DNA of 64,000 nt from an uncultured bacterium (GTDB lineage: Bacteria > JAGOEH01). The stretch lies in assembly GCA_964632485.1 (NCBI GenBank), contig CAZWDO010000019.1, positions 1 to 64,000 on the forward strand, in the 5' to 3' direction. Each line of letters opens with the position of its first letter. The stretch's first letter is position 1. Below are positions 1 to 64,000 of this stretch, one piece after another. Position numbers and translations under genes: made by a program. Below the pieces are notes generated by a model. That model was not told the origin of the DNA and did no database searches. It saw nothing but the letters and a program-made list of their open reading frames with translations.

Positions 1-237
1 TAAATTGACTTAAAACAAGTTGACCCCATTTCGAGCTTGGAAGATCCGTTATAACCGTTACCATGTGAAATAAGTAGGGAATTGACTTGACCCCATGGGT
101 GGGGAGATCATCTGTCCTCTGACATTCAGAATTAACTGCCAATTAATATAAATCATGCATTAATAAACCAGATGTAGCTCTAACATCATAATAAAATTCA
201 CCATTTGCATCCTTATAATCACCCATATTTACCGATT

Positions 238-555
238 TCATCTCTTTATTACTAATTTCCAGACAACGGGAAATCGCTTACTTCCGGTTTGTTCTCCCGC
301 CACTTCTTCGATATTCGGCACTCGTTCTCCGTCGGATATCATCGAGATATTTTTCAGCCAGGGTCCATTTTGCGGGTAAATTTCCAGCATGGTATTAGCG
401 CCCATGAAGCCATTAATGGATTCTAGGCTGTAATCGCCAATCAATTGCATGACCAACGCCGCTTTTTCGCTGAGTTGGCGGGCTGGCTTGCCGCCGCTGT
501 AAACTATCATAAGAAACAGGACGAGAATCAAAGACAGTTAAAATTTGCGCATCAT
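238..555 (-). pseudogene. Small exported protein with an in-frame stop at codon 6
   Basis: AAGGAG RBS, then ATG ATG CGC AAA TTT TAA, continuing in frame into hydrophobic LSLILVLFLMIVYSGG (ORF 238..531). Confidence 0.4.
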
Positions 556-595
556 AACGATACTCCTTTTGGGGTTGTACAGGTGGCAGACGATT

Positions 596-630
596 TTCTC
601 CCCTCCCGCTTCAGCGCGGGGAGGGAAGAA
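596..630. terminator. GC-rich hairpin downstream of the PorV-TPR gene
   Basis: ccctcccgc-ttcagc-gcgggaggg inverted repeat about 20 bp after the stop at 649. Confidence 0.45.
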
Positions 631-648
631 CGCAAACACGTTCCGCGC

Positions 649-3600
649 TTATTTCAAACGCGCGCGATAATCATTGTACCAGGTGATCAGGTCCTGGCTG
701 AATTTCAACAACGCGGTGTCATTGGGGTATTTCTTCAACAGATCAAAACAGCGGTTGATATTGCTTTCCAGCATATTGAAATTCAAGTAATACGGGTTGA
801 TGGCGACTTCGCGTCGGTAATAGTGGAGGGTTTTGTCCAGTTTTCCCAGCGTAAAATAGAGATTGGCGAGCATCAGATTGAGGTTTTCGGCATGAGAGCG
901 GATTTCAATGGCTTTTTCCAGATGGGAGACAGCTTTTTCCAGGCGCTGGATTTGGGCGGCTGTCATGGCCTTGTAGTAAACCGTGCTGATTGCGCTATCG
1001 CTCTCGACGATGCGATAATAGCATTCAGCGATCATTTTGTGCGCCAAACCCAGTTCCATATCGAACAGATTGCGTTCCTTGCGCGAAAGATTGTCGCGAT
1101 TGACCCTGTCGCGCTGGGCGACAATAGTTTCCAGATCGGGCAACGCCGCATTGTAATTACCCAGCGCATAATTGGCCTGGGATCGTTCGATGCGCATGCG
1201 GTTGTGGAAGCGTTCCCGCTTGGCCGGATCAGTGATATCGATATGGAGTCGCTGTTCCACGGAATCGATCAAAACCAGTTTACGGCGGGGATCGGTTTCA
1301 TTGATCACATGGTAAATGAGGCGTTCGATCGGCAGGTTGCGCGATTCCTCGACAATGAATTCCATCACCGTGCGGCGGTTCATGATCCGTCCATAAGGCG
1401 TGCAGTTTTCTCCAACTTCCAGTTTGGAGCAGCTTATTTGCCGGGCGGGAACGCTCAGCGGTTCATTCTCGCCCATGCCCCGCGACATAAAAATGGAATC
1501 GTCGGCGAACCATTCTTCGATATTGAAATAGCCTTCGCTGTAGATATCCTGGCGAATGGTGAAATTATAGACGCTGTCGATGCGAAGCAGGTTCTGAAAA
1601 TTGGCCAGTTCGCGGCGCGAGCGGTTACGGGAAAGCGTCAGGTTGGAATCCGAATCGCCGATGGTGCAGGTGTGGCCGTTGAAGATGTAGCTCGATATCT
1701 TCAGCTTATAATCTTCGCGGCGGGATACGTTTTTCGTATGAAATTCCACCATGCTTTTGCAAACGTCATCCAGCCGGTTATCCAGAATCTGGTTGATGGG
1801 GTCGGTTTCGGCGATCTTGTATAGAATGACGACTTTGTTTTCCTTGCGCACGATGGAATTGGCCTTAATGCGGATGGGCGCCTCCGCCGTCAGTTCCAGA
1901 TGCTTGGGCTGTTGGCGGCAGAAATCGATTTCCCATTTGACCTGGTATTCATTTATATAGTCGGCAAGTTCCCCGGTATGCTGATCGCTCCAGTCCCATG
2001 TGATGCCGTCGTTGAGCAGACGCTGGAAATCCTCGCGATTTCCGTGAGATTCGAAAGCTGCATATTCCTCAAATAGTGTGAGGACTACTTTTAATGCCGG
2101 GACNNNNNNNNNNTTTCACCCGCCAGCTTTCAATGAAATCGCGGCAGCGGAAATTAGCGCCAATGACGGGTTTGATTTTCAGAAATTGAGCGGGATTGAT
2201 GGGGCGTTCCTTCTGGTCGTCATTAATGCGGGTGATTTGGCGGACTTCCGGTTCGTAAAGCAGGTTATCCGAGGAATAATGCAGCGAGACGAAGCTTTTC
2301 TCGCGGGTCGGAACTTCACGGATATAGATACGGTCGGCCAGCGCGTCATCTCCGGCGGCAATCAGGCGCGACTTAAGATGATTGCGCAGCCGCGTGGCGC
2401 GGCGATAGCCCAGCTCGTCCAGCATCTCGCGATTCAAACCAGCGGCGCCATCCCATGCCGATGAGAAATGGGACGTAATCATGACCACCACACCCGGATT
2501 GGAACACAGAAAGCGGTCATTTTTTAATTGATCGGCAATTTTTGTGATGAAATCATCGTTGACTTCCGATTCACCGGGTTTTTTGAATCCATACTGTAAA
2601 TAAATACGTTTATCTTCTGGGATAACGAAGCTGAAATCGACGCGACACAGCTCTTCGAGGTAGCTGGTGAGTTCCTCCAGACGGCGCCGCGTGAAGTTCG
2701 TGGGTTTATTGGCTTTTCGCAAATCGCGGATAGTCCGAATAACCCCATCGTCAACCAGCGACACGGCCGGCGAAAGGTCGAGGCGCGTATCGATGCCGCT
2801 AATTTCTCGCTCAACCGCCTGAGCATTGAGCCCCTTTAACACCTGATCGCGCATGGCTTCGCCCTTGGCGCGCAGGTCCCGTTCGTTGCCGTCGTTGGGA
2901 AGTAAACTCGCCACCCTGCATACCAGATCGGGATTGGCCGCCATCTTACCCAAAACATTGGCGATAATCAGCGAGTCATAATTGATTTCGGCGGAAAACG
3001 AACAGGATGACGCCGACTCCTGATTGTAACGGTCGGCATAATAGCGGTAATGATTGAGTTGGTCCGCGGGCGTGTTCACCGGAAAAAATACCGATGGAAC
3101 AAAGGGAATGTCCTGCTTGATCAAATAGATTTTATCGAGTTCAAGGGTTGGATTTTCCAATTCAAGAGCAATCGATTTTTCAACGGGATTGCAGAATTTA
3201 CAGTTGTCATGGTCTTGATAGAACGTAAAATTTTGGGGGCTGTTGGCCGCCGCCTTGCGACTCCGTCCCGGTTGACGGGCATCGACCGCGTCAACCCGCC
3301 ACCAGTATTTGCATTCATCGCCACAATAATAATTAACGATCGCCGGATGGACATTGATCTGGCCGGGAGAACGGCGGATCCTGAAATATTCCTTGTCACC
3401 GCTCGCATCCGCAACAAACCATTCTTCGTCGCTCAACCCCAACGAATCGATTGCCGCCCGGCTAATAGTCAGGGTGTCCACAATCCACGTTGTATCCGCT
3501 CCGGCAGGTGTGAATCGGTACGCCAGCGAATCCCACAGTACAAAATTGAGTTCCAGCGTAGGGCTCTCCAATATGGTATCGATAATAACGGCTTGGCGAT

Positions 3601-4756
3601 CAAACGATGGCTGAACGGCCAGTCGAAATCGATAAATCAACGAATCTCCATCCCAGGAATAATTGAGCGGTTCTTCCCAGGTGAAAGGGAGGGTATTGCC
3701 GGTATTGAAGATCGGTATCCGGGTTTGTCCTGCTGGTTGGCGCTGCCGGAAAGCGAACAGTTTATTTAAACGCAGGATGGCGGTATGGCGCAGATTTTGA
3801 TCGAATCCATCCACCATCAGCGGCGAATAATCGAAATAATAATCGAAGGTTTGCGACGGCATGGGGCCGAAACAGATGCCGATCCCCGCATGAACGGTTT
3901 CCAGGTCGTTTTTATCCGAATACCCCACCTGACAGGATATCCGGCGGTAAAGATCAAGCTTGAGCCCGCCGCCGAAATATTCGCGATTGCCGGTCGTATA
4001 GTTCAAATAGGCGCTCAGTGTGTAGTTGGTTCCCCGTAAGAAATTTTTCAATTCCAGACCCAATCGGGTAAATGAATTGAGCTCGTAGGGTAAATTATAG
4101 AGGGTATCCCCCAGTGTGGCGCTTGATAGCGGCAGTTCGCCGTACGAAGCGCCCAGCGATAGGAAGGGATTGATCTGCAGAACTGTTCCGGCGCTGATCC
4201 CGGTCAGGGACTGATCGAAATCGCCGAACTTATTTTTCAGGTAAGTGAATCCGCCTCCGAGGGACATGAAGGAGCTTTTGGAAAACTTCAGACGCAGGTT
4301 TACGGCCGGTTTAATATAAAACGAACTCAAACGGACGCCGCTTTGATGGTCCGCTCTCGAACCGCTCACCCAGTCATCGTTATCGAATGGATCGCAATTG
4401 AAAAAGGAAGCGCTGATTCCATAGTAGAGATTGCGAAAAAGGGCTTTACGCGCGCCGAACGGATTACGGATTACCCAGGAGATCGGTACCATAGTGAACT
4501 GGTTGAGCCACTTGCTGTAGGAAACGCTGAGCAACATAAAGCGCGAGGAAACCATGCCCCCGGGATTAAAAAACAGGATATTGGGGTCATCGGCATTGAC
4601 GGTTTCAGTATTGCCCAGGGCTTGCTGCAGGGCCGACGGGGTAATTTTGAGAATATCCCCGGCCGTAGTACTGGAGCTTTGAGCCCAAGTAGCGCGGACG
4701 CCGGAAAAAAAGGAGACGAGCAGACAGATAGCGAATACATTATATACGAATTTCAT
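649..4756 (-). CDS. PorV/PorQ (UPF0164)-like outer-membrane barrel fused to C-terminal domains ending in TPR repeats (~1365 aa, split by N gap)
   Basis: Signal peptide and motif LKITPSALQQALGNT..ADDPNILFFNPGG. Removing the 10 N at 2104-2113 gives a stop-free read WRVK|VPALKVVLTLFEE...NSIVRKENKVV into TPR-like ORF 649..1851. Confidence 0.7.
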
Positions 4757-4768
4757 GGTTTTCCCCTC

Positions 4769-7700
4769 CTATTTCCAGTTGATCATCAGTTTTTGAATGG
4801 CCTTGGCGTCGCTGATCGTTTTGCCTTTGAACCGAATCACGTAGATACCCGGGTGTACCGGTTCACTGGAAGCATCGCGTCCGTTCCATTGCAACTGGTT
4901 CATGCCGTCATTGAACCATCCCGTATAATGCCAGACTTCCTCACCGGCGATATTGTACACATCGATTTCCACTTCCTGCGGCAGGGAGAGATCGATATAA
5001 AACACGACATATTCATTTTTCAGGGGATTGATCGTATTGCGATCCAAGCGCAAATTGTCCTGAAGTTTTTGGTTGAAAAACCGCGCTTCGGCCTGCAGAG
5101 TTGTATCGCGCTGCAGGTCTCCCCCTTCCGGGATATACAGGTTATTGTAGGTAGTGATGCGGACCCGATAGGGATCGGCTTCTAAACCGTTATCAAGTTT
5201 GGACGGCAGGATATATCTGCCCACTTCGACCGGATGGGCGTAAAGGGACGTATTAGCTTTACTGACCGGCAGTTCGGTGCCGGTGGGATCGCTAACTGAC
5301 AAATCCCAGTCGCGGGCGGTTTTGGGAGTAACGCAGACCGCTTTGAAGAGAACGGTATCTCGAGGATAAAAATAGTAAGTTTCGGCGCCAGTCGAGCGGT
5401 AACAGCGGATAATGGGAGGATTGATCTCACTCTTGATGAGAACAATGACCGTATCAAGATTGTTAGACAGGTTTTCATCGGCATTGCATTCTGCAACGCA
5501 GATATTGATGATTTGCGGCGGCAGCGCGGCATCGAGCGTATCGGCCAACAGAAAATCGTACTGAAACGAGGCATAGCCATTGGCGCCCAGGGAGGGCAAT
5601 GTCCAGCTTATCGTGTTGTTGCCGCTGTCGTATTGGCCTTGTGGCTGCATGGAAATCACCTCGCCATAGCGGGAATCGGGCAGAGTGTCAATGACGACAA
5701 TCTCCGTATCGCACGCCAATTGGCCGTTGTTGAATATCGACAACCGATAAGTGAGTGTGCCGCTCAGGCCATCTTTGTTCATTGCCACCCAGGGAACAGC
5801 ATTTGACTGAGCGCTATCGAGATCATACCCCCCAGTCAGGCTTTTAGTCATGACCAGATCACAGGCAGAAAGACAGAGTTTGTAGTCGATGGAATCGCGG
5901 TCACTGAGCGCCTGGTTGAACGTTTCCGCGCCCTGATAGGCGACATCGCCCTTCAGAGTAACGGTTTCGCCGGTATGTTCCGTAATGGGCGAGGGGTAGG
6001 ATAACAGATAGCCGCCGGAACCCATTTCACACAGCGATTGAAGCATCGAAGCACTGTATCCGGCATTTTCAATCCGATAGAAATAGCCGCCCGTGGTTCC
6101 GGCCAGTTCCTCCAGATCGTCAAACCAGCCATCCTGCCCCATACCAAGGGCAAACACCGGGATACCAAAATCAAGCATGGCTTGAATCACAGTGGCCTTC
6201 GTTTCGCTATCAGCGGCTGAGCCATCGTTAATGACGATGATTATTTCCTCACCCGGATGCGTAACGCAGATATCGGCGGCCTGACCCAGGGCCGTCCATA
6301 AATAGGTTCCACCCCGATCCTGTATTGAGTTCACCTGCGAAACCAGTAAATTTTTATCGCTGGTAAAGGGTTGAATATACTCAAATTCATCGTCGAAAAT
6401 CAAGACGGCAAAGGTATCAGCGCAGGATCCGGATTGGATCAGCTCGATCACCGCTTCGCGGGTCAAGGCCATGCGCGATTGGCTGTTCATCTCGGTCGAT
6501 CCCATTGAGCCGCTGTGATCAATCACGAACAGTACGGAGCGCTGGTTGGTTTCCAGGGACCCACTGGCGCGCATCAAACGAATGGAATCATTGGCAAACC
6601 CCCAGGAACGCGAAAAGGAAGTAAGCAAAAATCCCGGCCACCAACTGGGATTGGGCAGATCCCAGCAACTATCGGCCAAAAAATTCAAGGGTCGATGATT
6701 CTGATCGGTAACCGTCAATGAGGCAATATGCCGATCGCAGTCGGCATAGCGATTCACCCCGCAGCTATCTACCACCGGTTCAGGCTCAAGGATCGAAACA
6801 TGCGTGAAGTTCAGATTCAAATCTGTAATCCCAAAATCGAAGGTAACGATATCAATATTGTCATCATAGCGGATTTCCGTTGGATCATGGGCGGGATTGA
6901 CCTCGGCGGTCAAGGTATGCGAAGTTCCGCATTCGAAGTAGCTACCGGAGAGATCGAGCGCGAACATTTTTTCGTTCATGGCTTGTAAATCATGAATCCA
7001 GAAGGAGTCCAGGATCGCGCCGCTTTCGTCGCGAATTGTGACCTCAATGGGATGGGTGCTGTCCACCGGGCATAAGCCGAGATTTTTAACAAGGACATTC
7101 AAGCCCAGATAGGCGCCGCAAGAGAGCGTATCACTATTGCCCGAAGCATTGGCGAATTCTATGGCGAAATTGCGCGTACCCAGCCAGACCGTATCCCGCA
7201 GTAACGTACTCATATAAAATCCATCATTATAATCGTAGGCCGCTCGAATTTCATAAAATAGATCCCCGGCCACGGGTTGGTATTCCGAATCATAATCGAA
7301 AGTTACCGTTTGGTTGGGTTGCTGATTGTAAATGCGATAGTGGCGATAGGACAAAGTTTCCACGCCGTCAAAAGATCAATCAGCGGCAGGGCGGACCAGG
7401 TTGTGGCCGGATCCGAGGGACTTATGGTCAGCGAGTCGTTTGTAATTGACAAATTGTTGGGAAAATGTACATAAAGATCAACTGAATCGAGCACAATCGC
7501 TTCTTTTTTTTGCGAATCATAATGGTTGGTCAGATTCACGGTATGATGATTGGCCATATCATTGCACAAGGTATCATAGATACTTCCCAAATCAAAAATG
7601 ATATCGGGAAAACAATCGAGAAATTTCTGATCATCGTGATCTGAAGCGGGCGAAGAAACGTCAAATTCGCGCGCGAATAAGCGGGCGTTCATTTTGAGGG

Positions 7701-8154
7701 GAATCAATATATGCTTGGGACAGGGCACATCCTTGACGAGCAGGGTACATTGAATGATGGCAGTTTGGTTAGACGTGAGGAAAAAATTGTTCTTGAATTT
7801 ATATTTGACGGTAATCGTCTCATCATCGTCATTCTTTTCTATTTTTTTTTCATCGACATCCGAACCACTCCAGCCTTGAATAAAAGCTTCACCGACAAAA
7901 TCGGTATAGGGGTAGCTGTTCTCGGTATAGTCAAAATTCGGCAGGTTGAGTTCCAGAGTTAGATAGGTCAGTTTAGCCTTGGGCTCGACCGTGATCTGAT
8001 AGACCAGCGTATCTCCGCGACGCACCGTATCGGCAACGGGATAGATCGCCGAATCGGTTACTACGCATAACTCATTGACGGGCAGAGCTCTTGCAACTCC
8101 CGCCAGCAGCGTTAGCCAAATTGATAACCATAGCGCAAACCGAAATTTTTGCAT
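4769..8154 (-). CDS. Secreted DUF11/CARDB/vWA protein with C-terminal FlgD-Ig (T9SS-like sorting) domain; 1-nt frameshift near 7370
   Basis: RBS and signal peptide at 8154; vWA MIDAS motif FVIDHSGSM; DUF11-like CDLVMTKS..LTYRLSIFNNG; C-terminus VEIDVYNIAGEEV..WNGRDASSEPVHPGIYVI. ORFs 7303..8211 and 4769..7363 join if one T is added (IDLFDGVETLSY). Confidence 0.7.
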
Positions 8155-8665
8155 ACATTCTCCTTGTTTAGAAATCAAGCGTTTTCTTAGCTTATGACTT
8201 AAATCATTCATAGTTTATCGAAACTAACATTCATCCATGCTTTTGTATTGATTCAGCGAAAAACGAAGATCGAGTTTAAAACAACTAAAAAAAACACAAG
8301 TAAAAAGTAAAGAATAAATTAAATGAAAAATTTAAATTAATTTGATTAAAGCGTTTTTTTAATTGTAGATACTTATTACTGTAAAATTGAAAATTCGTTT
8401 CATTCAACCCGGATGTCGAAAATGACCGATCTGCTTCAGCGGTAGTGCATTCCGGTATCAACCCCATACATCTTCCCATTAACCCTCTAAAGTTCATTAC
8501 CGTTGAGCATACGCATTCCTTTCCCTTACGTTTTTCTCCACACATCGCAATGAATTTATTATAATATAACTACTAAAAATTGTCAAGCAAAAAGTAAAAA
8601 AATCTTGGAAATCGATCAAGATAACCAGAACCGAAAACAAATACAGCATGATAATCATAAAACAG

Positions 8666-8717
8666 GCGTATAATCCGGGGCAAAGTCCCCCACTCTCTCC
8701 GATTGAAAGGCGCCACT
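8666..8717 (+). mobile_element. IS21-family-like terminal repeat remnant
   Basis: gtataatccggggcaaagtcccccact..gattgaaaggcgccac, closely similar to 55629-55692. Confidence 0.45.
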
Positions 8718-8759
8718 TGTTCCAGCAGCTTTTCTGGATAATGCCTGAAACTTTCTCCC

Positions 8760-8875
8760 TGGGGATCGACGGATTTTTGATAGTTTTAGGGTGTTAGATG
8801 AAATAACGGGAAATGCTGTCAAGGTGTGGGTTTGGGGGCTTTTTCGTGAAAGGCGTTGCTGTCGAAGTTTTTTCA
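8760..8875 (+). promoter_or_regulatory. Prophage left end (attL) with putative transposase-binding sites
   Basis: TGGGGATCGACGGATTTTTGATAG, plus inverted GCTGTC copies near 8815 and 8858. Confidence 0.65.
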
Positions 8876-8920
8876 GACATTGGCTTATTTTCGTCGGAAT
8901 TTGGTGTGTGAGCTGTTTTC

Positions 8921-9072
8921 GTTGAACGGACTTGAACACATTTGAACAGCCGCGATGGAGTGTTCAAAAAGCATTTAAAAAGCATTTAAAAAGTATTCAA
9001 AAAGCGTAGTGTTCAAGGAGTGTTCAAGGAGTGTTCAAGGAGTGTTCAAGGAGTGTTCAAGGAGTGTTCAAA
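8921..9072. repeat. 10-11-bp phased TTGAAC/GTTCAA repeat array
   Basis: Three TTGAAC at 10-bp spacing (8921-8950), degenerate 11-mers, then AGTGTTCAAGG x5 plus a partial copy (9008-9072). Confidence 0.9.
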
Positions 9073-9120
9073 AATGGGGGACAAAACGGGCGATTTCGGG
9101 TTGAGCGGGGGGAATCTCCG

Positions 9121-9283
9121 GCGATTGAGGAACATGGCAGGGCGGCGCGTGTCCCTCAATCTGTTCCTCAATCGCATTTAACGTTATCGCAAGCGGTTGC
9201 GCGGGGTCTTTTGCCAACTGTCCAAGAATGTTCCTCAATCGGTGTTCCTCAATCGGTGTTCCTCAATCGGTGTTCCTTATTCG
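9121..9283. repeat. 14-bp repeat family (GTGTTCCTCAATCG)
   Basis: Near-four tandem copies at 9228-9283, two degenerate copies at 9151-9174, and an inverted copy gcgattgaggaaca at 9121-9134. Confidence 0.85.
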
Positions 9284-9369
9284 GGACGGGCGCGCGGGGT
9301 GGAAAGTTCGATATTTTGTGCGCTCGGGCGGGCGGGTTCTGGGGAAGATTTCAGGATTTTGGATTGGCG

Positions 9370-9760
9370 GTTTCGGGGGAAAGAAGAGAAGATAGAACCA
9401 CGAAACACACGAAATGCATGAAAAAAGGAAGAGCATACGTGGCGGAAGCGGGAGACGAGCCGCTCCATCAGCCGCCGGAGGTCGGCACGTTGGGAAGAAA
9501 AGAGAGGATCACGGAAGGGACGGGACACACGGATAGGATAGAAGATGGATTCCGGGCGCCAGCCGCACGGGCAATCGGAGTTCGGCATGACGGTGGCGGT
9601 GACCCAGGTGATCATCTTCCCGACACCAGGAAAATGGTCATCGGAGTTCGGCATGACGGAGGCGGTGACCCATGGATGCCGGGCGCGAGCCGCACTGGCG
9701 GTCAAGCCCGGAATGACAAATGAAGATGGATTCCGGGTCAAGCCCGGAATGACGGAAAGA
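9370..9760 (+). repeat. Non-coding cluster of REP-like elements also found inside phage genes
   Basis: Contains GAAGATAGAACCACGAAA, CCGCTCCATCAGCCGCCGGAGGTCGG and GATGGATTCCGGGTCAAGCCCGGAATGAC (9725-9753). Confidence 0.8.
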
Positions 9761-9913
9761 GGAAGAGCAGGCGGGATGGATGCGGGAGGAAACCGGTGTG
9801 GAGGTCGGCGCGCGGCGCCGATATTAGAGATAATACGGGAAGCGATATAGACAGGATCAACCGGGGGCGTTTCCGGGCGGACGCGCGGAGACGAACCAAA
9901 ACGAGATAGGAGG

Positions 9914-10492
9914 TCAGCGGGGCCGGCGGGCTTTTTTGAACTTATCGGGTGACGAAACCTTAGAGGGTATATCATCTTCGACGCGCAGTACAGCAAAGGG
10001 AGTCATCGTGAAACTTTTTACTACTTTGGGTTGGGCTTCGGGACTGACAAGGGGGAGGTCTTTTATTTTCAGGAGGAGTTTTTCGATATCGGAGCGGAGC
10101 TCCATGCGCTGGTCGGGGGACAATTGGCTCCATTTATCGAAAAGGGTTTTCAGGTTCCGCAGGTGGGATTCGGAGAAATCGGGAAGCGCGGCGCGAATTT
10201 TCTCCAGATCGGGCGCGGGCGGGGGCTCGGGCGGCGGTTTCGGCGGGGCGAGGTATTTTCCGCCCTGTCCGGTTAACAACCAATTAAGGTTGACTTTACA
10301 CTTTTGAGATATTTTGCATAAGGTGTCTGATCCTGGGGTGTTTTGTCTTGAAAAATAGTTGTTTAAAGTTGATAATTTTATCCCAACTAATGTTGCAAAC
10401 TTTTTCTGGCGGCCGTGTTCACTGCCGAAAAAATCGGTAATGAGTTCGTCGAGGCGGGAAAGAATGGCTTTTACGTCATAATTTGTGTTCAT
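9914..10492 (-). CDS. XRE/CI-type prophage repressor (no S24 peptidase domain visible)
   Basis: HTH QKKFATLVGIKLSTLNNYFS..VNLNWLLTGQG; divergent from the early operon. Confidence 0.85.
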   Translation of the reverse strand: MNTNYDVKAILSRLDELITDFFGSEHGRQKKFATLVGIKLSTLNNYFSRQNTPGSDTLCKISQKCKVNLNWLLTGQGGKYLAPPKPPPEPPPAPDLEKIRAALPDFSESHLRNLKTLFDKWSQLSPDQRMELRSDIEKLLLKIKDLPLVSPEAQPKVVKSFTMTPFAVLRVEDDIPSKVSSPDKFKKARRPR

Positions 10493-10653
10493 AAAACGCT
10501 GCGATTCGACACTCCAATCGGGTTTTTCACTTAAAATATAACATGTTTTTTTATCAAGTCAACATCAAAATACAGAATAAAAGCTGACAAAGCGGCGTAA
10601 ACGGCGGTAAATACACGGCGAAATCAAAGGATATATTTTTTTTCCAAAAAAAA

Positions 10654-10703
10654 TCTCAAAAGAGTATTTTTAACTTGACTTTGTCTCAAAAGAGTATTAT
10701 TTT
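10654..10703 (+). promoter_or_regulatory. Early promoter with duplicated operator
   Basis: TTGACT(10675)-17 bp-TATTTT. TCTCAAAAGAGTATT occurs at 10654 and 10684 (flanking the -35); related inverted site at 10298-10309. Confidence 0.7.
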
Positions 10704-10725
10704 AATATAAACAGGAGAAAGCACC

Positions 10726-11211
10726 ATGAAAACGGACGAGAAAGAATTGATTTTTGTCGCGCCGGTTCCGACGCTGACGGAGCTGGCTGAACGATTCGGG
10801 GTGAGCGTCGGTACCGTGGAGTACGCCTTGAGCCGGGGGAAGGGGCAGCGCGGGAGCGCGACGTCGGAGATCCGGCAATATGTGGCGACGCGGTGGCCGG
10901 AGCTGCTGGACGGCGGGTTCCGTCGGCGGACGCATCCGACGATGGCGGATCTGGCGCGGGAGTTCGGGGTGACCCGGGAGCTGGTACGGCAGATATGCAC
11001 GGGACGGATACAGGGGAAGAGCGGGAGTTCGGCGGTGATCCGGGATTATATTCTTGCGCGGTGGCCGGAGATGCTGAAGGAAGCGAAGCCGGCCAAACGG
11101 CGGGCGAGCCGTCGGTATCTGGAGGCGCGTCGGGCGCGGATACTGGAGAAACTGCGGCGTTTGCACGCGGAAGCGGACGCGCTGGAGACGCGGAAGCGGA
11201 GGGCCGGATGA
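10726..11211 (+). CDS. Ner/Cro-like regulator with two tandem HTH repeats
   Basis: PTLTELAERFGVS..RWPELL and PTMADLAREFGVT..RWPEML; GGAG RBS; first early gene. Confidence 0.75.
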   Translation: MKTDEKELIFVAPVPTLTELAERFGVSVGTVEYALSRGKGQRGSATSEIRQYVATRWPELLDGGFRRRTHPTMADLAREFGVTRELVRQICTGRIQGKSGSSAVIRDYILARWPEMLKEAKPAKRRASRRYLEARRARILEKLRRLHAEADALETRKRRAG

Positions 11212-11417
11212 TCGCGCGGGAGAGCCATGAACATTTGTGCGAGAGTTGCGGGCGTTTTCGTGCCGAGTTTCCGGAATGTATGCCGACAACGGTGTGTTTC
11301 GGGAACGGGATCGGGAAAGACAATGTGATCTACTGCGACAACTATGCGGAGGCGGCGCGGATCGCGGTTGCGGACAGCGCGAAAGGAAGCGAGAACAAGA
11401 AGCGAGGCGGAGACTGA
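11208..11417 (+). CDS. Small Cys-rich phage protein
   Basis: Start/stop overlaps with both neighbours; HLCESC..FPEC..DNVIYC. Confidence 0.55.
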   Translation: MIARESHEHLCESCGRFRAEFPECMPTTVCFGNGIGKDNVIYCDNYAEAARIAVADSAKGSENKKRGGD

Positions 11418-13876
11418 TGAGGGCTAAGGGAGACGCGGAAATCATGGCGGACGCGGGGGAGAGAGAAGAGAGAATCGCGGGCGAAGAAACACGGGCTGGA
11501 AGCCCATGCCACGGGGGGGGGTGGGTTTCGGTGCGGGAGTACGCGGAGCTGCGAGGTATCGGCGAACGCGCCGCGCGGATGCAAATCCAGCGGGGTCGGT
11601 TCGCGGCCTGCGATTTGCGGCAGGTAGCGGGGAATCGCGGCGGGAACAGCGGTTTTGTTTGGGAGATATGGACGGGTTTGAGCGGCGACGGGGGAAGAGA
11701 AGATAGAACCACGAAAACCACGGAAAGCACGAAAAGAGAAAAAGAAGATGGATTCCGGGTCAAGCCCGGAATGACAGAAAAAGAAAGAGCAGATGGACTG
11801 GCGGTCAAGCCCGGAATGACGGAGGGGGATGCGGAAGGAGACGATCCGCTCCATCAGCCGCCGGAGGTCGGGGCGTTGGGATATCCCGGCGGGGGAATCG
11901 CGGCGATCGCGGAAAGGCATCCGCGCCCGGGGACGGTGACGGGTGGGAAGAAAGATGGGCTGGAAGCGGAGGCGACGGCGGAGCGTTCGGGGCGGGAGAT
12001 TTTACTGGGCCCGGGGCAGCGCGTGGACGCCGGGGAGAACCGGAAGCGGCTGGCGGCGGCGGATTACCGGTATCTTGTCCGGATCCGGCACGAGCGGAAG
12101 GAGACGGCGCTGGCGGCGGTGTGCGGGCGGTATGGAATATCGAAAATGACGCTGAGGAGATATATGAAAGCTGAACTGAGCAACTTGAAGAATTCGCGGC
12201 GCGGCGGGGACGACCGAAACGTGATCCGGGTGAACGGGGTCCCGTTCCGGACGCAGTTGCCGAGCGCGGCGGTGGAATGGATCGTGTCGGAGAAGCTTCG
12301 GGACCCGCGGCAGACGGTTCGATTGATATACGACCGTTTGAGATCGCGGCTGGAGACGGGCGGTTTCGGGGGGAGAGAAGATAGAAGGGAGAAAACCACG
12401 GAAAGCACGAAAAGAGAAAGAGAAGATAGATTCCGGATCAAGTCCGGAATGACGGAGGGGGATGCGGAAGGGGGAAGACAGATGGGCTGGAAGCCCATGT
12501 CACGGGGCGGCGTTACGGCGGTACTGCATCTGCCGCGGGGGGATGAGTTTGCGCATTTTGAGCGGGCGCCTTCGGAACGGTCGGTGGAGCGGATCGTGGA
12601 GCAGATACCGGAGATGCTTATCGTGCGGGCTCTGGCGGGTCGCCGGGGTCTGGAAGCGAAAGCGGCGCCGTTTGTGTGCCGGAATTTGCTGGCGTACGAG
12701 GCACTTGAGCTGGTGGTGGGGGATCAGCACATTTTTGATTTTATCGTACAATTGGACGACGGGCGGTATATCCGGCCGGAGTCTTATATGTGGGTGGATA
12801 TGCGGAGCCGGATGTTTGTGGGGTTCGCGCCGTGTTTGTGGCATTACAACAGTTATGACGTGGCGAGTTCACTGATGCGGGTGTGCGCGAACTGGGGCTT
12901 GCCACAGGGGATTTATACCGATTGGGGGAAGAGCGAGACATCGAAGTACGTTGACGGGATATTAGAGCAGTTGACGGCGCATCAGACGACGGCGTACAGT
13001 TGGCGGGAGGTATCCGCGGCGACCGCGGAGATCACGCATGAGAAGGCGATCGTTCGGAATGCGAAGGCGAAGATCATCGAGGGGATGTTTGGAACAGTTG
13101 AGCGGTGGCTGTATGAGGAGTTGGGCGGAGTGGGATACTGCAAGCGGCAGTTGGACGGGCACGAAGACGAAGAGATGATCGCGGCGCTGAAGCGATCGAA
13201 GCGGCGCGGGGAGATATTGGGGTGGCGGGAGTTTTTTCAGGTAGTGATGCGAGTGCTGGACCGGTGGAACCGACATTTGATCGGGACGGATCGGATCGTC
13301 CCGGCGGAGGAGTTCGGGCGACGGCTGGCTCTGCTTGCGGCGGCGGGGACGCTGCGCCGTCTTGATGCGAGCGCGCTGCGGATGATATTTTTACCGGTGA
13401 AGCGGCTGAAGGTGCGCAACGGGATGGTGGGGTTGACGTTCGGACGGCAGGAAGTCGGATTGCGAGGGGGGGACTGCAAAGGCGCGCGGAAGTTGTTTCA
13501 AAGCGCGGCGCTGTCGCGGTACAGCGGGGAGTATGTGGATGTGCGGTGGAATCCGTACGACAGCAGCGAGGTGTATGTGTTTGATGTAGAAACGGGTGGA
13601 TTTTCGGGGATCGCGACGGCGTGGGAGCGGATCGATCCGCGGGATGGGGACGCGCTGGGGGAGAAGATGAGGACGAAGCGGGCGGTTGTGAGGGAATGGG
13701 AGCAGGTTTACCAGGAGTTTATAAAGGGGTCGGGCGCGGAGGATTTGTCAGGCTTGAGCGGTGTGAAGTTGGAATCGGCGGAGGCCATGGAGACGGCGCG
13801 TTTGGCGTCGGCGGATATGAAGCGGTCTGTTGCGGATGATCCGTTTTTGAAGCTGGTGATGGAGACGACGCTGTAA
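11417..13876 (+). CDS. Mu-like DDE transposase (MuA-like) with in-frame REP insertions
   Basis: N-terminal HTH WVSVREYAELRGIGERAAR; DDE triad VVGDQH / IYTDWG / KIIEGMF; Mu C-terminal motif VDVRWNPYDSSEVYVFD. Confidence 0.9.
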   Translation: MRAKGDAEIMADAGEREERIAGEETRAGSPCHGGGWVSVREYAELRGIGERAARMQIQRGRFAACDLRQVAGNRGGNSGFVWEIWTGLSGDGGREDRTTKTTESTKREKEDGFRVKPGMTEKERADGLAVKPGMTEGDAEGDDPLHQPPEVGALGYPGGGIAAIAERHPRPGTVTGGKKDGLEAEATAERSGREILLGPGQRVDAGENRKRLAAADYRYLVRIRHERKETALAAVCGRYGISKMTLRRYMKAELSNLKNSRRGGDDRNVIRVNGVPFRTQLPSAAVEWIVSEKLRDPRQTVRLIYDRLRSRLETGGFGGREDRREKTTESTKREREDRFRIKSGMTEGDAEGGRQMGWKPMSRGGVTAVLHLPRGDEFAHFERAPSERSVERIVEQIPEMLIVRALAGRRGLEAKAAPFVCRNLLAYEALELVVGDQHIFDFIVQLDDGRYIRPESYMWVDMRSRMFVGFAPCLWHYNSYDVASSLMRVCANWGLPQGIYTDWGKSETSKYVDGILEQLTAHQTTAYSWREVSAATAEITHEKAIVRNAKAKIIEGMFGTVERWLYEELGGVGYCKRQLDGHEDEEMIAALKRSKRRGEILGWREFFQVVMRVLDRWNRHLIGTDRIVPAEEFGRRLALLAAAGTLRRLDASALRMIFLPVKRLKVRNGMVGLTFGRQEVGLRGGDCKGARKLFQSAALSRYSGEYVDVRWNPYDSSEVYVFDVETGGFSGIATAWERIDPRDGDALGEKMRTKRAVVREWEQVYQEFIKGSGAEDLSGLSGVKLESAEAMETARLASADMKRSVADDPFLKLVMETTL

Positions 13877-13884
13877 AATGAGAA

Positions 13885-14137
13885 ATGAGAAGTCACATGG
13901 TTACCCATGGATTCCGGGTCAAGCACGGAATGACGAGGGATGGTTACCCATGGATTTCGGGTCAAGCCCGGAATGACGAGGGGCGGAGACGCGGAGATCG
14001 CGGAGTTGAAGAGAGCCGGCTGTACTTTGTACGTCCGCACGCCGGCTGGATGTGCGGCCGCGCAGGAATGGAAAAAAACCGAGAATCATGGGCAGTTCGC
14101 CCATGCCACGAAAGGAGACAAGAATGAGAAGTCATAT
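13885..14137 (+). repeat. REP cluster between the transposase and ATPase genes, flanked by ATGAGAAGTCAYAT direct repeats
   Basis: Two hairpin copies (13907, 13950) plus AGAGCCGGCTGTACTTTGTACGTCCGCAC and CCCATGCCAC units. Confidence 0.8.
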
Positions 14138-15152
14138 TGATTTTACATTAAAGAAAGCGAATGTGAGTTTGCGCGAGGCGGCGACGGCGATCGGGGTATC
14201 TTGCGGGAAGCTCAGCGAGGGACTTGGCGGCAAGTACGGTACAGAAAAGCAGCTTGAGTTGGAAGAGGCAGTGATGCTGCATTGCCAGGGGAAGATCAAA
14301 GTATCGGCATTCGGCGAGGAGAGCGGATTTTTGAGCGGGGGCCAGTCGGAGATGTTGCGGATACTTGAGAATTCATATACGAAGCGGCACATGAACGTTA
14401 TCGTATCGCAATCGGGCTGCGGGAAGACGTACACAGTGGAGCAGTTTTTGAAGCGACACGCGAACGATACGCTGTATATCCGGTGCAAGGAGACGATGAG
14501 CGTATTGGGAGTGATTGAGGAGATGAGCCGGAAGCTTGGACTCTCTTCGGGCGGGACGGCGACATCGCGATTGGGTCGGATATCGGATGCGTTACGGGAC
14601 CGCGGGTATCGTCTGGTTGTGGTTGACGAGGCGGATTTACTTTTATCGGATGATTCCTCGAGCGCGAAGAAGATCATTCGGAAGATCAGTCTTTTCCGAA
14701 ATCTGTACGAGGACGGGATCGGGGTGTGTCTGATCGGATTGAATGAGATGGCGCATACATTGAAACGGGCGCAGGAGACCTACTTCAATTCGCGGGTATA
14801 TTGGATGTTGGAGCCGCCGTTGCCGACGGATCGGGAGTTAGAATATTTCTGGACGGTTACGCTGGGCCAGGCATCGAAGGGGAAGTTGGTGGGACTTGCG
14901 CGGGAGAAGGGATTTTTTCGTTTTTTGCGGATGCAGGCGGAGAAGGCGCGCGAGTTGGCGGATCAGGTGAGCGCGGAAGGAGAGAGGAAGTCGCGTGTGA
15001 CGGTCGGGGCGACCCCATCCGCCGCGGCGTCGGCGGTGGGCGAGACAGCTGTACTGGAAGAGAGAGCCACGATGAGCGCGGATGGAGCCTTGATCACGGG
15101 CGTGGCAGAGGGAAGTAGAGAGAGAGGTCGCATCGAAAGGAGCGTTATATGA
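14124..15152 (+). CDS. MuB-like AAA+ transposition ATPase
   Basis: Walker A SQSGCGKT, Walker B VVVDEAD, N-terminal HTH; AAGGAG RBS. Confidence 0.88.
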   Translation: MRSHIDFTLKKANVSLREAATAIGVSCGKLSEGLGGKYGTEKQLELEEAVMLHCQGKIKVSAFGEESGFLSGGQSEMLRILENSYTKRHMNVIVSQSGCGKTYTVEQFLKRHANDTLYIRCKETMSVLGVIEEMSRKLGLSSGGTATSRLGRISDALRDRGYRLVVVDEADLLLSDDSSSAKKIIRKISLFRNLYEDGIGVCLIGLNEMAHTLKRAQETYFNSRVYWMLEPPLPTDRELEYFWTVTLGQASKGKLVGLAREKGFFRFLRMQAEKARELADQVSAEGERKSRVTVGATPSAAASAVGETAVLEERATMSADGALITGVAEGSRERGRIERSVI

Positions 15153-15256
15153 AGAAGAGAGCGGAAGTGATTGAATTTTTGTTAGCGGTATTATTGTCTG
15201 CGCTGATCTCTTCGGCGCTGGTGGGAATCGGGTATATTTTAGGGAACTGGCGGTGA
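15149..15256 (+). CDS. 35-aa single-TM protein
   Basis: AAGGAG RBS, ATGA overlap, MKKRAEVIEFLLAVLLSALISSALVGIGYILGNWR. Confidence 0.5.
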   Translation: MKKRAEVIEFLLAVLLSALISSALVGIGYILGNWR

Positions 15257-15259
15257 GGA

Positions 15260-15604
15260 ATGGAAAGGAGTAAGCTTGAATTACGCAACAGCGAGATTTA
15301 TGAACGGTTTTACGCGGGCGCGAGCGCGCCGGAATTGTCGGCAAGCTATGGCCTATCGCTCCCTCAGATACACAAAATTATCCGAACCGACCGGGAACGG
15401 CGGGCGCAGGAATTTATTCATCGGACGGGGTTGAATCAGGAGCTTATTGAGCGGATCCGTCGTCGGCTGGCGGCGGATCGTATGGGTTTTTCTCCGGAGG
15501 GACGAGCGACAGAGACGGCGGAAGAATCGGGAGATGGTCGTGAGCGGCGGCGAAAAATGGGGTTGAAAGCGAGACGCTATTTATTTCGAACGGGGCGACT
15601 TTAA
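15260..15604 (+). CDS. Mor/C-family transcription activator
   Basis: RNSEIYERFYAGASAPELSASYGLSLPQIHKII matches the Mor C-terminal HTH. Confidence 0.75.
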   Translation: MERSKLELRNSEIYERFYAGASAPELSASYGLSLPQIHKIIRTDRERRAQEFIHRTGLNQELIERIRRRLAADRMGFSPEGRATETAEESGDGRERRRKMGLKARRYLFRTGRL

Positions 15605-15722
15605 TCGCGCGATGGAGGAGAAGTCACGCGGGGAGCCGCGGAGAAAGTTGAAGAGAGCCGGCTCGATGTGCGGCCGCGCAGGAATGGAAAAAAAAATCGA
15701 AAGGAGAAAGGAGAAATGAGCT

Positions 15723-15848
15723 ATGGCACGGACGAAAGAGATCGTAAAAAGCAAATTAGGAAACTGGGAGGATGTGAATGAGGCTCTGCGGCGAGTCGCG
15801 GAAGAGAGAACAATAGAAAAAAAGGAGATGCGACATGGCATGGCGTAA
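15723..15848 (+). pseudogene. Truncated Gam-like N-terminus (41 aa)
   Basis: MARTKEIVKSKLGNWEDVNEALRRVAEE resembles Gam-family N-termini; has an RBS. Confidence 0.5.
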
Positions 15849-16758
15849 CGGCAACGGAGAGTTTCGGAATCGACTCGGAATCCTGTCGGAGGATGAGGTA
15901 CGGGCGATTGAGTCGGAGTTCGCGGCGGGTGTGAAGATCGAGCGGATCGCGTCCGGGCACGGGCTTCATCAGAAGGACGCGAGCGCGATTCACAATATTC
16001 TGTTGAAACCGGCCAAGGTTATCCTCGCGAGTTTGAAGGATATGGACGGCGCGGCGAAGCGCGGCGATATCCGGGAATATCAGAAGCCGGTTTTGGCCCG
16101 GTGCCCGGGCCTGGTTCGGTATATCCGGAACCAGGTTCCCCGGGAAGGGACTTCCGCGGCTGCGGAAGGCGCTGGGACGACGATATCGAAGCCGGTGACG
16201 GTGACGGTATGTTTTGACGGTGAAGATGTTCGGGTGACGATCCCGCGCGAGACGCTTCTGCAGTTGTCGAGCATGGAACGGGGCGCGGCGTCGGCGGCGG
16301 TGGAAAGAAGAGAAGATAGAAGGGAGGAAACCACAGAAAACACGGAAAAAGAAAGAGAATACGGGGAAGAGAAGATAGAACCACGAAATACACGAAATAC
16401 ACGAAATACACGAAAGGAAAGAACAGAAAGAGAGATAGAAGCAAGGGATGTCTCACCGGCTGAAATGATTCAGCCCGCGGGGGCGCCCGCATATCGCATG
16501 ACGACGGGGGCGGAGCGAGTGTTGCTGTTTCTGGCGGAGCGGGCTCGAAATCATCCGGGATGGCAGAGCTATACGCTGGCGGAGCTTTCGGAGCTCGTTG
16601 GACTTACGGAAAAACAGGCGCGGTATGCGCGGGAGAAACTGGAAGAGGCGGGCTTGATCGATTCGGTGTTGGCACCGACGCGGAAAAATGTGGCATATCT
16701 GGTAACGGAATCGGGCATGGAATTGGCCGGTTCGCTGAAAGAAAGGAACCAAGCATGA
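15835..16758 (+). CDS. DNA-binding protein with a C-terminal winged HTH and a repeat-derived linker
   Basis: TLAELSELVGLTEKQARYAREKLEEAGLI..YLVTESG; repeat insert at about 16305-16415. Confidence 0.7.
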   Translation: MAWRNGNGEFRNRLGILSEDEVRAIESEFAAGVKIERIASGHGLHQKDASAIHNILLKPAKVILASLKDMDGAAKRGDIREYQKPVLARCPGLVRYIRNQVPREGTSAAAEGAGTTISKPVTVTVCFDGEDVRVTIPRETLLQLSSMERGAASAAVERREDRREETTENTEKEREYGEEKIEPRNTRNTRNTRKERTEREIEARDVSPAEMIQPAGAPAYRMTTGAERVLLFLAERARNHPGWQSYTLAELSELVGLTEKQARYAREKLEEAGLIDSVLAPTRKNVAYLVTESGMELAGSLKERNQA

Positions 16759-17210
16759 CGACGGACCTGATTGAAAACTGGTCGGAGCTGGATATCAATC
16801 TGCAACGTCTGGCGATAATGGAGGCGCAGGCCGAGGAGCTGAAACGGCGGGCGAAAGCGTTGCGGCTGGAAGCGGAAGCGTTTGTCAAGCGGCACGCGAA
16901 CGAGATGCGGGCGGAGGAAGACGGGTCGATGACGCGTGAGACGGGGCATTTTTCCGTTTCGTATCATGTTCTCGAGGATGATTTGACCTGGTCGCGGAAA
17001 ATGACGAAAGAGAAGATCGCGCAATTGGCGGAGGAGCTGGGCATCGGCGGGATTGTGAAGAAGTATGACCCGGTTCTGGACAAGGACAACATAATCGGGA
17101 TGCTGCGTGAGGGCGCGCTTCCGATTGCGCTTGGAGAATGCGGATTTTCGATGAAGACGAAAGAGATCGTGGAATGGCTGGTCCGTCCGGAGGCGACGGC
17201 GGCGGAATGA
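16755..17210 (+). CDS. Gam-like host-nuclease inhibitor
   Basis: IENWSELDINLQRLA coiled coil, TRETGHFSVSY and PVLDKDNI motifs; Mu early-region position. Confidence 0.6.
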   Translation: MTTDLIENWSELDINLQRLAIMEAQAEELKRRAKALRLEAEAFVKRHANEMRAEEDGSMTRETGHFSVSYHVLEDDLTWSRKMTKEKIAQLAEELGIGGIVKKYDPVLDKDNIIGMLREGALPIALGECGFSMKTKEIVEWLVRPEATAAE

Positions 17211-17428
17211 TGTAGCGGATCGAACGCGGATAACCGGAGCTGTCGGGAAACGGCTCCGGAGATGCGGGTTTGGGCGTGGGAAGAGAAGATAGAACCACGA
17301 AAACCACGAAAGCACGAAAAGAGAAAAAGAAGATGGATTCCGGGTCAAGCCCGGAATGACGAGGGTTGATTACCCATGGATTCCGGGTCAAGCCCGGAAT
17401 GACGATGGACGGATTACAAGAGGAGATT

Positions 17429-17602
17429 ATGAAAAATAACTATTGCGACTTATCAGAAAAAGAAATTCTAAAATTGCCTGAAGATGTTCATGGATTATTG
17501 CTGTCCCCGTTTCATTTTAATTTAAAAGATGGGTATATACTTGTTCCAGAAGATACCTTTAAAAATATGATAGACGCAATAGTCAAGTATACAAAAAGTT
17601 AA
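17429..17602 (+). CDS. AT-rich 57-aa hypothetical protein
   Basis: GAGGAG RBS; abrupt low-GC island directly after two REP hairpins. Confidence 0.55.
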   Translation: MKNNYCDLSEKEILKLPEDVHGLLLSPFHFNLKDGYILVPEDTFKNMIDAIVKYTKS

Positions 17603-17650
17603 GCCGTCTGCACGGCAGCACGGCAGCACGTTAAATGAAAGGAGTTCGGT

Positions 17651-18199
17651 ATGAAAGAGAAGGCGAAGTCGGCGGCGATCACGCCCGGCCAGGTCAGTCA
17701 TATCTGGGCGCTGACGCGGAAGGAGCTGGGTTTCGACAGCGAATGGCTGTACGGGTTTTTGGAGACGAATTTCGGAGTGGAGCGACTGCATGAACTGGAC
17801 GCATCAACGGCGAACCGCGCGATAGACGCGCTGCGGCGTCTGTGCGGGAAGGAGAGATCGAGCTGGCGGATCACGGCGGCGCAGATCGGGGCGATCGGGC
17901 ATCGGTTAGCGGAGCTGCATATCACGGATTCGGGGGCTCGGAAGCTATGCGCGCGTGTGTCGCGGGGCCGGGTTGAGGAATGGCGGTGGCTGGGGTGGCA
18001 AGAGGCGCGGGGACTGATCGCGCTGCTGGAGAAGCTTCGGCAGGCGAACGCGGCGCGTTCAAGCGGTGGCCATGGCCTCAATGCAAGGGAGGAAAGCGGA
18101 GAGAAGATAAAACCACGAAACACACAGAAAGCACGAAAAGAGAAAGAGCATACGACGGAAAGAGGAAGCGAAGATAGAATGTCGGCGGGTGTCGGATGA
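17651..18199 (+). CDS. GemA (Mu gp16)-like regulatory protein
   Basis: ITPGQVSHIWAL..LGFDSEWLYGFL..LDASTANRAIDALRR..ITAAQIGAI..EARGLIALL. Confidence 0.75.
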   Translation: MKEKAKSAAITPGQVSHIWALTRKELGFDSEWLYGFLETNFGVERLHELDASTANRAIDALRRLCGKERSSWRITAAQIGAIGHRLAELHITDSGARKLCARVSRGRVEEWRWLGWQEARGLIALLEKLRQANAARSSGGHGLNAREESGEKIKPRNTQKARKEKEHTTERGSEDRMSAGVG

Positions 18200-18864
18200 C
18201 GGAACGGGATTTGAACGTTCGTCCGGATACGGGCTGGGACACGCATGTGAGAGACGATCACACCGCTCGGGAGAACATGGATTTTGTTTTATGGAAATGC
18301 GTCATGAATGCGTCGGGGATGCCGCGGGATATTCGGGAAGATGCTATGAAACTTTTATGCGAAAGATGGGCTGGAAGCCCATGCCACGGCCACGGGGCAC
18401 TTATGTCGTAACGAAAGGAGTCGATATTATGCGTTTGCTTTTTGTCAGGTGGTATGATGCGCATCGGTTTTTATTGCCGGTCGCGGCGACATTTGGTATG
18501 GTCCGTAATCCGCCGCAATTCAGGAACTGGACGTTGGCGCTGGTGATCGGGATAGAGGCGTTGAACTGGAGTTTGGCGCTGGTGATCGGGTTTGAGCGCG
18601 GTAGCGTTATCGGAGCAGACGGCGGAGAGGCAGGGGCGCATGAACAGAGATGAGCGAGCGGCCTGGGTTCGAATTTTGCGGCTGGCGATCGAGAAACGAA
18701 TTCTCTGGTGGCGGATGGAGATGCTGTACCGTAATGTACGGATTAATGTAAAACCTACTGATTTCGGGAAGAGGGAGTTGGAGCAGCTAAGCGATGTTAG
18801 GGTTGTGTTGACAAGGGATGGNNNNNNNNNNGCAGGAAAGGCAGCCGATGTCGGAAACGGATAA
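18196..18864 (+). CDS. Three small coupled hypothetical ORFs (18196-18411, 18429-18653, 18640-18864)
   Basis: RBSs or overlaps; the second has a duplicated NWxLALVIG; the third spans an N gap. Confidence 0.45.
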
Positions 18865-18927
18865 CAACCAGAGCGAGTGGGAAGCAAAGACGCGGCGCTG
18901 GATTTTAAAGGCAGAGGGGGTAGTGTG

Positions 18928-19200
18928 ATGGATTGCCCGCGCTGCGGAGGCAGAACAGAAGTCGTGAAGACCGAGCGAATCGGGAGCATTGTTGATCGGT
19001 TGCGGTGGTGCCCCGGGTGTCGGCATTATTTCAAGACGGAGGAGAGTGTGTATCACGAACCGGCGTGGACGGCGACGAAACGGGCGGCTGCGGCGCGACG
19101 GAGCGATCGGAATGAGGGTAGCGCTGCGCGAGGCGGTCGGCGCGGCGGCGAATCGTCTTTGTTTGACAGCGAGAGAGAGAGGGACATCCATGGGCAATGA
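18928..19200 (+). CDS. Zinc-ribbon protein (Ogr/Delta- or NrdR-N-like)
   Basis: MDCPRCGGRTEVVKT..RLRWCPGCRHYFKTEE. Confidence 0.7.
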   Translation: MDCPRCGGRTEVVKTERIGSIVDRLRWCPGCRHYFKTEESVYHEPAWTATKRAAAARRSDRNEGSAARGGRRGGESSLFDSERERDIHGQ

Positions 19201-19300
19201 GAAGCCGCGGAGAGCCGGCTGTACTTTGTACGTCCGCACGTTGCAGAGAAAGTTGAAGAGAGCCGGCTGGAAGCCGGCAGCGTACAGGAAAGGAGCAGGC

Positions 19301-20635
19301 ATGAATTACGGTAAGGTATTGAAGGCGCGAGTGGCGGCGGATCGGCTATTGGGTCCGGAAGCGCTGTCGATGCTACTTGCGGCGCGACTGGGAACGGAAA
19401 TAGCGGCTGGGGTGGAGACATTCATGACGACGGCGGTGGGCGAGATAGCGCGGGTCGATTTTTCGCGGGGGGTCCGTCGGCGATTGGACTGGTTTCGTCG
19501 GGCCTTGGGCGATGCGATGGAAAGCCGCGCAGGAGTGGCGGGCGCGTTGATTCGCGAGTATGCGCGCCGCGCGTACGCCCGCGGGAAAAGAGAAGGAGAA
19601 AAATTAAGAAAAAGCGAGGAACCCGGGGGTCTGCAGTTTGGTTTCAATACGAAGGATGAACGCGCGCTTGCGGCGCTTGAGCAGTATGCGCGGAAGTTTT
19701 TGAGCGCGTACTATTCCGGGTGGGGGGAATTCGGTTCGAGCGCGTCGGAGATATTGGCGGAGTTGTTGCAGCGATATTATGAAGAAGGCATGACGGATGA
19801 GGAACTGTCGGAGGAGTTGGGACGGAAGCTGGGCGACTATGCGCAGGAGATGCAGACGAAGATGAAGACGGCGGTAGGGCATTGGATATTCAAGCTGGCG
19901 CAGTACGGGAGCGTTGCGGGCTATGAAGCGTCCGGGATCGAATATGCGGAGGTAGTGGCGGTGATAGACTCCAAAACGACGGATATCTGTCGTCGGATGC
20001 ATGGTCGGATTATCCCGGTGGGGGCGATGCGGGCCCAGTTGGATTCGGCGCTTTCTGCCGGTGGGACGGGTGAAGGCCTGGAGCGGACGCATCGGATGTT
20101 TTCGCAGAAGGACTGGAAGGAGAAACTGTCCGGGCTGAGCTCGACCGCGGATTTGCTGCGCGCGGGGGCGATCATGCCGCCGTATCACTTCAACTGCCGG
20201 ACGCGGACGGTGGCGTATTTCGAGCCGGGCGGCTTCAAGGGCTACAGCCGCGCGAGGGGCGAACGAGCGAAAGAGGGGGGACTGACGGATCAGGAGATCA
20301 AAAACTTTTCCGATGAACTGGGGCGACGGGTGAAGGAACGGAAACTTTATTGGGAGCCGGGGCGGTTGGAATCGCACGCGCGTGATCATGCAAAAGAGTT
20401 CGGCCTGGAGAAAGGGGACGCGCAAGGGTATGAAAACAAACTTTATGAATTGCTGGAAAATGCTGGAACGCCATTGATGAATCTATACAAAGGACATGTT
20501 CAGTTTGCATTTCAACAAGGGAGATATATCATTGTTGTCGCTGAAGGTTATTTTTTTAAATCGGGATTCGAAAACTCAAAACAATTTTTTGAGAGAGAAT
20601 TACTCGGTAGGGGAATTTATATTTCTGAAAGGTGA
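19301..20635 (+). CDS. MuF/SPP1 gp7-family minor head protein with a C-terminal extension (putative toxin)
   Basis: AVIDSKTTDICRRMHG and MPPYHFNCRT, followed by about 135 extra aa containing LESHARDHAKEFG. Confidence 0.85.
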   Translation: MNYGKVLKARVAADRLLGPEALSMLLAARLGTEIAAGVETFMTTAVGEIARVDFSRGVRRRLDWFRRALGDAMESRAGVAGALIREYARRAYARGKREGEKLRKSEEPGGLQFGFNTKDERALAALEQYARKFLSAYYSGWGEFGSSASEILAELLQRYYEEGMTDEELSEELGRKLGDYAQEMQTKMKTAVGHWIFKLAQYGSVAGYEASGIEYAEVVAVIDSKTTDICRRMHGRIIPVGAMRAQLDSALSAGGTGEGLERTHRMFSQKDWKEKLSGLSSTADLLRAGAIMPPYHFNCRTRTVAYFEPGGFKGYSRARGERAKEGGLTDQEIKNFSDELGRRVKERKLYWEPGRLESHARDHAKEFGLEKGDAQGYENKLYELLENAGTPLMNLYKGHVQFAFQQGRYIIVVAEGYFFKSGFENSKQFFERELLGRGIYISER

Positions 20636-20640
20636 TATTT

Positions 20641-20946
20641 ATGTCAAAAATTTATGAAGATTTTGATGCGACGATAGATTGGGCTTATGACGGGATATAT
20701 GAAGATGTCATGGATATTGAAGTGGCAACAAAATTTGAACATTTAGACGACTGGGCGGATAAGGGCGCGGAGTATGAGCGGAAGATACGGGAGAGGTTGT
20801 ATGCGCATTATGTCGAATGCGCGGCGGAGCTGAAGAAGAACGATATCGAGAGTTTCAACGAGATACGGAAGAGTTTCGCGCGGCTGGAGGCGCGGATGAA
20901 GCGGGAGAAGAAGCCGGTTCGCTGGTATTGGCGGCTGTTCGAGTGA
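20641..20946 (+). CDS. Putative immunity protein for the MuF C-terminal domain
   Basis: Small ORF with an acidic N-terminus directly downstream of MuF. Confidence 0.5.
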   Translation: MSKIYEDFDATIDWAYDGIYEDVMDIEVATKFEHLDDWADKGAEYERKIRERLYAHYVECAAELKKNDIESFNEIRKSFARLEARMKREKKPVRWYWRLFE

Positions 20947-20954
20947 TTGTGGTA

Positions 20955-21443
20955 TTAAAACATATCGAGTTGCCTTGGCGGCAACATTGGCAAATCTCTT
21001 ACCTCGATATAATTTTTGGCAAATTTTATTATATGATTGTGGTCATGACTATATATGCATTTGGCTTTGTGCCCAACTGCTGTCGCCAAAACTAACAGAT
21101 CATTTCTTAACTCTCTTTTTGTTAAATTCATTTCATCTTTATGCTCATATAACTGTTTATATTCATTTGAATTATGCAGTTGCATATAGTATTTTCCGCA
21201 CAATTGATCGTAGGGAGCAATCATGAATCTTGAGCTCAGATCGCAGACAAATTTATCATACGCATCATTTATTTTAATCGAAGCCTCCGTCACAACTATT
21301 GCCGGAATAATTATTTTTTCATCTTTCAGTTCGGTGTCAATAAGATAACGAGCTTGCTCAAGCTTTCCCAAATCATGTTCTTTTGCTTGATTTAAAATGC
21401 CCCATATTACGATATTTGTATCAAGACATACGATACCTTTCAT
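20955..21443 (-). CDS. PIN-domain (VapC-like) nuclease
   Basis: VCLDTNIVIW, IPAIVVTE, DLLVLATA, IYSHD acidic quartet. Confidence 0.85.
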   Translation of the reverse strand: MKGIVCLDTNIVIWGILNQAKEHDLGKLEQARYLIDTELKDEKIIIPAIVVTEASIKINDAYDKFVCDLSSRFMIAPYDQLCGKYYMQLHNSNEYKQLYEHKDEMNLTKRELRNDLLVLATAVGHKAKCIYSHDHNHIIKFAKNYIEVRDLPMLPPRQLDMF

Positions 21444-22195
21444 TATTCACCCCTGATTTCGTTAACATATTCATCCGGATTAATTTTATCAAAATAGTGG
21501 CCGTAATTTCTTCTCAGATATGAAAACGCTTCAGAAACCGGCGTTTCCTCATAGGCTAAAAGTTCATCCATTTCAAACTCTTTTATTTGATCTGTTTCCA
21601 AATCCCATTTGGCTGTCCCTGACAATCCTACAAATTGATAAAGTCTTTTCCCGAGTTCTTGGGCTTTCTCTTTTGATACAGCAAACACAAGCGTTTCAGC
21701 ATCCATTATCTTCATTGTAATTTTTATATCGGTAATCCCACCAACACTCATTATTGTCCCATAGATTTGAGTTGCACCCATTATTAAACTCTCCCGTTCC
21801 TGATACAAAATTTCATCTGGCTTGATAGTGTATTGTTGATTGTTATACATGGCCGTCAATGATATGTTTCTCTGTTTTGCATGTTCGACACAATCTACAA
21901 ATGGTTTTTGGAGTTGCTTCGGTAATTGTGTTACATCTTTTGAAGCTATGGTTGAACAAAAACTATTAAAAATCATTGATGAAATAATCAGTGACGATGC
22001 AAAGGTTATTTTCAGACAATTTGATTCAACGCCCTGAAGGACTATTAGTTTATCTTTATCAAATTTTTGAGTGTCCTCTTTGGCGTAATTACTGGCGAAA
22101 GTGTAAAATTTATTGATGAAGTCAGCTATGTATTTAGCGCTGGTATTTTCGAGAGTGATATTTTCACCATCGAATACTATCTCAATTCTTTCCAT
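21443..22195 (-). CDS. 250-aa partner of the PIN nuclease (putative antitoxin/sensor)
   Basis: TAATG coupling to PIN; AT-rich; C-terminus INPDEYVNEIRGE; promoter TTGACA-17-TATTTT at 22243-22215. Confidence 0.7.
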   Translation of the reverse strand: MERIEIVFDGENITLENTSAKYIADFINKFYTFASNYAKEDTQKFDKDKLIVLQGVESNCLKITFASSLIISSMIFNSFCSTIASKDVTQLPKQLQKPFVDCVEHAKQRNISLTAMYNNQQYTIKPDEILYQERESLIMGATQIYGTIMSVGGITDIKITMKIMDAETLVFAVSKEKAQELGKRLYQFVGLSGTAKWDLETDQIKEFEMDELLAYEETPVSEAFSYLRRNYGHYFDKINPDEYVNEIRGE

Positions 22196-22281
22196 CCTTC
22201 CCGCCTTTTAGCTTAAAATACAAAAGCGGTACAAAAATGTCAATAGCGAATATTTTTTTGTCAAGAGATTTTGAAAAAAAA

Positions 22282-22710
22282 TTATACTTTCCTGACCGAG
22301 AGGCCGGGTATGGCGGCGAGTCGGGATTCGATTTCGTTGCGCACGTCGGCGGGGAGATCGGGGAACACGGAAGCGGCGTCGCTCCGGAAGCGGTTTTGCG
22401 CGATTTCGACAGCTTTGGAGAAATATGGATTTCCTTTCTGGAAGACTTTTTTGACGGGATGGGCGGCGCCGCGCCAGTAGAGAGCTTTTTTGTTTTTAGG
22501 GCGCAGGACGCCGCCTGGGAGACCGGCGGTGCCGAAATGTACCATGGCGGCGTATTTTTTGTTGGTTCCGACAATGGCGCCGAAATTTTGAGCGGTCAGG
22601 ACGACGATGGATCGGGCGAGCTGGCCTGTTTTTTTGGGAACAGTTTCTTTGATTACGATGCGTTCGATATAGTGGGCCAGGCGCATGGCGATCTGCTGCC
22701 GGTCGATCAT
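22282..22710 (-). CDS. Virion morphogenesis protein (Mu gpG / HK97 gp10-like)
   Basis: PKKTGQLARSI..VGTNKKYAAMVHFGT..NPYF. Confidence 0.8.
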   Translation of the reverse strand: MIDRQQIAMRLAHYIERIVIKETVPKKTGQLARSIVVLTAQNFGAIVGTNKKYAAMVHFGTAGLPGGVLRPKNKKALYWRGAAHPVKKVFQKGNPYFSKAVEIAQNRFRSDAASVFPDLPADVRNEIESRLAAIPGLSVRKV

Positions 22711-23876
22711 AGTATTGCCTTGAGGAATTTTTTGAGGTCGGCGTCGCCGCCGGAAGAGGACGCGTCGGTCGCGGGAGCGGAGATCGGCGAGTTCGTGTTC
22801 CCGGCGGCGATGTTTTCGGATTTGTACCAGGGCGGCTTGTTGAATCTGAAGTCCGGCGAGAGCCCGGCGGGGGCGAGGATGTCGAGGTTGATGACGTTTT
22901 CGTAATATTCCTGGATGGGAGATATGGCGAATTCGATGAACATGTTCATCTGTGATTTGGCTTCGTCGCCGCCGCCGAGCTGACCCGCAGCCATGACGCC
23001 GACGAGTCTCGGCGGTACGCCGTGGCTGCAGATGATTTCATCGCGGGTTTGGGTGTATGGTTTTTCGAGGGCGAATTTTTCGAGGTCCGGGGTGAGGGTG
23101 AGAGTGGTGATGGAAGCTTTTTCGGAAGGGGCGGCGATGACGGCGGATTTGTGGGCGTTAGCGACGCCCTTGTTGTTGCGGAGGGCGGCGGAGAGTTTTT
23201 CTTCGGCTTTTTCGGCGAATTTGCCGCCGGTGAGGAAGATGAGGAGGTCGGGCAGCGCGTTATTGTCGAAATACCCGGAAAGATAGAGTTTCATTTGCCG
23301 GTCGAGGCGGAGCGATTCGAGGGAGTAATTCCATTCAGGAACTCCATAGAGGGATGAAAGCGGAGTGTATTGACGGAAATGGCATAGCTGAGATGGGTTT
23401 TCTGATCCGAAGGCTCCGAATCGGATGCGTTTAGCGTCGGTTTCCTGAATGAAGGAGTAGTCGGGATAGATGTAGCAGGTCCATGCGGGGACGTGGTATA
23501 TTTCGCGGATGATTCCCTTGATATCGCGTTCAATTTCGACAAAAGAATTTCCAAACAGTAGGTAGTCGAAGATAGAGTTTTTGAGGAGTTCGAAGAAAGG
23601 AATTTCTTTAGAGATGTCCTCGAGGTATTTGAGTGACGCGGGGGAAGCCGACGCGCCGTAGGCGGTTGCGACGGAAGATTTAAGCGTGAGACACCGTCCG
23701 TGGTAGGCGTTTGCCGTCGAGTTTTCGAAGAGAGTTCCATAAGAAATTGGCGGCTGAACGATTGAGGAGAAGGCAGGATCGGCGTCGATGGGCGCGGAGA
23801 TTTTGGCTTTGAAAATGGGTTGCGCCGCCGCATGGTGGAAGAGTTGGTGAATATCGAGATTTTGAGAATTACGCAT
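22707..23876 (-). CDS. Portal protein, PBSX/P2-Q family
   Basis: DYLLFGNSFVE, YTPLSSLYGVPEW, YFDNNALP, RDEIICSHGVPPRLVG. Confidence 0.88.
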   Translation of the reverse strand: MRNSQNLDIHQLFHHAAAQPIFKAKISAPIDADPAFSSIVQPPISYGTLFENSTANAYHGRCLTLKSSVATAYGASASPASLKYLEDISKEIPFFELLKNSIFDYLLFGNSFVEIERDIKGIIREIYHVPAWTCYIYPDYSFIQETDAKRIRFGAFGSENPSQLCHFRQYTPLSSLYGVPEWNYSLESLRLDRQMKLYLSGYFDNNALPDLLIFLTGGKFAEKAEEKLSAALRNNKGVANAHKSAVIAAPSEKASITTLTLTPDLEKFALEKPYTQTRDEIICSHGVPPRLVGVMAAGQLGGGDEAKSQMNMFIEFAISPIQEYYENVINLDILAPAGLSPDFRFNKPPWYKSENIAAGNTNSPISAPATDASSSGGDADLKKFLKAIL

Positions 23877-23879
23877 AGC

Positions 23880-24105
23880 TTTAGCTCCTGAGGGGAAAGG
23901 TTTAAGATTATTCCTGGCGCGGGAGAAACAGGGCGGAATGACATAAAATAAACAATATTTCTATAAATAATATATAAATAAAAATAAGTATGTGTTTTAT
24001 ATAAATTAAAATTATTATAGTCGAAAAAAGGAAGACAGAGAGCTGGCTGGAAGCCGGCTGCGCAGGGAAAGTCAGGCAGAAAGAAAGCGCTAACAAAAGG
24101 AGAGC
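23880..24105. promoter_or_regulatory. AT-rich divergent late control region
   Basis: About 90 bp of near-pure A/T (23940-24030) between the divergent portal and protease-capsid genes. Confidence 0.55.
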
Positions 24106-24108
24106 AGC

Positions 24109-25864
24109 ATGAAGAAACGGTTGACGGACATCCAAGTGAAATTTATTTCGCTTGTGCGAAAGGCGGCGAATAAAAAAGAACTGATCTGGAAGAGCAGCGA
24201 TGAGACGCCGGTTTTCAATCGGGACGTGAAGATCGTGAAAAGCGACGAGAAGCGAATGGTGTATGGGATCGTGTATTCACCGAATGAGGTGGACGCGCAT
24301 GGGGAATTTGCGACGGCCGGGGATATTGAAGCGGCTGCGATGGATTTTATGAAGAATCTGCGCAATCTGAACGTGGATAAGGAACATAGTTTCCAGAGCG
24401 AGAAAGCGGCGATCGTGGAGAGCTGGATCGTGAAGAGCGAAAAAGATGAGCTGACGGGGGCATCGAAAGGTTCGTGGTGCGTTGGTATCCATATCGAAGA
24501 CGCTGGATTGTGGGATGATGTCAAGAAAGGCGAGCTGACGGGCATTTCGATGGCCGGATATGCGGTGAAGAAATCGGAAGATGACGCGGATACCGATGGT
24601 GAGTCTCGGGATGCGGCTGGCGTTCTGAAGAAGGTGAAAGGGATGTTCGAGAAGCTTCTGAAGTCTGTGGAGGGCTTGAAGGGTTCGGACGGCGGCTCGG
24701 AGTGGGGCGGCGGCGAGCTGCTGAAGGCTACGGAAAGCGTGGTGGATCGAATTGATAAGAAGCTCAAAGAGCTGGGCGAAGGTGGCGCGAAAGGAGAGGA
24801 AATGAAGAAATTGTTACAGGATGCGACAGCGCAGTTGGAGAGATTTGAAAAGGCCGGTGTTTTCAGCAAGCGGAGCGCGGGCGTGGACGAAGGCAGCGGG
24901 GCGAGCGGTGTCGCGGGTAAAGACGACTACAGTATCATATTGAAATCGGATGAAGAAGTGATTGTTCCCATGCGTAAAGCGGGTCCGATTACACCGCAGA
25001 GTCAGCGTATCGGTGGCGCGTTGAAGTCGCAGGCCAGCGCCAAGATCATTGATTTTGTGATGAAGCAGGATTTATTTTCGGCAGTGTCCACGCAGCGTTC
25101 GCAGAAATTGATCCGGGACATTGACGTATTTTCAATACTGCGTCGGGTGATTACGCGGATCCCGCAGGGCCAGTCTCCGGAGTTGTTTGTATCGTCTTCG
25201 AACGTCGGTCGGCAATTCGTGATGAAGGAAGTCGATCTGTTCGGGCAGATTATGTTTGATGCGATCTGGGACAATCAGGACAATGCGAATTTTGAGAACG
25301 AGAAGGCGCAGGAATTTTTGACGGCGATCAGCGAAGATTTAAAGTTGTTAGCGTGGGAAGGCGTGAACGACGACAACAGCGACGGATTCGCAACGCTGAA
25401 CAAGGGGTGGCTGCAATTAGCGCGGGACGCAGGGTGCGCGAAGCTGACCGTCGCGGATTACATGTCTGGCGATACGGTGAGCTGGATCGAGCTGATGAGC
25501 GATATGCTGAAGGATTTGCCGACGCATTTTAAATCGTCGCTGGTGAAGTATTTTATGAACCAGTCTGACTATGAGCAGTATGTTAAGCAGATGGGCGGAC
25601 TGGTCTCAGGCAGCGCTCAGGATATTAAAACGGGATCAGTAGAGACGTATATGGGGTATTCGATTTTTCACGCGGGTTATATTCCCAGCGGCAAATTGAT
25701 GCTGGTTCCGGCTCCGAATCTGGCTTTTGGGATTAATACGGACGTCCAGCGGTATCGAGAGGAGAAGGGCGCTGAACGGTGCGTGAACTATACGTTTGTG
25801 GCGAATGTGGATTACCAGATCGCGGTTCCGGATGCGATCGTGTNNNNNNNNNNACGCCGAATAA
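24109..25864 (+). CDS. XkdF-like prohead protease fused to scaffold and major capsid protein
   Basis: FISLVRKAANKK, VYGIVYSPNEVDAHG, ELTGISMAG; capsid-like DLKLLAWEG..TLNKGWLQ..PAPNLAFGI. Across the N gap it reads DAIV|YAE* (TAA at 25862). Confidence 0.8.
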
Positions 25865-25885
25865 GACGACGCGGGGACAGCGGAG

Positions 25886-26365
25886 ATGGTACGGATCGAT
25901 ACGGAGCGTTTGCTGGAGCTGGGGTATTTCGCGGATGACGCGCGACCCCGTCCGCTGCGGAAGTGGCAGTATGTGATGGATTTGGGACGCATCCCGGCGG
26001 AGATGGCGGACGAGCAGATCGCGCCGCACGCGGAAAGCGGATGCCGGGAGGCGTGGACGCGGCTGGGTACGGCTGCGGAAGCGGCTTCGGCGGACGGGGC
26101 GGCTGTTGAAGACCTTGGGGAGGTGATTGAGGCGGCGGCGTGTCTGGCGCTTGCGAGCCTGATCCCTTCGGCGGGGATATTCTACGCGGCGGGGGCGTCT
26201 TCGGCGGCGCGGGAAGTGGCGGAGATGGACTGGCGGTATTACACAGCGGAAGAATCCTTGCGGCTGGCGGCGGCGTGGCGCGCGCGCGCGGGGGAGCTTC
26301 TGCGGCGGGCGGCGATGGCTGACGGCCGCGGAACGGATGATTATGTGGGCGTGCAGATCATATAA
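25886..26365 (+). CDS. Putative head-completion/connector protein
   Basis: Position directly after the capsid gene; no motif recognised. Confidence 0.45.
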   Translation: MVRIDTERLLELGYFADDARPRPLRKWQYVMDLGRIPAEMADEQIAPHAESGCREAWTRLGTAAEAASADGAAVEDLGEVIEAAACLALASLIPSAGIFYAAGASSAAREVAEMDWRYYTAEESLRLAAAWRARAGELLRRAAMADGRGTDDYVGVQII

Positions 26366-26382
26366 TAATGAAAGGAACGGAT

Positions 26383-26943
26383 ATGGCGAAAGAGAAGAGC
26401 GCGGCTGGGAAGTCGGCTTGTGATGAAATGGATCGGATCGTCGAGTCGGCGGTGGCGGCCGCCCGGTCGGAATACGGGTTGGATGATTGTATTGATTTCA
26501 GCGTAGAACTGGTTCGCGCGGTGATAGAAGTGGAGAGCGCGGGGAACATCTATGCGCAGCGGTACGAAGCGCATTATCGGTACACGAATTTGCAGTTCAA
26601 GCGTCCGCGGCTGTGCGGTTCGCAGTTGGAGCAGTTTTCGCAGCAGTGTTCATACGGATTGATGCAGCTCATGCTGGCGACGGCGCGCGAGTTCGGCTTT
26701 GACGGCTGGCCGGGCGAATTGTTCGAGGTGGAGACGAATGTCCGTCTCGGGGCGCGGGTATTGGCGTCGAAGTTCAAGAGATATTATGCGAGCGATGGTC
26801 TGGAAGGCGCGATCGCGGCGTACAACGCGGGCTCAGCGCGTCGGGATGCGAGCGGGGCGCTGCGGAACGCGGGATATGTTTTGAAGGTAATTTCCGCTTT
26901 GTCCGGCAAAGGGCATGGGGAGCGAGTGGGTGTCGAGGGTTAG
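26383..26943 (+). CDS. SLT-family lytic transglycosylase (endolysin)
   Basis: RAVIEVES, SYGLMQL, AIAAYNAG. Confidence 0.9.
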   Translation: MAKEKSAAGKSACDEMDRIVESAVAAARSEYGLDDCIDFSVELVRAVIEVESAGNIYAQRYEAHYRYTNLQFKRPRLCGSQLEQFSQQCSYGLMQLMLATAREFGFDGWPGELFEVETNVRLGARVLASKFKRYYASDGLEGAIAAYNAGSARRDASGALRNAGYVLKVISALSGKGHGERVGVEG

Positions 26944-26989
26944 TTGGAGACGGCTGAACTTTGTACGTCCGCCCGGGCAAAATGTCCGA

Positions 26990-27115
26990 ATGGCGAAAAA
27001 CGACGGGAAAAGGCGTTTTAAGCGCAGAGGAAAAACAATCCGTGTTCAGGGTCGTTTTTTTAAATTGAACACGATTTGAACACGATTGAACGGGAAATTA
27101 TTGATTTTAACGTTG
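26990..27115. promoter_or_regulatory. Near-central non-coding site with phased TTGAACAC repeats (possible gyrase-site analogue)
   Basis: ttgaacacgatttgaacacgattgaac; about 1.1 kb from the prophage midpoint. Confidence 0.4.
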
Positions 27116-27197
27116 GGTCGGGCCGCGAGAAGCGAAATGGGCTGGAAGCCCATGCCACTTTAGGCTGGAAGCCCATGCCACATAAGAAGAGGAAAAT

Positions 27198-27668
27198 ATG
27201 AGCGAGAGCATCGAGAGGAAAATCAGGGCTGAGATCGAGCGGCGCATTCTGGAGCTCTATCCGGAATACGCGACGCGGGGCGGCCGGGGGGTTCGCGGCA
27301 GGAACTTTCTGGTGGTTATCGCGGAGCGGCGGGTGAATTTGAATTATATGCCGGAACCGTCGCTCGATGATTCGGCAGCGCTGGTTTCGGCGGAAGTGGA
27401 CGCGACAGTGGGAGTGATATTTTACGCGGCGGAAGACGAGGCGCTGGATGTGGAGCCGTTCATGCGGTCGCTGCTGCTGTATCCTCGCATCGAGGACGAA
27501 GCGGGCGCGGAGATCGCTTTGGTTCGGCTGCCGATCACGACGGCGATCCTTGAGGGATCGACGATGGATCGGGAATATGTTCAAATTCCGATCCGCTATC
27601 GGTATGCGGGGGATTTTGCTCCCGCGGAACTGGTTTTGCTGGAGAGGATGAAGGAGGAGGAGCGATGA
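27198..27668 (+). CDS. Putative tail-completion protein
   Basis: Size and position upstream of the tail tube gene. Confidence 0.45.
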   Translation: MSESIERKIRAEIERRILELYPEYATRGGRGVRGRNFLVVIAERRVNLNYMPEPSLDDSAALVSAEVDATVGVIFYAAEDEALDVEPFMRSLLLYPRIEDEAGAEIALVRLPITTAILEGSTMDREYVQIPIRYRYAGDFAPAELVLLERMKEEER

Positions 27669-28003
27669 CGGCGGCGCGTCGGAAAGAAGCGGCAGGAGAA
27701 TTGTTTTCGTTAGGGGAGATCGCATTGAAGCTGGAGAACATATCTGCGCGGATGGAAGCGGTTGAGGCGGCGCTGGAGCGGATTGCGGAGCGGATGGACT
27801 CTGCGTCGCAATGCGGGGGCGCGGTGGATTTGCGGTTGGCGGAGCATGAGCTGAGGCTTCGCCGGATTGAGGAGGAGCGGACTCGGGAAGTGGCGGCGGA
27901 AGCCCGTCGGGCGTCGGAACATCGCAAAACGATGTGGAGTCTCGGCATCGCGGTAGGGGTTTTATTCCTCGAGGCGGTCGCTCGGGCGATATTTCATTAT
28001 TAA
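27665..28003 (+). CDS. Coiled-coil protein with C-terminal TM (holin/XhlA-like)
   Basis: HELRLRRIEE coiled coil, then MWSLGIAVGVLFLEAVA; near the endolysin. Confidence 0.5.
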   Translation: MTAARRKEAAGELFSLGEIALKLENISARMEAVEAALERIAERMDSASQCGGAVDLRLAEHELRLRRIEEERTREVAAEARRASEHRKTMWSLGIAVGVLFLEAVARAIFHY

Positions 28004-28018
28004 CAAGGAGACACAATT

Positions 28019-28885
28019 ATGGCGAATGTACAGGACCAACTTTCCCGGGCGCTTGCGGGACCGGGAACGGTGTATATTCAGCGATACGTTTCGGAGACGG
28101 AACTGTCGGCTGATCAGGTTATTTTAAGCGCGTTGAAAGACGGGATCGATTTCAAGGCCACGCTGGACAAATTAGAAGTGAGCGCGGATTCGTGCTATGC
28201 TCCGATTGACGAGTTTATTTCTGGCATCAAGGGGGATGGCGAACTGGTTTTGTTGGACGTGGACGCGGAGATGATACATCAGTTTCTTGGCGGGACGCTG
28301 GTATCGGAATCGGGCACGGAGAACCGAGGGGTGAAGTTTTATCAGACGGATGTGGAGAACGCGGCGGTGACGGCGCGGGTGAAGTTCGTTCCCAAATCGA
28401 CCAAAGCGGCGGGGAAAGGCGTGATCCTCTATCGGTGCAAAGTTTCGATTTCGGAGTTGAACATGGGCATGAAGCGCAGCGAATTGCGTTCGTACAAAGT
28501 AACGATCAAGCTTCTGGAACCACCGGTCACGACCCCGGCGACGCCGTATTTTTATGTCGGCGCGCTAACGCTGGCTGAAGTGGATGCGCCGAGCGCGACG
28601 ACTTCGGCGGCTTCTTCGGTGGGCGCGGACGAGGCGACGATGAATGGTTCGGTAAATCCGAACGGCTCTTCGACAGTGGTGAAGTTCGAATGGGGCGAAA
28701 CAGTCTCATACGGGAACGTGATTACGGCGGCGGAAAGCCCGGCGACGGGGTCGTCCGCAGTGAGCGTGAGCGCGTATATCGGCGGGTTGGAAGCGGAAAC
28801 GGCGTATCATTTTCGCTGCGTGGCATGGTCGGACGGCGGCTTGACGGTGGGCGCGGATGCGACGTTCACGACCACGGCCTCCTAA
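28019..28885 (+). CDS. Major tail (tube) protein with a C-terminal FN3 domain
   Basis: LAGPGTVY..GIDFKATL tube-like N-terminus; FN3 ATMNGSVNPNG..FEWG..GLEAETAYHFRCVA. Confidence 0.75.
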   Translation: MANVQDQLSRALAGPGTVYIQRYVSETELSADQVILSALKDGIDFKATLDKLEVSADSCYAPIDEFISGIKGDGELVLLDVDAEMIHQFLGGTLVSESGTENRGVKFYQTDVENAAVTARVKFVPKSTKAAGKGVILYRCKVSISELNMGMKRSELRSYKVTIKLLEPPVTTPATPYFYVGALTLAEVDAPSATTSAASSVGADEATMNGSVNPNGSSTVVKFEWGETVSYGNVITAAESPATGSSAVSVSAYIGGLEAETAYHFRCVAWSDGGLTVGADATFTTTAS

Positions 28886-28958
28886 GCGAGAAGGGGTAAG
28901 GATGAAGAGAGCCTGGCTTGCAGCCGACTGGACAAAATATTCTGTGAAAGGGGCAAAG

Positions 28959-29489
28959 ATGAAACGGAACTGGAAAGCGGCGTTATGCGCGGCGGTGGGT
29001 TTCGCGCTGCTGATCGCGCTGTTCGGGGGGTTTTCCCGATCCCGGGCGGACGGCGGGCCGCGAGTGATCAACTGTAATGAGAGCAATCGGTACCTGGAAG
29101 GGATCGACTCGGCGACGGTTCAAGTGAACGCGGATACGATGCGGCGAGTCGGGACGAAGACGGGCCGGGAGCTCGTCGGCGTGGAGCTGACGATTTCGAA
29201 AACGGGCGGCCGGGTGCATCTGGCGCCGACCGAGGGCCTTTCCTTCCTCACGGGGGTGGTTTATGGCTATGCCGGAGGGTTGGACGGGTTTTCGCCAGGC
29301 GCGGGGATGACGGACACGCTGGAGTCTCGGCTGATCGCGCTGGATAGCGCCCTCGATCGCGGGGTTCGGCTGAGCTGGCCGGTGTCGGACGGAGTGTCGA
29401 AACTGCGGCTGGAAGGCGTGGGGCTGATGAGTGGGGATACGGTGCGCGTGTGGGCGGTTCCGGCGTATTCGCCCGCGCCAGTCCGGTAG
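28959..29489 (+). CDS. Signal-peptide/TM-anchored hypothetical protein
   Basis: MKRNWKAALCAAVGFALLIALFGG. Confidence 0.55.
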   Translation: MKRNWKAALCAAVGFALLIALFGGFSRSRADGGPRVINCNESNRYLEGIDSATVQVNADTMRRVGTKTGRELVGVELTISKTGGRVHLAPTEGLSFLTGVVYGYAGGLDGFSPGAGMTDTLESRLIALDSALDRGVRLSWPVSDGVSKLRLEGVGLMSGDTVRVWAVPAYSPAPVR

Positions 29490-29600
29490 GGACGGACGGC
29501 TGGGATGTGGAGCTGGCTGGGATTTTTGCGCCCGCGGAGTCTGCGGGACTGGATTATGTTCGTAACGGCAGGGTATACAATAATTAAAAGGAGTTTACAA

Positions 29601-29918
29601 ATGATTAAATTTATGCAACTGATCGGGGCGCTGATTGCGACGCTTCCGCTGAAGATCATGCAGGCGTCGGAAGACAAAATTATCACGCTGGACGAGTTTT
29701 TGCAGCTCGCGCGATCGACGGCGAAAGGGCTGGGTTTCGAGGAAGCGCGTATCGCCCGACTGAGCGATCCGGCGGCGTCCGCGATCCTCTCGGGAGCGGA
29801 ACGGATCGCAGCCGCGGCTGCTGACCGCGAGCTGACGGCGGATGAAGTTTTCGGTATTCTGGAAGAAACGGTTCGCGCAGCGGGACTGGGCAATATCAAG
29901 CTGATCGGGCTGAAATAG
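29601..29918 (+). CDS. Hypothetical protein with an internal repeat (ITLDEF / LTADEV)
   Basis: AAGGAG RBS. Confidence 0.55.
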   Translation: MIKFMQLIGALIATLPLKIMQASEDKIITLDEFLQLARSTAKGLGFEEARIARLSDPAASAILSGAERIAAAAADRELTADEVFGILEETVRAAGLGNIKLIGLK

Positions 29919-30140
29919 CCGCGAGTTTGGTGTCGATTTCGGTTGTTTCGGCGGTTTCGGCGTTTATGGGTCGCCCCTCGGTTCGGCATGGGGATCGGGG
30001 GGCGGCGCAGAAATGCGGATGCGGGGGGAGGAAGAGAAGATGGAAGGGAGGAATACACGAAATACACGGAAGTCGCGGAAAGAGAAAGAGCAGATGGATT
30101 CCGGGTCAAGCCCGGAATGACAAAAATCGGTGCGGAAGGT

Positions 30141-30356
30141 ATGGAAACTGTGAAAAAGATTGTTCATGGACTGGCGGCGCGGGCCGCGCTGACGGTTCTG
30201 GTGGCCGCGGGATTGGGCGTCGGCATTTCGGTTTGCCGCCGGGATGACCCGCCGAGAGCGAGATCGGGATTTTTCCGGACGGCGGCGGACGGGACGCTGC
30301 ATGTGCGCGCGCTGATCGCCGACGAACTGAAGGCGTATCGGCGGTCGCCGCGATAA
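30141..30356 (+). CDS. Small membrane protein
   Basis: AALTVLVAAGLGVGISV TM segment. Confidence 0.45.
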   Translation: METVKKIVHGLAARAALTVLVAAGLGVGISVCRRDDPPRARSGFFRTAADGTLHVRALIADELKAYRRSPR

Positions 30357-30398
30357 TCGACACGAACGCGCGCCGGATCGGCGCGGGAAAGGAAGCGC

Positions 30399-30989
30399 AT
30401 GCAGGACTACAGCGCTGAACTCTATCAACTTCTCCAGCGTCTGAACGCACTGAAAACCATTCGGGGCGACGGATTCGATCCGGCGACCGACACCCTCGAA
30501 AAGCTCCGAGACGAACTGACCGCCATCGAGGGCTCCGGATTCGCCACAGCCAGCCACAGCCTCGCAAAACTGGCCGGCTCAGCGTTCGATCCGGCGACCG
30601 ACTCCCTCCAGCAAATCCGCGACAACATGCCCGCTTCGGCTCCGCTTTCGAACATATATTCTTCGTCGAATTATAACCAGACGGCAAACACAACCATAAA
30701 CGTTACTGGCGCGGGGATATTGCTTTCGCTCGGGGGCGGAATTGTCTCCTCCTCCGTTGCCATGTCCACCTGGAGCACACTTAAGGCGAGCATATACAAA
30801 GACGACGACACGAATTATACGGATGTTTATGTTGCGATCCAACACAATCCAGGAAACAATTATTATTTTCTCAACTCAGTAAAGTCGGTTCCGCTCATGC
30901 TCTCGTTCAGTACCCGGCTAAAAATTGTTTTCACGTTTGTTGCATCGAACACGAGCTACGATTATTACGCCGTATACACACTAAATTGA
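30399..30989 (+). CDS. Fibre/decoration-like protein with an FDPATD repeat and a beta-rich C-terminus
   Basis: GFDPATDTL / AFDPATDSL repeat; Asn/Tyr/Ser-rich tail. Confidence 0.55.
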   Translation: MQDYSAELYQLLQRLNALKTIRGDGFDPATDTLEKLRDELTAIEGSGFATASHSLAKLAGSAFDPATDSLQQIRDNMPASAPLSNIYSSSNYNQTANTTINVTGAGILLSLGGGIVSSSVAMSTWSTLKASIYKDDDTNYTDVYVAIQHNPGNNYYFLNSVKSVPLMLSFSTRLKIVFTFVASNTSYDYYAVYTLN

Positions 30990-31002
30990 GGGAGGAATAT
31001 GC

Positions 31003-31395
31003 ATGAATATTGGCGATATCTATAACGGTGAAAACCCTGTCGTCATCGATGTAGAGGATTATACTGAAACTACGCGCTACGTACTATCAGCAGACAACAC
31101 GATTCGCGCGATCATCCGCGAGCGGACGGAGAAGTGCCCGCCGACCGCGGCGGAATTACTGACCGTCTCCATCCCTGCGTTTGTGGAGCTGGGCGGGGTG
31201 GTCGCGGTCGAGATTTCCAATTTGGGGGAGATATTGTTGTATCTGCGGCATAACGGGCGGACGCGGCAGATCGGGGATGCGGCGGAGATGACAGCGCCGC
31301 TGGCGGCCGATACATGCGGACCGAACGCGGTGGAGCTGCTCGACGAGACGGGTTCAGTTGTATGGTCGGGCGGGTTTGAGGCGTATGAACAATAG
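31003..31395 (+). CDS. Hypothetical protein (possible fibre chaperone)
   Basis: GGAGG RBS; follows the fibre-like gene. Confidence 0.5.
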   Translation: MNIGDIYNGENPVVIDVEDYTETTRYVLSADNTIRAIIRERTEKCPPTAAELLTVSIPAFVELGGVVAVEISNLGEILLYLRHNGRTRQIGDAAEMTAPLAADTCGPNAVELLDETGSVVWSGGFEAYEQ

Positions 31396-31482
31396 CGGCG
31401 CTGTCACGGCGCGCTTCGGCGGCCGCCGGGGCGGCGCGGGATCGCGGGAGCGAGCGGCGGGGGCCGCCGGGGCGGGGGGCTG

Positions 31483-33028
31483 ATGGCGTACGGAAAAAAG
31501 ACGAAGGAAGCGGCCTGCCGGATGTATCGGCAGGGATACAGTCTCGTAGAAATATCCGAGAAGCTGCGGGTTAACCGGGATACGCTCAACCGCTGGAAAA
31601 AGACGGCGGGGTGGGATCAGGTGGATAGCTCGACGATTGAAGGCATCCAGCGGCAGATCAATCAGATCGTGGCGGGCATGGAGCTTTCCGGCGAGGAGAT
31701 GACGGACAAGCAAGTGTGGAAGCTGGAACGGCTGACGAAGGTATTGGATCGCCTCGCGGGGGGAGATCGGGCGCGGAAATCGCGGCGGGCGAAGGCGCGG
31801 GACGCGCTGCCGGTGGAGGTGATCGGCGACATCGAGACGAAAATTCTCGATGGGCTCTATCCCTATCAACGGAAGTTTTTCCGGGACGACTCGCGCTTCC
31901 GGATAAATCTGAAATCGCGCCAGACGGGGTTTTCGCTGGAGACGGCGGCGGAGATGATTTTGGGCGCCCTGAAACGGCAGCGCGACCAGGCGTTGATCTC
32001 GGCGTCGGATCGTCAGGCGGATCTGGTGCGGCGCTATGCGGAAGACTGGGCGGCGAAGCTGGGCGTGGACCTGATCCCGGACGGCGGCGAGCTGGTGGCT
32101 CCGGGCGGGGCGCGGCTGAAATTTCTGCCGTCGAATTTTCGTACAGTACAGGGTAATTCTGGCGATCTATATTTAGATGAGTTTGCCTGGCATATTCACA
32201 ATGACCGCATCTATTCGGCGGCCTACCCGACGATCACGATCGGCGACCGGCGGCTGACGATTGTTTCGTCGCCGTATGTGTCCACGGACAAAATGGGGGA
32301 TATCTGGCTGAATATCGAGAAATACCCGCGATTTTCGCGGCATCGGGTGACGATCGACGACGCGATCGCTGACGGGCTGCCGGTTGATTTGGAGGAAATC
32401 CGCTCGGGCATCGACGAGGAGACGTTCCGGATGCTGTATTTATGTGAATTTTTCTCGGACGAGCTGGCGGTTTTCCGAGTGAAGGACGTCCAGGCGTCGC
32501 TCTCGGAAACATGCCTGAAACATGTTGACCGGCCGGTGTCCGGCGGCATGGATATCGGTCGCTACCGGGATTTGTCGGAGATCGCGCTATCGGAGGAATA
32601 TGAGGACGCGGTGTGGCTTCGAGACTTATCGACGCTGGCGCGGATGGAATATGACGCGCAGGCGGATTTTGTCAGTTCGCTGCTGACGGACTGGACGGTA
32701 GATTCGTTCCTGATCGACCGGACGGGCATCGGGGACCCGATATACGAACGTCTGCTGCGTCGGCACGGGTCGAAGGTGTTCGGGGTGTGGATGACGCGGG
32801 AATGGAAAGCGGACTTAGTGCTTTCGGCGATGTGCCTTTTNNNNNNNNNNGATCGCGCAGTTGCATTCGTTGAAGCGCAAGCCGACCGCGACAGGATTTA
32901 CGTACGACAGCGACCGGAACGAGCGTATCAAACACGCGGACAAGGCGTGGGCGCTGATGTTGTCGATATTTGAGTTTTCGGATCGCCGACGGGACGAGAT
33001 CGGCGAGGATGACGTGATGATATTTTAA
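31483..33028 (+). CDS. Terminase large subunit with an N-terminal HTH (P2 gpP-like architecture)
   Basis: YRQGYSLVEISEKL..RWKKTAGWD; LYPYQ..LKSRQTGFS; LYLDEFAW; GMDIGR; after the N gap IAQLHSLKR..HADKAWAL..MIF*. Confidence 0.88.
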
Positions 33029-33052
33029 ATTTGATTTCGGGAAGGACAGGGC

Positions 33053-33699
33053 ATGGCGAACGCGAAGAAAACAGAGTCGAACGCGGCGAAAGGAAAAACG
33101 GGGGCGAAGATCGACGCGGCGGCGGAACGGGCGAGGATCGAGGATCGGCTGGCGCGTCGGCGGGATTTGCGGATCGCGGCGGAGCGGCTGGAGGCGGAAC
33201 TGGATGCGGAAAAGAAGTCGGATCGGGAATCGGTTCTGGCGAAACTGACGATCGAGATGGCGCGCAAGCTGGGGGTGTTTTGATGAAGGATGCAGGGTGT
33301 AGCGCCGGTGGCGGCGCCGGAAGGGGGTCTCGGGACGATTTTGAGTTTTCGGCGCCGCAGATTCGGGACTTGACGGAGAACTACTGTTCGTATTGCCCTT
33401 CATACGGGGACTGCCTGTCGGAACGGGACGAGGAAGCGCGGGAACGTGTGTCGAGCCTGCGGTTTTGCCTGGGCGCGCTATCGTATCTGTTCTGTTCGGC
33501 GTCGGCGCGGGAGGTTGAGCTGGAAGCGCGGGCGGCCGCGCTGACTGCGGTCGTAGGTGAACAGACGCGCATCGTGGAGGAACTGACGAAACAGTTGCAT
33601 GCCACGCTGTCGCGCATCATGGAAGCGGGGTTGAAACCGGGAACGGGCGCGGGCGTTGCCAGAAATACAAGCGGAAAGGATAATGCAAATGAAGAATGA
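33053..33699 (+). CDS. Two coupled hypothetical ORFs (33053-33283, 33283-33699)
   Basis: TGATG overlap; the second has a CSYCPSYGDC motif and a coiled coil. Confidence 0.5.
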
Positions 33700-34389
33700 T
33701 ATGCGGAACGAAGCGGTGCGGCGGATCAACCTCGATGCGAAGGCCGTCGCCGTCGATATGGGCGATCCGCGGGCGTTGAGCGCCGCGCTGACGGTGCGTC
33801 CGGAGCGGGCGATCACGCTTGGCGCCGGGCGGACGGTGCATGTGCGCGCGGCGAATGTGTTAGTGCTGCTGGCCGAGGGGCTGCTGCCCGAGCCGATCTC
33901 GCGCGCCGTGGAAGATATGTTTTACGGCGCCGAAACGGGCGGGGGCGAAATTTCGCCGCGCGAGGCGAAGAGGCGGGAATTCGAGTTGTATCTGCGGTTG
34001 GCGAAGGCGTTCCTGACGGACGCGGACGCGCACGATCTGTCCGTTGCGGAGCTGAAAGCGCTGGGCATGAAGCTGCTGCTTTCGCAGTACGACGCGGAGG
34101 AATCGAGCATGGGGGAAAGATCGCCCTCTCCGACGGATTTTGGCGGCTGATCAGCGCGTATCCGGGAGAGGGCGAGGACTATGCGGCGCGCGCGGGGATT
34201 TCCTGTCCGGCGGTGGCGCTGGACTTCAACCGGGCGATGCGGCTGCGTCTGCGCGCGGAACGGGAGCTTTCCCGCGCCGAGCGGGGCGCGGAAAAGCGGC
34301 GTCCAGTTCGGCGAGCGCGGTTGCGGCGGGACGAAACCGGCCAGGATGAATTTTGGGGGGATTTCGACAGCGCTGGCGCGTCGGTCTGA
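33683..34389 (+). CDS. Tail assembly chaperone (stop at 34150) with a predicted -1 frameshifted extension to 34389
   Basis: G GGG GAA at 34111-34117; the -1 frame is open to TGA at 34387; upstream of the tape measure gene. Confidence 0.65.
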
Positions 34390-34412
34390 GCGGGTTGAAC
34401 GCATGCCATCGC

Positions 34413-34916
34413 TCAGCGGCGCATGAGAGAGCCCGCGTCTTCGTTGGCCGCGATGTAGCGCGCCATGACCAGTGCGTTGCGGCGGGAATAGTCGCCGCGA
34501 TAGGGACGATCGGCGATGCAGTCAACGCGGTAAATCCAGGTCTTGTCCCCGGTTCGAGACCGGGATCGGGCGATATGGTAGCGGTATCCGCCGTCGGGCG
34601 GACGGGACGTGACGATCTGGGAATCGTTCATGATCTCGATGGAGCCGGAGGCATAGCGGATCGTCCAATCCTGAGCGCGTCTCCATGCGCCGGGGTTTTC
34701 GAACTCGCCCACGACGAATGAACTGCCCTGCGCGCGGGCGCGGGCGAGGACGTCGCGCTCCCATTTGGTCAGGGCGAGTTCCTCGATGCAGGCGGTCGCC
34801 AGGCATAGAACGGCCAGCGCGGTTATGAGAGCGAGCGTCAGTCGGCGGGTTGTTACAGGTTCGGCGGCGGAGCGAGCGCGGGCTCCGCGAAAGGTGGATT
34901 TAAGCTGGATTTGCAT
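34413..34916 (-). CDS. Antisense moron lipoprotein
   Basis: RRLTLALITALAVLCLATA-C lipobox; TTGACA-16-TATATT promoter at 34995-34968. Confidence 0.65.
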   Translation of the reverse strand: MQIQLKSTFRGARARSAAEPVTTRRLTLALITALAVLCLATACIEELALTKWERDVLARARAQGSSFVVGEFENPGAWRRAQDWTIRYASGSIEIMNDSQIVTSRPPDGGYRYHIARSRSRTGDKTWIYRVDCIADRPYRGDYSRRNALVMARYIAANEDAGSLMRR

Positions 34917-35020
34917 GTCGGCCTCCGGGAATGCAAGTTTGCAGGATTGCGATAGATCGTTTTTTACAATATAAGTCGGTTTTCAGAAATGTCAAGGTCT
35001 AATAAAAAAAAGGAAATGCA

Positions 35021-38000
35021 ATGCCGGGAAATGATTTGAAACTTTCGCTGCTGATCGACGCGGAGACGAAGGGACTTCAGGGCAAGCTGGACGGGCTGAT
35101 CGGCGCGCTGGGGTCGTTTTCGACGGCGGCGCTGGCGGCCGGGGGGCTTTACGGATATGCGGAATCCATCGAGGCGGCGGTTCGCGCTTTCAGCGAGCTG
35201 CAGGACAGCATGGCATTGATCGACACGCTCGATGTGGTGGATGATCTCGGTGGACTGAAACGCGAGCTGATCGATATTTCGCTGAAAGTCCCGGTGGCGG
35301 CGACGGAACTGGCGGCGGCGACGTATCAGGCTTTGTCGGCGGGCATGGCGTCGGCGCAGGCGGCGGAAGCGGCGCGGATCGCGGCTCTGGCCGCGCGCGC
35401 GGGCATGTCCGACACGACTACGGCCGTGGATGGCATGACCACGGCGATGAATGTATGGGGCGATTCGATCGGGTCCGCGTCCTCGGCGATGGACAAATAC
35501 CTGACGGCGCAGAACCTCGGCAAGACCACGCTCGCTGAAATGGCGTCCTCCATCGGCGGTGTGGCGGCGACCGCCAAATCGCTGAATGTTTCCTTCGACG
35601 AACTCCTTGCATCCAACTCATCGCTCACGCTCGGGGGCATCGCCACCTCGGAGGCGATGACGGGGCTCAAGGCGGTTTTCAGTAACATTTTAAAGCCGTC
35701 CAAAGATGCGTCGGATATGGCGAAAACACTGGGCATCGATTTTTCCGTCGCCTCCGTGCAGTCGAAAGGCTGGTCGGGCTGGGTTAACGAGCTGGCGAAG
35801 AAGCTCTCGGACTACGAAGAAAACGGCGGGAACGCCACGGACGCAAACGCGAAGCTGTTCGGTTCCACCGAAGCGTTGAACGTGATGTTGAATCTGACCT
35901 CGGAACAGGGTCTGTCGAGATTCAACAGCATGACGGAAAAAATCGGGGACTCAATGGGCGCCACGAATGCCATGGCCGCCAAGGTCAACGACACCTGGTC
36001 GGGGTTTTCCCAGCTTTTCCAGAACCATGTGTTCGCGGCGCTGGAGGCGGTTGGGGAAGTGATCGTGAAAACGGTTATGCCCGCCGGACGGGACCTGTTC
36101 GAGATCATCGACAATCTGTCGGCCGCGCTGACGCCTGTTTTGGACTTGCTGGGACCGATACTGAAATATACGCTGCTGACGGCGACGGGCATCCTGCGGG
36201 AGCTGACGGACGTGATCCGCTCGCTGCTTTCGCCGTTCGCCATGCTGCGCGACGAGGTGGACTGGACGTCGGAAAAATTTGACGAGTATATTAAAACGCT
36301 CGAACGCCTGAAAACGGCGAATATCGAGCTGGTCGCCCAGCAGTCGGGGCTCTATCAGAAATTGATGCTGGACGCGGAAACGGCGGCGGGGAAGATCATC
36401 GCAGAGCAGAAACTGACGGGCGAGGCGGCGGAAGCGGCTATGCGCAAGGAACTCGCCCTGGCGGAACAGCGATACAACCAATATCTTGAAGTGATCGTGG
36501 CGAATCAGCAGCTCATGAATGACGCGGACTCGATGTCGGAAAAATACCGGCAATTCTCGACACTGCTCCAGGGCTCATACGAAAAGCTCGGGGAACTGCC
36601 GGATGTGGCGCCGAAAGTGAAGATCGATATCCAGAGCGCGCTGGACCAGATCGGAGAACTTCAGCATCAGTTCGAGACTGCATCCGCTACCGGCAATAAG
36701 CTGGAGATGCTGATCGCGCTCAAGGACCTCGAAAAAGCCAAGTCCGGGCTCGACGAGCTGATCGCGGCGGCCGGGCAGGTGCCGGTTTCGAAAACGACTG
36801 CTGTCGCGGTGGCGGGCAAAGACAAGATGATGAACGATCTCGCCGAGCTGGAGCTCAAGATCGGCAACGCGGCGACTTCTAAGCTTTCGATCCCGGCGGA
36901 AGTGGACGTGGACCCGTCCCGCGTGGACGCGGTGTTCGCGGAACTGGGCGAGGAAATCCGTAAAAAGAAGGAAGCGATCGAGCGGGATTATATCCTGACG
37001 CCATCGGCGGACAATGCCGCCGCGCTGGCGAAAATTACGGAGATCGAGTCGGAATACGCGACGCTGAAAACGGGTATCGAAGGGACGCGCATCGCGCTGC
37101 CGGACCTGCCCACGCCCAACCTCGACCTGCGCCTTCCGGACATCAAGGCGGACGCGGCTGCCTATATCGCGGATTTGAAACCGGTCGCGGAAGCGGCGAC
37201 GGATATTAAGGTTGAGCTGGGGAGCTGGGGTTCGGCGATCGCGGACGCGGGCGACGCGCTGCATGACGGGCTGGAGACGCAGATGCAGAACCTTTTCAGC
37301 GGCGGCAGATTCGATTTTTCCAAGCTGCTTTCCGGTGTCCAGGGCGCGCTGTTCGAGCCGCTGGCCGGGAAATTCGCGGACCTGGTCGTGGGCGAAAATG
37401 GCAACGGCGGACTGCTGGGAACGCTGACCGGCGCGCTCGGCATCGCGGGGCCGTGGGGCGCGGCCATCGGCGCGGGCGTATCCTTCCTCGGATCGGCGCT
37501 GAGCGGCATCTTCGGGGGAACTCGGAGCCAACCGCCGCCATGGAGCGAGGTGTTCGCCGAACAAATCAGGGAATCGTCGGAAACGATCAAGACGGAGTTT
37601 ACCGCCGCTGTCCGCGGAAGTTTCAGCGACATCGCCGACGAAGTGCAAACCCTTCTCGCGGGCGATTCCGGAGTGTCGGCCGCTATCGCTTTCTCGCTCT
37701 CCACGCTCGGCGACGATCTGAACGCTTTTTTCTCAGGGATCGATATAGGCGACTACATGGAAATCGCCACCGGCATCGTCGGCGATGCCACATTGGCGGG
37801 TCTTGAAGACCAGCTCGCGGCGCTGCGCGCGGAATTGACCATGCTTTCGGAATCGGGCATGGAGTTCGGCTGGCAGGGATATGCAACCGAGCAAGCGATA
37901 ACTTTATATAACCAGATCGATGCCGTCGAACGTAAAATTAACCAGGTTTACGGCACCGGCGGCGTGTGGGACAATCTGTCTTTTTCCGTGGCCGAAGGCG

Positions 38001-40108
38001 TGCGCGCGGGAATCGACGAGTGGGAAACGACCTGGGGATACATAATTGAATACAATCGGGACATGCTCGAAGCGTCCGGGGTGGATATCAACGCGGCCAT
38101 GGCCTGGATACACACCCAGGCGCAAACCATGGCGGCCGATGCCCAGTCCCGCATCGACGCCTTCATGGAAAGCCTGAGATACCTGCCGATCGACGATTGG
38201 GACAATGCCTGGCAGGCTTTCTCCGGCGTGTTCAGCGCGGAAATGACAGATATGTTTACCCAGTGGGCCGACCTGGACGGCATTATCGCCGCCATCGGCG
38301 TCACGACATCGGAGACCGGCGCCGAAACTGTGGCCGCCACGCGCGAAATGAGCTCGGGGATTTCCGACGCGCTGAACGAAGCTGAAAGTTCTACCCGGGA
38401 TTATGCCGCCGCCATCGAAGAAGCCATCGACGGACTGAGCGCGGAAGACCAGATCGCCGAATTGCGGCGCATGGCTGCGGCAAACGACGCCTACTACGGC
38501 GCGCTCTACGGCCAGATCGATGCCGCGGCGGACATGATCGAAGCTCTGATGCGCTCCCAGGTCGAAATGCAGCTCGCGGGAATCGAACAGGTGATCTCGC
38601 GTTTGACGGAACGCTATGAGCTGGAAATGACGCTTATCCGCAACAACAACTCCGAACTGGAAGCCGGGCTTTCCGCCTATTTCGCCGCCATCGGCGACAT
38701 GGCGGGAGCCACGGCCGAAGAAGCCGCGGAGATCGCCCGCCGCTACAATGAGGAACAGCTCGAAAACCTGGCGTCCGTCAACGCCGCCAATCAGAAAATC
38801 ATCGAGTACAAGCTTCAGGGCGCGAACCTGACGGAGCAGGAACGTCGCGACGTGGAAATCTTTCTCGCGGGGCTTTCCTCGGTCACGGACGAACAAACAA
38901 AACAGAATCTCCTGCTCGAATTCGCCCAGGCCATGCGTGAGAAAGGCATCGAAATAAACCTGCAGGATTACCAGACGCTGCTGCTCAAACAGGACCTGAC
39001 GGCTGAAGAAATCGAAGCTCTGCAGGAAAAACGCGCCCTCGGCGAAGAAGCGCTTCGGGATATGAAAGAGGATCTCGACATTCAACGACAGCGCCTCATC
39101 GATGCCGGGTTGCCGACGCTCGAGGTGGAACGCATGCTCGCGCTGGAAAAACAGCGTCAGCTCGCCGCTATCGCCGCATCGCTCGGGTTCTCGATCGATG
39201 AGCTCTCCGTGCTGGATACACAGCTCATCCGCACGGCGGAAATCGAGGCGCAGAACAAAGAACTCGCGCTGACGCAGCTCGACCGGCTTCAGGCGGAACT
39301 GGCCGCCATGGAACAAACCGGCGCGACGCAGGCCGAAATCAACGAATACCGGCTCCAATCGCTCGCCGCAATCGCCGAATCGCTCGGGATCGAGCAATCC
39401 CAGCTCGAAAACCTGCTGTCGAAAAATCAGGATATCGCCGCCGAGGAAGCCGCTAAAAAACAAATGCTCGAAGACCAGCTTCAGGCGTTGCTGGGTGTGC
39501 GCGATTCGACGGACCGCATCGCCGACGGCATGACGGATCTGGCCGCGGCCATGTCCCAACTGGCGGCCGCCATCGCGGGCGACGTCAACCCCGCTCTTTC
39601 GGAATCGGCCAGCCTGACCGACAGGATGAAATCCGATCTCGAAGATTTGAACGATCTGCAGTTCGACCGCCTCCGCGACAAACTCGACGTCGTGATGTCC
39701 AATACGCGGCGCCAACTCGACGACGTAAAAGCGGGACTCGACGATATAGGCGCGGGAGCCGGATTATCCGATTCCGCGCCGGACCCCGAAGCGTCTTTCG
39801 CAGTGGGTTCCCCGTTCATTCCGCGCAACATGCTGGCGCAGGTGCACGCGGGCGAAGCGGTGCTGCCGTCCGACTTGAACGCTCGGCTGCGCGCCTTCGG
39901 GGTTAACTCGCTTCGCGATTACGCCGCGATCCCAGACATGTTCTCTGCGCTCGCGCTCGGCGGCGGAGCGGCCGTTGGGGGCGCGGCGCCCGTAATAAAC
40001 TTGAGCGTTTCCGGAAACACATTCCGCAACCATTCCGACATTGATTACCTCGTTGACCAGGTCAGCGAACGTCTGGCTGAAAATATTCTGCATCGGGGCG
40101 CGTTGTGA
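35021..40108 (+). CDS. Tail tape measure protein (TP901-type core)
   Basis: AATYQALSAG, NLGKTTLAEMASSIGGV, AMTGLKAVFSNILKPS; C-terminal FAVGSPFIP..VHAGEAVLP. Confidence 0.93.
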   Translation: MPGNDLKLSLLIDAETKGLQGKLDGLIGALGSFSTAALAAGGLYGYAESIEAAVRAFSELQDSMALIDTLDVVDDLGGLKRELIDISLKVPVAATELAAATYQALSAGMASAQAAEAARIAALAARAGMSDTTTAVDGMTTAMNVWGDSIGSASSAMDKYLTAQNLGKTTLAEMASSIGGVAATAKSLNVSFDELLASNSSLTLGGIATSEAMTGLKAVFSNILKPSKDASDMAKTLGIDFSVASVQSKGWSGWVNELAKKLSDYEENGGNATDANAKLFGSTEALNVMLNLTSEQGLSRFNSMTEKIGDSMGATNAMAAKVNDTWSGFSQLFQNHVFAALEAVGEVIVKTVMPAGRDLFEIIDNLSAALTPVLDLLGPILKYTLLTATGILRELTDVIRSLLSPFAMLRDEVDWTSEKFDEYIKTLERLKTANIELVAQQSGLYQKLMLDAETAAGKIIAEQKLTGEAAEAAMRKELALAEQRYNQYLEVIVANQQLMNDADSMSEKYRQFSTLLQGSYEKLGELPDVAPKVKIDIQSALDQIGELQHQFETASATGNKLEMLIALKDLEKAKSGLDELIAAAGQVPVSKTTAVAVAGKDKMMNDLAELELKIGNAATSKLSIPAEVDVDPSRVDAVFAELGEEIRKKKEAIERDYILTPSADNAAALAKITEIESEYATLKTGIEGTRIALPDLPTPNLDLRLPDIKADAAAYIADLKPVAEAATDIKVELGSWGSAIADAGDALHDGLETQMQNLFSGGRFDFSKLLSGVQGALFEPLAGKFADLVVGENGNGGLLGTLTGALGIAGPWGAAIGAGVSFLGSALSGIFGGTRSQPPPWSEVFAEQIRESSETIKTEFTAAVRGSFSDIADEVQTLLAGDSGVSAAIAFSLSTLGDDLNAFFSGIDIGDYMEIATGIVGDATLAGLEDQLAALRAELTMLSESGMEFGWQGYATEQAITLYNQIDAVERKINQVYGTGGVWDNLSFSVAEGVRAGIDEWETTWGYIIEYNRDMLEASGVDINAAMAWIHTQAQTMAADAQSRIDAFMESLRYLPIDDWDNAWQAFSGVFSAEMTDMFTQWADLDGIIAAIGVTTSETGAETVAATREMSSGISDALNEAESSTRDYAAAIEEAIDGLSAEDQIAELRRMAAANDAYYGALYGQIDAAADMIEALMRSQVEMQLAGIEQVISRLTERYELEMTLIRNNNSELEAGLSAYFAAIGDMAGATAEEAAEIARRYNEEQLENLASVNAANQKIIEYKLQGANLTEQERRDVEIFLAGLSSVTDEQTKQNLLLEFAQAMREKGIEINLQDYQTLLLKQDLTAEEIEALQEKRALGEEALRDMKEDLDIQRQRLIDAGLPTLEVERMLALEKQRQLAAIAASLGFSIDELSVLDTQLIRTAEIEAQNKELALTQLDRLQAELAAMEQTGATQAEINEYRLQSLAAIAESLGIEQSQLENLLSKNQDIAAEEAAKKQMLEDQLQALLGVRDSTDRIADGMTDLAAAMSQLAAAIAGDVNPALSESASLTDRMKSDLEDLNDLQFDRLRDKLDVVMSNTRRQLDDVKAGLDDIGAGAGLSDSAPDPEASFAVGSPFIPRNMLAQVHAGEAVLPSDLNARLRAFGVNSLRDYAAIPDMFSALALGGGAAVGGAAPVINLSVSGNTFRNHSDIDYLVDQVSERLAENILHRGAL

Positions 40109-41559
40109 TTCGTCTCATCATAGCCGGTATTGAAATTTCGCCGATCTCATCGCCGTTTTCCAACATATCATTCTCCCGCTCGCTCGCCGCCGCCGTCGAT
40201 ACAGCCAGGTTGACTATCGTCGATCCGCCGGACGCCGCGCTGCCGCTTTCCGAAAAAGAAGCCTATATATATAATGATAGTAGATGCCTTTTCGGCGGCA
40301 TTGTCCGCGCGCCCAAAATACGTCCTATGACGCCCGCGCTGTCGTCGCCGCTGGAATATGAACTGCGCGTGGATTCGTGGGAAGCCGCGCTCGCCCGCCG
40401 CTACGCATCGGGAGCCTGGTCGGGAGCGATCGCGGACGCGGTCGTCGCGATCCTCGCCGATACCGGGCTCGCCGCCGCCGGTTTCACCGCCGAGATCGAT
40501 CCTGAGCTGAAAATCGGGAAAGTTGTTCTCGAAGCAACGGTTTTGGATATTTTCTCCGAGTTAGCCCGATTAAACCAGGCTGTTTTGACGATTTCTCCTG
40601 AAAAAGTGATCGCCATCCGCCGCGATCCGCCTGCGTCGCCGTTGCAATTCGACGCATCCGCCCCGCCCGCGACCGCCCTCGGGACGTGGAAATCGCACGC
40701 TTTCACGCCCGATAGCGCCGCGCTGACCAGCGTTGTAAAAATACGCAACGCTAAAATCATCTCGCAAAATATCATTGCCGATCCGCCCCAGCTCGCGGAC
40801 GGCGTAACCGATGTTTTTCATGTCAACCACCAATTTTCCGGCATTGTGGTCGAAACATCGCCCGATGGCGCATCCTGGACGGAAATCGACGTAGGCGTCG
40901 AGTTTATCGATGCGGACGCCGATTTCGACGCGCTGTATAATTTTAACTCCTATTATGTCCGATTTACCGCGCCGCCGACATCGGGAACTCATATCCGCGC
41001 GAAAGGCCGCGCTTACTACGATTTCTTTTTCGATTACCGCGACGAGGCCGCCGTCGAACAGCTCGCCGCGCTGACCGCTACGGACGGGGTATTCGAGTAC
41101 ATGCCGTCCGCCGCAGACTTGTCCGGACTGCACAGCGGACAGGATGTCGTCAACTTCTGCCGCACGCTCATCGAAGATCGAAAAAACGTCAAAATTAACG
41201 GAAAATTGGTTTTAGAAACAACTTCGCCGCCGCCCGATCCGATCGGGCAGACGATCCGCGTGACCGATGCGGCGGTTGCGTTTCAGAACCGGGACTTTCT
41301 TGTAACTCGCTATGCGTGCCGGTTTTCGCGCCCGCTATGGGTGTATGAATTATCACTCGACGCCGCCGTCTTCGGTATTGAAAAAATAGTCGCCGATATC
41401 CTGCGCAAGCGCGGAACCGCCGATGGAACCGACACGCTGCCGCTTTCGCGCGCATACGAAGAGCCGATCGTCATTTCCGAATCCTGCGCGCGGAATTTAT
41501 TTCCGATCGCTGCAAATTTAGTTTTCGACGGTGAGTTCGGTCATACCGCCATCGCTTGA
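40105..41559 (+). CDS. Tail tip/hub protein
   Basis: GTGA overlap after the tape measure gene; beta-rich. Confidence 0.65.
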   Translation: MIRLIIAGIEISPISSPFSNISFSRSLAAAVDTARLTIVDPPDAALPLSEKEAYIYNDSRCLFGGIVRAPKIRPMTPALSSPLEYELRVDSWEAALARRYASGAWSGAIADAVVAILADTGLAAAGFTAEIDPELKIGKVVLEATVLDIFSELARLNQAVLTISPEKVIAIRRDPPASPLQFDASAPPATALGTWKSHAFTPDSAALTSVVKIRNAKIISQNIIADPPQLADGVTDVFHVNHQFSGIVVETSPDGASWTEIDVGVEFIDADADFDALYNFNSYYVRFTAPPTSGTHIRAKGRAYYDFFFDYRDEAAVEQLAALTATDGVFEYMPSAADLSGLHSGQDVVNFCRTLIEDRKNVKINGKLVLETTSPPPDPIGQTIRVTDAAVAFQNRDFLVTRYACRFSRPLWVYELSLDAAVFGIEKIVADILRKRGTADGTDTLPLSRAYEEPIVISESCARNLFPIAANLVFDGEFGHTAIA

Positions 41560-41571
41560 AAGGAGTTTTGT

Positions 41572-42012
41572 ATGAAATACCGAATGTCTTACCCGCTCGT
41601 CATGCGCGCTAATTGCCGCATCGATCTGATACCACCCTCGAAAAACATAACCGTATATCTCTATCACAATCAGCTCGCCGCCATTTATCTCGCTGAAATG
41701 GCGAAACTTATTTCCGGCGAAAGCCTGGAATACGACATGTCCCTGAAAATCGTCGAACTGTGCTCGGAAAGCGCGCCGGTAGCCCGGAAACAGTATGCTG
41801 ACGCCTGGCGTATCGGGGTTGCTAATACCCATGTGTTTTCATTCGCTCGCTCCGAAGCCAACGCCGCGTTGCGCTACATTCGGTTCTATGCAGGCGACGC
41901 GACCACTGCCTTCGGTACGGGAATGATCATGTCCGAAATAGCGGTAAATTTTTCTAAAACTGGCGACTATATTATGAACATCGTATATTCGACCGGCATT
42001 CAAAATGCATAG
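41572..42012 (+). CDS. Tail-associated protein
   Basis: AAGGAG RBS; EANAALRYIRFY motif typical of tail-fibre-proximal proteins. Confidence 0.55.
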   Translation: MKYRMSYPLVMRANCRIDLIPPSKNITVYLYHNQLAAIYLAEMAKLISGESLEYDMSLKIVELCSESAPVARKQYADAWRIGVANTHVFSFARSEANAALRYIRFYAGDATTAFGTGMIMSEIAVNFSKTGDYIMNIVYSTGIQNA

Positions 42013-42025
42013 ATAAGGAGCTAAG

Positions 42026-43015
42026 ATGATATGGCCAGTCCCAGGCCGCCCCTATACGGCGGCGCGAAAACGGTTTGAGCACGAATTGCAAGTCCGGAAC
42101 TACTCGGAAGAGTTGGTTTTCGACACCGTAGGCGGCGAATCGGTTATTGCCCGCCGCATCCAAAAACTGCATAATTATTTCCAAAACCCGGTTTTCTCGA
42201 TCCTCGAATGTCCCCGAGATAGCGGCTCGATCATATACGACTATTCAGGCCAGGATCACAACTTTGACGTTATCGGGTTTTTAGAGAATTCGCTAATTTC
42301 CGCGTACTGGCAGACGGATGATAGCTACCGATGCCCGAACTCCGATCCAGCCGAGTATCTGCCCGCTATTTTTTTCGACGGTGTATCCTGCATCCGCACT
42401 GTGGACACGTTTTCCGATACCGGCTCATTTTCTTTTTTGATGTTTTTCCGCCGCTCCCGAATTGATGTTGAAGAATGTCTTTTGTACCGCCCAAACGCCT
42501 TTTCCCTTTCGATTTCTGCGGCGGGAGCACTTGTGTTCGCTGTCGATTCCGGCTTGTCTACTGACCAGATCGTGTGCTCCAAGACCATTGGCGATACGAT
42601 GCAGCATTTCCTTGCCTGCCGGTTCGATGCGACTGGAGGGACGCTTTCCGCCATGCTCGATGACGTGATAACATCCGATTCCACCGCCATCGCCGCCATA
42701 AATTCCACTCCCGGGAAAATAACCCTTTTCCGCGACGGAGATTCCGGCACGGCCTACGCCCAGGGCTATGCTCACAGTGCCGCATTGACCTGGGATGCGC
42801 TGTCGAACTCTGATCTTGCCGCGCTTCGCGACCAGATTGAGCCTTATGGGTATGCTTTGACCGACTATAATTATGATGATGGCGACGGGACGGAAACAGG
42901 GGAGTCGTACGCATTATGGAAGAAAAAATACGGTTTTCCGTATCTACAATATTTTGTAAATCTTGAGTTTGATTATTCGTCCGGCTACGCCGCTAAAACA
43001 GAGTCTACCACCTGA
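42026..43015 (+). CDS. LamG/concanavalin-like domain tail protein (receptor-binding candidate)
   Basis: GSIIYDYSG, AIFFDG, FSFLMFF, QHFLACRFD..LSNSDL; last phage gene. Confidence 0.7.
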   Translation: MIWPVPGRPYTAARKRFEHELQVRNYSEELVFDTVGGESVIARRIQKLHNYFQNPVFSILECPRDSGSIIYDYSGQDHNFDVIGFLENSLISAYWQTDDSYRCPNSDPAEYLPAIFFDGVSCIRTVDTFSDTGSFSFLMFFRRSRIDVEECLLYRPNAFSLSISAAGALVFAVDSGLSTDQIVCSKTIGDTMQHFLACRFDATGGTLSAMLDDVITSDSTAIAAINSTPGKITLFRDGDSGTAYAQGYAHSAALTWDALSNSDLAALRDQIEPYGYALTDYNYDDGDGTETGESYALWKKKYGFPYLQYFVNLEFDYSSGYAAKTESTT

Positions 43016-43024
43016 AATTACCAC

Positions 43025-43109
43025 TTTTCGACAGCCTTTTTGGTAGATTTTTCGCACTTTTCTAACAGCTTTGCTGTCGATTTTTCTACCACCTTGCTGT
43101 CGTTTATCA
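43025..43109 (-). promoter_or_regulatory. Prophage right end (attR) with three transposase-binding sites
   Basis: Reverse complement TGATAAA-CGACAGC-AAGG-TGGTAG, then CGACAGC-AAAGC-TGTTAG, and an inverted CGACAGC-CTTTT-TGGTAG. Confidence 0.75.
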
Positions 43110-43156
43110 TCCCCGCAACAATTCCAATGTCAAAATTTTCTAAAATAATAAAATAC

Positions 43157-43185
43157 TTGACTTTTCATCATAAGCGGATTATACT
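43157..43185 (+). promoter_or_regulatory. Sigma70 promoter of the BREX operon
   Basis: TTGACT-17 bp-TATACT. Confidence 0.7.
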
Positions 43186-43330
43186 CCAATAAAAAAGAGG
43201 AATTCAATGAGCGACGACGAGCGGCGGCATTTATGCCACTCCGAATGATGTCCAGACTCCAGAACCCACACAGCAAGGGTAGGTCCGTCCACGGAAACTA
43301 CCGATTGAAGTCGCCAAAAAAAAGCAAGAA

Positions 43331-43837
43331 ATGCCCAGGCTATTTTCAGAAAGAAAGCGTATGAACCTTGATTTCCTTAAAAATTTAGATGGTACAGCCA
43401 GGCATAATCTCATTTTACTTAAATGTGATTCAAATACACTTTATGAAGCCATCGAACAGTTTACGAATGCTGGTGTAAATATGATAAATGTTGGAAAGGA
43501 GTTGTCTGAGAAACTTTTGAAGGTTGAATCCGGCAAATACCTATCTATAGAAGCGCAAGAATATCTTCACGCGCTGATTGAAAGACAGGCTGTGGCTATT
43601 ACCAATGGCAAGCCTAAAATTGTTGCGCTCTATAATTTAGGGATACTGCTGGAGCCGGCGCTAAGCCTTAATACAGAAAACCTGCTCAAGGAATTATCAA
43701 AAAACATAACGATTATCGTTGTATGGGATCACGATTATTCCAATGGCCTATTACATTGGGGTGCGCAACAAGAAGAATATCAAATAAACCTGTCCGATAT
43801 ACATGTGGTAGAGGAGAATGCAGAATATGAAGTATAG
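43331..43837 (+). CDS. brxF: BREX-3 BrxF-like protein
   Basis: INVGKELSEKLL..LYNLGILLEPALSLNTENLLKELSKN..IVVW; first gene of the operon. Confidence 0.7.
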   Translation: MPRLFSERKRMNLDFLKNLDGTARHNLILLKCDSNTLYEAIEQFTNAGVNMINVGKELSEKLLKVESGKYLSIEAQEYLHALIERQAVAITNGKPKIVALYNLGILLEPALSLNTENLLKELSKNITIIVVWDHDYSNGLLHWGAQQEEYQINLSDIHVVEENAEYEV

Positions 43838-46800
43838 GGAACTTATCCATTTTGAGCCGATTACCTCTGTTATTCAGTTAGTAAATGCGGGTGACCTGGC
43901 TGTTGCCAAGAATCTGGTAAAGACATTCGTGTTTTCGAAAACCATAAAGTATCTGGTAAAGGAAATTATCGCTAAAAATCTTACCCCGAATCCTTCTACA
44001 GAAACAAAAGGGATACAGATTGTTGGTAGTTACGGTACGGGTAAATCTCATTTGATGTCAGTAGTTTCGGCTATTGCTGAAAATGCGGAATTGCTTAAAA
44101 ACTTGGAATCTGATGACGTAAAAGAGATTCTAAAACCAATTGCTGGACAATATAAGGTTTTGAGGTTTGTAATTGGCAATACGCAACCACTGAAGGATGT
44201 TGTTTTTGACCAAATCGAGAAATATCTCAGCAAAGAGCAAGTTGATTTTACTTTTGACGAGAAATCATTGGATAGTTGGTCGGATCAACTTAAAAAAATG
44301 ATGGCAGCTTTTGAAGACAAGTTTCCAAACCACCATTTTTTAATTGTCATTGACGAGTTATTGGAATATCTTAAAGGCCGAAAACCCACAGAGTTGAACA
44401 ATGACCTTATGCTTCTACGACAATTAGGAGAAGCCTGCGACAATTCCCGGTTCAAATTCATGTTCGGCGTGCAGGAACTTCTCTACAGAGCGCCCGAATT
44501 CCAGTTTCAAGCGGAAATGCTCAACAAAATTGAAGACCGCTATTCCGATTTGATTATTACCAAAGAAGATGTATCCTTTGTGGTCAAAGAACGTCTTCTC
44601 AAGAAGGATATTCACCAGAAGGAAAATATACGTGAGCACCTTTTAAAGTTTGCTCACATGTTTGAAGGCATAAACACAAACCTCAATGAATTCGTCGATC
44701 TGTTTCCTGTGCACCCCAATTACATCAGCTACTTTGAACGCATCAAACACGGCAAAAGCCAGCGCGAAATTTTAAAGGTTTTAACTGGTAAATTTGAAGA
44801 CCTGCTTGGACAGGAAGTGCCTGATAACAACCCTGGCTTGATTACTTATGATACGTACTGGCCGGACCTTTCTCAAAATCCGGCCATGTTGACATTCCCG
44901 GATATCCGCGCCGTCAAAGATAAAGTGGAAATTATTAATGACCGCATAAAAAGCCATTTTACCAGCGCCAGGGCGAACAGGAAAGAATTGGCGTCCAAAA
45001 TCGCTAACGCTCTTGCCATTCGGGTATTATGCGACGACCTTGACAAGCATAATGGAGCCAATGCGCAGAGTCTTAAAGAAGATCTTTGCGCTACCATAAC
45101 AAGCGCCGATAACCCGGAACTACTGCAAGCCGCCATCGATAGTACAGCCAGGCAATTGGTGACTGCAACCTCCGGGCAATATATCGATCAAGATTCCATA
45201 AGCGCCGATTATTATATCCGCACAGAAGGCGGTATCAATATTCCACAGCTTATACGTGACTATGCCGAAGACGTCATCAAACGCGACCCTGACCAGGCAG
45301 ATCAATCCTACTATGACTTTTTACAGTATGTCCTCAGCATGCAGCAGAATACATACCGTACCGGATTCAAGATATGGCAGCACAGCCTGGAATGGATTGA
45401 CAAGAAGAGCTTTAGGTTAGGCTATGTATTCTTCGGCAATCCCAACGAACGCAGCACAACCGAGCCGATTCAGCAGTATTACATTTTCTTCTGTCCAATT
45501 TTCAACAGCATTAACAGGAATGACGAGGCTGATGAAGTCTATTTCGAAATGAATGGTTTGAGTAAGGAATTCAAGGACACAATCTGTCTTTATGGAGCAG
45601 CAAAAGCAAAAGAAGTGTCGGCGCCATCCAACCAGAAGCAATTATTCCGGAGCCAGATAGATGAACATTTACGTAAAGCGATAGCCATTTTTGATAAGGA
45701 ATATACTGACAAGACACAGGTAATTTACAACGGCAAAGAAAAAGCATTGAAATCCTATCCTCTATTGGGCGAAGGCTCAACCAAAGAGATGATATTTGCC
45801 GATGTGGCAAGCCGTGTTCTTAATAAGCATTTCAATGATAAATTTCCCCATTATCCAGCTTTCAAGGATTTATTACAGCCATTGTCTAAAGAGAACTTCG
45901 ATGGCCGAATTAAGAGTGCCCTGAAAAAAATCACCGCTTCAGGACAACCCAACAGAGATGGTGAAGCGATTCTGAGCGGACTTGGATTATGGAGCGGCCA
46001 AAGTATTGACACTCAAAACAGTAAATATGCAGATAGTATCAGAAAAACCATGAAAGAGCGTGGCCATGGTTCAGTTCTAAACAGGACTGATATTATCTAT
46101 GCTCATTGTGCATCACAAAACCTCTGGTATTCTGTCGATTTTAACATTGACCATCAGTTGGAATTTCTTGTTCTTTGTGCTCTTGCCTATAAAGGCGATA
46201 TTGAAATCTGCTGGTCTGGATCAAAAGCGTTATCTGCTACCAATATTGAATCGTTGCTCAATCTCAGTGAAGAAGATTTCTTTACCTTTCAACACATTAA
46301 AGAACCGCAAGGGATACCGGTAAAAAACCTGAAAGCATTGTTCACTTGCCTTGGTTTACCTGATCTCACATCCGAACTTGAAAAACCAGAGACCATCACC
46401 AGAATTATAACCGAGGCGAAAACCCGCGTCGAAATTGTTGTCAGAACAAAATCGGTAGTATCTCAAGGGTTGCGTTGCCGCAATGTTGCTTTACTTACAG
46501 ATGAACAAGCCCAAAAGATAAAGACAGAACTCGACGCGTTAAGCACATTACTCGACAGCATTCAATCTTACAACACCTATGGCAAACTTAAAGCATTCAA
46601 ATACACAGAAGATGAGCTTAAGAATGCTTTTAGCGCCTGGCCGCATTGCGAAGCAATCAAGAAACTCCGTGACCGGGCAGATAAATTTGAAAAGCTGGTC
46701 GGTTACCTCTACACTGCGCAATCATATGTGGTAGAAGTCGAAAAGCCGCTTTACGACGATATCGTAAACGCCATAAACAATCTGGGTGCTGTCATGTCTG

Positions 46801-47492
46801 CCGGAAAAGATACTGAAACCAAAAAATATGAGGCATTGCTCAATTCATTGGTTGACAGATATGCCGAATACTACCTTTCACATTATACAAAATGCCGCCT
46901 CTCGGCTTCCGATGCACGCGTCAAAGACCGCTTGATGGGAAGCGAAAACAAGCGAATTTGTGACATTGTGAAGGATTCAGAATTTATCACGGCAACAGAA
47001 TATCAAAACTGGATTAATAGTATAACCTCCTTACGCGAAGCAGATGTCAACCTTACAAAAGCCCGCGTTAAGGAAGAACCGTATCACGATTTCAACCCGC
47101 GTGAATATTACGGAAAGCCGAACTTCAAAATACAAGAATTAGAAGAACAGCTTACTGAGATTTTGGATAAATGGATTAATGCCATGCGCTCTGTTTTTAA
47201 AGACCCGAGCGTACAGGATAACATGGATCTCCTGAAACCTGCCGACAAAAAGATTGTTGAAGACTTCAGGAATAATAAGATTGAATTAACTGCTGACAAT
47301 GCAACAAAGCTGCGGAACCTAATCAGCCAATTGGCGCAAGGTATCGATAAAGTCGAGATCACCCTTGAGGATTTCCGGAAACAACTCAACAAGCCACTTA
47401 GCCCACAGGAAGCGATTGATACGCTTACAGAGTACATTAATAATCTTTGCGCTGGTAAAGAACGGGCAAAAGTAAGAATAGTCATTAAATAA
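43827..47492 (+). CDS. brxC: BREX BrxC/PglY P-loop ATPase (DUF6079-like)
   Basis: MKYRELIHFEPITSVIQL; GSYGTGKSHLMS; IVIDELLEYL; FVDLFPVHP. Confidence 0.85.
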   Translation: MKYRELIHFEPITSVIQLVNAGDLAVAKNLVKTFVFSKTIKYLVKEIIAKNLTPNPSTETKGIQIVGSYGTGKSHLMSVVSAIAENAELLKNLESDDVKEILKPIAGQYKVLRFVIGNTQPLKDVVFDQIEKYLSKEQVDFTFDEKSLDSWSDQLKKMMAAFEDKFPNHHFLIVIDELLEYLKGRKPTELNNDLMLLRQLGEACDNSRFKFMFGVQELLYRAPEFQFQAEMLNKIEDRYSDLIITKEDVSFVVKERLLKKDIHQKENIREHLLKFAHMFEGINTNLNEFVDLFPVHPNYISYFERIKHGKSQREILKVLTGKFEDLLGQEVPDNNPGLITYDTYWPDLSQNPAMLTFPDIRAVKDKVEIINDRIKSHFTSARANRKELASKIANALAIRVLCDDLDKHNGANAQSLKEDLCATITSADNPELLQAAIDSTARQLVTATSGQYIDQDSISADYYIRTEGGINIPQLIRDYAEDVIKRDPDQADQSYYDFLQYVLSMQQNTYRTGFKIWQHSLEWIDKKSFRLGYVFFGNPNERSTTEPIQQYYIFFCPIFNSINRNDEADEVYFEMNGLSKEFKDTICLYGAAKAKEVSAPSNQKQLFRSQIDEHLRKAIAIFDKEYTDKTQVIYNGKEKALKSYPLLGEGSTKEMIFADVASRVLNKHFNDKFPHYPAFKDLLQPLSKENFDGRIKSALKKITASGQPNRDGEAILSGLGLWSGQSIDTQNSKYADSIRKTMKERGHGSVLNRTDIIYAHCASQNLWYSVDFNIDHQLEFLVLCALAYKGDIEICWSGSKALSATNIESLLNLSEEDFFTFQHIKEPQGIPVKNLKALFTCLGLPDLTSELEKPETITRIITEAKTRVEIVVRTKSVVSQGLRCRNVALLTDEQAQKIKTELDALSTLLDSIQSYNTYGKLKAFKYTEDELKNAFSAWPHCEAIKKLRDRADKFEKLVGYLYTAQSYVVEVEKPLYDDIVNAINNLGAVMSAGKDTETKKYEALLNSLVDRYAEYYLSHYTKCRLSASDARVKDRLMGSENKRICDIVKDSEFITATEYQNWINSITSLREADVNLTKARVKEEPYHDFNPREYYGKPNFKIQELEEQLTEILDKWINAMRSVFKDPSVQDNMDLLKPADKKIVEDFRNNKIELTADNATKLRNLISQLAQGIDKVEITLEDFRKQLNKPLSPQEAIDTLTEYINNLCAGKERAKVRIVIK

Positions 47493-47502
47493 GGGGAAAT
47501 AG

Positions 47503-50154
47503 ATGTCCAAAAACGATGAAATAAAATGCTTGGGAAAGTCTTTTACCAGCGAAGACGAACGCCGGGAGTATTTCCGCAAAGAACTGCGAAAGAAACTGCC
47601 GGAGCTGAAAAAGATTGAAGGGTTTCCTATTGGGGAAGATGAGGACATTCTTAATTTGAGCGATCCGCCTTATTATACGGCTTGCCCGAACCCTTGGTTG
47701 AATAATTTTATTGAGGAGTGGGAGAAGGAGAAGGAAGGAATAGCGGGGAGGAAAAAGGGATTTAGGGTTGATGAACCGTACGCTAGTGATGTGAGTGAAG
47801 GGAAGAATAATCCTATTTACACTGCGCATACTTATCACACAAAAGTGCCACATCCTGCCATTATGCGATACCTATTGTATTATACGCAGCCAGGGGACAC
47901 AGTCTTAGATGCCTTTGGTGGAACAGGAATGACTGGGGTTGCAGCACAGATATGTGAAAACCCAGATTCAGAAACCAAATTTAGAATTGAGCTTGAATGG
48001 AAAAAGCTGTTTGGCAAGTTACCGATTTGGGGCAGAAGAAAGGCTATTTGCGGCGACCTTTCTCCATATGCATCGTTTATTAGTTACAATTATAATACTC
48101 CTGCAAACTTTGAATTGGCTGATAAAGAATCTAATGGAATAATAAGCAACGTATTAAAAGATTGCTCTTGGCTTTATCAAACTAAGCACTCCGACGGCGG
48201 ATTTGGCTTAATCAATTATACTGTTTGGAGTGATGTATTTATTTGTGAAAACTGTGGGAATGAAATTGTGTTTTGGAACGCATCACTTGACTTGGAAAAT
48301 AAGGAAGTACTTGATGATATAAAATGTAACAAATGTAAACATACAAGTAGTAAGGATAATTCAGACAGGGTTTATCAAACATATTTTGACAATGTTATAG
48401 GCAAATCAATTAGGCAAGTAAAGTACACTCCTGTTCTAATTGTTTACACATATAAGGATAAAAGATTCCAAAAAAAACCTGATGATTTCGATTTAAAGTT
48501 AATTGACAAAATAGCTGATTCTAGTATACCCGACTGGGTACCAAATTATCCAATGATGAATAAAGGAATGGAATGGGGTGACACATGGAGAAAAGGTGTC
48601 CACTCAGGCGTAACACACATCCACCATTTTTATACTAAGCGAAATTTGTGGGCACTTTCGATTTTAAATAAAAATATTGAAAGTTCGAAATTGCCAAATA
48701 AGCTAAAGTTCATTTTAACCGGCTTAATTAACAGGTCGACTCAAATGAATCGAATCCATGTGAAAAACTTTTTCTTCGGGGGTGGTGGTTGGAATGCTGG
48801 GCATTTAAAGGGCACATTATACATTCCATCCTTGCCGATTGAAACATCTATTATTGAACAGGTTTCCGATAAGGTAAGCAGCTTTAAAAAGGCAATTGTT
48901 TTGTTAAGTAAAGATTACAATAATTTACAGTATGTTGGTTCAGCAACGAATCTGACTATCAAAAACAACACAATCGATTATGTTTTTACAGATCCGCCTT
49001 TTGGTGCTAATATTATGTATTCAGAGCTTAATTTTTTGCCAGAAGGATGGTTAAAAGTACTTACGAATAACAAAAAAGAAGCCATTGAAAACAAAACGCA
49101 AGGAAAGACTTTACTAGAATACCAGGTATTGATGACCGAATGCTTTAAAGAATACTATAGAATTTTAAAGCCTGGGAAATGGATGACAGTAGAGTTCAGT
49201 AATACAAGCGCATCTGTGTGGAATGGTATACAAACAGCCTTACAAAGAGCGGGCTTTATTATTGCTAATGTCGCTGCACTCGATAAAAAACAGGGCGGTA
49301 TGAGAGCAATCACAACAGCTACAGCAGTGAGGCAGGATCTTGCAATTAGCTGCTACAAACCATCTATTGAATTTCAGCAAAAATTTGATAGTGAACAAGG
49401 TGACATTACTATATGGGATTTTATAGATGAACATTTGAACCATTTACCTGTTCATTTTGAAAAAGAACATAGCACTGCGGCAATAATTGAAAGAAACCCT
49501 AAAATCTTATTTGACCGGGCAATTACATTTTATTTAATGCGCGGTCTTCCTGTACCGATTGACGCAAGAGATTTCCAGTTGGGGTTAAAGCAGAAATTCA
49601 TTGAACGAGATGGTATGTTTTTTTCAGCAGAACAGGCTACGGAGTATGATGCTAAGAAAGCAAAATCACCAAATTTTGTTCAGATGTCATTGGTTGTTAC
49701 AAATGAATCTGATGCAATTGAATGGCTTAAAGACAGGCTTCGTAATGAACAACAGAAGTACCAAGACATCACTAATGATTGGAAAATTGCAACACAAGCG
49801 TTAAGAAAAGGGGATTCTTTGCCGGAATTGCAGGATATACTGAATGAGAATTTCATTCAAGAAGATAGTGGCAAATGGCGCACACCTAATCCTCATGAGG
49901 CAAAAGATAGAGAATTAGTAAGACTAAAGGCGCTTATCAAAGAGTTTAATGGGTATGTTACCGCAATCAACCAACCCAAATCCAAAAAACTCAAAGAAGT
50001 CCGTCTCGAAGCCCTCCGCGCCGGTTTCCGTTCCTGTTTCGACAAAAAGGACTTCCAAACCATCGTCACCATGGGCGACAAAATCCCTCAAAATCTATTA
50101 CTTGAGGATGAACAGTTGCTGATGTTTTATGATATTGCTAAGGACAGGATTTAG
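47503..50154 (+). CDS. pglXI: BREX-3 amino-DNA methyltransferase
   Basis: LSDPPYYTACPNPW, HTYHTKVPH, motif I DAFGGTGMTG, motif IV FTDPPF. Confidence 0.85.
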   Translation: MSKNDEIKCLGKSFTSEDERREYFRKELRKKLPELKKIEGFPIGEDEDILNLSDPPYYTACPNPWLNNFIEEWEKEKEGIAGRKKGFRVDEPYASDVSEGKNNPIYTAHTYHTKVPHPAIMRYLLYYTQPGDTVLDAFGGTGMTGVAAQICENPDSETKFRIELEWKKLFGKLPIWGRRKAICGDLSPYASFISYNYNTPANFELADKESNGIISNVLKDCSWLYQTKHSDGGFGLINYTVWSDVFICENCGNEIVFWNASLDLENKEVLDDIKCNKCKHTSSKDNSDRVYQTYFDNVIGKSIRQVKYTPVLIVYTYKDKRFQKKPDDFDLKLIDKIADSSIPDWVPNYPMMNKGMEWGDTWRKGVHSGVTHIHHFYTKRNLWALSILNKNIESSKLPNKLKFILTGLINRSTQMNRIHVKNFFFGGGGWNAGHLKGTLYIPSLPIETSIIEQVSDKVSSFKKAIVLLSKDYNNLQYVGSATNLTIKNNTIDYVFTDPPFGANIMYSELNFLPEGWLKVLTNNKKEAIENKTQGKTLLEYQVLMTECFKEYYRILKPGKWMTVEFSNTSASVWNGIQTALQRAGFIIANVAALDKKQGGMRAITTATAVRQDLAISCYKPSIEFQQKFDSEQGDITIWDFIDEHLNHLPVHFEKEHSTAAIIERNPKILFDRAITFYLMRGLPVPIDARDFQLGLKQKFIERDGMFFSAEQATEYDAKKAKSPNFVQMSLVVTNESDAIEWLKDRLRNEQQKYQDITNDWKIATQALRKGDSLPELQDILNENFIQEDSGKWRTPNPHEAKDRELVRLKALIKEFNGYVTAINQPKSKKLKEVRLEALRAGFRSCFDKKDFQTIVTMGDKIPQNLLLEDEQLLMFYDIAKDRI

Positions 50155-52955
50155 TGAAATATCAAGGCCAGGAAGTCGAGATACTATCCAAGCGCACCAT
50201 CTTCGGTAAAACCGTAGCCGAAGTACGCATTTTAGCAACTGGCCAAATTGCGGATATACCATTCGCTGATCTTGAAGAATGCTCTAAAACCATTTCTACC
50301 CATGAAATTGCGTTCAAGGCAATTGCCGCCAAGATTCGCAACGAAGTATTCATACAGAACATGCTGGCACCTATCGAGAGCAACATTCTTCCCCTGCCGC
50401 ACCAGATACTTGCCTTGGAAAAAATCATGGCAGGCCAGTTTATCCGGTTTCTCATTGCCGATGAAGTTGGAATGGGTAAAACAATTGAAACCGGGCTTGT
50501 TCTGAAGGAGCTTAAGCTTCGGGGCATTGTAAAACGGGCTCTGGTTATCGTTTCCAAGACTGCGATGCTGCAATGGAAACAGGAAATGAAACAGCATTTT
50601 AATGAAACATTCCATATCTACGATACCGATTACATTAATACTCTCACACGGACATTTTCCCGTTTGGAAGCAGACAACGATATCAACATCTGGGCGCAGC
50701 ACAATCAGCTTATTGTTTCGATGGATGCGCTAAAGCCTATTGAAAACCGTCAAGGATGGAACAAGCAAAAAGTCGAAGAATACAACCGGTACCGTATTCA
50801 AAGCGTACTGGAAGCTGATTTTGATTTGTTGGTCATAGATGAATGTCATAAGGTGGGGGGCAGCACCCAATTAGTCGGTCGCTATCAAATGGCTGACATC
50901 CTTTGCAATGCCATCCCGAATGTCTTGTTGCTTTCCGCAACACCACATCGTGGTAAAAGTGNNNNNNNNNNGAGGGTGCTCCAGTTACTGGATGCAGACG
51001 CATTCTCTGGCGAAGGCATGCCTAAAATTCAGGAGCTTGAACCGTATGTGGTTCGTACCGAAAAACGGCAAGCAATTGATTATAATGGCAAGCAATTGTT
51101 CAACAAGCGCAAAACCCAAAAGATTGAAGTTTCTTACGATGCTGCTAAACACAGCAAGCAGCAAAAACTTTATGAAGCGGTTACCGAATATGTCGTGAAT
51201 GGTTTCAATCTGGCACAGCAGACAAAGAACACCTCATACGGTTTTGTCATGTTGTTGTTTCAGCGGATGATAAGCAGTTCGACCCAGGCAATTTTAGATG
51301 CTATGCAACGCCGGGCTGAAAGGCTTTCAACTGAACGCAAGGATGTTACAAAAGAAAATGTTATTCAGAACATAGAGGAATATGGCTTTGATGGACAATA
51401 TGAACTTGATTTTGAGCAGAAGATCTTTTCGTTTGTTTCAGAGACACAGGCAAATTACGATACAGAATTGAGTATCCTTCAGGGTCTTATAAAGAATGCA
51501 AAAGATTGCTTAAGTACAGAGACAGATGCAAAAGTCGAATTTCTTTTAGACAAACTATCAGCACTCAAAGCGGAAGAAGAAAACCCTGATGTTAAGGTGC
51601 TTCTATTTACTGAATTTACAAGCACACAGTTTATGCTTAAGAAAGTATTGGAAGAACGCGGCGGTTATGTCTGTGAAGCTATAAATGGCTCTATGGATTT
51701 TGATCAACGAATAAATGCTCTTAGAAACTTCAAAGAAAATGCGCAAATACTTATCGCGACCGATGCTGCCGGTGAATCACTGAATATGCAGTTTGCCTAT
51801 ATTGTCATCAACTATGATATGCCATGGAACCCAATGGTTGTTGAGCAGCGCATTGGCCGTGTTGACAGAATTGGCCAGGCGCATATTGTGCAGGCGTTTA
51901 ACATTCTTCTTGATAACTCGATTGACAAAAGAGTTTATGAGGTTATTGAAACCAAGCTTAATCAAATAATGGCTGAGTTAGGTATTGATAAGACTTCTGA
52001 TGTGCTCGATAGCACATTGGAGCGCGACGGAATCAGTAAATTGTACCTGACATCATTATTGAATCCAGCCAGATTTGAGCAGGAAAGCAAAAGTTGGCTT
52101 GAGGATATAAAGCAAAAGCTGAAGGATTATCATAGCACAGAAGGATCCCTTCCTTCTATGGTTTCATCCGATATAAAGGCCGGTAAAGTAGATGCTATTA
52201 AGCACAGCCCAATTCCAAAGTGGCTTGAAAGCCTGACAAAAACTTACTTGCAGACAAAAAACCTGCCCTACCAATCAACATTGTACGGCTTGAAATTCAA
52301 GCTCCCCGGTTTTAAGGAAAGCATTTATACTTTCAACATCAAAGAGAGCGTAAATAATCCTATCCCCGAACCATTGTCTTTGCAGCATGAAATAGTTCAA
52401 AAGATGCTATCGGATGCTATTCCTTTTACTAATTCACAAAGCATCGCAATTGTAAGGCTTAAGAACGGTAAAACAGCCACTGGTTTTTGGTCGATCTGGC
52501 ATTTGGATGTAAAAAGCCAATTCGAAGCGCACCATGTTATTCAGCCCATTTTTATATCCGATGACGGTGATTCCTTTCCTGCTTTCGCACAAGATATATG
52601 GACAAAGCTTGTGCAGGAAGAAGACATTTTTGAGAGCGCAGGAACGTTGCCAATAGCGGAATCTAAGGATTGTCTCGCAGCCATCTCTGCAAAAGTTGAA
52701 GGCATCCTTTTCACTAAATATTCCGAGATTGAAGCCAAAATCAACACAAATACCAGTAGAATTAGACAGAATAAGGAAAAGGCTTTTGTTTTTCGTGAAA
52801 AGCAAATGCAAAAGATAGGCATCGAGAATATTAGGGCATCGCGCCTCAATCGTTTATCCAAAGAGAAAGAACTCTGGGAAACTAACTTTGAAGTCTCCAA
52901 ACAGGCTGTACCAAACTTAATACCACTCGTGATTGTGAAAATTATTAATGGCTAA
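50154..52955 (+). CDS. brxHII: BREX-3 SNF2-type helicase
   Basis: LPHQ, IADEVGMGKT, DECH, LSATPH, DMPWNP..EQRIGRVDRIGQ. Confidence 0.85.
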   Translation: MKYQGQEVEILSKRTIFGKTVAEVRILATGQIADIPFADLEECSKTISTHEIAFKAIAAKIRNEVFIQNMLAPIESNILPLPHQILALEKIMAGQFIRFLIADEVGMGKTIETGLVLKELKLRGIVKRALVIVSKTAMLQWKQEMKQHFNETFHIYDTDYINTLTRTFSRLEADNDINIWAQHNQLIVSMDALKPIENRQGWNKQKVEEYNRYRIQSVLEADFDLLVIDECHKVGGSTQLVGRYQMADILCNAIPNVLLLSATPHRGKSXXXXRVLQLLDADAFSGEGMPKIQELEPYVVRTEKRQAIDYNGKQLFNKRKTQKIEVSYDAAKHSKQQKLYEAVTEYVVNGFNLAQQTKNTSYGFVMLLFQRMISSSTQAILDAMQRRAERLSTERKDVTKENVIQNIEEYGFDGQYELDFEQKIFSFVSETQANYDTELSILQGLIKNAKDCLSTETDAKVEFLLDKLSALKAEEENPDVKVLLFTEFTSTQFMLKKVLEERGGYVCEAINGSMDFDQRINALRNFKENAQILIATDAAGESLNMQFAYIVINYDMPWNPMVVEQRIGRVDRIGQAHIVQAFNILLDNSIDKRVYEVIETKLNQIMAELGIDKTSDVLDSTLERDGISKLYLTSLLNPARFEQESKSWLEDIKQKLKDYHSTEGSLPSMVSSDIKAGKVDAIKHSPIPKWLESLTKTYLQTKNLPYQSTLYGLKFKLPGFKESIYTFNIKESVNNPIPEPLSLQHEIVQKMLSDAIPFTNSQSIAIVRLKNGKTATGFWSIWHLDVKSQFEAHHVIQPIFISDDGDSFPAFAQDIWTKLVQEEDIFESAGTLPIAESKDCLAAISAKVEGILFTKYSEIEAKINTNTSRIRQNKEKAFVFREKQMQKIGIENIRASRLNRLSKEKELWETNFEVSKQAVPNLIPLVIVKIING

Positions 52956-54786
52956 CTGGATTGATAAATACCAAAAACTAATTGCTTCAAGCCATAAACA
53001 GCATATCATTGTTGCTGATATTGACCGTTTATTTGAATATACCGAATTGCAGCAGGCCGTTACTGACGATGGTTACACAATTATTCATGCTGTAACCCCT
53101 CTTGATGTTCGTATCCATTTTGAATTGGAAGTAAGGCATAGCAGCAAGTCGTTTATCATAGTTACTGGCGGTTCGTATTTACCACCACCTGATATTGGCA
53201 TTGCGGTACATTTTCAGTCTATCGGTCTCAAAGATATTTTCCCTTTTCTTGATTCAAAAGCAATACAGGGGCTGAGCTTCAATGCGCTTTGCCTATTGAG
53301 CAATATTAAACACTATGAAGAACTCAGCCATGAGAAAACGCTTAAATTTCTGTTGGAAAATCTATACAATGTCGATTTCGACACACTGACAGGCGTTAAA
53401 CAGAAAGAAAGAATCCTGCATGCTCTCATCACTGTTATTCTAGAGAAAAATGCAATCAATCCGCCATTATCTTCTTTCTTAAAAAGACTTGCCAAACCAT
53501 ATTTCCCTACAGTATTTGCGGCAGATTTCAATAAACAGATCCTTATTCAATATTTGTTTGGACAGTGGTCTGCATATATAAACACCGGTTCTTGCGATAT
53601 TGACTTTGAAGATTCTGTTCTCAAGAAAAGTCTGGGTTTTTTATTTGTTTTTGACTATATCAAGAAAATTAAAGTAACCGCCGAAAGATTTCACGCGCTT
53701 CCAAGGCCTCTGACAGTTGGCGTTTACATAGACGAGAATGAGAGTAATGATGCTGACCTTGCCGCTCTGCTCTCGTATCTGGAACAGCAACAAAACACCG
53801 TCGAAGATTTATACAGCCAATGGTTCGATATCATTAAAATAATGGCCAAGGCTAAAATTAAAGAACTTGCTACGTCAGACCAAGGGTTGAAGGAAAGATC
53901 ACAAAAGGTTTTTACCGCTCTAAATCAGCGATTCCAGCGATTTGTTGACAACGTATATCCCAGCCTTTTTTCTCTCAGTGGCGTCAGGACGCCGGTTGTT
54001 ATAAGCCGTATGCTGGAATATATCAAAGCCCAGCCTGAAAAACGTAAATCATTATTGGTACTTGATGGTATGAATTATTGGCAATGGCAAATTATTGCAA
54101 ACAAATTGAGCGATTCAGGCCTTGCCGTTTTAACAAAAACGAGCATGGCATATATCCCAACAATCACCGCATGGTCGCGGCAGGCCTTGTTTAGGGGTTG
54201 CAAGCCTAACCTTGACGATACCAATGCTAAAGAAGCTCAATATTTTGCTGAATATTGGGGTAAATTTGGATACAACAGTCATCAGGTCGATTTTCTTAGC
54301 TACAGTCATAATAAGCCTCTGGTTGCAGATTCTATATCTGACGATATTTCTATCCTTGGAATCGTCTGCAACGACCTTGATGATATCATGCATGGCGCAG
54401 TTTTAGGCGATCAACAACTGCTGACTGCTACGCAACAATGGCTACAAACAAGCAAGATTCTCGAATATATCTCCGGGCTCCGTGATAAAGGTTTCAAAGT
54501 ATTTATTACAACTGACCATGGCAATGTGGAAGCCATTGGAATAAAGAACCTCAAACAGAAAGAAAAAGTAGGCTCGCTCTCAAGAGGCAGCAGATTTATC
54601 CATTTTAGCAACGAAACCATGCTCAATAATTTCAAAGAACAAAACCCGAATTTGGCAATAGGTACCCGAGATAACTCAGTGTTTTTAAAACATGAAGATG
54701 CGTTTACAGATCAAAATGTTAAAATTGTTACGCATGGCGGTTCACATTTGTGGGAAGTATTAATTCCCTTTGGAGAAATCCAATGA
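52948..54786 (+). CDS. pglZ: PglZ alkaline-phosphatase-family protein
   Basis: LVLDGM, PTITAWSRQALF, ITTDHGN, THGG..EVLIPF. Confidence 0.9.
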   Translation: MANWIDKYQKLIASSHKQHIIVADIDRLFEYTELQQAVTDDGYTIIHAVTPLDVRIHFELEVRHSSKSFIIVTGGSYLPPPDIGIAVHFQSIGLKDIFPFLDSKAIQGLSFNALCLLSNIKHYEELSHEKTLKFLLENLYNVDFDTLTGVKQKERILHALITVILEKNAINPPLSSFLKRLAKPYFPTVFAADFNKQILIQYLFGQWSAYINTGSCDIDFEDSVLKKSLGFLFVFDYIKKIKVTAERFHALPRPLTVGVYIDENESNDADLAALLSYLEQQQNTVEDLYSQWFDIIKIMAKAKIKELATSDQGLKERSQKVFTALNQRFQRFVDNVYPSLFSLSGVRTPVVISRMLEYIKAQPEKRKSLLVLDGMNYWQWQIIANKLSDSGLAVLTKTSMAYIPTITAWSRQALFRGCKPNLDDTNAKEAQYFAEYWGKFGYNSHQVDFLSYSHNKPLVADSISDDISILGIVCNDLDDIMHGAVLGDQQLLTATQQWLQTSKILEYISGLRDKGFKVFITTDHGNVEAIGIKNLKQKEKVGSLSRGSRFIHFSNETMLNNFKEQNPNLAIGTRDNSVFLKHEDAFTDQNVKIVTHGGSHLWEVLIPFGEIQ

Positions 54787-55514
54787 CCCCTACCGGCAAA
54801 TATATCGGCATCAATCAGAGAATACCATTTGATGTTCTTGACGCCGCTTTATACCATTTTTTACGTGATCAAACTATTGACAAGTATTCAATTCTATCTC
54901 ATTTGAAAGAATTCACGAAGGGTGAGAACCGGGCTAACAAAGCAGCGCAATATACCGTTCAAATATTATCGCGACAGAAAAACTGCATTTTCGGGCTTAA
55001 TAAAACTATTGCAGCGCCTGCATACTTGAAACTACCCCTTACAGACCGGAAAGCCATTGTTTTGTCTCTTGCCGCTCTTACATACCCAATAATTTATAAT
55101 CTTCTAATTGCATTGGCCACCGTCTTTAAAGTTCAGTCACAAACCAATCGAAAATTCATCAATTTGAAAATGGCTTCGCTATATGGCAGCAATAGGACGT
55201 TAGAGATTGCCTTAGACGCTTTAATACCTATGATAATTGAATTAAATACAATAAAACGCGTTAAAATCAGCCGTTATACTTTGACTCAAAAATGTATTAT
55301 CACCTATCCCGCAATAGCTGAACTTTTAATTTATACTGACATAAAACTATCGGGTTCAAAATCAATTTTGGTTGATGACCTCCAATACCGGCCCTGGTAT
55401 ATGTTTTTTGAAGTGGCGCTTGGCAAAAAGAATTCTTACACTTTATTCAAATATGATGAAAGCAGAATCAGGCAGGAGTACTTAACAATCAACGGCGCAG
55501 AGAACAAATCATAG
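54783..55514 (+). CDS. brxA: BREX-3 BrxA-like protein
   Basis: Terminal position, ATGA overlap, IGINQRI..YP..YGSNRT. Confidence 0.6.
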   Translation: MTPTGKYIGINQRIPFDVLDAALYHFLRDQTIDKYSILSHLKEFTKGENRANKAAQYTVQILSRQKNCIFGLNKTIAAPAYLKLPLTDRKAIVLSLAALTYPIIYNLLIALATVFKVQSQTNRKFINLKMASLYGSNRTLEIALDALIPMIIELNTIKRVKISRYTLTQKCIITYPAIAELLIYTDIKLSGSKSILVDDLQYRPWYMFFEVALGKKNSYTLFKYDESRIRQEYLTINGAENKS

Positions 55515-55628
55515 AATTGCATACTGTAACGCAAGATTGAAGAAAGCCCCCTCCAAAGAAAAGAGATAAGACAAACAGCAATTAACAAATAAAAGGCAAC
55601 TTATGATAGGTGGTCATGGAGAGCAACC

Positions 55629-55692
55629 TGTATATTTCGGAGCAAAGTCACCACCGAATCGGGTTCAAAGGCGCCAGTGTGATCGATTGAAA
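55629..55692 (+). mobile_element. IS21-family-like terminal repeat remnant
   Basis: TGTATATTTCGGAGCAAAGTCACCA..GGTTCAAAGGCGCCA; no transposase follows. Confidence 0.5.
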
Positions 55693-55826
55693 TGCAAAAC
55701 CTTTCACAACAGAAATAATTGCAGAAAAATGAGGGGATGGGTATAGCCCTGCAGACGGGTATTTATTGGGCTCTGAAATTATTTGATTTCACTAATACTT
55801 TTCACCTCTGTCAATACCGAAGTATA

Positions 55827-56822
55827 TTAGTTTTTCAATCGTTGTAAAATAGAGTTTGGCAGTAAATAGCTAAAAGGAACTTCAACAGTATCTCCCCATG
55901 TCATTGACATTGCGGCCATAGATAACCCAAGGTAATCCTCCATTTCAATGATAATCTTTCCTTCTGAATTAATGTAAAAAGGAATATTTTCGGTTTCAAA
56001 TAACTCTTCAACCTTGAATGCCAGTTTATAGCTGTCGTCTTCCACACCATAGGCTTCTTGCCATTCTTCACGTGTCCAGTTTTTTTCATGTTCAATTAAT
56101 TTTTCTTGTTTAAAATCGATTAAAAATTTTTGGAAATCAGCCCATTTGGATGGATCGATTTCATTGTTTAAGATAATTTCCTGGCAAGTTGTAGAATTGA
56201 ATACATATTGCTTCAATGATTCATATTTATTAAAGGGCCCCCACGCAGTAATGAAACCTAATGTAATGATACATTTTTGAGCGTAAGAAATCGAAAGCTT
56301 CGGGCGCTTGGGACGATTTTTTTGGTTAGAACCTGTATTTCCTTGCATCCCCGATTCTTCGCTTTCTACTACGCTTTGATCCAATAAAGCCCCCAATGTA
56401 GCGCCGTCAGATAAAATTAATTTGTCTGCAGACGGAATTTTGGAGCAAGCTTTGTATATCATTTCAGATTCATTTAAATTGACTTTTAAGGGAGCGCCGC
56501 CTTTGGGCTTCTTCCATACTCCAGTGATTTTTTTCTTTTCTATCGTAAGCTCAAAAATCCCGGTTACAACTCCTTTGTTATTCTTTTCATTTAGAATAAT
56601 CAAATTTCCATTTTTATTTCCATCGATTACCATTGGGGTCCCAACTTTTTTATAAAAATAACTACCAGTTACAATGGGAGACCCTTCATCAATCGATAGT
56701 TCAAACCACACCGGATATTCATCTATCATGCCTTCATAGCAAGATAATACAGTTTGCGCATTATTATTGCCTGCTAAAATACAAATTACCATCAAGTAAA
56801 CCCATAACAAATTTTTTTTCAT
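55827..56822 (-). CDS. Secreted hypothetical protein
   Basis: Signal peptide; YEGMIDEYPV..VTGSYFYKKVG..ITGVW beta domain. Confidence 0.75.
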   Translation of the reverse strand: MKKNLLWVYLMVICILAGNNNAQTVLSCYEGMIDEYPVWFELSIDEGSPIVTGSYFYKKVGTPMVIDGNKNGNLIILNEKNNKGVVTGIFELTIEKKKITGVWKKPKGGAPLKVNLNESEMIYKACSKIPSADKLILSDGATLGALLDQSVVESEESGMQGNTGSNQKNRPKRPKLSISYAQKCIITLGFITAWGPFNKYESLKQYVFNSTTCQEIILNNEIDPSKWADFQKFLIDFKQEKLIEHEKNWTREEWQEAYGVEDDSYKLAFKVEELFETENIPFYINSEGKIIIEMEDYLGLSMAAMSMTWGDTVEVPFSYLLPNSILQRLKN

Positions 56823-57253
56823 CTTATTTACCTCGGTTATAAATTAAAATTGTTCTGCCCAGCAATATTGCCATCAGCTTCAATCGTAAGATTATTCTGC
56901 TTATCTGATCTCAATTTCAATTGAGACTGTTTCTATAGCAATAGAGTTTTAACACATTCATTCATACACGATCAAACTCTTACCTCTTTTTTACGAAGTA
57001 TCTCCACAGGCTACATTCCTTATATTATAATATCAACGATTTAATTTGTCAAGAAAAAAAACAGGATTTTTCTTCTGCCTTTACATTGCCCTCTATCAGA
57101 TTACCCAGTTGCCCATTCGCGGGATAGTTACGTAATCGTCGCCGGGCTACAGCGAGCGTTAATTTCATGTCTCCTGTCCCCGTTATTCGCTGGAGTAGCC
57201 GCATCGATCAGCAGTTGAAGCCTTCCTTTGAAGACGGGGGCTAAAGCCACACT

Positions 57254-57350
57254 CCCCCTCACCCTGCCCTCTCCCCAAAGGGGCGAGGGGGTAAGGAGGG
57301 AGCGTCATGCCGGACACTGATTGCCAGTACGGCTCGTACCCGGCATTCAG
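57254..57350. repeat. Host REP-like palindromes
   Basis: CCCCTCACCCTGCCCTCTCCCCAAAGGGGCGAGGGG and GTCATGCCGG..CCGGCAT. Confidence 0.55.
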
Positions 57351-57442
57351 TTTAGAGGAATTAACCGTTCGTATCGAACAGGGCTTTCAGAGCTTATAGA
57401 GCTTTTCTCTTCAAAAAGACGATTTATTAGATGCGACCCTGA

Positions 57443-58807
57443 TCAGGCGGATTGGCGGAGAAGTAGCCCTCGTCGGATACTGGCGCCGGGGATATCCATT
57501 AGCTCACGGTATTTAGCCACGGTACGCCGAGCGATCTGCAACTGATAATGTTTTGCCAACTCCTCGCTGATCTTTTGGTCGCTCAATGGTTTGGCTTTAT
57601 CCTCGGCAGCGATGATGGATTTAATCAACACGTAGATTTCAGATTGCGACTTGCCTCCCACACCTCCGGAACTAAAAAAGTCGCTCAAGCGGAGAGCTCC
57701 CTGATCGGTTTGCAAATACTTGGCATTAACGGTCCGGCTGATGGTGGATTCATCGCAATTCATACGCCAGGCCAAATCTTTTTGCAACAAAGGTTTTAAA
57801 TGTTGCCACCCTTTATGCAAAAATTCCTGCTGCAGTTTCACCAATTCCTGAGTTAAACACAGCACAAAATTCCGACGTTGCTCAATCGCACGCAACAAAA
57901 TCTTCGCAAAACAGTATTGATTGCGCCACATATCCATCGCGCCGGTCTGCTTAAACGCCCCATTACGAAGCAAGTCCACATATTGCTGATTAAGCGAAAG
58001 CCGGGAAGTAAACATATCATTATACACAACTTCATATTCGCCACTTTCCGATTGGCGCAAAATCAGATCAGGAATGACAAATTCCGGCGTTTGCGAGCTG
58101 TAATCGCGGCCGGGCATGGGATCGAAGAGCCGAATCATAGCGACGGCATCTTCTACTTCCCGCAGATTAACATCCAGACATACCGAGATGGTATGCCAAT
58201 CTGACTTGATCAGGTGCGTATAGCACTCATCCACAATTTGATATTCCATAGAATCAGCGCCGATTCTATCCTCAATCTGAATCAGCAGGGCATGACGGGT
58301 ATCCATAGCGGCGATCCCCAGGGGATTAAAATGGCGAATAATGTCCAACACTTTTTCAACCATCTCCGTTTCAATATCTTCAGGCTTAAAGGTCAATTGG
58401 TTACCAAAAGCCTTATCCACCAGTATCGGCACCAGATCTGAATGATAGGGGAAAAAACCGTTTTCATCTAAATGTTCAATAATTGCGTTACCGATTGAAT
58501 TTTCAATTTCATTCAATTTACAGCAGTTGAGCTGCTCATAGAGCGAATCCCTGAGTGTTCGTTCCGCTACCGGTTCAAAAATAAGAGTTCCTGTTTTGGG
58601 ACCCGAGCGCAGAAACTTACGGGCGTCATCTGGAGTATAATCAGGTTCCGTAATTTCCAGAAACGGATTTTGCTCATACATCATACGAATGAATGGCTCC
58701 ATTTCAAGATTGTTCAGCGGGAAAAACATTGCCCGAAACGTCATACTTTGGTAGTGACCATAACTAGTACCCGGTTTTGTGCCTGTAGTTTGTTTCAATT
58801 CATTCAT
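57443..58807 (-). CDS. rpoN: RNA polymerase sigma-54 family factor
   Basis: NPFLE, LDENGF, PLGIAA, ESTISRTVNAKY, KPLSDQKI, RpoN box ARRTVAKYRE. Confidence 0.9.
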   Translation of the reverse strand: MNELKQTTGTKPGTSYGHYQSMTFRAMFFPLNNLEMEPFIRMMYEQNPFLEITEPDYTPDDARKFLRSGPKTGTLIFEPVAERTLRDSLYEQLNCCKLNEIENSIGNAIIEHLDENGFFPYHSDLVPILVDKAFGNQLTFKPEDIETEMVEKVLDIIRHFNPLGIAAMDTRHALLIQIEDRIGADSMEYQIVDECYTHLIKSDWHTISVCLDVNLREVEDAVAMIRLFDPMPGRDYSSQTPEFVIPDLILRQSESGEYEVVYNDMFTSRLSLNQQYVDLLRNGAFKQTGAMDMWRNQYCFAKILLRAIEQRRNFVLCLTQELVKLQQEFLHKGWQHLKPLLQKDLAWRMNCDESTISRTVNAKYLQTDQGALRLSDFFSSGGVGGKSQSEIYVLIKSIIAAEDKAKPLSDQKISEELAKHYQLQIARRTVAKYRELMDIPGASIRRGLLLRQSA

Positions 58808-58864
58808 ACCATTACCTCCTTAAATAACATTTAAAGTAACTCACACACACACATCATACTGATA

Positions 58865-58880
58865 TGCAAGAAGCGTGCCA
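58865..58880 (-). promoter_or_regulatory. Sigma54 -24/-12 promoter upstream of rpoN
   Basis: Reverse complement TGGCAC-GCTTC-TTGCA. Confidence 0.75.
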
Positions 58881-58950
58881 ACACGCAACTTCACTCTTTA
58901 TAATTTTTTTTATATCCATCTCCCCTTTTGTCATTATACCCTTTCTTTCC

Positions 58951-59012
58951 GTCATTCCCGCGGAGACGGGAATCCATCTTTAAACCCGTGGATGCCGCAT
59001 CAAGCGCGGCAT
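58951..59012 (-). repeat. Host REP pair related to the phage hairpin
   Basis: Reverse complement GATGGATTCCCGTCTCCGCGGGAATGAC shares GATGGATTCC..GGAATGAC flanks with the phage repeat. Confidence 0.7.
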
Positions 59013-59272
59013 ATTGAATGATACCATTTTTTGAAATCAAATCTCCTATAACTTCAAGAGCCTTGTGACATAAATTTGCCTCCCTGAAATAGTAGTTAAT
59101 GATTTCTAAAAATTTAAAATTTAGAATTAAGATTGCAGTATGATTTGATAAAAAATTTATCACAATTGCAAAATCAGCATTATTTTCAAAAATACAATTC
59201 TTTATAATATCACTTTTAGCCATCACCCATTCCCCTTAAGGATAAGCTATGAGAATAGAAATTCCCTTTATC

Positions 59273-59307
59273 ATTCAGCGTTGGACGCAATAGCGCCAAC
59301 GCTGAAT
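59273..59307 (-). terminator. Hairpin after the ExbB-like gene
   Basis: attcagcgttgg..ccaacgctgaat 12-bp stem. Confidence 0.6.
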
Positions 59308-59320
59308 CTCTTTAATTCAA

Positions 59321-60817
59321 TTAAAACCGTTTAGTAATATCGGTCATGATGCGTTCCCACTCGACACTGTGTTCGTCAAGCTGGGCCTTAAAATAGTAAT
59401 AAAGCAGGGTAGAAATGATACCGAGGATCAAACCTACAATAGTCGTATAAAGGGCTTCGTTGATACCACCCGCCAGTTTTGAAACGATTGACCCGGCAGC
59501 TAAGCCCCCTCCCGCACCGGCGATGGCCGAAAAGGAAGCCGCGATGCCATTAACAGTGCCGAAGAGTCCCAGCATTGGAGAAATACTGCTGACGGTCCAA
59601 ATCCAATCCATGCCTTTATTCATCTGGGTGAGTTCACATTGAGCGGTTTTGATAATGGCCCGGTCAATTTCATTCGACGTCCACCAATTATTCTTATTAT
59701 TCAGATGGTTTTCAATCCCCGCCAGAAGAATTTTTGATGCCCGAGATTTTTTATTTTGTTCACAGATTGAGCGCACCATTTGCAGAAACGGCTCACTATA
59801 ATATTTAAAAACAAAACTATTAGCCCGACAGATTATTTCTTTTTTCTGCGCGTCGTCAGTCNNNNNNNNNNTGAAATCCAATACAGCCGCGCTTATCGAT
59901 TTTTTCAAAGCATCAAACTGTACATCCGGACAATATTTTTCCAGATTCAGGTCCGCGATACGATTTTTAATTTCATCCGTATCAAGCAGGCGCTGAATTT
60001 TAAAAAGGATTTCCCCTTCTTCTGAAAGATTACTGGAATAGCAATCAAGAGTGACATCCACTTTTTCATCCGTATTTTCAATATTAATTGGTTCGGTGAC
60101 ATAAAAAATTGAATGTGTCCAGAGTTTATGCACAATATCGTAGAAATTGGGGAATTTATGCGGGATGATTTTAAAACGGGCATTGAACCAGACATATAAC
60201 GCGCTACCTATTAACATGATTGCTAATAGCAAAAAAATCACAAAATAGACCATCCCCAGATTATAGAGAAAAGCCGAAAATCCTTTTCTAACCAGCTTAA
60301 TTGAGCTTTCGATATTTTGCGGTGAAAACTCCTTATCAATCAGCGCCAAATCGATTCCATTCCGCAATTCATAATCCGATTCCTTGATCGAAAACTTCGG
60401 CAGTTCCATTGCCAATACCGGGGTTTTATTATCTGCTTTTAAAGGAGCCGCCGTATCCACTATTATCGTACCGCTGGAATTGATTGTATAATACAGCGCG
60501 CCATTAGCTTTACAGGAAAACTTCCAGGTGGACATGGTTTCGCAGATGTAGCTGAACAGAAAATCAGTTCCCCCACGGGGCGAATTGATATCCACCGTAC
60601 AAACTGCTATATCGGAATCAGAGAAAAGTAAGGCGCAGATAAGCGTCCCCGGCATTTTATCCGGATTCTTTTCCTTATCCGCAACCTGTTTTTGCAGTTC
60701 CGACAGAACCAGCGTTTTCCCCTCTTTTACCACAAATGGCTGTTTAGTTTGAGCCAGGGTCAAATTCATACCTAAAATAAGAACCGAAAATACAAATAAA
60801 CCGAATACTCTTTTCAT
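59321..60817 (-). CDS. MotA/TolQ/ExbB proton-channel family protein with a long N-terminal extension
   Basis: ISPMLGLFGTVNGI..LAGGINEALYTTIVGL; signal peptide. Confidence 0.85.
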   Translation of the reverse strand: MKRVFGLFVFSVLILGMNLTLAQTKQPFVVKEGKTLVLSELQKQVADKEKNPDKMPGTLICALLFSDSDIAVCTVDINSPRGGTDFLFSYICETMSTWKFSCKANGALYYTINSSGTIIVDTAAPLKADNKTPVLAMELPKFSIKESDYELRNGIDLALIDKEFSPQNIESSIKLVRKGFSAFLYNLGMVYFVIFLLLAIMLIGSALYVWFNARFKIIPHKFPNFYDIVHKLWTHSIFYVTEPINIENTDEKVDVTLDCYSSNLSEEGEILFKIQRLLDTDEIKNRIADLNLEKYCPDVQFDALKKSISAAVLDFXXXXTDDAQKKEIICRANSFVFKYYSEPFLQMVRSICEQNKKSRASKILLAGIENHLNNKNNWWTSNEIDRAIIKTAQCELTQMNKGMDWIWTVSSISPMLGLFGTVNGIAASFSAIAGAGGGLAAGSIVSKLAGGINEALYTTIVGLILGIISTLLYYYFKAQLDEHSVEWERIMTDITKRF

Positions 60818-60825
60818 GCTACCCC

Positions 60826-63800
60826 CTATTTCTTGTAATCCATCAGTTTATCAGGATAGGCGATCCATAAACGCGGTTCAGACGAACCAAATACCCGATA
60901 GCCATGGGAACCTTCTTGCAGCGCCTGGGAATTAACCAGAGTTCCCAGTAAATTAAAGTAAAAAAGTTTATTGGTTTTGGCATCAAGCGCATAAATCAAT
61001 CCTTGCGAATCGTAAACCAAAGTAGTAGGCAAGGATAGTCCCTGCGCCCGGGCATCGCTCAATCCGTCGAAATCGATAGGGGCCTCGTTCAAAGCCGGTA
61101 GCATTGACAATTTTCCGCTTTGCTTTTCGATAAAGTAAACCGCGCCTTGATCACCGACACATCCCGTTAAAACTGAACTGCTTTGAAGATTGCCGTTTTC
61201 CCAGTTCAAGTTTCCGGCGCTCAGATCGGTTTTTTTGAGAACTTTAACGACTCCATCTTCTTGAATAAAATAAATCGATTGCGTATTCTGACCGAGTGAA
61301 ACCATATTAGAGATCGACGGTTTCAATTCATTGCCAAGTGGATCATTATCAACGGGCTGTCCCTTGGCGTCGTAAACGGCCAGGTTACCGGTTTGACGGT
61401 CTCCCACATAGACCATATCATTGTAGGCTAATAAAAGAGTGGGTTGGACAAATTGTTCGATGCTCAACGGAACTTTGGCTTCATTAATTTTTACCTGATA
61501 TCGGCATTGTTTATTCTTGGGCTGATACCAGATTTCTGCCTTAACCGTATTAAATTCAGCCATCGCTACCACACTATTCTCGCCCGCAGATTGCGGAGCG
61601 CCGGGGGTAAATGTAAACTTGGGCGAAAGCTTAATTTGCATCGTTGTATTTTGCGTCAGTTTAATCACGGCGCCATAATCGAAATTTGAATTCCCGCAGG
61701 ATATGGAAAGCCCGTATTTTGTACCGGCCATCAATCCATCGACAACTCCATTCATTCCGCTGATATCTTTTTCAGCTTCCACTTTACCGCTCATCAAATC
61801 CTTTACCGCAACGTGATGAGAATTGCACCCGCTGGTACTAAAATTAAGCGTCAAATTTACCGTTGTGGAAGGGGTGATAAAAGGCAACAAATTCACAGGA
61901 ATTTTAGGCATAAATCCATTTTTAACCATCATGTATTTGGCGATGGTGGCGCAAAAAATACCCATTGATTCATTGTAACCCATACCGTCAAAAGAATAGG
62001 AAGAACAGTCAAAATCACCTGTGGAAGCGGTTTGACCGCGATAATGGATTTTACAGGGTAAACAGCAGGAATTATTTTCACAGATCATCTGGAGTTTAGA
62101 GTTATAATTACAGGAAGGACTCCCCTGACAAACAACAGCCAAAGCGGCTGCTAATTGGCAACCCCGGGGATCGTTCCCAGAGCAACATAATTCATCGGCA
62201 ATTTTTAACGCTCCATCGCAGTTGATTTTCATTGTCGCATAGATCCGAGCGACCATCCAATCTTTGTACAATGGATCGGAATTACTCAAATTCATACCTT
62301 GCAGGACAGTGTAAGGCTTTTCCCAGGAAGCGATATTAAAACCGGCAGGCGCAACACCCCATTGCGTATTGGTTTTTTCTTCCAATAAATATTGATGATA
62401 GGCGCACCATATCTGCAACTCTTTTTTCTGATTCGGATTTAAATTTGATTTATAGGCAAAAATATAGCTGGACAGAAAAGCATCAATACAATATAAATTA
62501 CTTTTCTTCCCCTGGAAATTATCTTTAAGCTGAAGCAAATGCAGAAATGCATAGATTTGCGGCAGCAACTGGGTTTGATCAAAGTTATTCAGCACTCCTT
62601 TAAAAGGAGTTTCAATATCAGTAACAATCTGAGTTTGCAACATAGTAAATTGTGAGAAATTTTTACTATCGCGCATGGCGCTGACGGTCGCATTATTCGG
62701 GGCTTTATTTACTGCATTCAGCGCTTTAAGATAATTCTTTTCCATTTGGCTTAAAACGACGTTTTGCTGATCAGTCGGAGTGAACCCGGCGGTATTGCTT
62801 CCATTTAAAAATTGCGTCAGCGCCAAATAGAATTGGGCGTGAGTCTTCAACGCGAAATCCGCTTTTTGATTATTGGCAACGGAACTGAAGCGCGTTTCAG
62901 CAAGTCTTAAATAGGTAGTCGCGGTTCCCGCGCCGCCCAACCCGCGCAGGGCATAAATCAAGCCCTTTGCCCCCTCGAAAAACTGCATCAGATCATTTCC
63001 ATCCGAGGGAAAGGCTACATTCGAAGGAGTAAAAGAAGTGATCAACGCGGCCATTGCCCACAGAACATCGACTTCATCGCTAAACCCAGGACATTTAAAT
63101 TTCTTTAAATCATCGACCTTCGATGCCTGATCCTTCGCTAAATCCTTAGCTATCGTCAAATTCACTCCGGCAAATTGTACTTGCTCCATCAGATCGCTAT
63201 TCTTCATGGCGTTCAAGTTTAAGATTTTTTTTGACAGTAGATCAATATCATTTACAGGTACTTTAGACCCATCCAGGCAGGTGGTGGACATGGCCAAATC
63301 ACTCTGTATTTTATCAGACAATTGAAAAATACTATAAACCAATCCCAGATACTGATCCAATTCATCCTGACCCAACCGATAAGCATTCAATCCGGAATTC
63401 AATTGAGAGGGTTGAATATTCAAGCCTTCGCTTAAAATCCGCTTAAAAAGCAATAGTGAACCACTATAGGCAAAGCGCGGCAACGCTTCTTTTTGCTGGG
63501 TACGAAGTTCCGGCATTGTCGGATTCTGCCCGGCTAAATCCTTTAAAGCATCAAAGAATTCACGATAGGAAGGCTGATTGTCAATTTGTACCGAATAGAA
63601 CCAGGACCAAACATTGAGAAACGCCAGCCGGGTCTTATCGTCCGGATTGTTGTTGGCATTGCTGGCTAATTGCCGGATTTCATTACGAACCTGGCTGAAA
63701 TCGTTGCTGCCTCCACGATTCCGATAAAATTTAACAATCCCATCCGCAAATTTTATATAACAGCCATAAAGCTTCTTTTGAAATTCATCAAAAGAACCTG

Positions 63801-64000
63801 AAGTTACATTGCCAAACGCGTCGATGGTAGTAACTAGCTTTTGTTTTTTACTTTCCAAGTCGCTCAGATCATTCGTACCAGGTTCTTCAATGGAAGCAAC
63901 TGTTTTTAACTGGCCCACAAAAGCGCCGAAATCGTCCGCTGTCGCCTTGGAAAAAGACTGACCGCCGGATTGGGCCATGAGCGGGATGAGCAGGCATCCG
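60826..64000 (-). CDS. Large secreted protein (helical, Cys-rich, C-terminal NHL/beta-propeller-like); 5' end lies outside the window
   Basis: Frame open to the window edge (GCLLIPLMAQ); VYVGDRQ and LIYALDA..KLFYFN blades. Confidence 0.7.
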   Translation of the reverse strand, partial: GCLLIPLMAQSGGQSFSKATADDFGAFVGQLKTVASIEEPGTNDLSDLESKKQKLVTTIDAFGNVTSGSFDEFQKKLYGCYIKFADGIVKFYRNRGGSNDFSQVRNEIRQLASNANNNPDDKTRLAFLNVWSWFYSVQIDNQPSYREFFDALKDLAGQNPTMPELRTQQKEALPRFAYSGSLLLFKRILSEGLNIQPSQLNSGLNAYRLGQDELDQYLGLVYSIFQLSDKIQSDLAMSTTCLDGSKVPVNDIDLLSKKILNLNAMKNSDLMEQVQFAGVNLTIAKDLAKDQASKVDDLKKFKCPGFSDEVDVLWAMAALITSFTPSNVAFPSDGNDLMQFFEGAKGLIYALRGLGGAGTATTYLRLAETRFSSVANNQKADFALKTHAQFYLALTQFLNGSNTAGFTPTDQQNVVLSQMEKNYLKALNAVNKAPNNATVSAMRDSKNFSQFTMLQTQIVTDIETPFKGVLNNFDQTQLLPQIYAFLHLLQLKDNFQGKKSNLYCIDAFLSSYIFAYKSNLNPNQKKELQIWCAYHQYLLEEKTNTQWGVAPAGFNIASWEKPYTVLQGMNLSNSDPLYKDWMVARIYATMKINCDGALKIADELCCSGNDPRGCQLAAALAVVCQGSPSCNYNSKLQMICENNSCCLPCKIHYRGQTASTGDFDCSSYSFDGMGYNESMGIFCATIAKYMMVKNGFMPKIPVNLLPFITPSTTVNLTLNFSTSGCNSHHVAVKDLMSGKVEAEKDISGMNGVVDGLMAGTKYGLSISCGNSNFDYGAVIKLTQNTTMQIKLSPKFTFTPGAPQSAGENSVVAMAEFNTVKAEIWYQPKNKQCRYQVKINEAKVPLSIEQFVQPTLLLAYNDMVYVGDRQTGNLAVYDAKGQPVDNDPLGNELKPSISNMVSLGQNTQSIYFIQEDGVVKVLKKTDLSAGNLNWENGNLQSSSVLTGCVGDQGAVYFIEKQSGKLSMLPALNEAPIDFDGLSDARAQGLSLPTTLVYDSQGLIYALDAKTNKLFYFNLLGTLVNSQALQEGSHGYRVFGSSEPRLWIAYPDKLMDYKK

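Follow-up and report, generated by a model that had tools for sequence, protein, structure and literature searches.

What brings short hairpin modules of the REP type into a transposable phage in large numbers, and why should all of them face the same way? The question is raised by the window, a stretch of 64,000 nucleotides from the genome of an uncultured bacterium, in which the part from 8.95 to about 42 kb is probably a Mu-like transposable prophage whose intergenic spacers and several of whose protein linkers are occupied by such modules. A sequence-only reading had described five types of module (A to E), all on the plus strand, and the recovery of all five by sequence search confirms that these are real, REP-like hairpin modules of one orientation.

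Distribution of the modules in the prophage

The modules are spread over the early and middle portions of a Mu-like prophage. Pfam and PHROG hits provide the gene set by which such phages are recognised, namely a DDE-type MuA, a MuB-like AAA ATPase, a divergent CI repressor, Mor, GemA and MuF, together with TerL and a tape measure protein. The prophage has 58% GC and a GC skew of +0.3, the host 43.5% GC. Its right border is set only by the drop in GC at about 41.6-43.3 kb, and an inverted counterpart of the left-end arrays was not found at the right end within the window. The gene order is odd in one respect, a minus-strand island with the portal gene at 20955-23944. The modules and their surroundings are as follows.

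8959..9283, plus: left-end arrays, with 5-7 copies of an 11-nt unit AGTGTTCAAGG and about 7 of a 14-nt unit GTGTTCCTCAATCG; probable binding sites for the transposase or repressor
9374..9780, plus: non-coding module patch between the left end and the repressor gene's 3' end, with B, E, two other short repeats, one long-form A and one full A
9914..10492, minus: CI-type repressor gene (Pfam HTH_3, Phage_CI_repr)
11237..13876, plus: MuA-type transposase ORF, 879 codons as listed (Pfam DDE_2, Mu-transpos_C; homologue alignment; AF2 model)
11493..11512, plus: C hairpin, a REP with its GTGG tag on the minus strand, in the likely MuA 5' leader
11682..11880, plus: MuA in-frame block 1, aa 149-215, with B, A, half-A and E
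12360..12510, plus: MuA in-frame block 2, aa 375-425, with a B variant, an A variant (12425-12453) and C (12484-12503)
13906..14110, plus: MuA-MuB intergenic array of A, A (43-nt period), D and a C variant; MuB ATG at 14125
15634..15700, plus: D-head variant after the Mor gene
16298..16425, plus: two B units in frame in ORF 15835-16758, between its N-terminal part and C-terminal HTH
17267..17403, plus: intergenic B-A-A array
18086..18182, plus: B unit forming the C-terminal tail of the GemA-like ORF 17651-18199
18368..18387, plus: C hairpin; an ATG follows 41 nt downstream, at 18429
19211..19284, plus: D followed by a D-head that carries a C-like hairpin (GCCGGCTGGAAGCCGGC); the MuF-like ORF starts 17 nt downstream, at 19301
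24038..24066, plus: C-like hairpin (GCTGGCTGGAAGCCGGC); the protease/capsid ORF begins about 45 nt downstream, at 24109
26945..27181, plus: D variant plus two C hairpins in tandem, ahead of the ORF that starts at 27198
30022..30121, plus: final B-A unit, ahead of an ORF for a small membrane protein (ATG at about 30141)

No module lies in the prophage past 30121, and the tail-end third is indeed free of them, as had been noted. Most copies are intergenic and only four blocks fall inside ORFs (two in MuA, one in ORF 15835-16758 and one at the GemA C-terminus), so that the description of many modules as translated in frame went too far. In all four blocks the frame of the ORF is the only one without stops. 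The true start of MuA is probably near 11530, directly after the C hairpin at 11493. The alignment with MuA homologues covers the N-terminal wHTH, the second HTH and the core, and in it the domains flanking both blocks stay in one frame and in unchanged order. Block 1 falls in a linker of variable length: nine of the 11 homologues lack an equivalent sequence and two (P0016 and P0019) carry unrelated long inserts there. In the AF2 model both blocks are situated between folded domains, pLDDT is below 50 across aa 148-264 (block 1) and aa 378-442 (block 2), and both are predicted to lie in disordered linkers.

Classes of repeat

The copies of each module, all on the plus strand, were found at these positions.

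9725, 11747, 12425, 13906, 13949, 17332, 17375, 30093: module A, full copies (29-mer search, up to 3 mismatches)
9690, 11793: module A, 3'-half or long-form copies (repeat-family search)
9388, 11699, 16371, 17285, 18103: module B (up to 3 mismatches)
12363, 16298, 30022: module B, more diverged copies (repeat-family search)
11493, 12484, 18368, 27139, 27162: module C (sequence search)
11949, 14082: module C variants (repeat-family search)
14012, 19211: module D, exact copies (sequence search)
9460, 11846: module E, both copies exact (sequence search)

With up to 3 mismatches allowed, the 29-mer of module A matches at eight places, all on the plus strand, where none is expected by chance; the earlier list of A copies stands for these eight full copies, but its entry at 11792 is a half copy (11793). 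Its reverse complement reads (C/T)GTC-ATTCCGGG-CTTGA-CCCGGAAT-CCA, the minus strand carrying CGTC in seven of ten copies and TGTC in three. The folding energy of the hairpin is -14.0 kcal/mol for RNA (z -3.5) and -8.8 kcal/mol for DNA (z -4.4), and the stem covaries, both variable positions changing on both sides (T-A/G-C and G-C/A-T). The compensatory G-C to A-T change reported in copy 12425 is real, though it marks a subfamily shared with several host sites and is not a private mutation. To judge from its sequence, module A is a CGTC-tagged REP, probably of the NTS/SRM-like class whose partners are the Ssn GIY-YIG single-strand nucleases. What was counted for this assignment is the fit of the reverse complement to the CGTC-REPs in the available text of Di Nocera, De Gregorio and Rocco (2013, PMC3733652), a class that takes in Neisseria dRS3 and Rickettsia RPE-4 and RPE-6 and shares with module A the tag, the 8-bp stem starting AT, the 5-nt loop and the CCA tail, and to the NTS flanks in the available text of Chenal et al. 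(2025, PMC11893778), with GTC before and C after the palindrome. The published degenerate SRM pattern gave no hits in the prophage and 23 in the genome against 16 in the backwards control; hairpin A, whose stem is one C shorter than the pattern needs, escapes the literal pattern. Head-to-head dimers are the rule and head-to-tail ones negligible among CGTC-REPs according to the available part of PMC3733652, but adjacent phage pairs number one in the same orientation and none in the opposite, and adjacent host pairs 27 and 12. That text also describes translated intragenic copies and clusters encoding tens of residues, so that in-frame REPs are known, as had been stated, but well beyond Rickettsia.

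Module C belongs elsewhere. Its 20-mer has five matches, all on the plus strand and at the five positions listed earlier, with a stem of 7 bp, the loop GGA and the tail GCCAC; its reverse complement, GTGG-C-ATGGGCT-TCC-AGCCCAT, begins with GTGG, a named variant of the GTAG tag in the available text of PMC3733652. These features make it a GTGG-tagged REP of the GTAG superfamily, and it is foreign to the host. Five of the seven genome-wide matches lie in the phage, the two outside being weak, and the exact 20-mer is missing from the rest of the genome. It is common in environmental metagenomes, with at least 121 stretches containing it, and 60 of 81 distinct copies there have an inverted partner, compared with none of the five in the window. 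Module C resembles the GTAG REPs and REPINs that go with RAYT in tag, 7-bp stem and 3-nt loop, and its metagenomic copies, like REPINs, are mostly inverted doublets; it differs here in being confined to the phage as singlets or direct doublets, mostly close upstream of starts, and in the lack of a RAYT. The search suggested earlier for a RAYT gene found no Y1_Tnp match in the genome, which is 97.95% complete. Module C therefore represents a second REP class, which the host lacks except in the phage.

Modules B (five matches at up to 3 mismatches, all plus), D and E are confined to the phage within this genome. The E copies were as reported; for D, those at 14012 and 19211 are exact and that at 26945 is 84% alike, but the copies reported near 15650 and 24040 have no more than the D head GAGAGCCGGCT in common with them and contain other inner segments, which makes D itself a mosaic. 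All three are phage-private spacer modules, probably shuffled with A and C into a NIME- or BIME-like mosaic. Neisseria NIMEs (dRS3 and RS modules; PMC3898611, available text) likewise have CGTC-type hairpins interleaved with short modules in shuffled order, but the mosaic in the window is inside a phage, has private modules, is wholly co-oriented and is partly coding.

Hairpins in the host and in other phages

Strict CGTC hairpins number 107 in the genome against six in the backwards control. Of these, 99 are in the host (53 plus, 46 minus) and eight in the phage, all eight with the tag strand on minus. The density is 0.24 per kb in the phage and 0.022 per kb in the host, about 11 times lower, which bears out the excess that had been claimed. 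Position in genes also differs, as proposed: none of 86 host hairpins lies in an ORF of at least 120 aa, and phage copies are in frame in MuA. Host orientation showed no link with GC skew (59 versus 60 clusters) or gene direction (15 versus 19). The host hairpin reported near 58951 is also real.

58949..59015, no single strand: host pair outside the prophage, a near-canonical NTS-type hairpin and its inverted partner

The gene associated with the hairpins is predicted from its sequence to be a small Ssn-type GIY-YIG nuclease on the host chromosome, in place of the RAYT that had been suggested. It is the host's only small GIY-YIG gene (C3:232637-232924, 95 aa, Pfam GIY-YIG 63.9 bits) and is flanked by hairpins, one upstream and three downstream, as in SRM/NTS systems. 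It has about 8000 homologues of similar length, and a comparison with NCBIfam and PDB sequences gave no named match. The host thus resembles the NTS/Ssn system of PMC11893778 (available text) in its copies (about 100 to hundreds) and its hairpin-flanked, single-domain gene; it differs in the stem variant that leaves the literal SRM pattern unmatched and in a phage whose fragments lack the nuclease gene. In the available part of that paper NTS are rarely in genes (2%), and the word phage is used only of a phage recombinase targeting dRS3, with no phage role discussed.

Two further Mu-like lineages in IMG/VR share the pattern of one-strand hairpins, in frame in MuA and MuF. The Mu-like provirus V1 has 24 hairpins forward and none reverse, its relative V2 none and 12; those in frame in V1 number three in MuA, eight in MuF and three in another ORF. 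Indels of 57 and 51 nt between V1 and V2 are each one repeat unit in size and, as sequence comparisons go, fit an ongoing process of gain and loss, in line with the active short-repeat insertion that had been proposed. Nothing was found in support of the other proposal, host-protein mimicry. The V1 hairpins oppose the early genes, and their strand is G-rich (+0.21 to +0.35); orientation therefore follows the G-rich strand and not simply transcription. In a third Mu-like contig, L062, a B-like run and hairpin array directly after MuA are on the G-rich strand. In nine of nine single-orientation IMG/VR loci, it is again this strand of the hairpin that is G-rich; several of these nine singletons have weak skew (0.04-0.07) and some come from a common sample or contig, and the independent phage lineages are few (the window prophage, V1/V2 and L062).

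Origin and polarity of the hairpins

The best explanation, to which we give a probability of about 0.6, is that the hairpins are selfish or near-neutral elements which would enter phage DNA and survive only where harmless, either in intergenic DNA or within disordered linkers, where they would be translated in the sole stop-free frame. One polarity would survive, the tag-bearing strand, which such nucleases recognise, being always on the C-rich strand. This polarity would most probably come from a strand asymmetry of a phage replicated in one direction, acting either through insertion of fixed polarity into single-stranded DNA or through a host nuclease that would remove copies exposing the cleavable strand. 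The missing link with skew and gene direction in the host counts against a general replication-coupled rule, which predicts one. The strong skew is limited to the early halves of the phages and does not extend over whole genomes, which is a poor fit with a purely replication-driven skew.

The modules might instead be the phage's own control at the level of RNA, with start hairpins serving translation, mRNA stability or processing, B-A units stopping antisense transcription, and co-orientation coming from function in transcripts. C or C-like hairpins do stand 16-46 nt upstream of at least six starts (MuA, MuB, ORF 18429, MuF, protease/capsid and ORF 27198), D heads recur ahead of operon starts, and every module in the window is on the coding strand. 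Mycobacteriophage stoperators and start-associated sequences are likewise oriented short intergenic repeats near gene starts, like the C hairpins, but they are phage-specific protein-binding or translation signals and are not known to belong to bacterial REP families. The best terminator-like hits on the minus strand are three B-A units, but terminator-like sites overall are no commoner than expected by chance (21 versus 20.1), and no CsrA that would bind the GGA loops was found in the host. An action as RNA elements is suggested for bacterial REPs in PMC3733652 (available text), but the V1 hairpins are antisense to genes, with up to eight copies in one ORF, copy number varies between close relatives (V1/V2), and identical 20-26-mers are found in unrelated bacterial chromosomes. 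Control at the RNA level is an unlikely account.

Less probable still is that the hairpins serve the phage against an Ssn-type or other single-strand nuclease of the host, as decoys or as exploited DNA-processing sites. The 11-fold density would suit such a role, as would a nuclease encoded by the host and not by the phage fragments, and the strict polarity matches the strand specificity of SsnA, which leaves the reverse strand uncut according to the available text of PMC11893778. A decoy would need the bound strand exposed, yet the tag strand is on the C-rich strand; the class of module C has no partner nuclease in the host; and 150 other Mu-like loci are almost hairpin-free (21 hits against 7 in the control, in 2.15 Mb). 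Mis-joining of repeats from short reads, or a dead prophage passively filling with host repeats, is very improbable, for although unitigs from one short-read run break at every hairpin, depth is about 3-6, the joins rest on the assembly, gene order is odd and the window yielded no right end, the order and frame of MuA domains are intact across both blocks, each in-ORF block uses the only open frame, B, D and E (and, two weak matches apart, C) are confined to the phage, independent IMG/VR contigs repeat the pattern, and the GC content and strong skew are retained, unlike those of an old resident.

On the preferred reading, that of selfish or near-neutral elements, the phage would resemble its host in carrying CGTC-tagged REPs that are mostly intergenic and differ from it in having them at some 11 times the density and in one polarity; phages are not mentioned in the available text of PMC3733652. 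The classes of repeat are already known, and it is their density and single direction in phages that are unusual.

Prophage, surroundings and repeat modules

The stretch from 8.95 to about 42 kb of the window is a Mu-like transposable prophage, as judged by Pfam and PHROGs matches to the following genes.

CI-type repressor, minus strand
HTH protein
MuA (DDE_2, Mu-transpos_C)
MuB-like AAA protein
Mor, GemA and MuF
Protease/capsid fusion, SLT lysozyme, large terminase and tape measure

Repeat arrays with units of 11 nt and 14 nt occupy the left end of the prophage; a right end was sought in the window and none was found. The prophage has a GC content of 55-62% and a GC skew of +0.24 to +0.36 over 10 to 30 kb, and the mean GC of the host contigs is about 43.5%. 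Only one copy of MuA is present in the whole genome. The host organism is phylogenetically isolated (among 40 other genomes compared, one belongs to its family and one to its order) and the phage DNA had no match in these 40 genomes. Close phage relatives that could provide empty sites were sought in IMG/VR by MuA peptide patterns and none was found; a word-indexed protein search with MuA matched nothing but the MuA protein itself, and the best non-self match in an exhaustive protein search was 40% identical.

A lower-GC island on the minus strand lies within the otherwise plus-strand prophage and may be an insertion or rearrangement, and the prophage is followed directly by a low-GC (36-45%) block of large genes that looks like a restriction or defence island and not like phage tail genes.

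20955-23944, minus strand: island with a PIN-domain gene, a gene for an unknown 250-aa protein and a portal-protein gene
43818-55514, plus strand: low-GC block, including genes for unknown proteins of 1224, 612 and 254 aa
47503-50154, plus strand: protein with DNA methyltransferase matches, in the block
50154-52955, plus strand: helicase, in the block

Another contig of the genome (C34:1-3034) bears three paralogues in tandem, 54-77% identical, which correspond to the C-terminal 270 residues of the MuF-like ORF (window 19829-20632) and may be spare C-terminal cassettes of a MuF-fused domain. Six masked runs of 10 Ns occur in the window, at 2104, 18822, 25844, 32841, 50962 and 59862, and they interrupt several ORF translations.

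A sequence-only reading of this DNA had described five types of short repeat module in the prophage, A to E, all on the plus strand, and all five were recovered on that strand at or near the places it reported, with a chance expectation of none. Some of its copies needed revision. There is a repeat at 11792, but it comprises the 3'-half of A and not a full copy; three of the D copies share a core, but those at ~15650 and ~24040 have nothing except the head GAGAGCCGGCT in common with these and differ in their inner segments, so that D is itself modular. The double G-C to A-T change in the A copy at 12425 was confirmed, but it is not a private mutation, since several host sites carry the same variant, which is a subfamily. 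The hairpin noted near 58951, in the host flank, proved to be a nearly canonical hairpin of the NTS type and is paired with an inverted one. Module B consists of a run rich in purines that repeats every 9 nt (NCACGAAAN), usually with A downstream of it, and has an additional copy at 16371. Modules B, D and E have no occurrence elsewhere in the genome; D had 0 matches in metagenomes, and five exact 18-mer matches to B in IMG/VR, all without extension, were discarded as chance matches.

We argue that the repeat structure is real, because the domain order and frame of MuA are kept and independent IMG/VR contigs show the same. One DNA sequencing run, possibly the source sample, contains 0.89 of the words of the stretch, and no RNA sequencing run was listed as containing it. 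At a depth of ~3-6, the contigs of the DNA run cover all 30 bins of the window between 9 and 20 kb, and they end at hairpins and neither confirm nor refute the joins across repeats.

CGTC and GTAG hairpins in phage and host

Module A, which on the minus strand is (C/T)GTC-ATTCCGGG-CTTGA-CCCGGAAT-CCA, agrees with the description of CGTC-tagged REPs in PMC3733652, where the tag reads CGTC or TGTC, the stem of 8-9 bp opens with A-T pairs, the loop has 4-5 nt and the tail is CCA, and where Neisseria dRS3 and Rickettsia RPE-4/6 are placed among them. In the Neisseria NTS the flanks relevant to the GIY-YIG single-strand nuclease SsnA are GTC ahead of the palindrome and C behind it (PMC11893778), and A has both. 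The literal degenerate SRM pattern given in PMC11893778 does not match the stem variant of A, so that its membership of the SRM rests on architecture and gene association. Across the genome the stem varies on both sides, the outer pair being T-A in 28 copies and G-C in 13 and an inner pair G-C in 28 and A-T in 15, counted among copies retaining at least 5 of 6 pairs, a selection which favours pairing.

A single small GIY-YIG gene (95 aa, C3:232637-232924) is present in the host genome, with one hairpin upstream and three downstream. Its product has ~8000 homologues of the same size; as to its name, NCBIfam gave only a weak sub-threshold match and the PDB no match. The sequence-only reading had suggested looking for a RAYT gene, but there is no Y1_Tnp/RAYT transposase in the genome, which is 97.95% complete, and RAYT was rejected as the mobiliser. 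Tandem arrays of CGTC hairpins with a period of 38-39 nt were observed in the host at C6:231424-231680 (6 units) and C3:232938-233033 (3 units); PMC3733652 describes the head-to-tail arrangement as negligible among REPs of this class.

A strict detector, which required GTC, a 7-bp stem without mismatches that starts with AT, and then C, found 107 hairpins in the genome, compared to 6 in a control of backwards sequence. The host accounts for 99 of these, 53 on the plus strand and 46 on the minus strand, and the prophage for 8, with the tag strand on the minus strand in 8/8, giving densities of 0.022 and 0.24 per kb respectively. None of the 86 true-family host copies lies within an ORF of at least 120 aa; 34 are between co-directional genes, 26 between convergent genes, 8 between divergent genes and 18 at contig edges. 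The orientation of host hairpins showed no link with gene direction (15 with, 19 against, among the co-directional cases) or with local GC skew (59 vs 60 clusters). Host density and in-gene frequency, the two comparisons named in the sequence-only reading, both differ from those of the phage and so favour a real difference.

Module C, on the minus strand GTGG-C-ATGGGCT-TCC-AGCCCAT, bears a tag that is a described variant of GTAG (PMC3733652). With C identified as GTAG-type and A as CGTC-type, the phage therefore holds members of both great REP classes. Five of the seven matches to C in the genome are in the phage and the remaining two are weak; one of the phage's two REP classes is foreign to its present host. 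The exact C 20-mer occurs in at least 121 metagenome stretches and, among the metagenome matches listed, an inverted GTGGCA-type partner lies no more than 60 nt away from 60 of 81 distinct copies, forming a REPIN-like doublet; such a partner stands beside 0/5 of the window copies. Binding of CsrA to the GGA loops of C was rejected, as no CsrA was found in the genome.

Intergenic and coding copies

The claim that many copies are translated in frame holds for four blocks inside ORFs, but the majority of copies are intergenic. Hairpins of C or C-like type lie 16-46 nt upstream of the starts of MuA, MuB, ORF 18429, MuF, the protease/capsid gene and ORF 27198, and a terminator scan was overall not above chance. 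In all four in-ORF blocks the stop-free frame is the ORF frame only. Blocks 1 and 2 are in the MuA ORF (11237..13876, plus strand), which was aligned with 11 homologues (25-30% identity across the alignment as a whole), the closest relatives found being 40% identical in the core; homology extends in a single frame over the N-terminal winged helix, the second HTH domain and the DDE core. Block 1 (aa 149-215), within a length-variable linker, has no equivalent sequence in 9/11 homologues, and the other two (P0016 and P0019) have unrelated long inserts, while block 2 (aa 375-425) is extra relative to 11/11. A shallow AF2 model of MuA (12-row alignment, mean pLDDT 61.7) predicts confident folds at aa 96-147, 265-377 and 443-830, with pLDDT <50 at aa 148-264 and 378-442, the stretches with the two blocks.

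Module C is read in differing frames, as RAGSPCH at 11493 and MGWKPMS at 12484, so that what is conserved is the hairpin, as DNA or RNA, and not a peptide. Bacterial in-frame REPs of both classes are known, including clusters encoding 43-82 residues (PMC3733652), and here repeat-encoded linkers are tolerated in MuA and MuF, which are essential to the phage. Such repeats lead gene callers to place starts wrongly: the MuA protein in a public collection (P0001, 701 aa) starts at ORF residue 179 (window 11771), by coordinates inside hairpin A (ATGAC), and drops the N-terminal DNA-binding domain that is present in homologues.

Hairpin direction and related phages

A 23-nt core of A was found at 19 IMG/VR loci, of which two contigs stand out. 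In V1, a 16.2-kb contig classed as a provirus, all 24 hairpins point forward, and in V2 (8.5 kb) all 12 are reverse. V1 is Mu-like, with the following genes.

6286-8553, minus strand: MuA
4863-5612, minus strand: MuB-like
1-1689, minus strand: MuF-like
9528-10838, plus strand: TerL

Its relationship to the window phage is remote (TerL 43% and MuF 26% identical, and no tblastn match between the two MuA proteins). Its hairpins are read in frame as RHSGLDPES, with 3 in the MuA linker, 8 in MuF and 3 in another ORF, those of MuA lying just past the N-terminal domain in a place matching that in the window MuA. V1 and V2 are 92% identical across 4 kb, and the indels between them match repeat units in length (57 nt; 9+42 nt), with the frame kept within the MuF ORF. 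In 150 further Mu-like loci (2.15 Mb) such hairpins are rare (21 vs 7 in the control); one of these loci, L062, has a B-like run and then a hairpin array directly after MuA. No GIY-YIG gene was found in V1, V2 or L062, fragments that are 13-34% complete. V1 also has a 9-nt unit repeated ~9 times at ~8300-8390, read (DAT)n, in the MuA N-terminal linker adjoining hairpins, and a second hairpin module of 42-47 nt, read LASSERSEHGRQE, that alternates with CGTC hairpins throughout.

The hairpins are on the coding strand in the window and opposite to the early genes in V1. Common to the two is composition: the strand with A as ...GGAATGAC is G-rich, its skew being +0.24 to +0.36 in the window phage and, in V1, +0.21 to +0.35, as is the hairpin strand of L062 (+0.24). 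At 11 other IMG/VR loci, some sharing a contig or sample, there is a single orientation in 9 and inverted pairs in 2, and the skew on the hairpin strand is positive in 9/9 of the former, though in some it is only 0.04-0.07. These 11 singleton loci are GC-rich and have long open frames on both strands, so that their ORF lists do not point to a coding strand. As SsnA is reported to cut the tag-sense strand (PMC11893778) and the hairpin strand is G-rich, the strand reported as cut lies on the C-rich strand, and the tag strand is on the C-rich strand for the GTGG-tagged C as well as for A. It may well be that polarity arises because, in a phage copied one way, single-stranded DNA is unevenly divided between the two strands, either through insertion with a fixed polarity or through elimination of copies that expose the cleavable strand. 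Insertion polarity is fixed in the IS200/IS605 elements. A simple replication account, however, has against it the host, where orientation follows neither GC skew nor gene direction, and the restriction of strong skew to the early halves of the phages.

The pattern is real and striking, and the elements that make it up are of known kinds: the CGTC/NTS and GTAG classes have been published, as have mosaics with other repeats and copies in frame. In the literature covered, including the main texts of PMC11893778 and PMC3733652, no description was found of REPs packed densely into transposable phages with a single polarity that goes with the G-rich strand and not with transcription, and with a REP class among them that is missing from the host. 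A 2013 survey found no transposase for CGTC REPs (PMC3733652), and work from 2025 gives them a partner nuclease and no mobility mechanism (PMC11893778). Hairpin-packed phages bear on how CGTC-type REPs (NTS/SRM) spread, and in them one can ask, within a compact system, if it is the single-stranded state of one strand or the other that governs insertion or survival, since they have one polarity throughout, a copy number that varies among close relatives and an orientation that tracks strand composition and not transcription.

A speculative reading, to which we give about one chance in five, is that Mu-like phages act as one-way traps and between-host shuttles for Ssn-type CGTC and RAYT-type GTAG REPs. 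Entry of both classes into phage DNA would be limited to a single polarity, since replicative transposition would leave one of the phage strands exposed as single-stranded DNA, and the repeats would then travel with the phage across distant hosts. If true, this trapping and shuttling would explain the identical 20-26-mers across phyla and the REP class of the phage that is missing from its present host, and such phages would be natural reporters of the movement of CGTC REPs.
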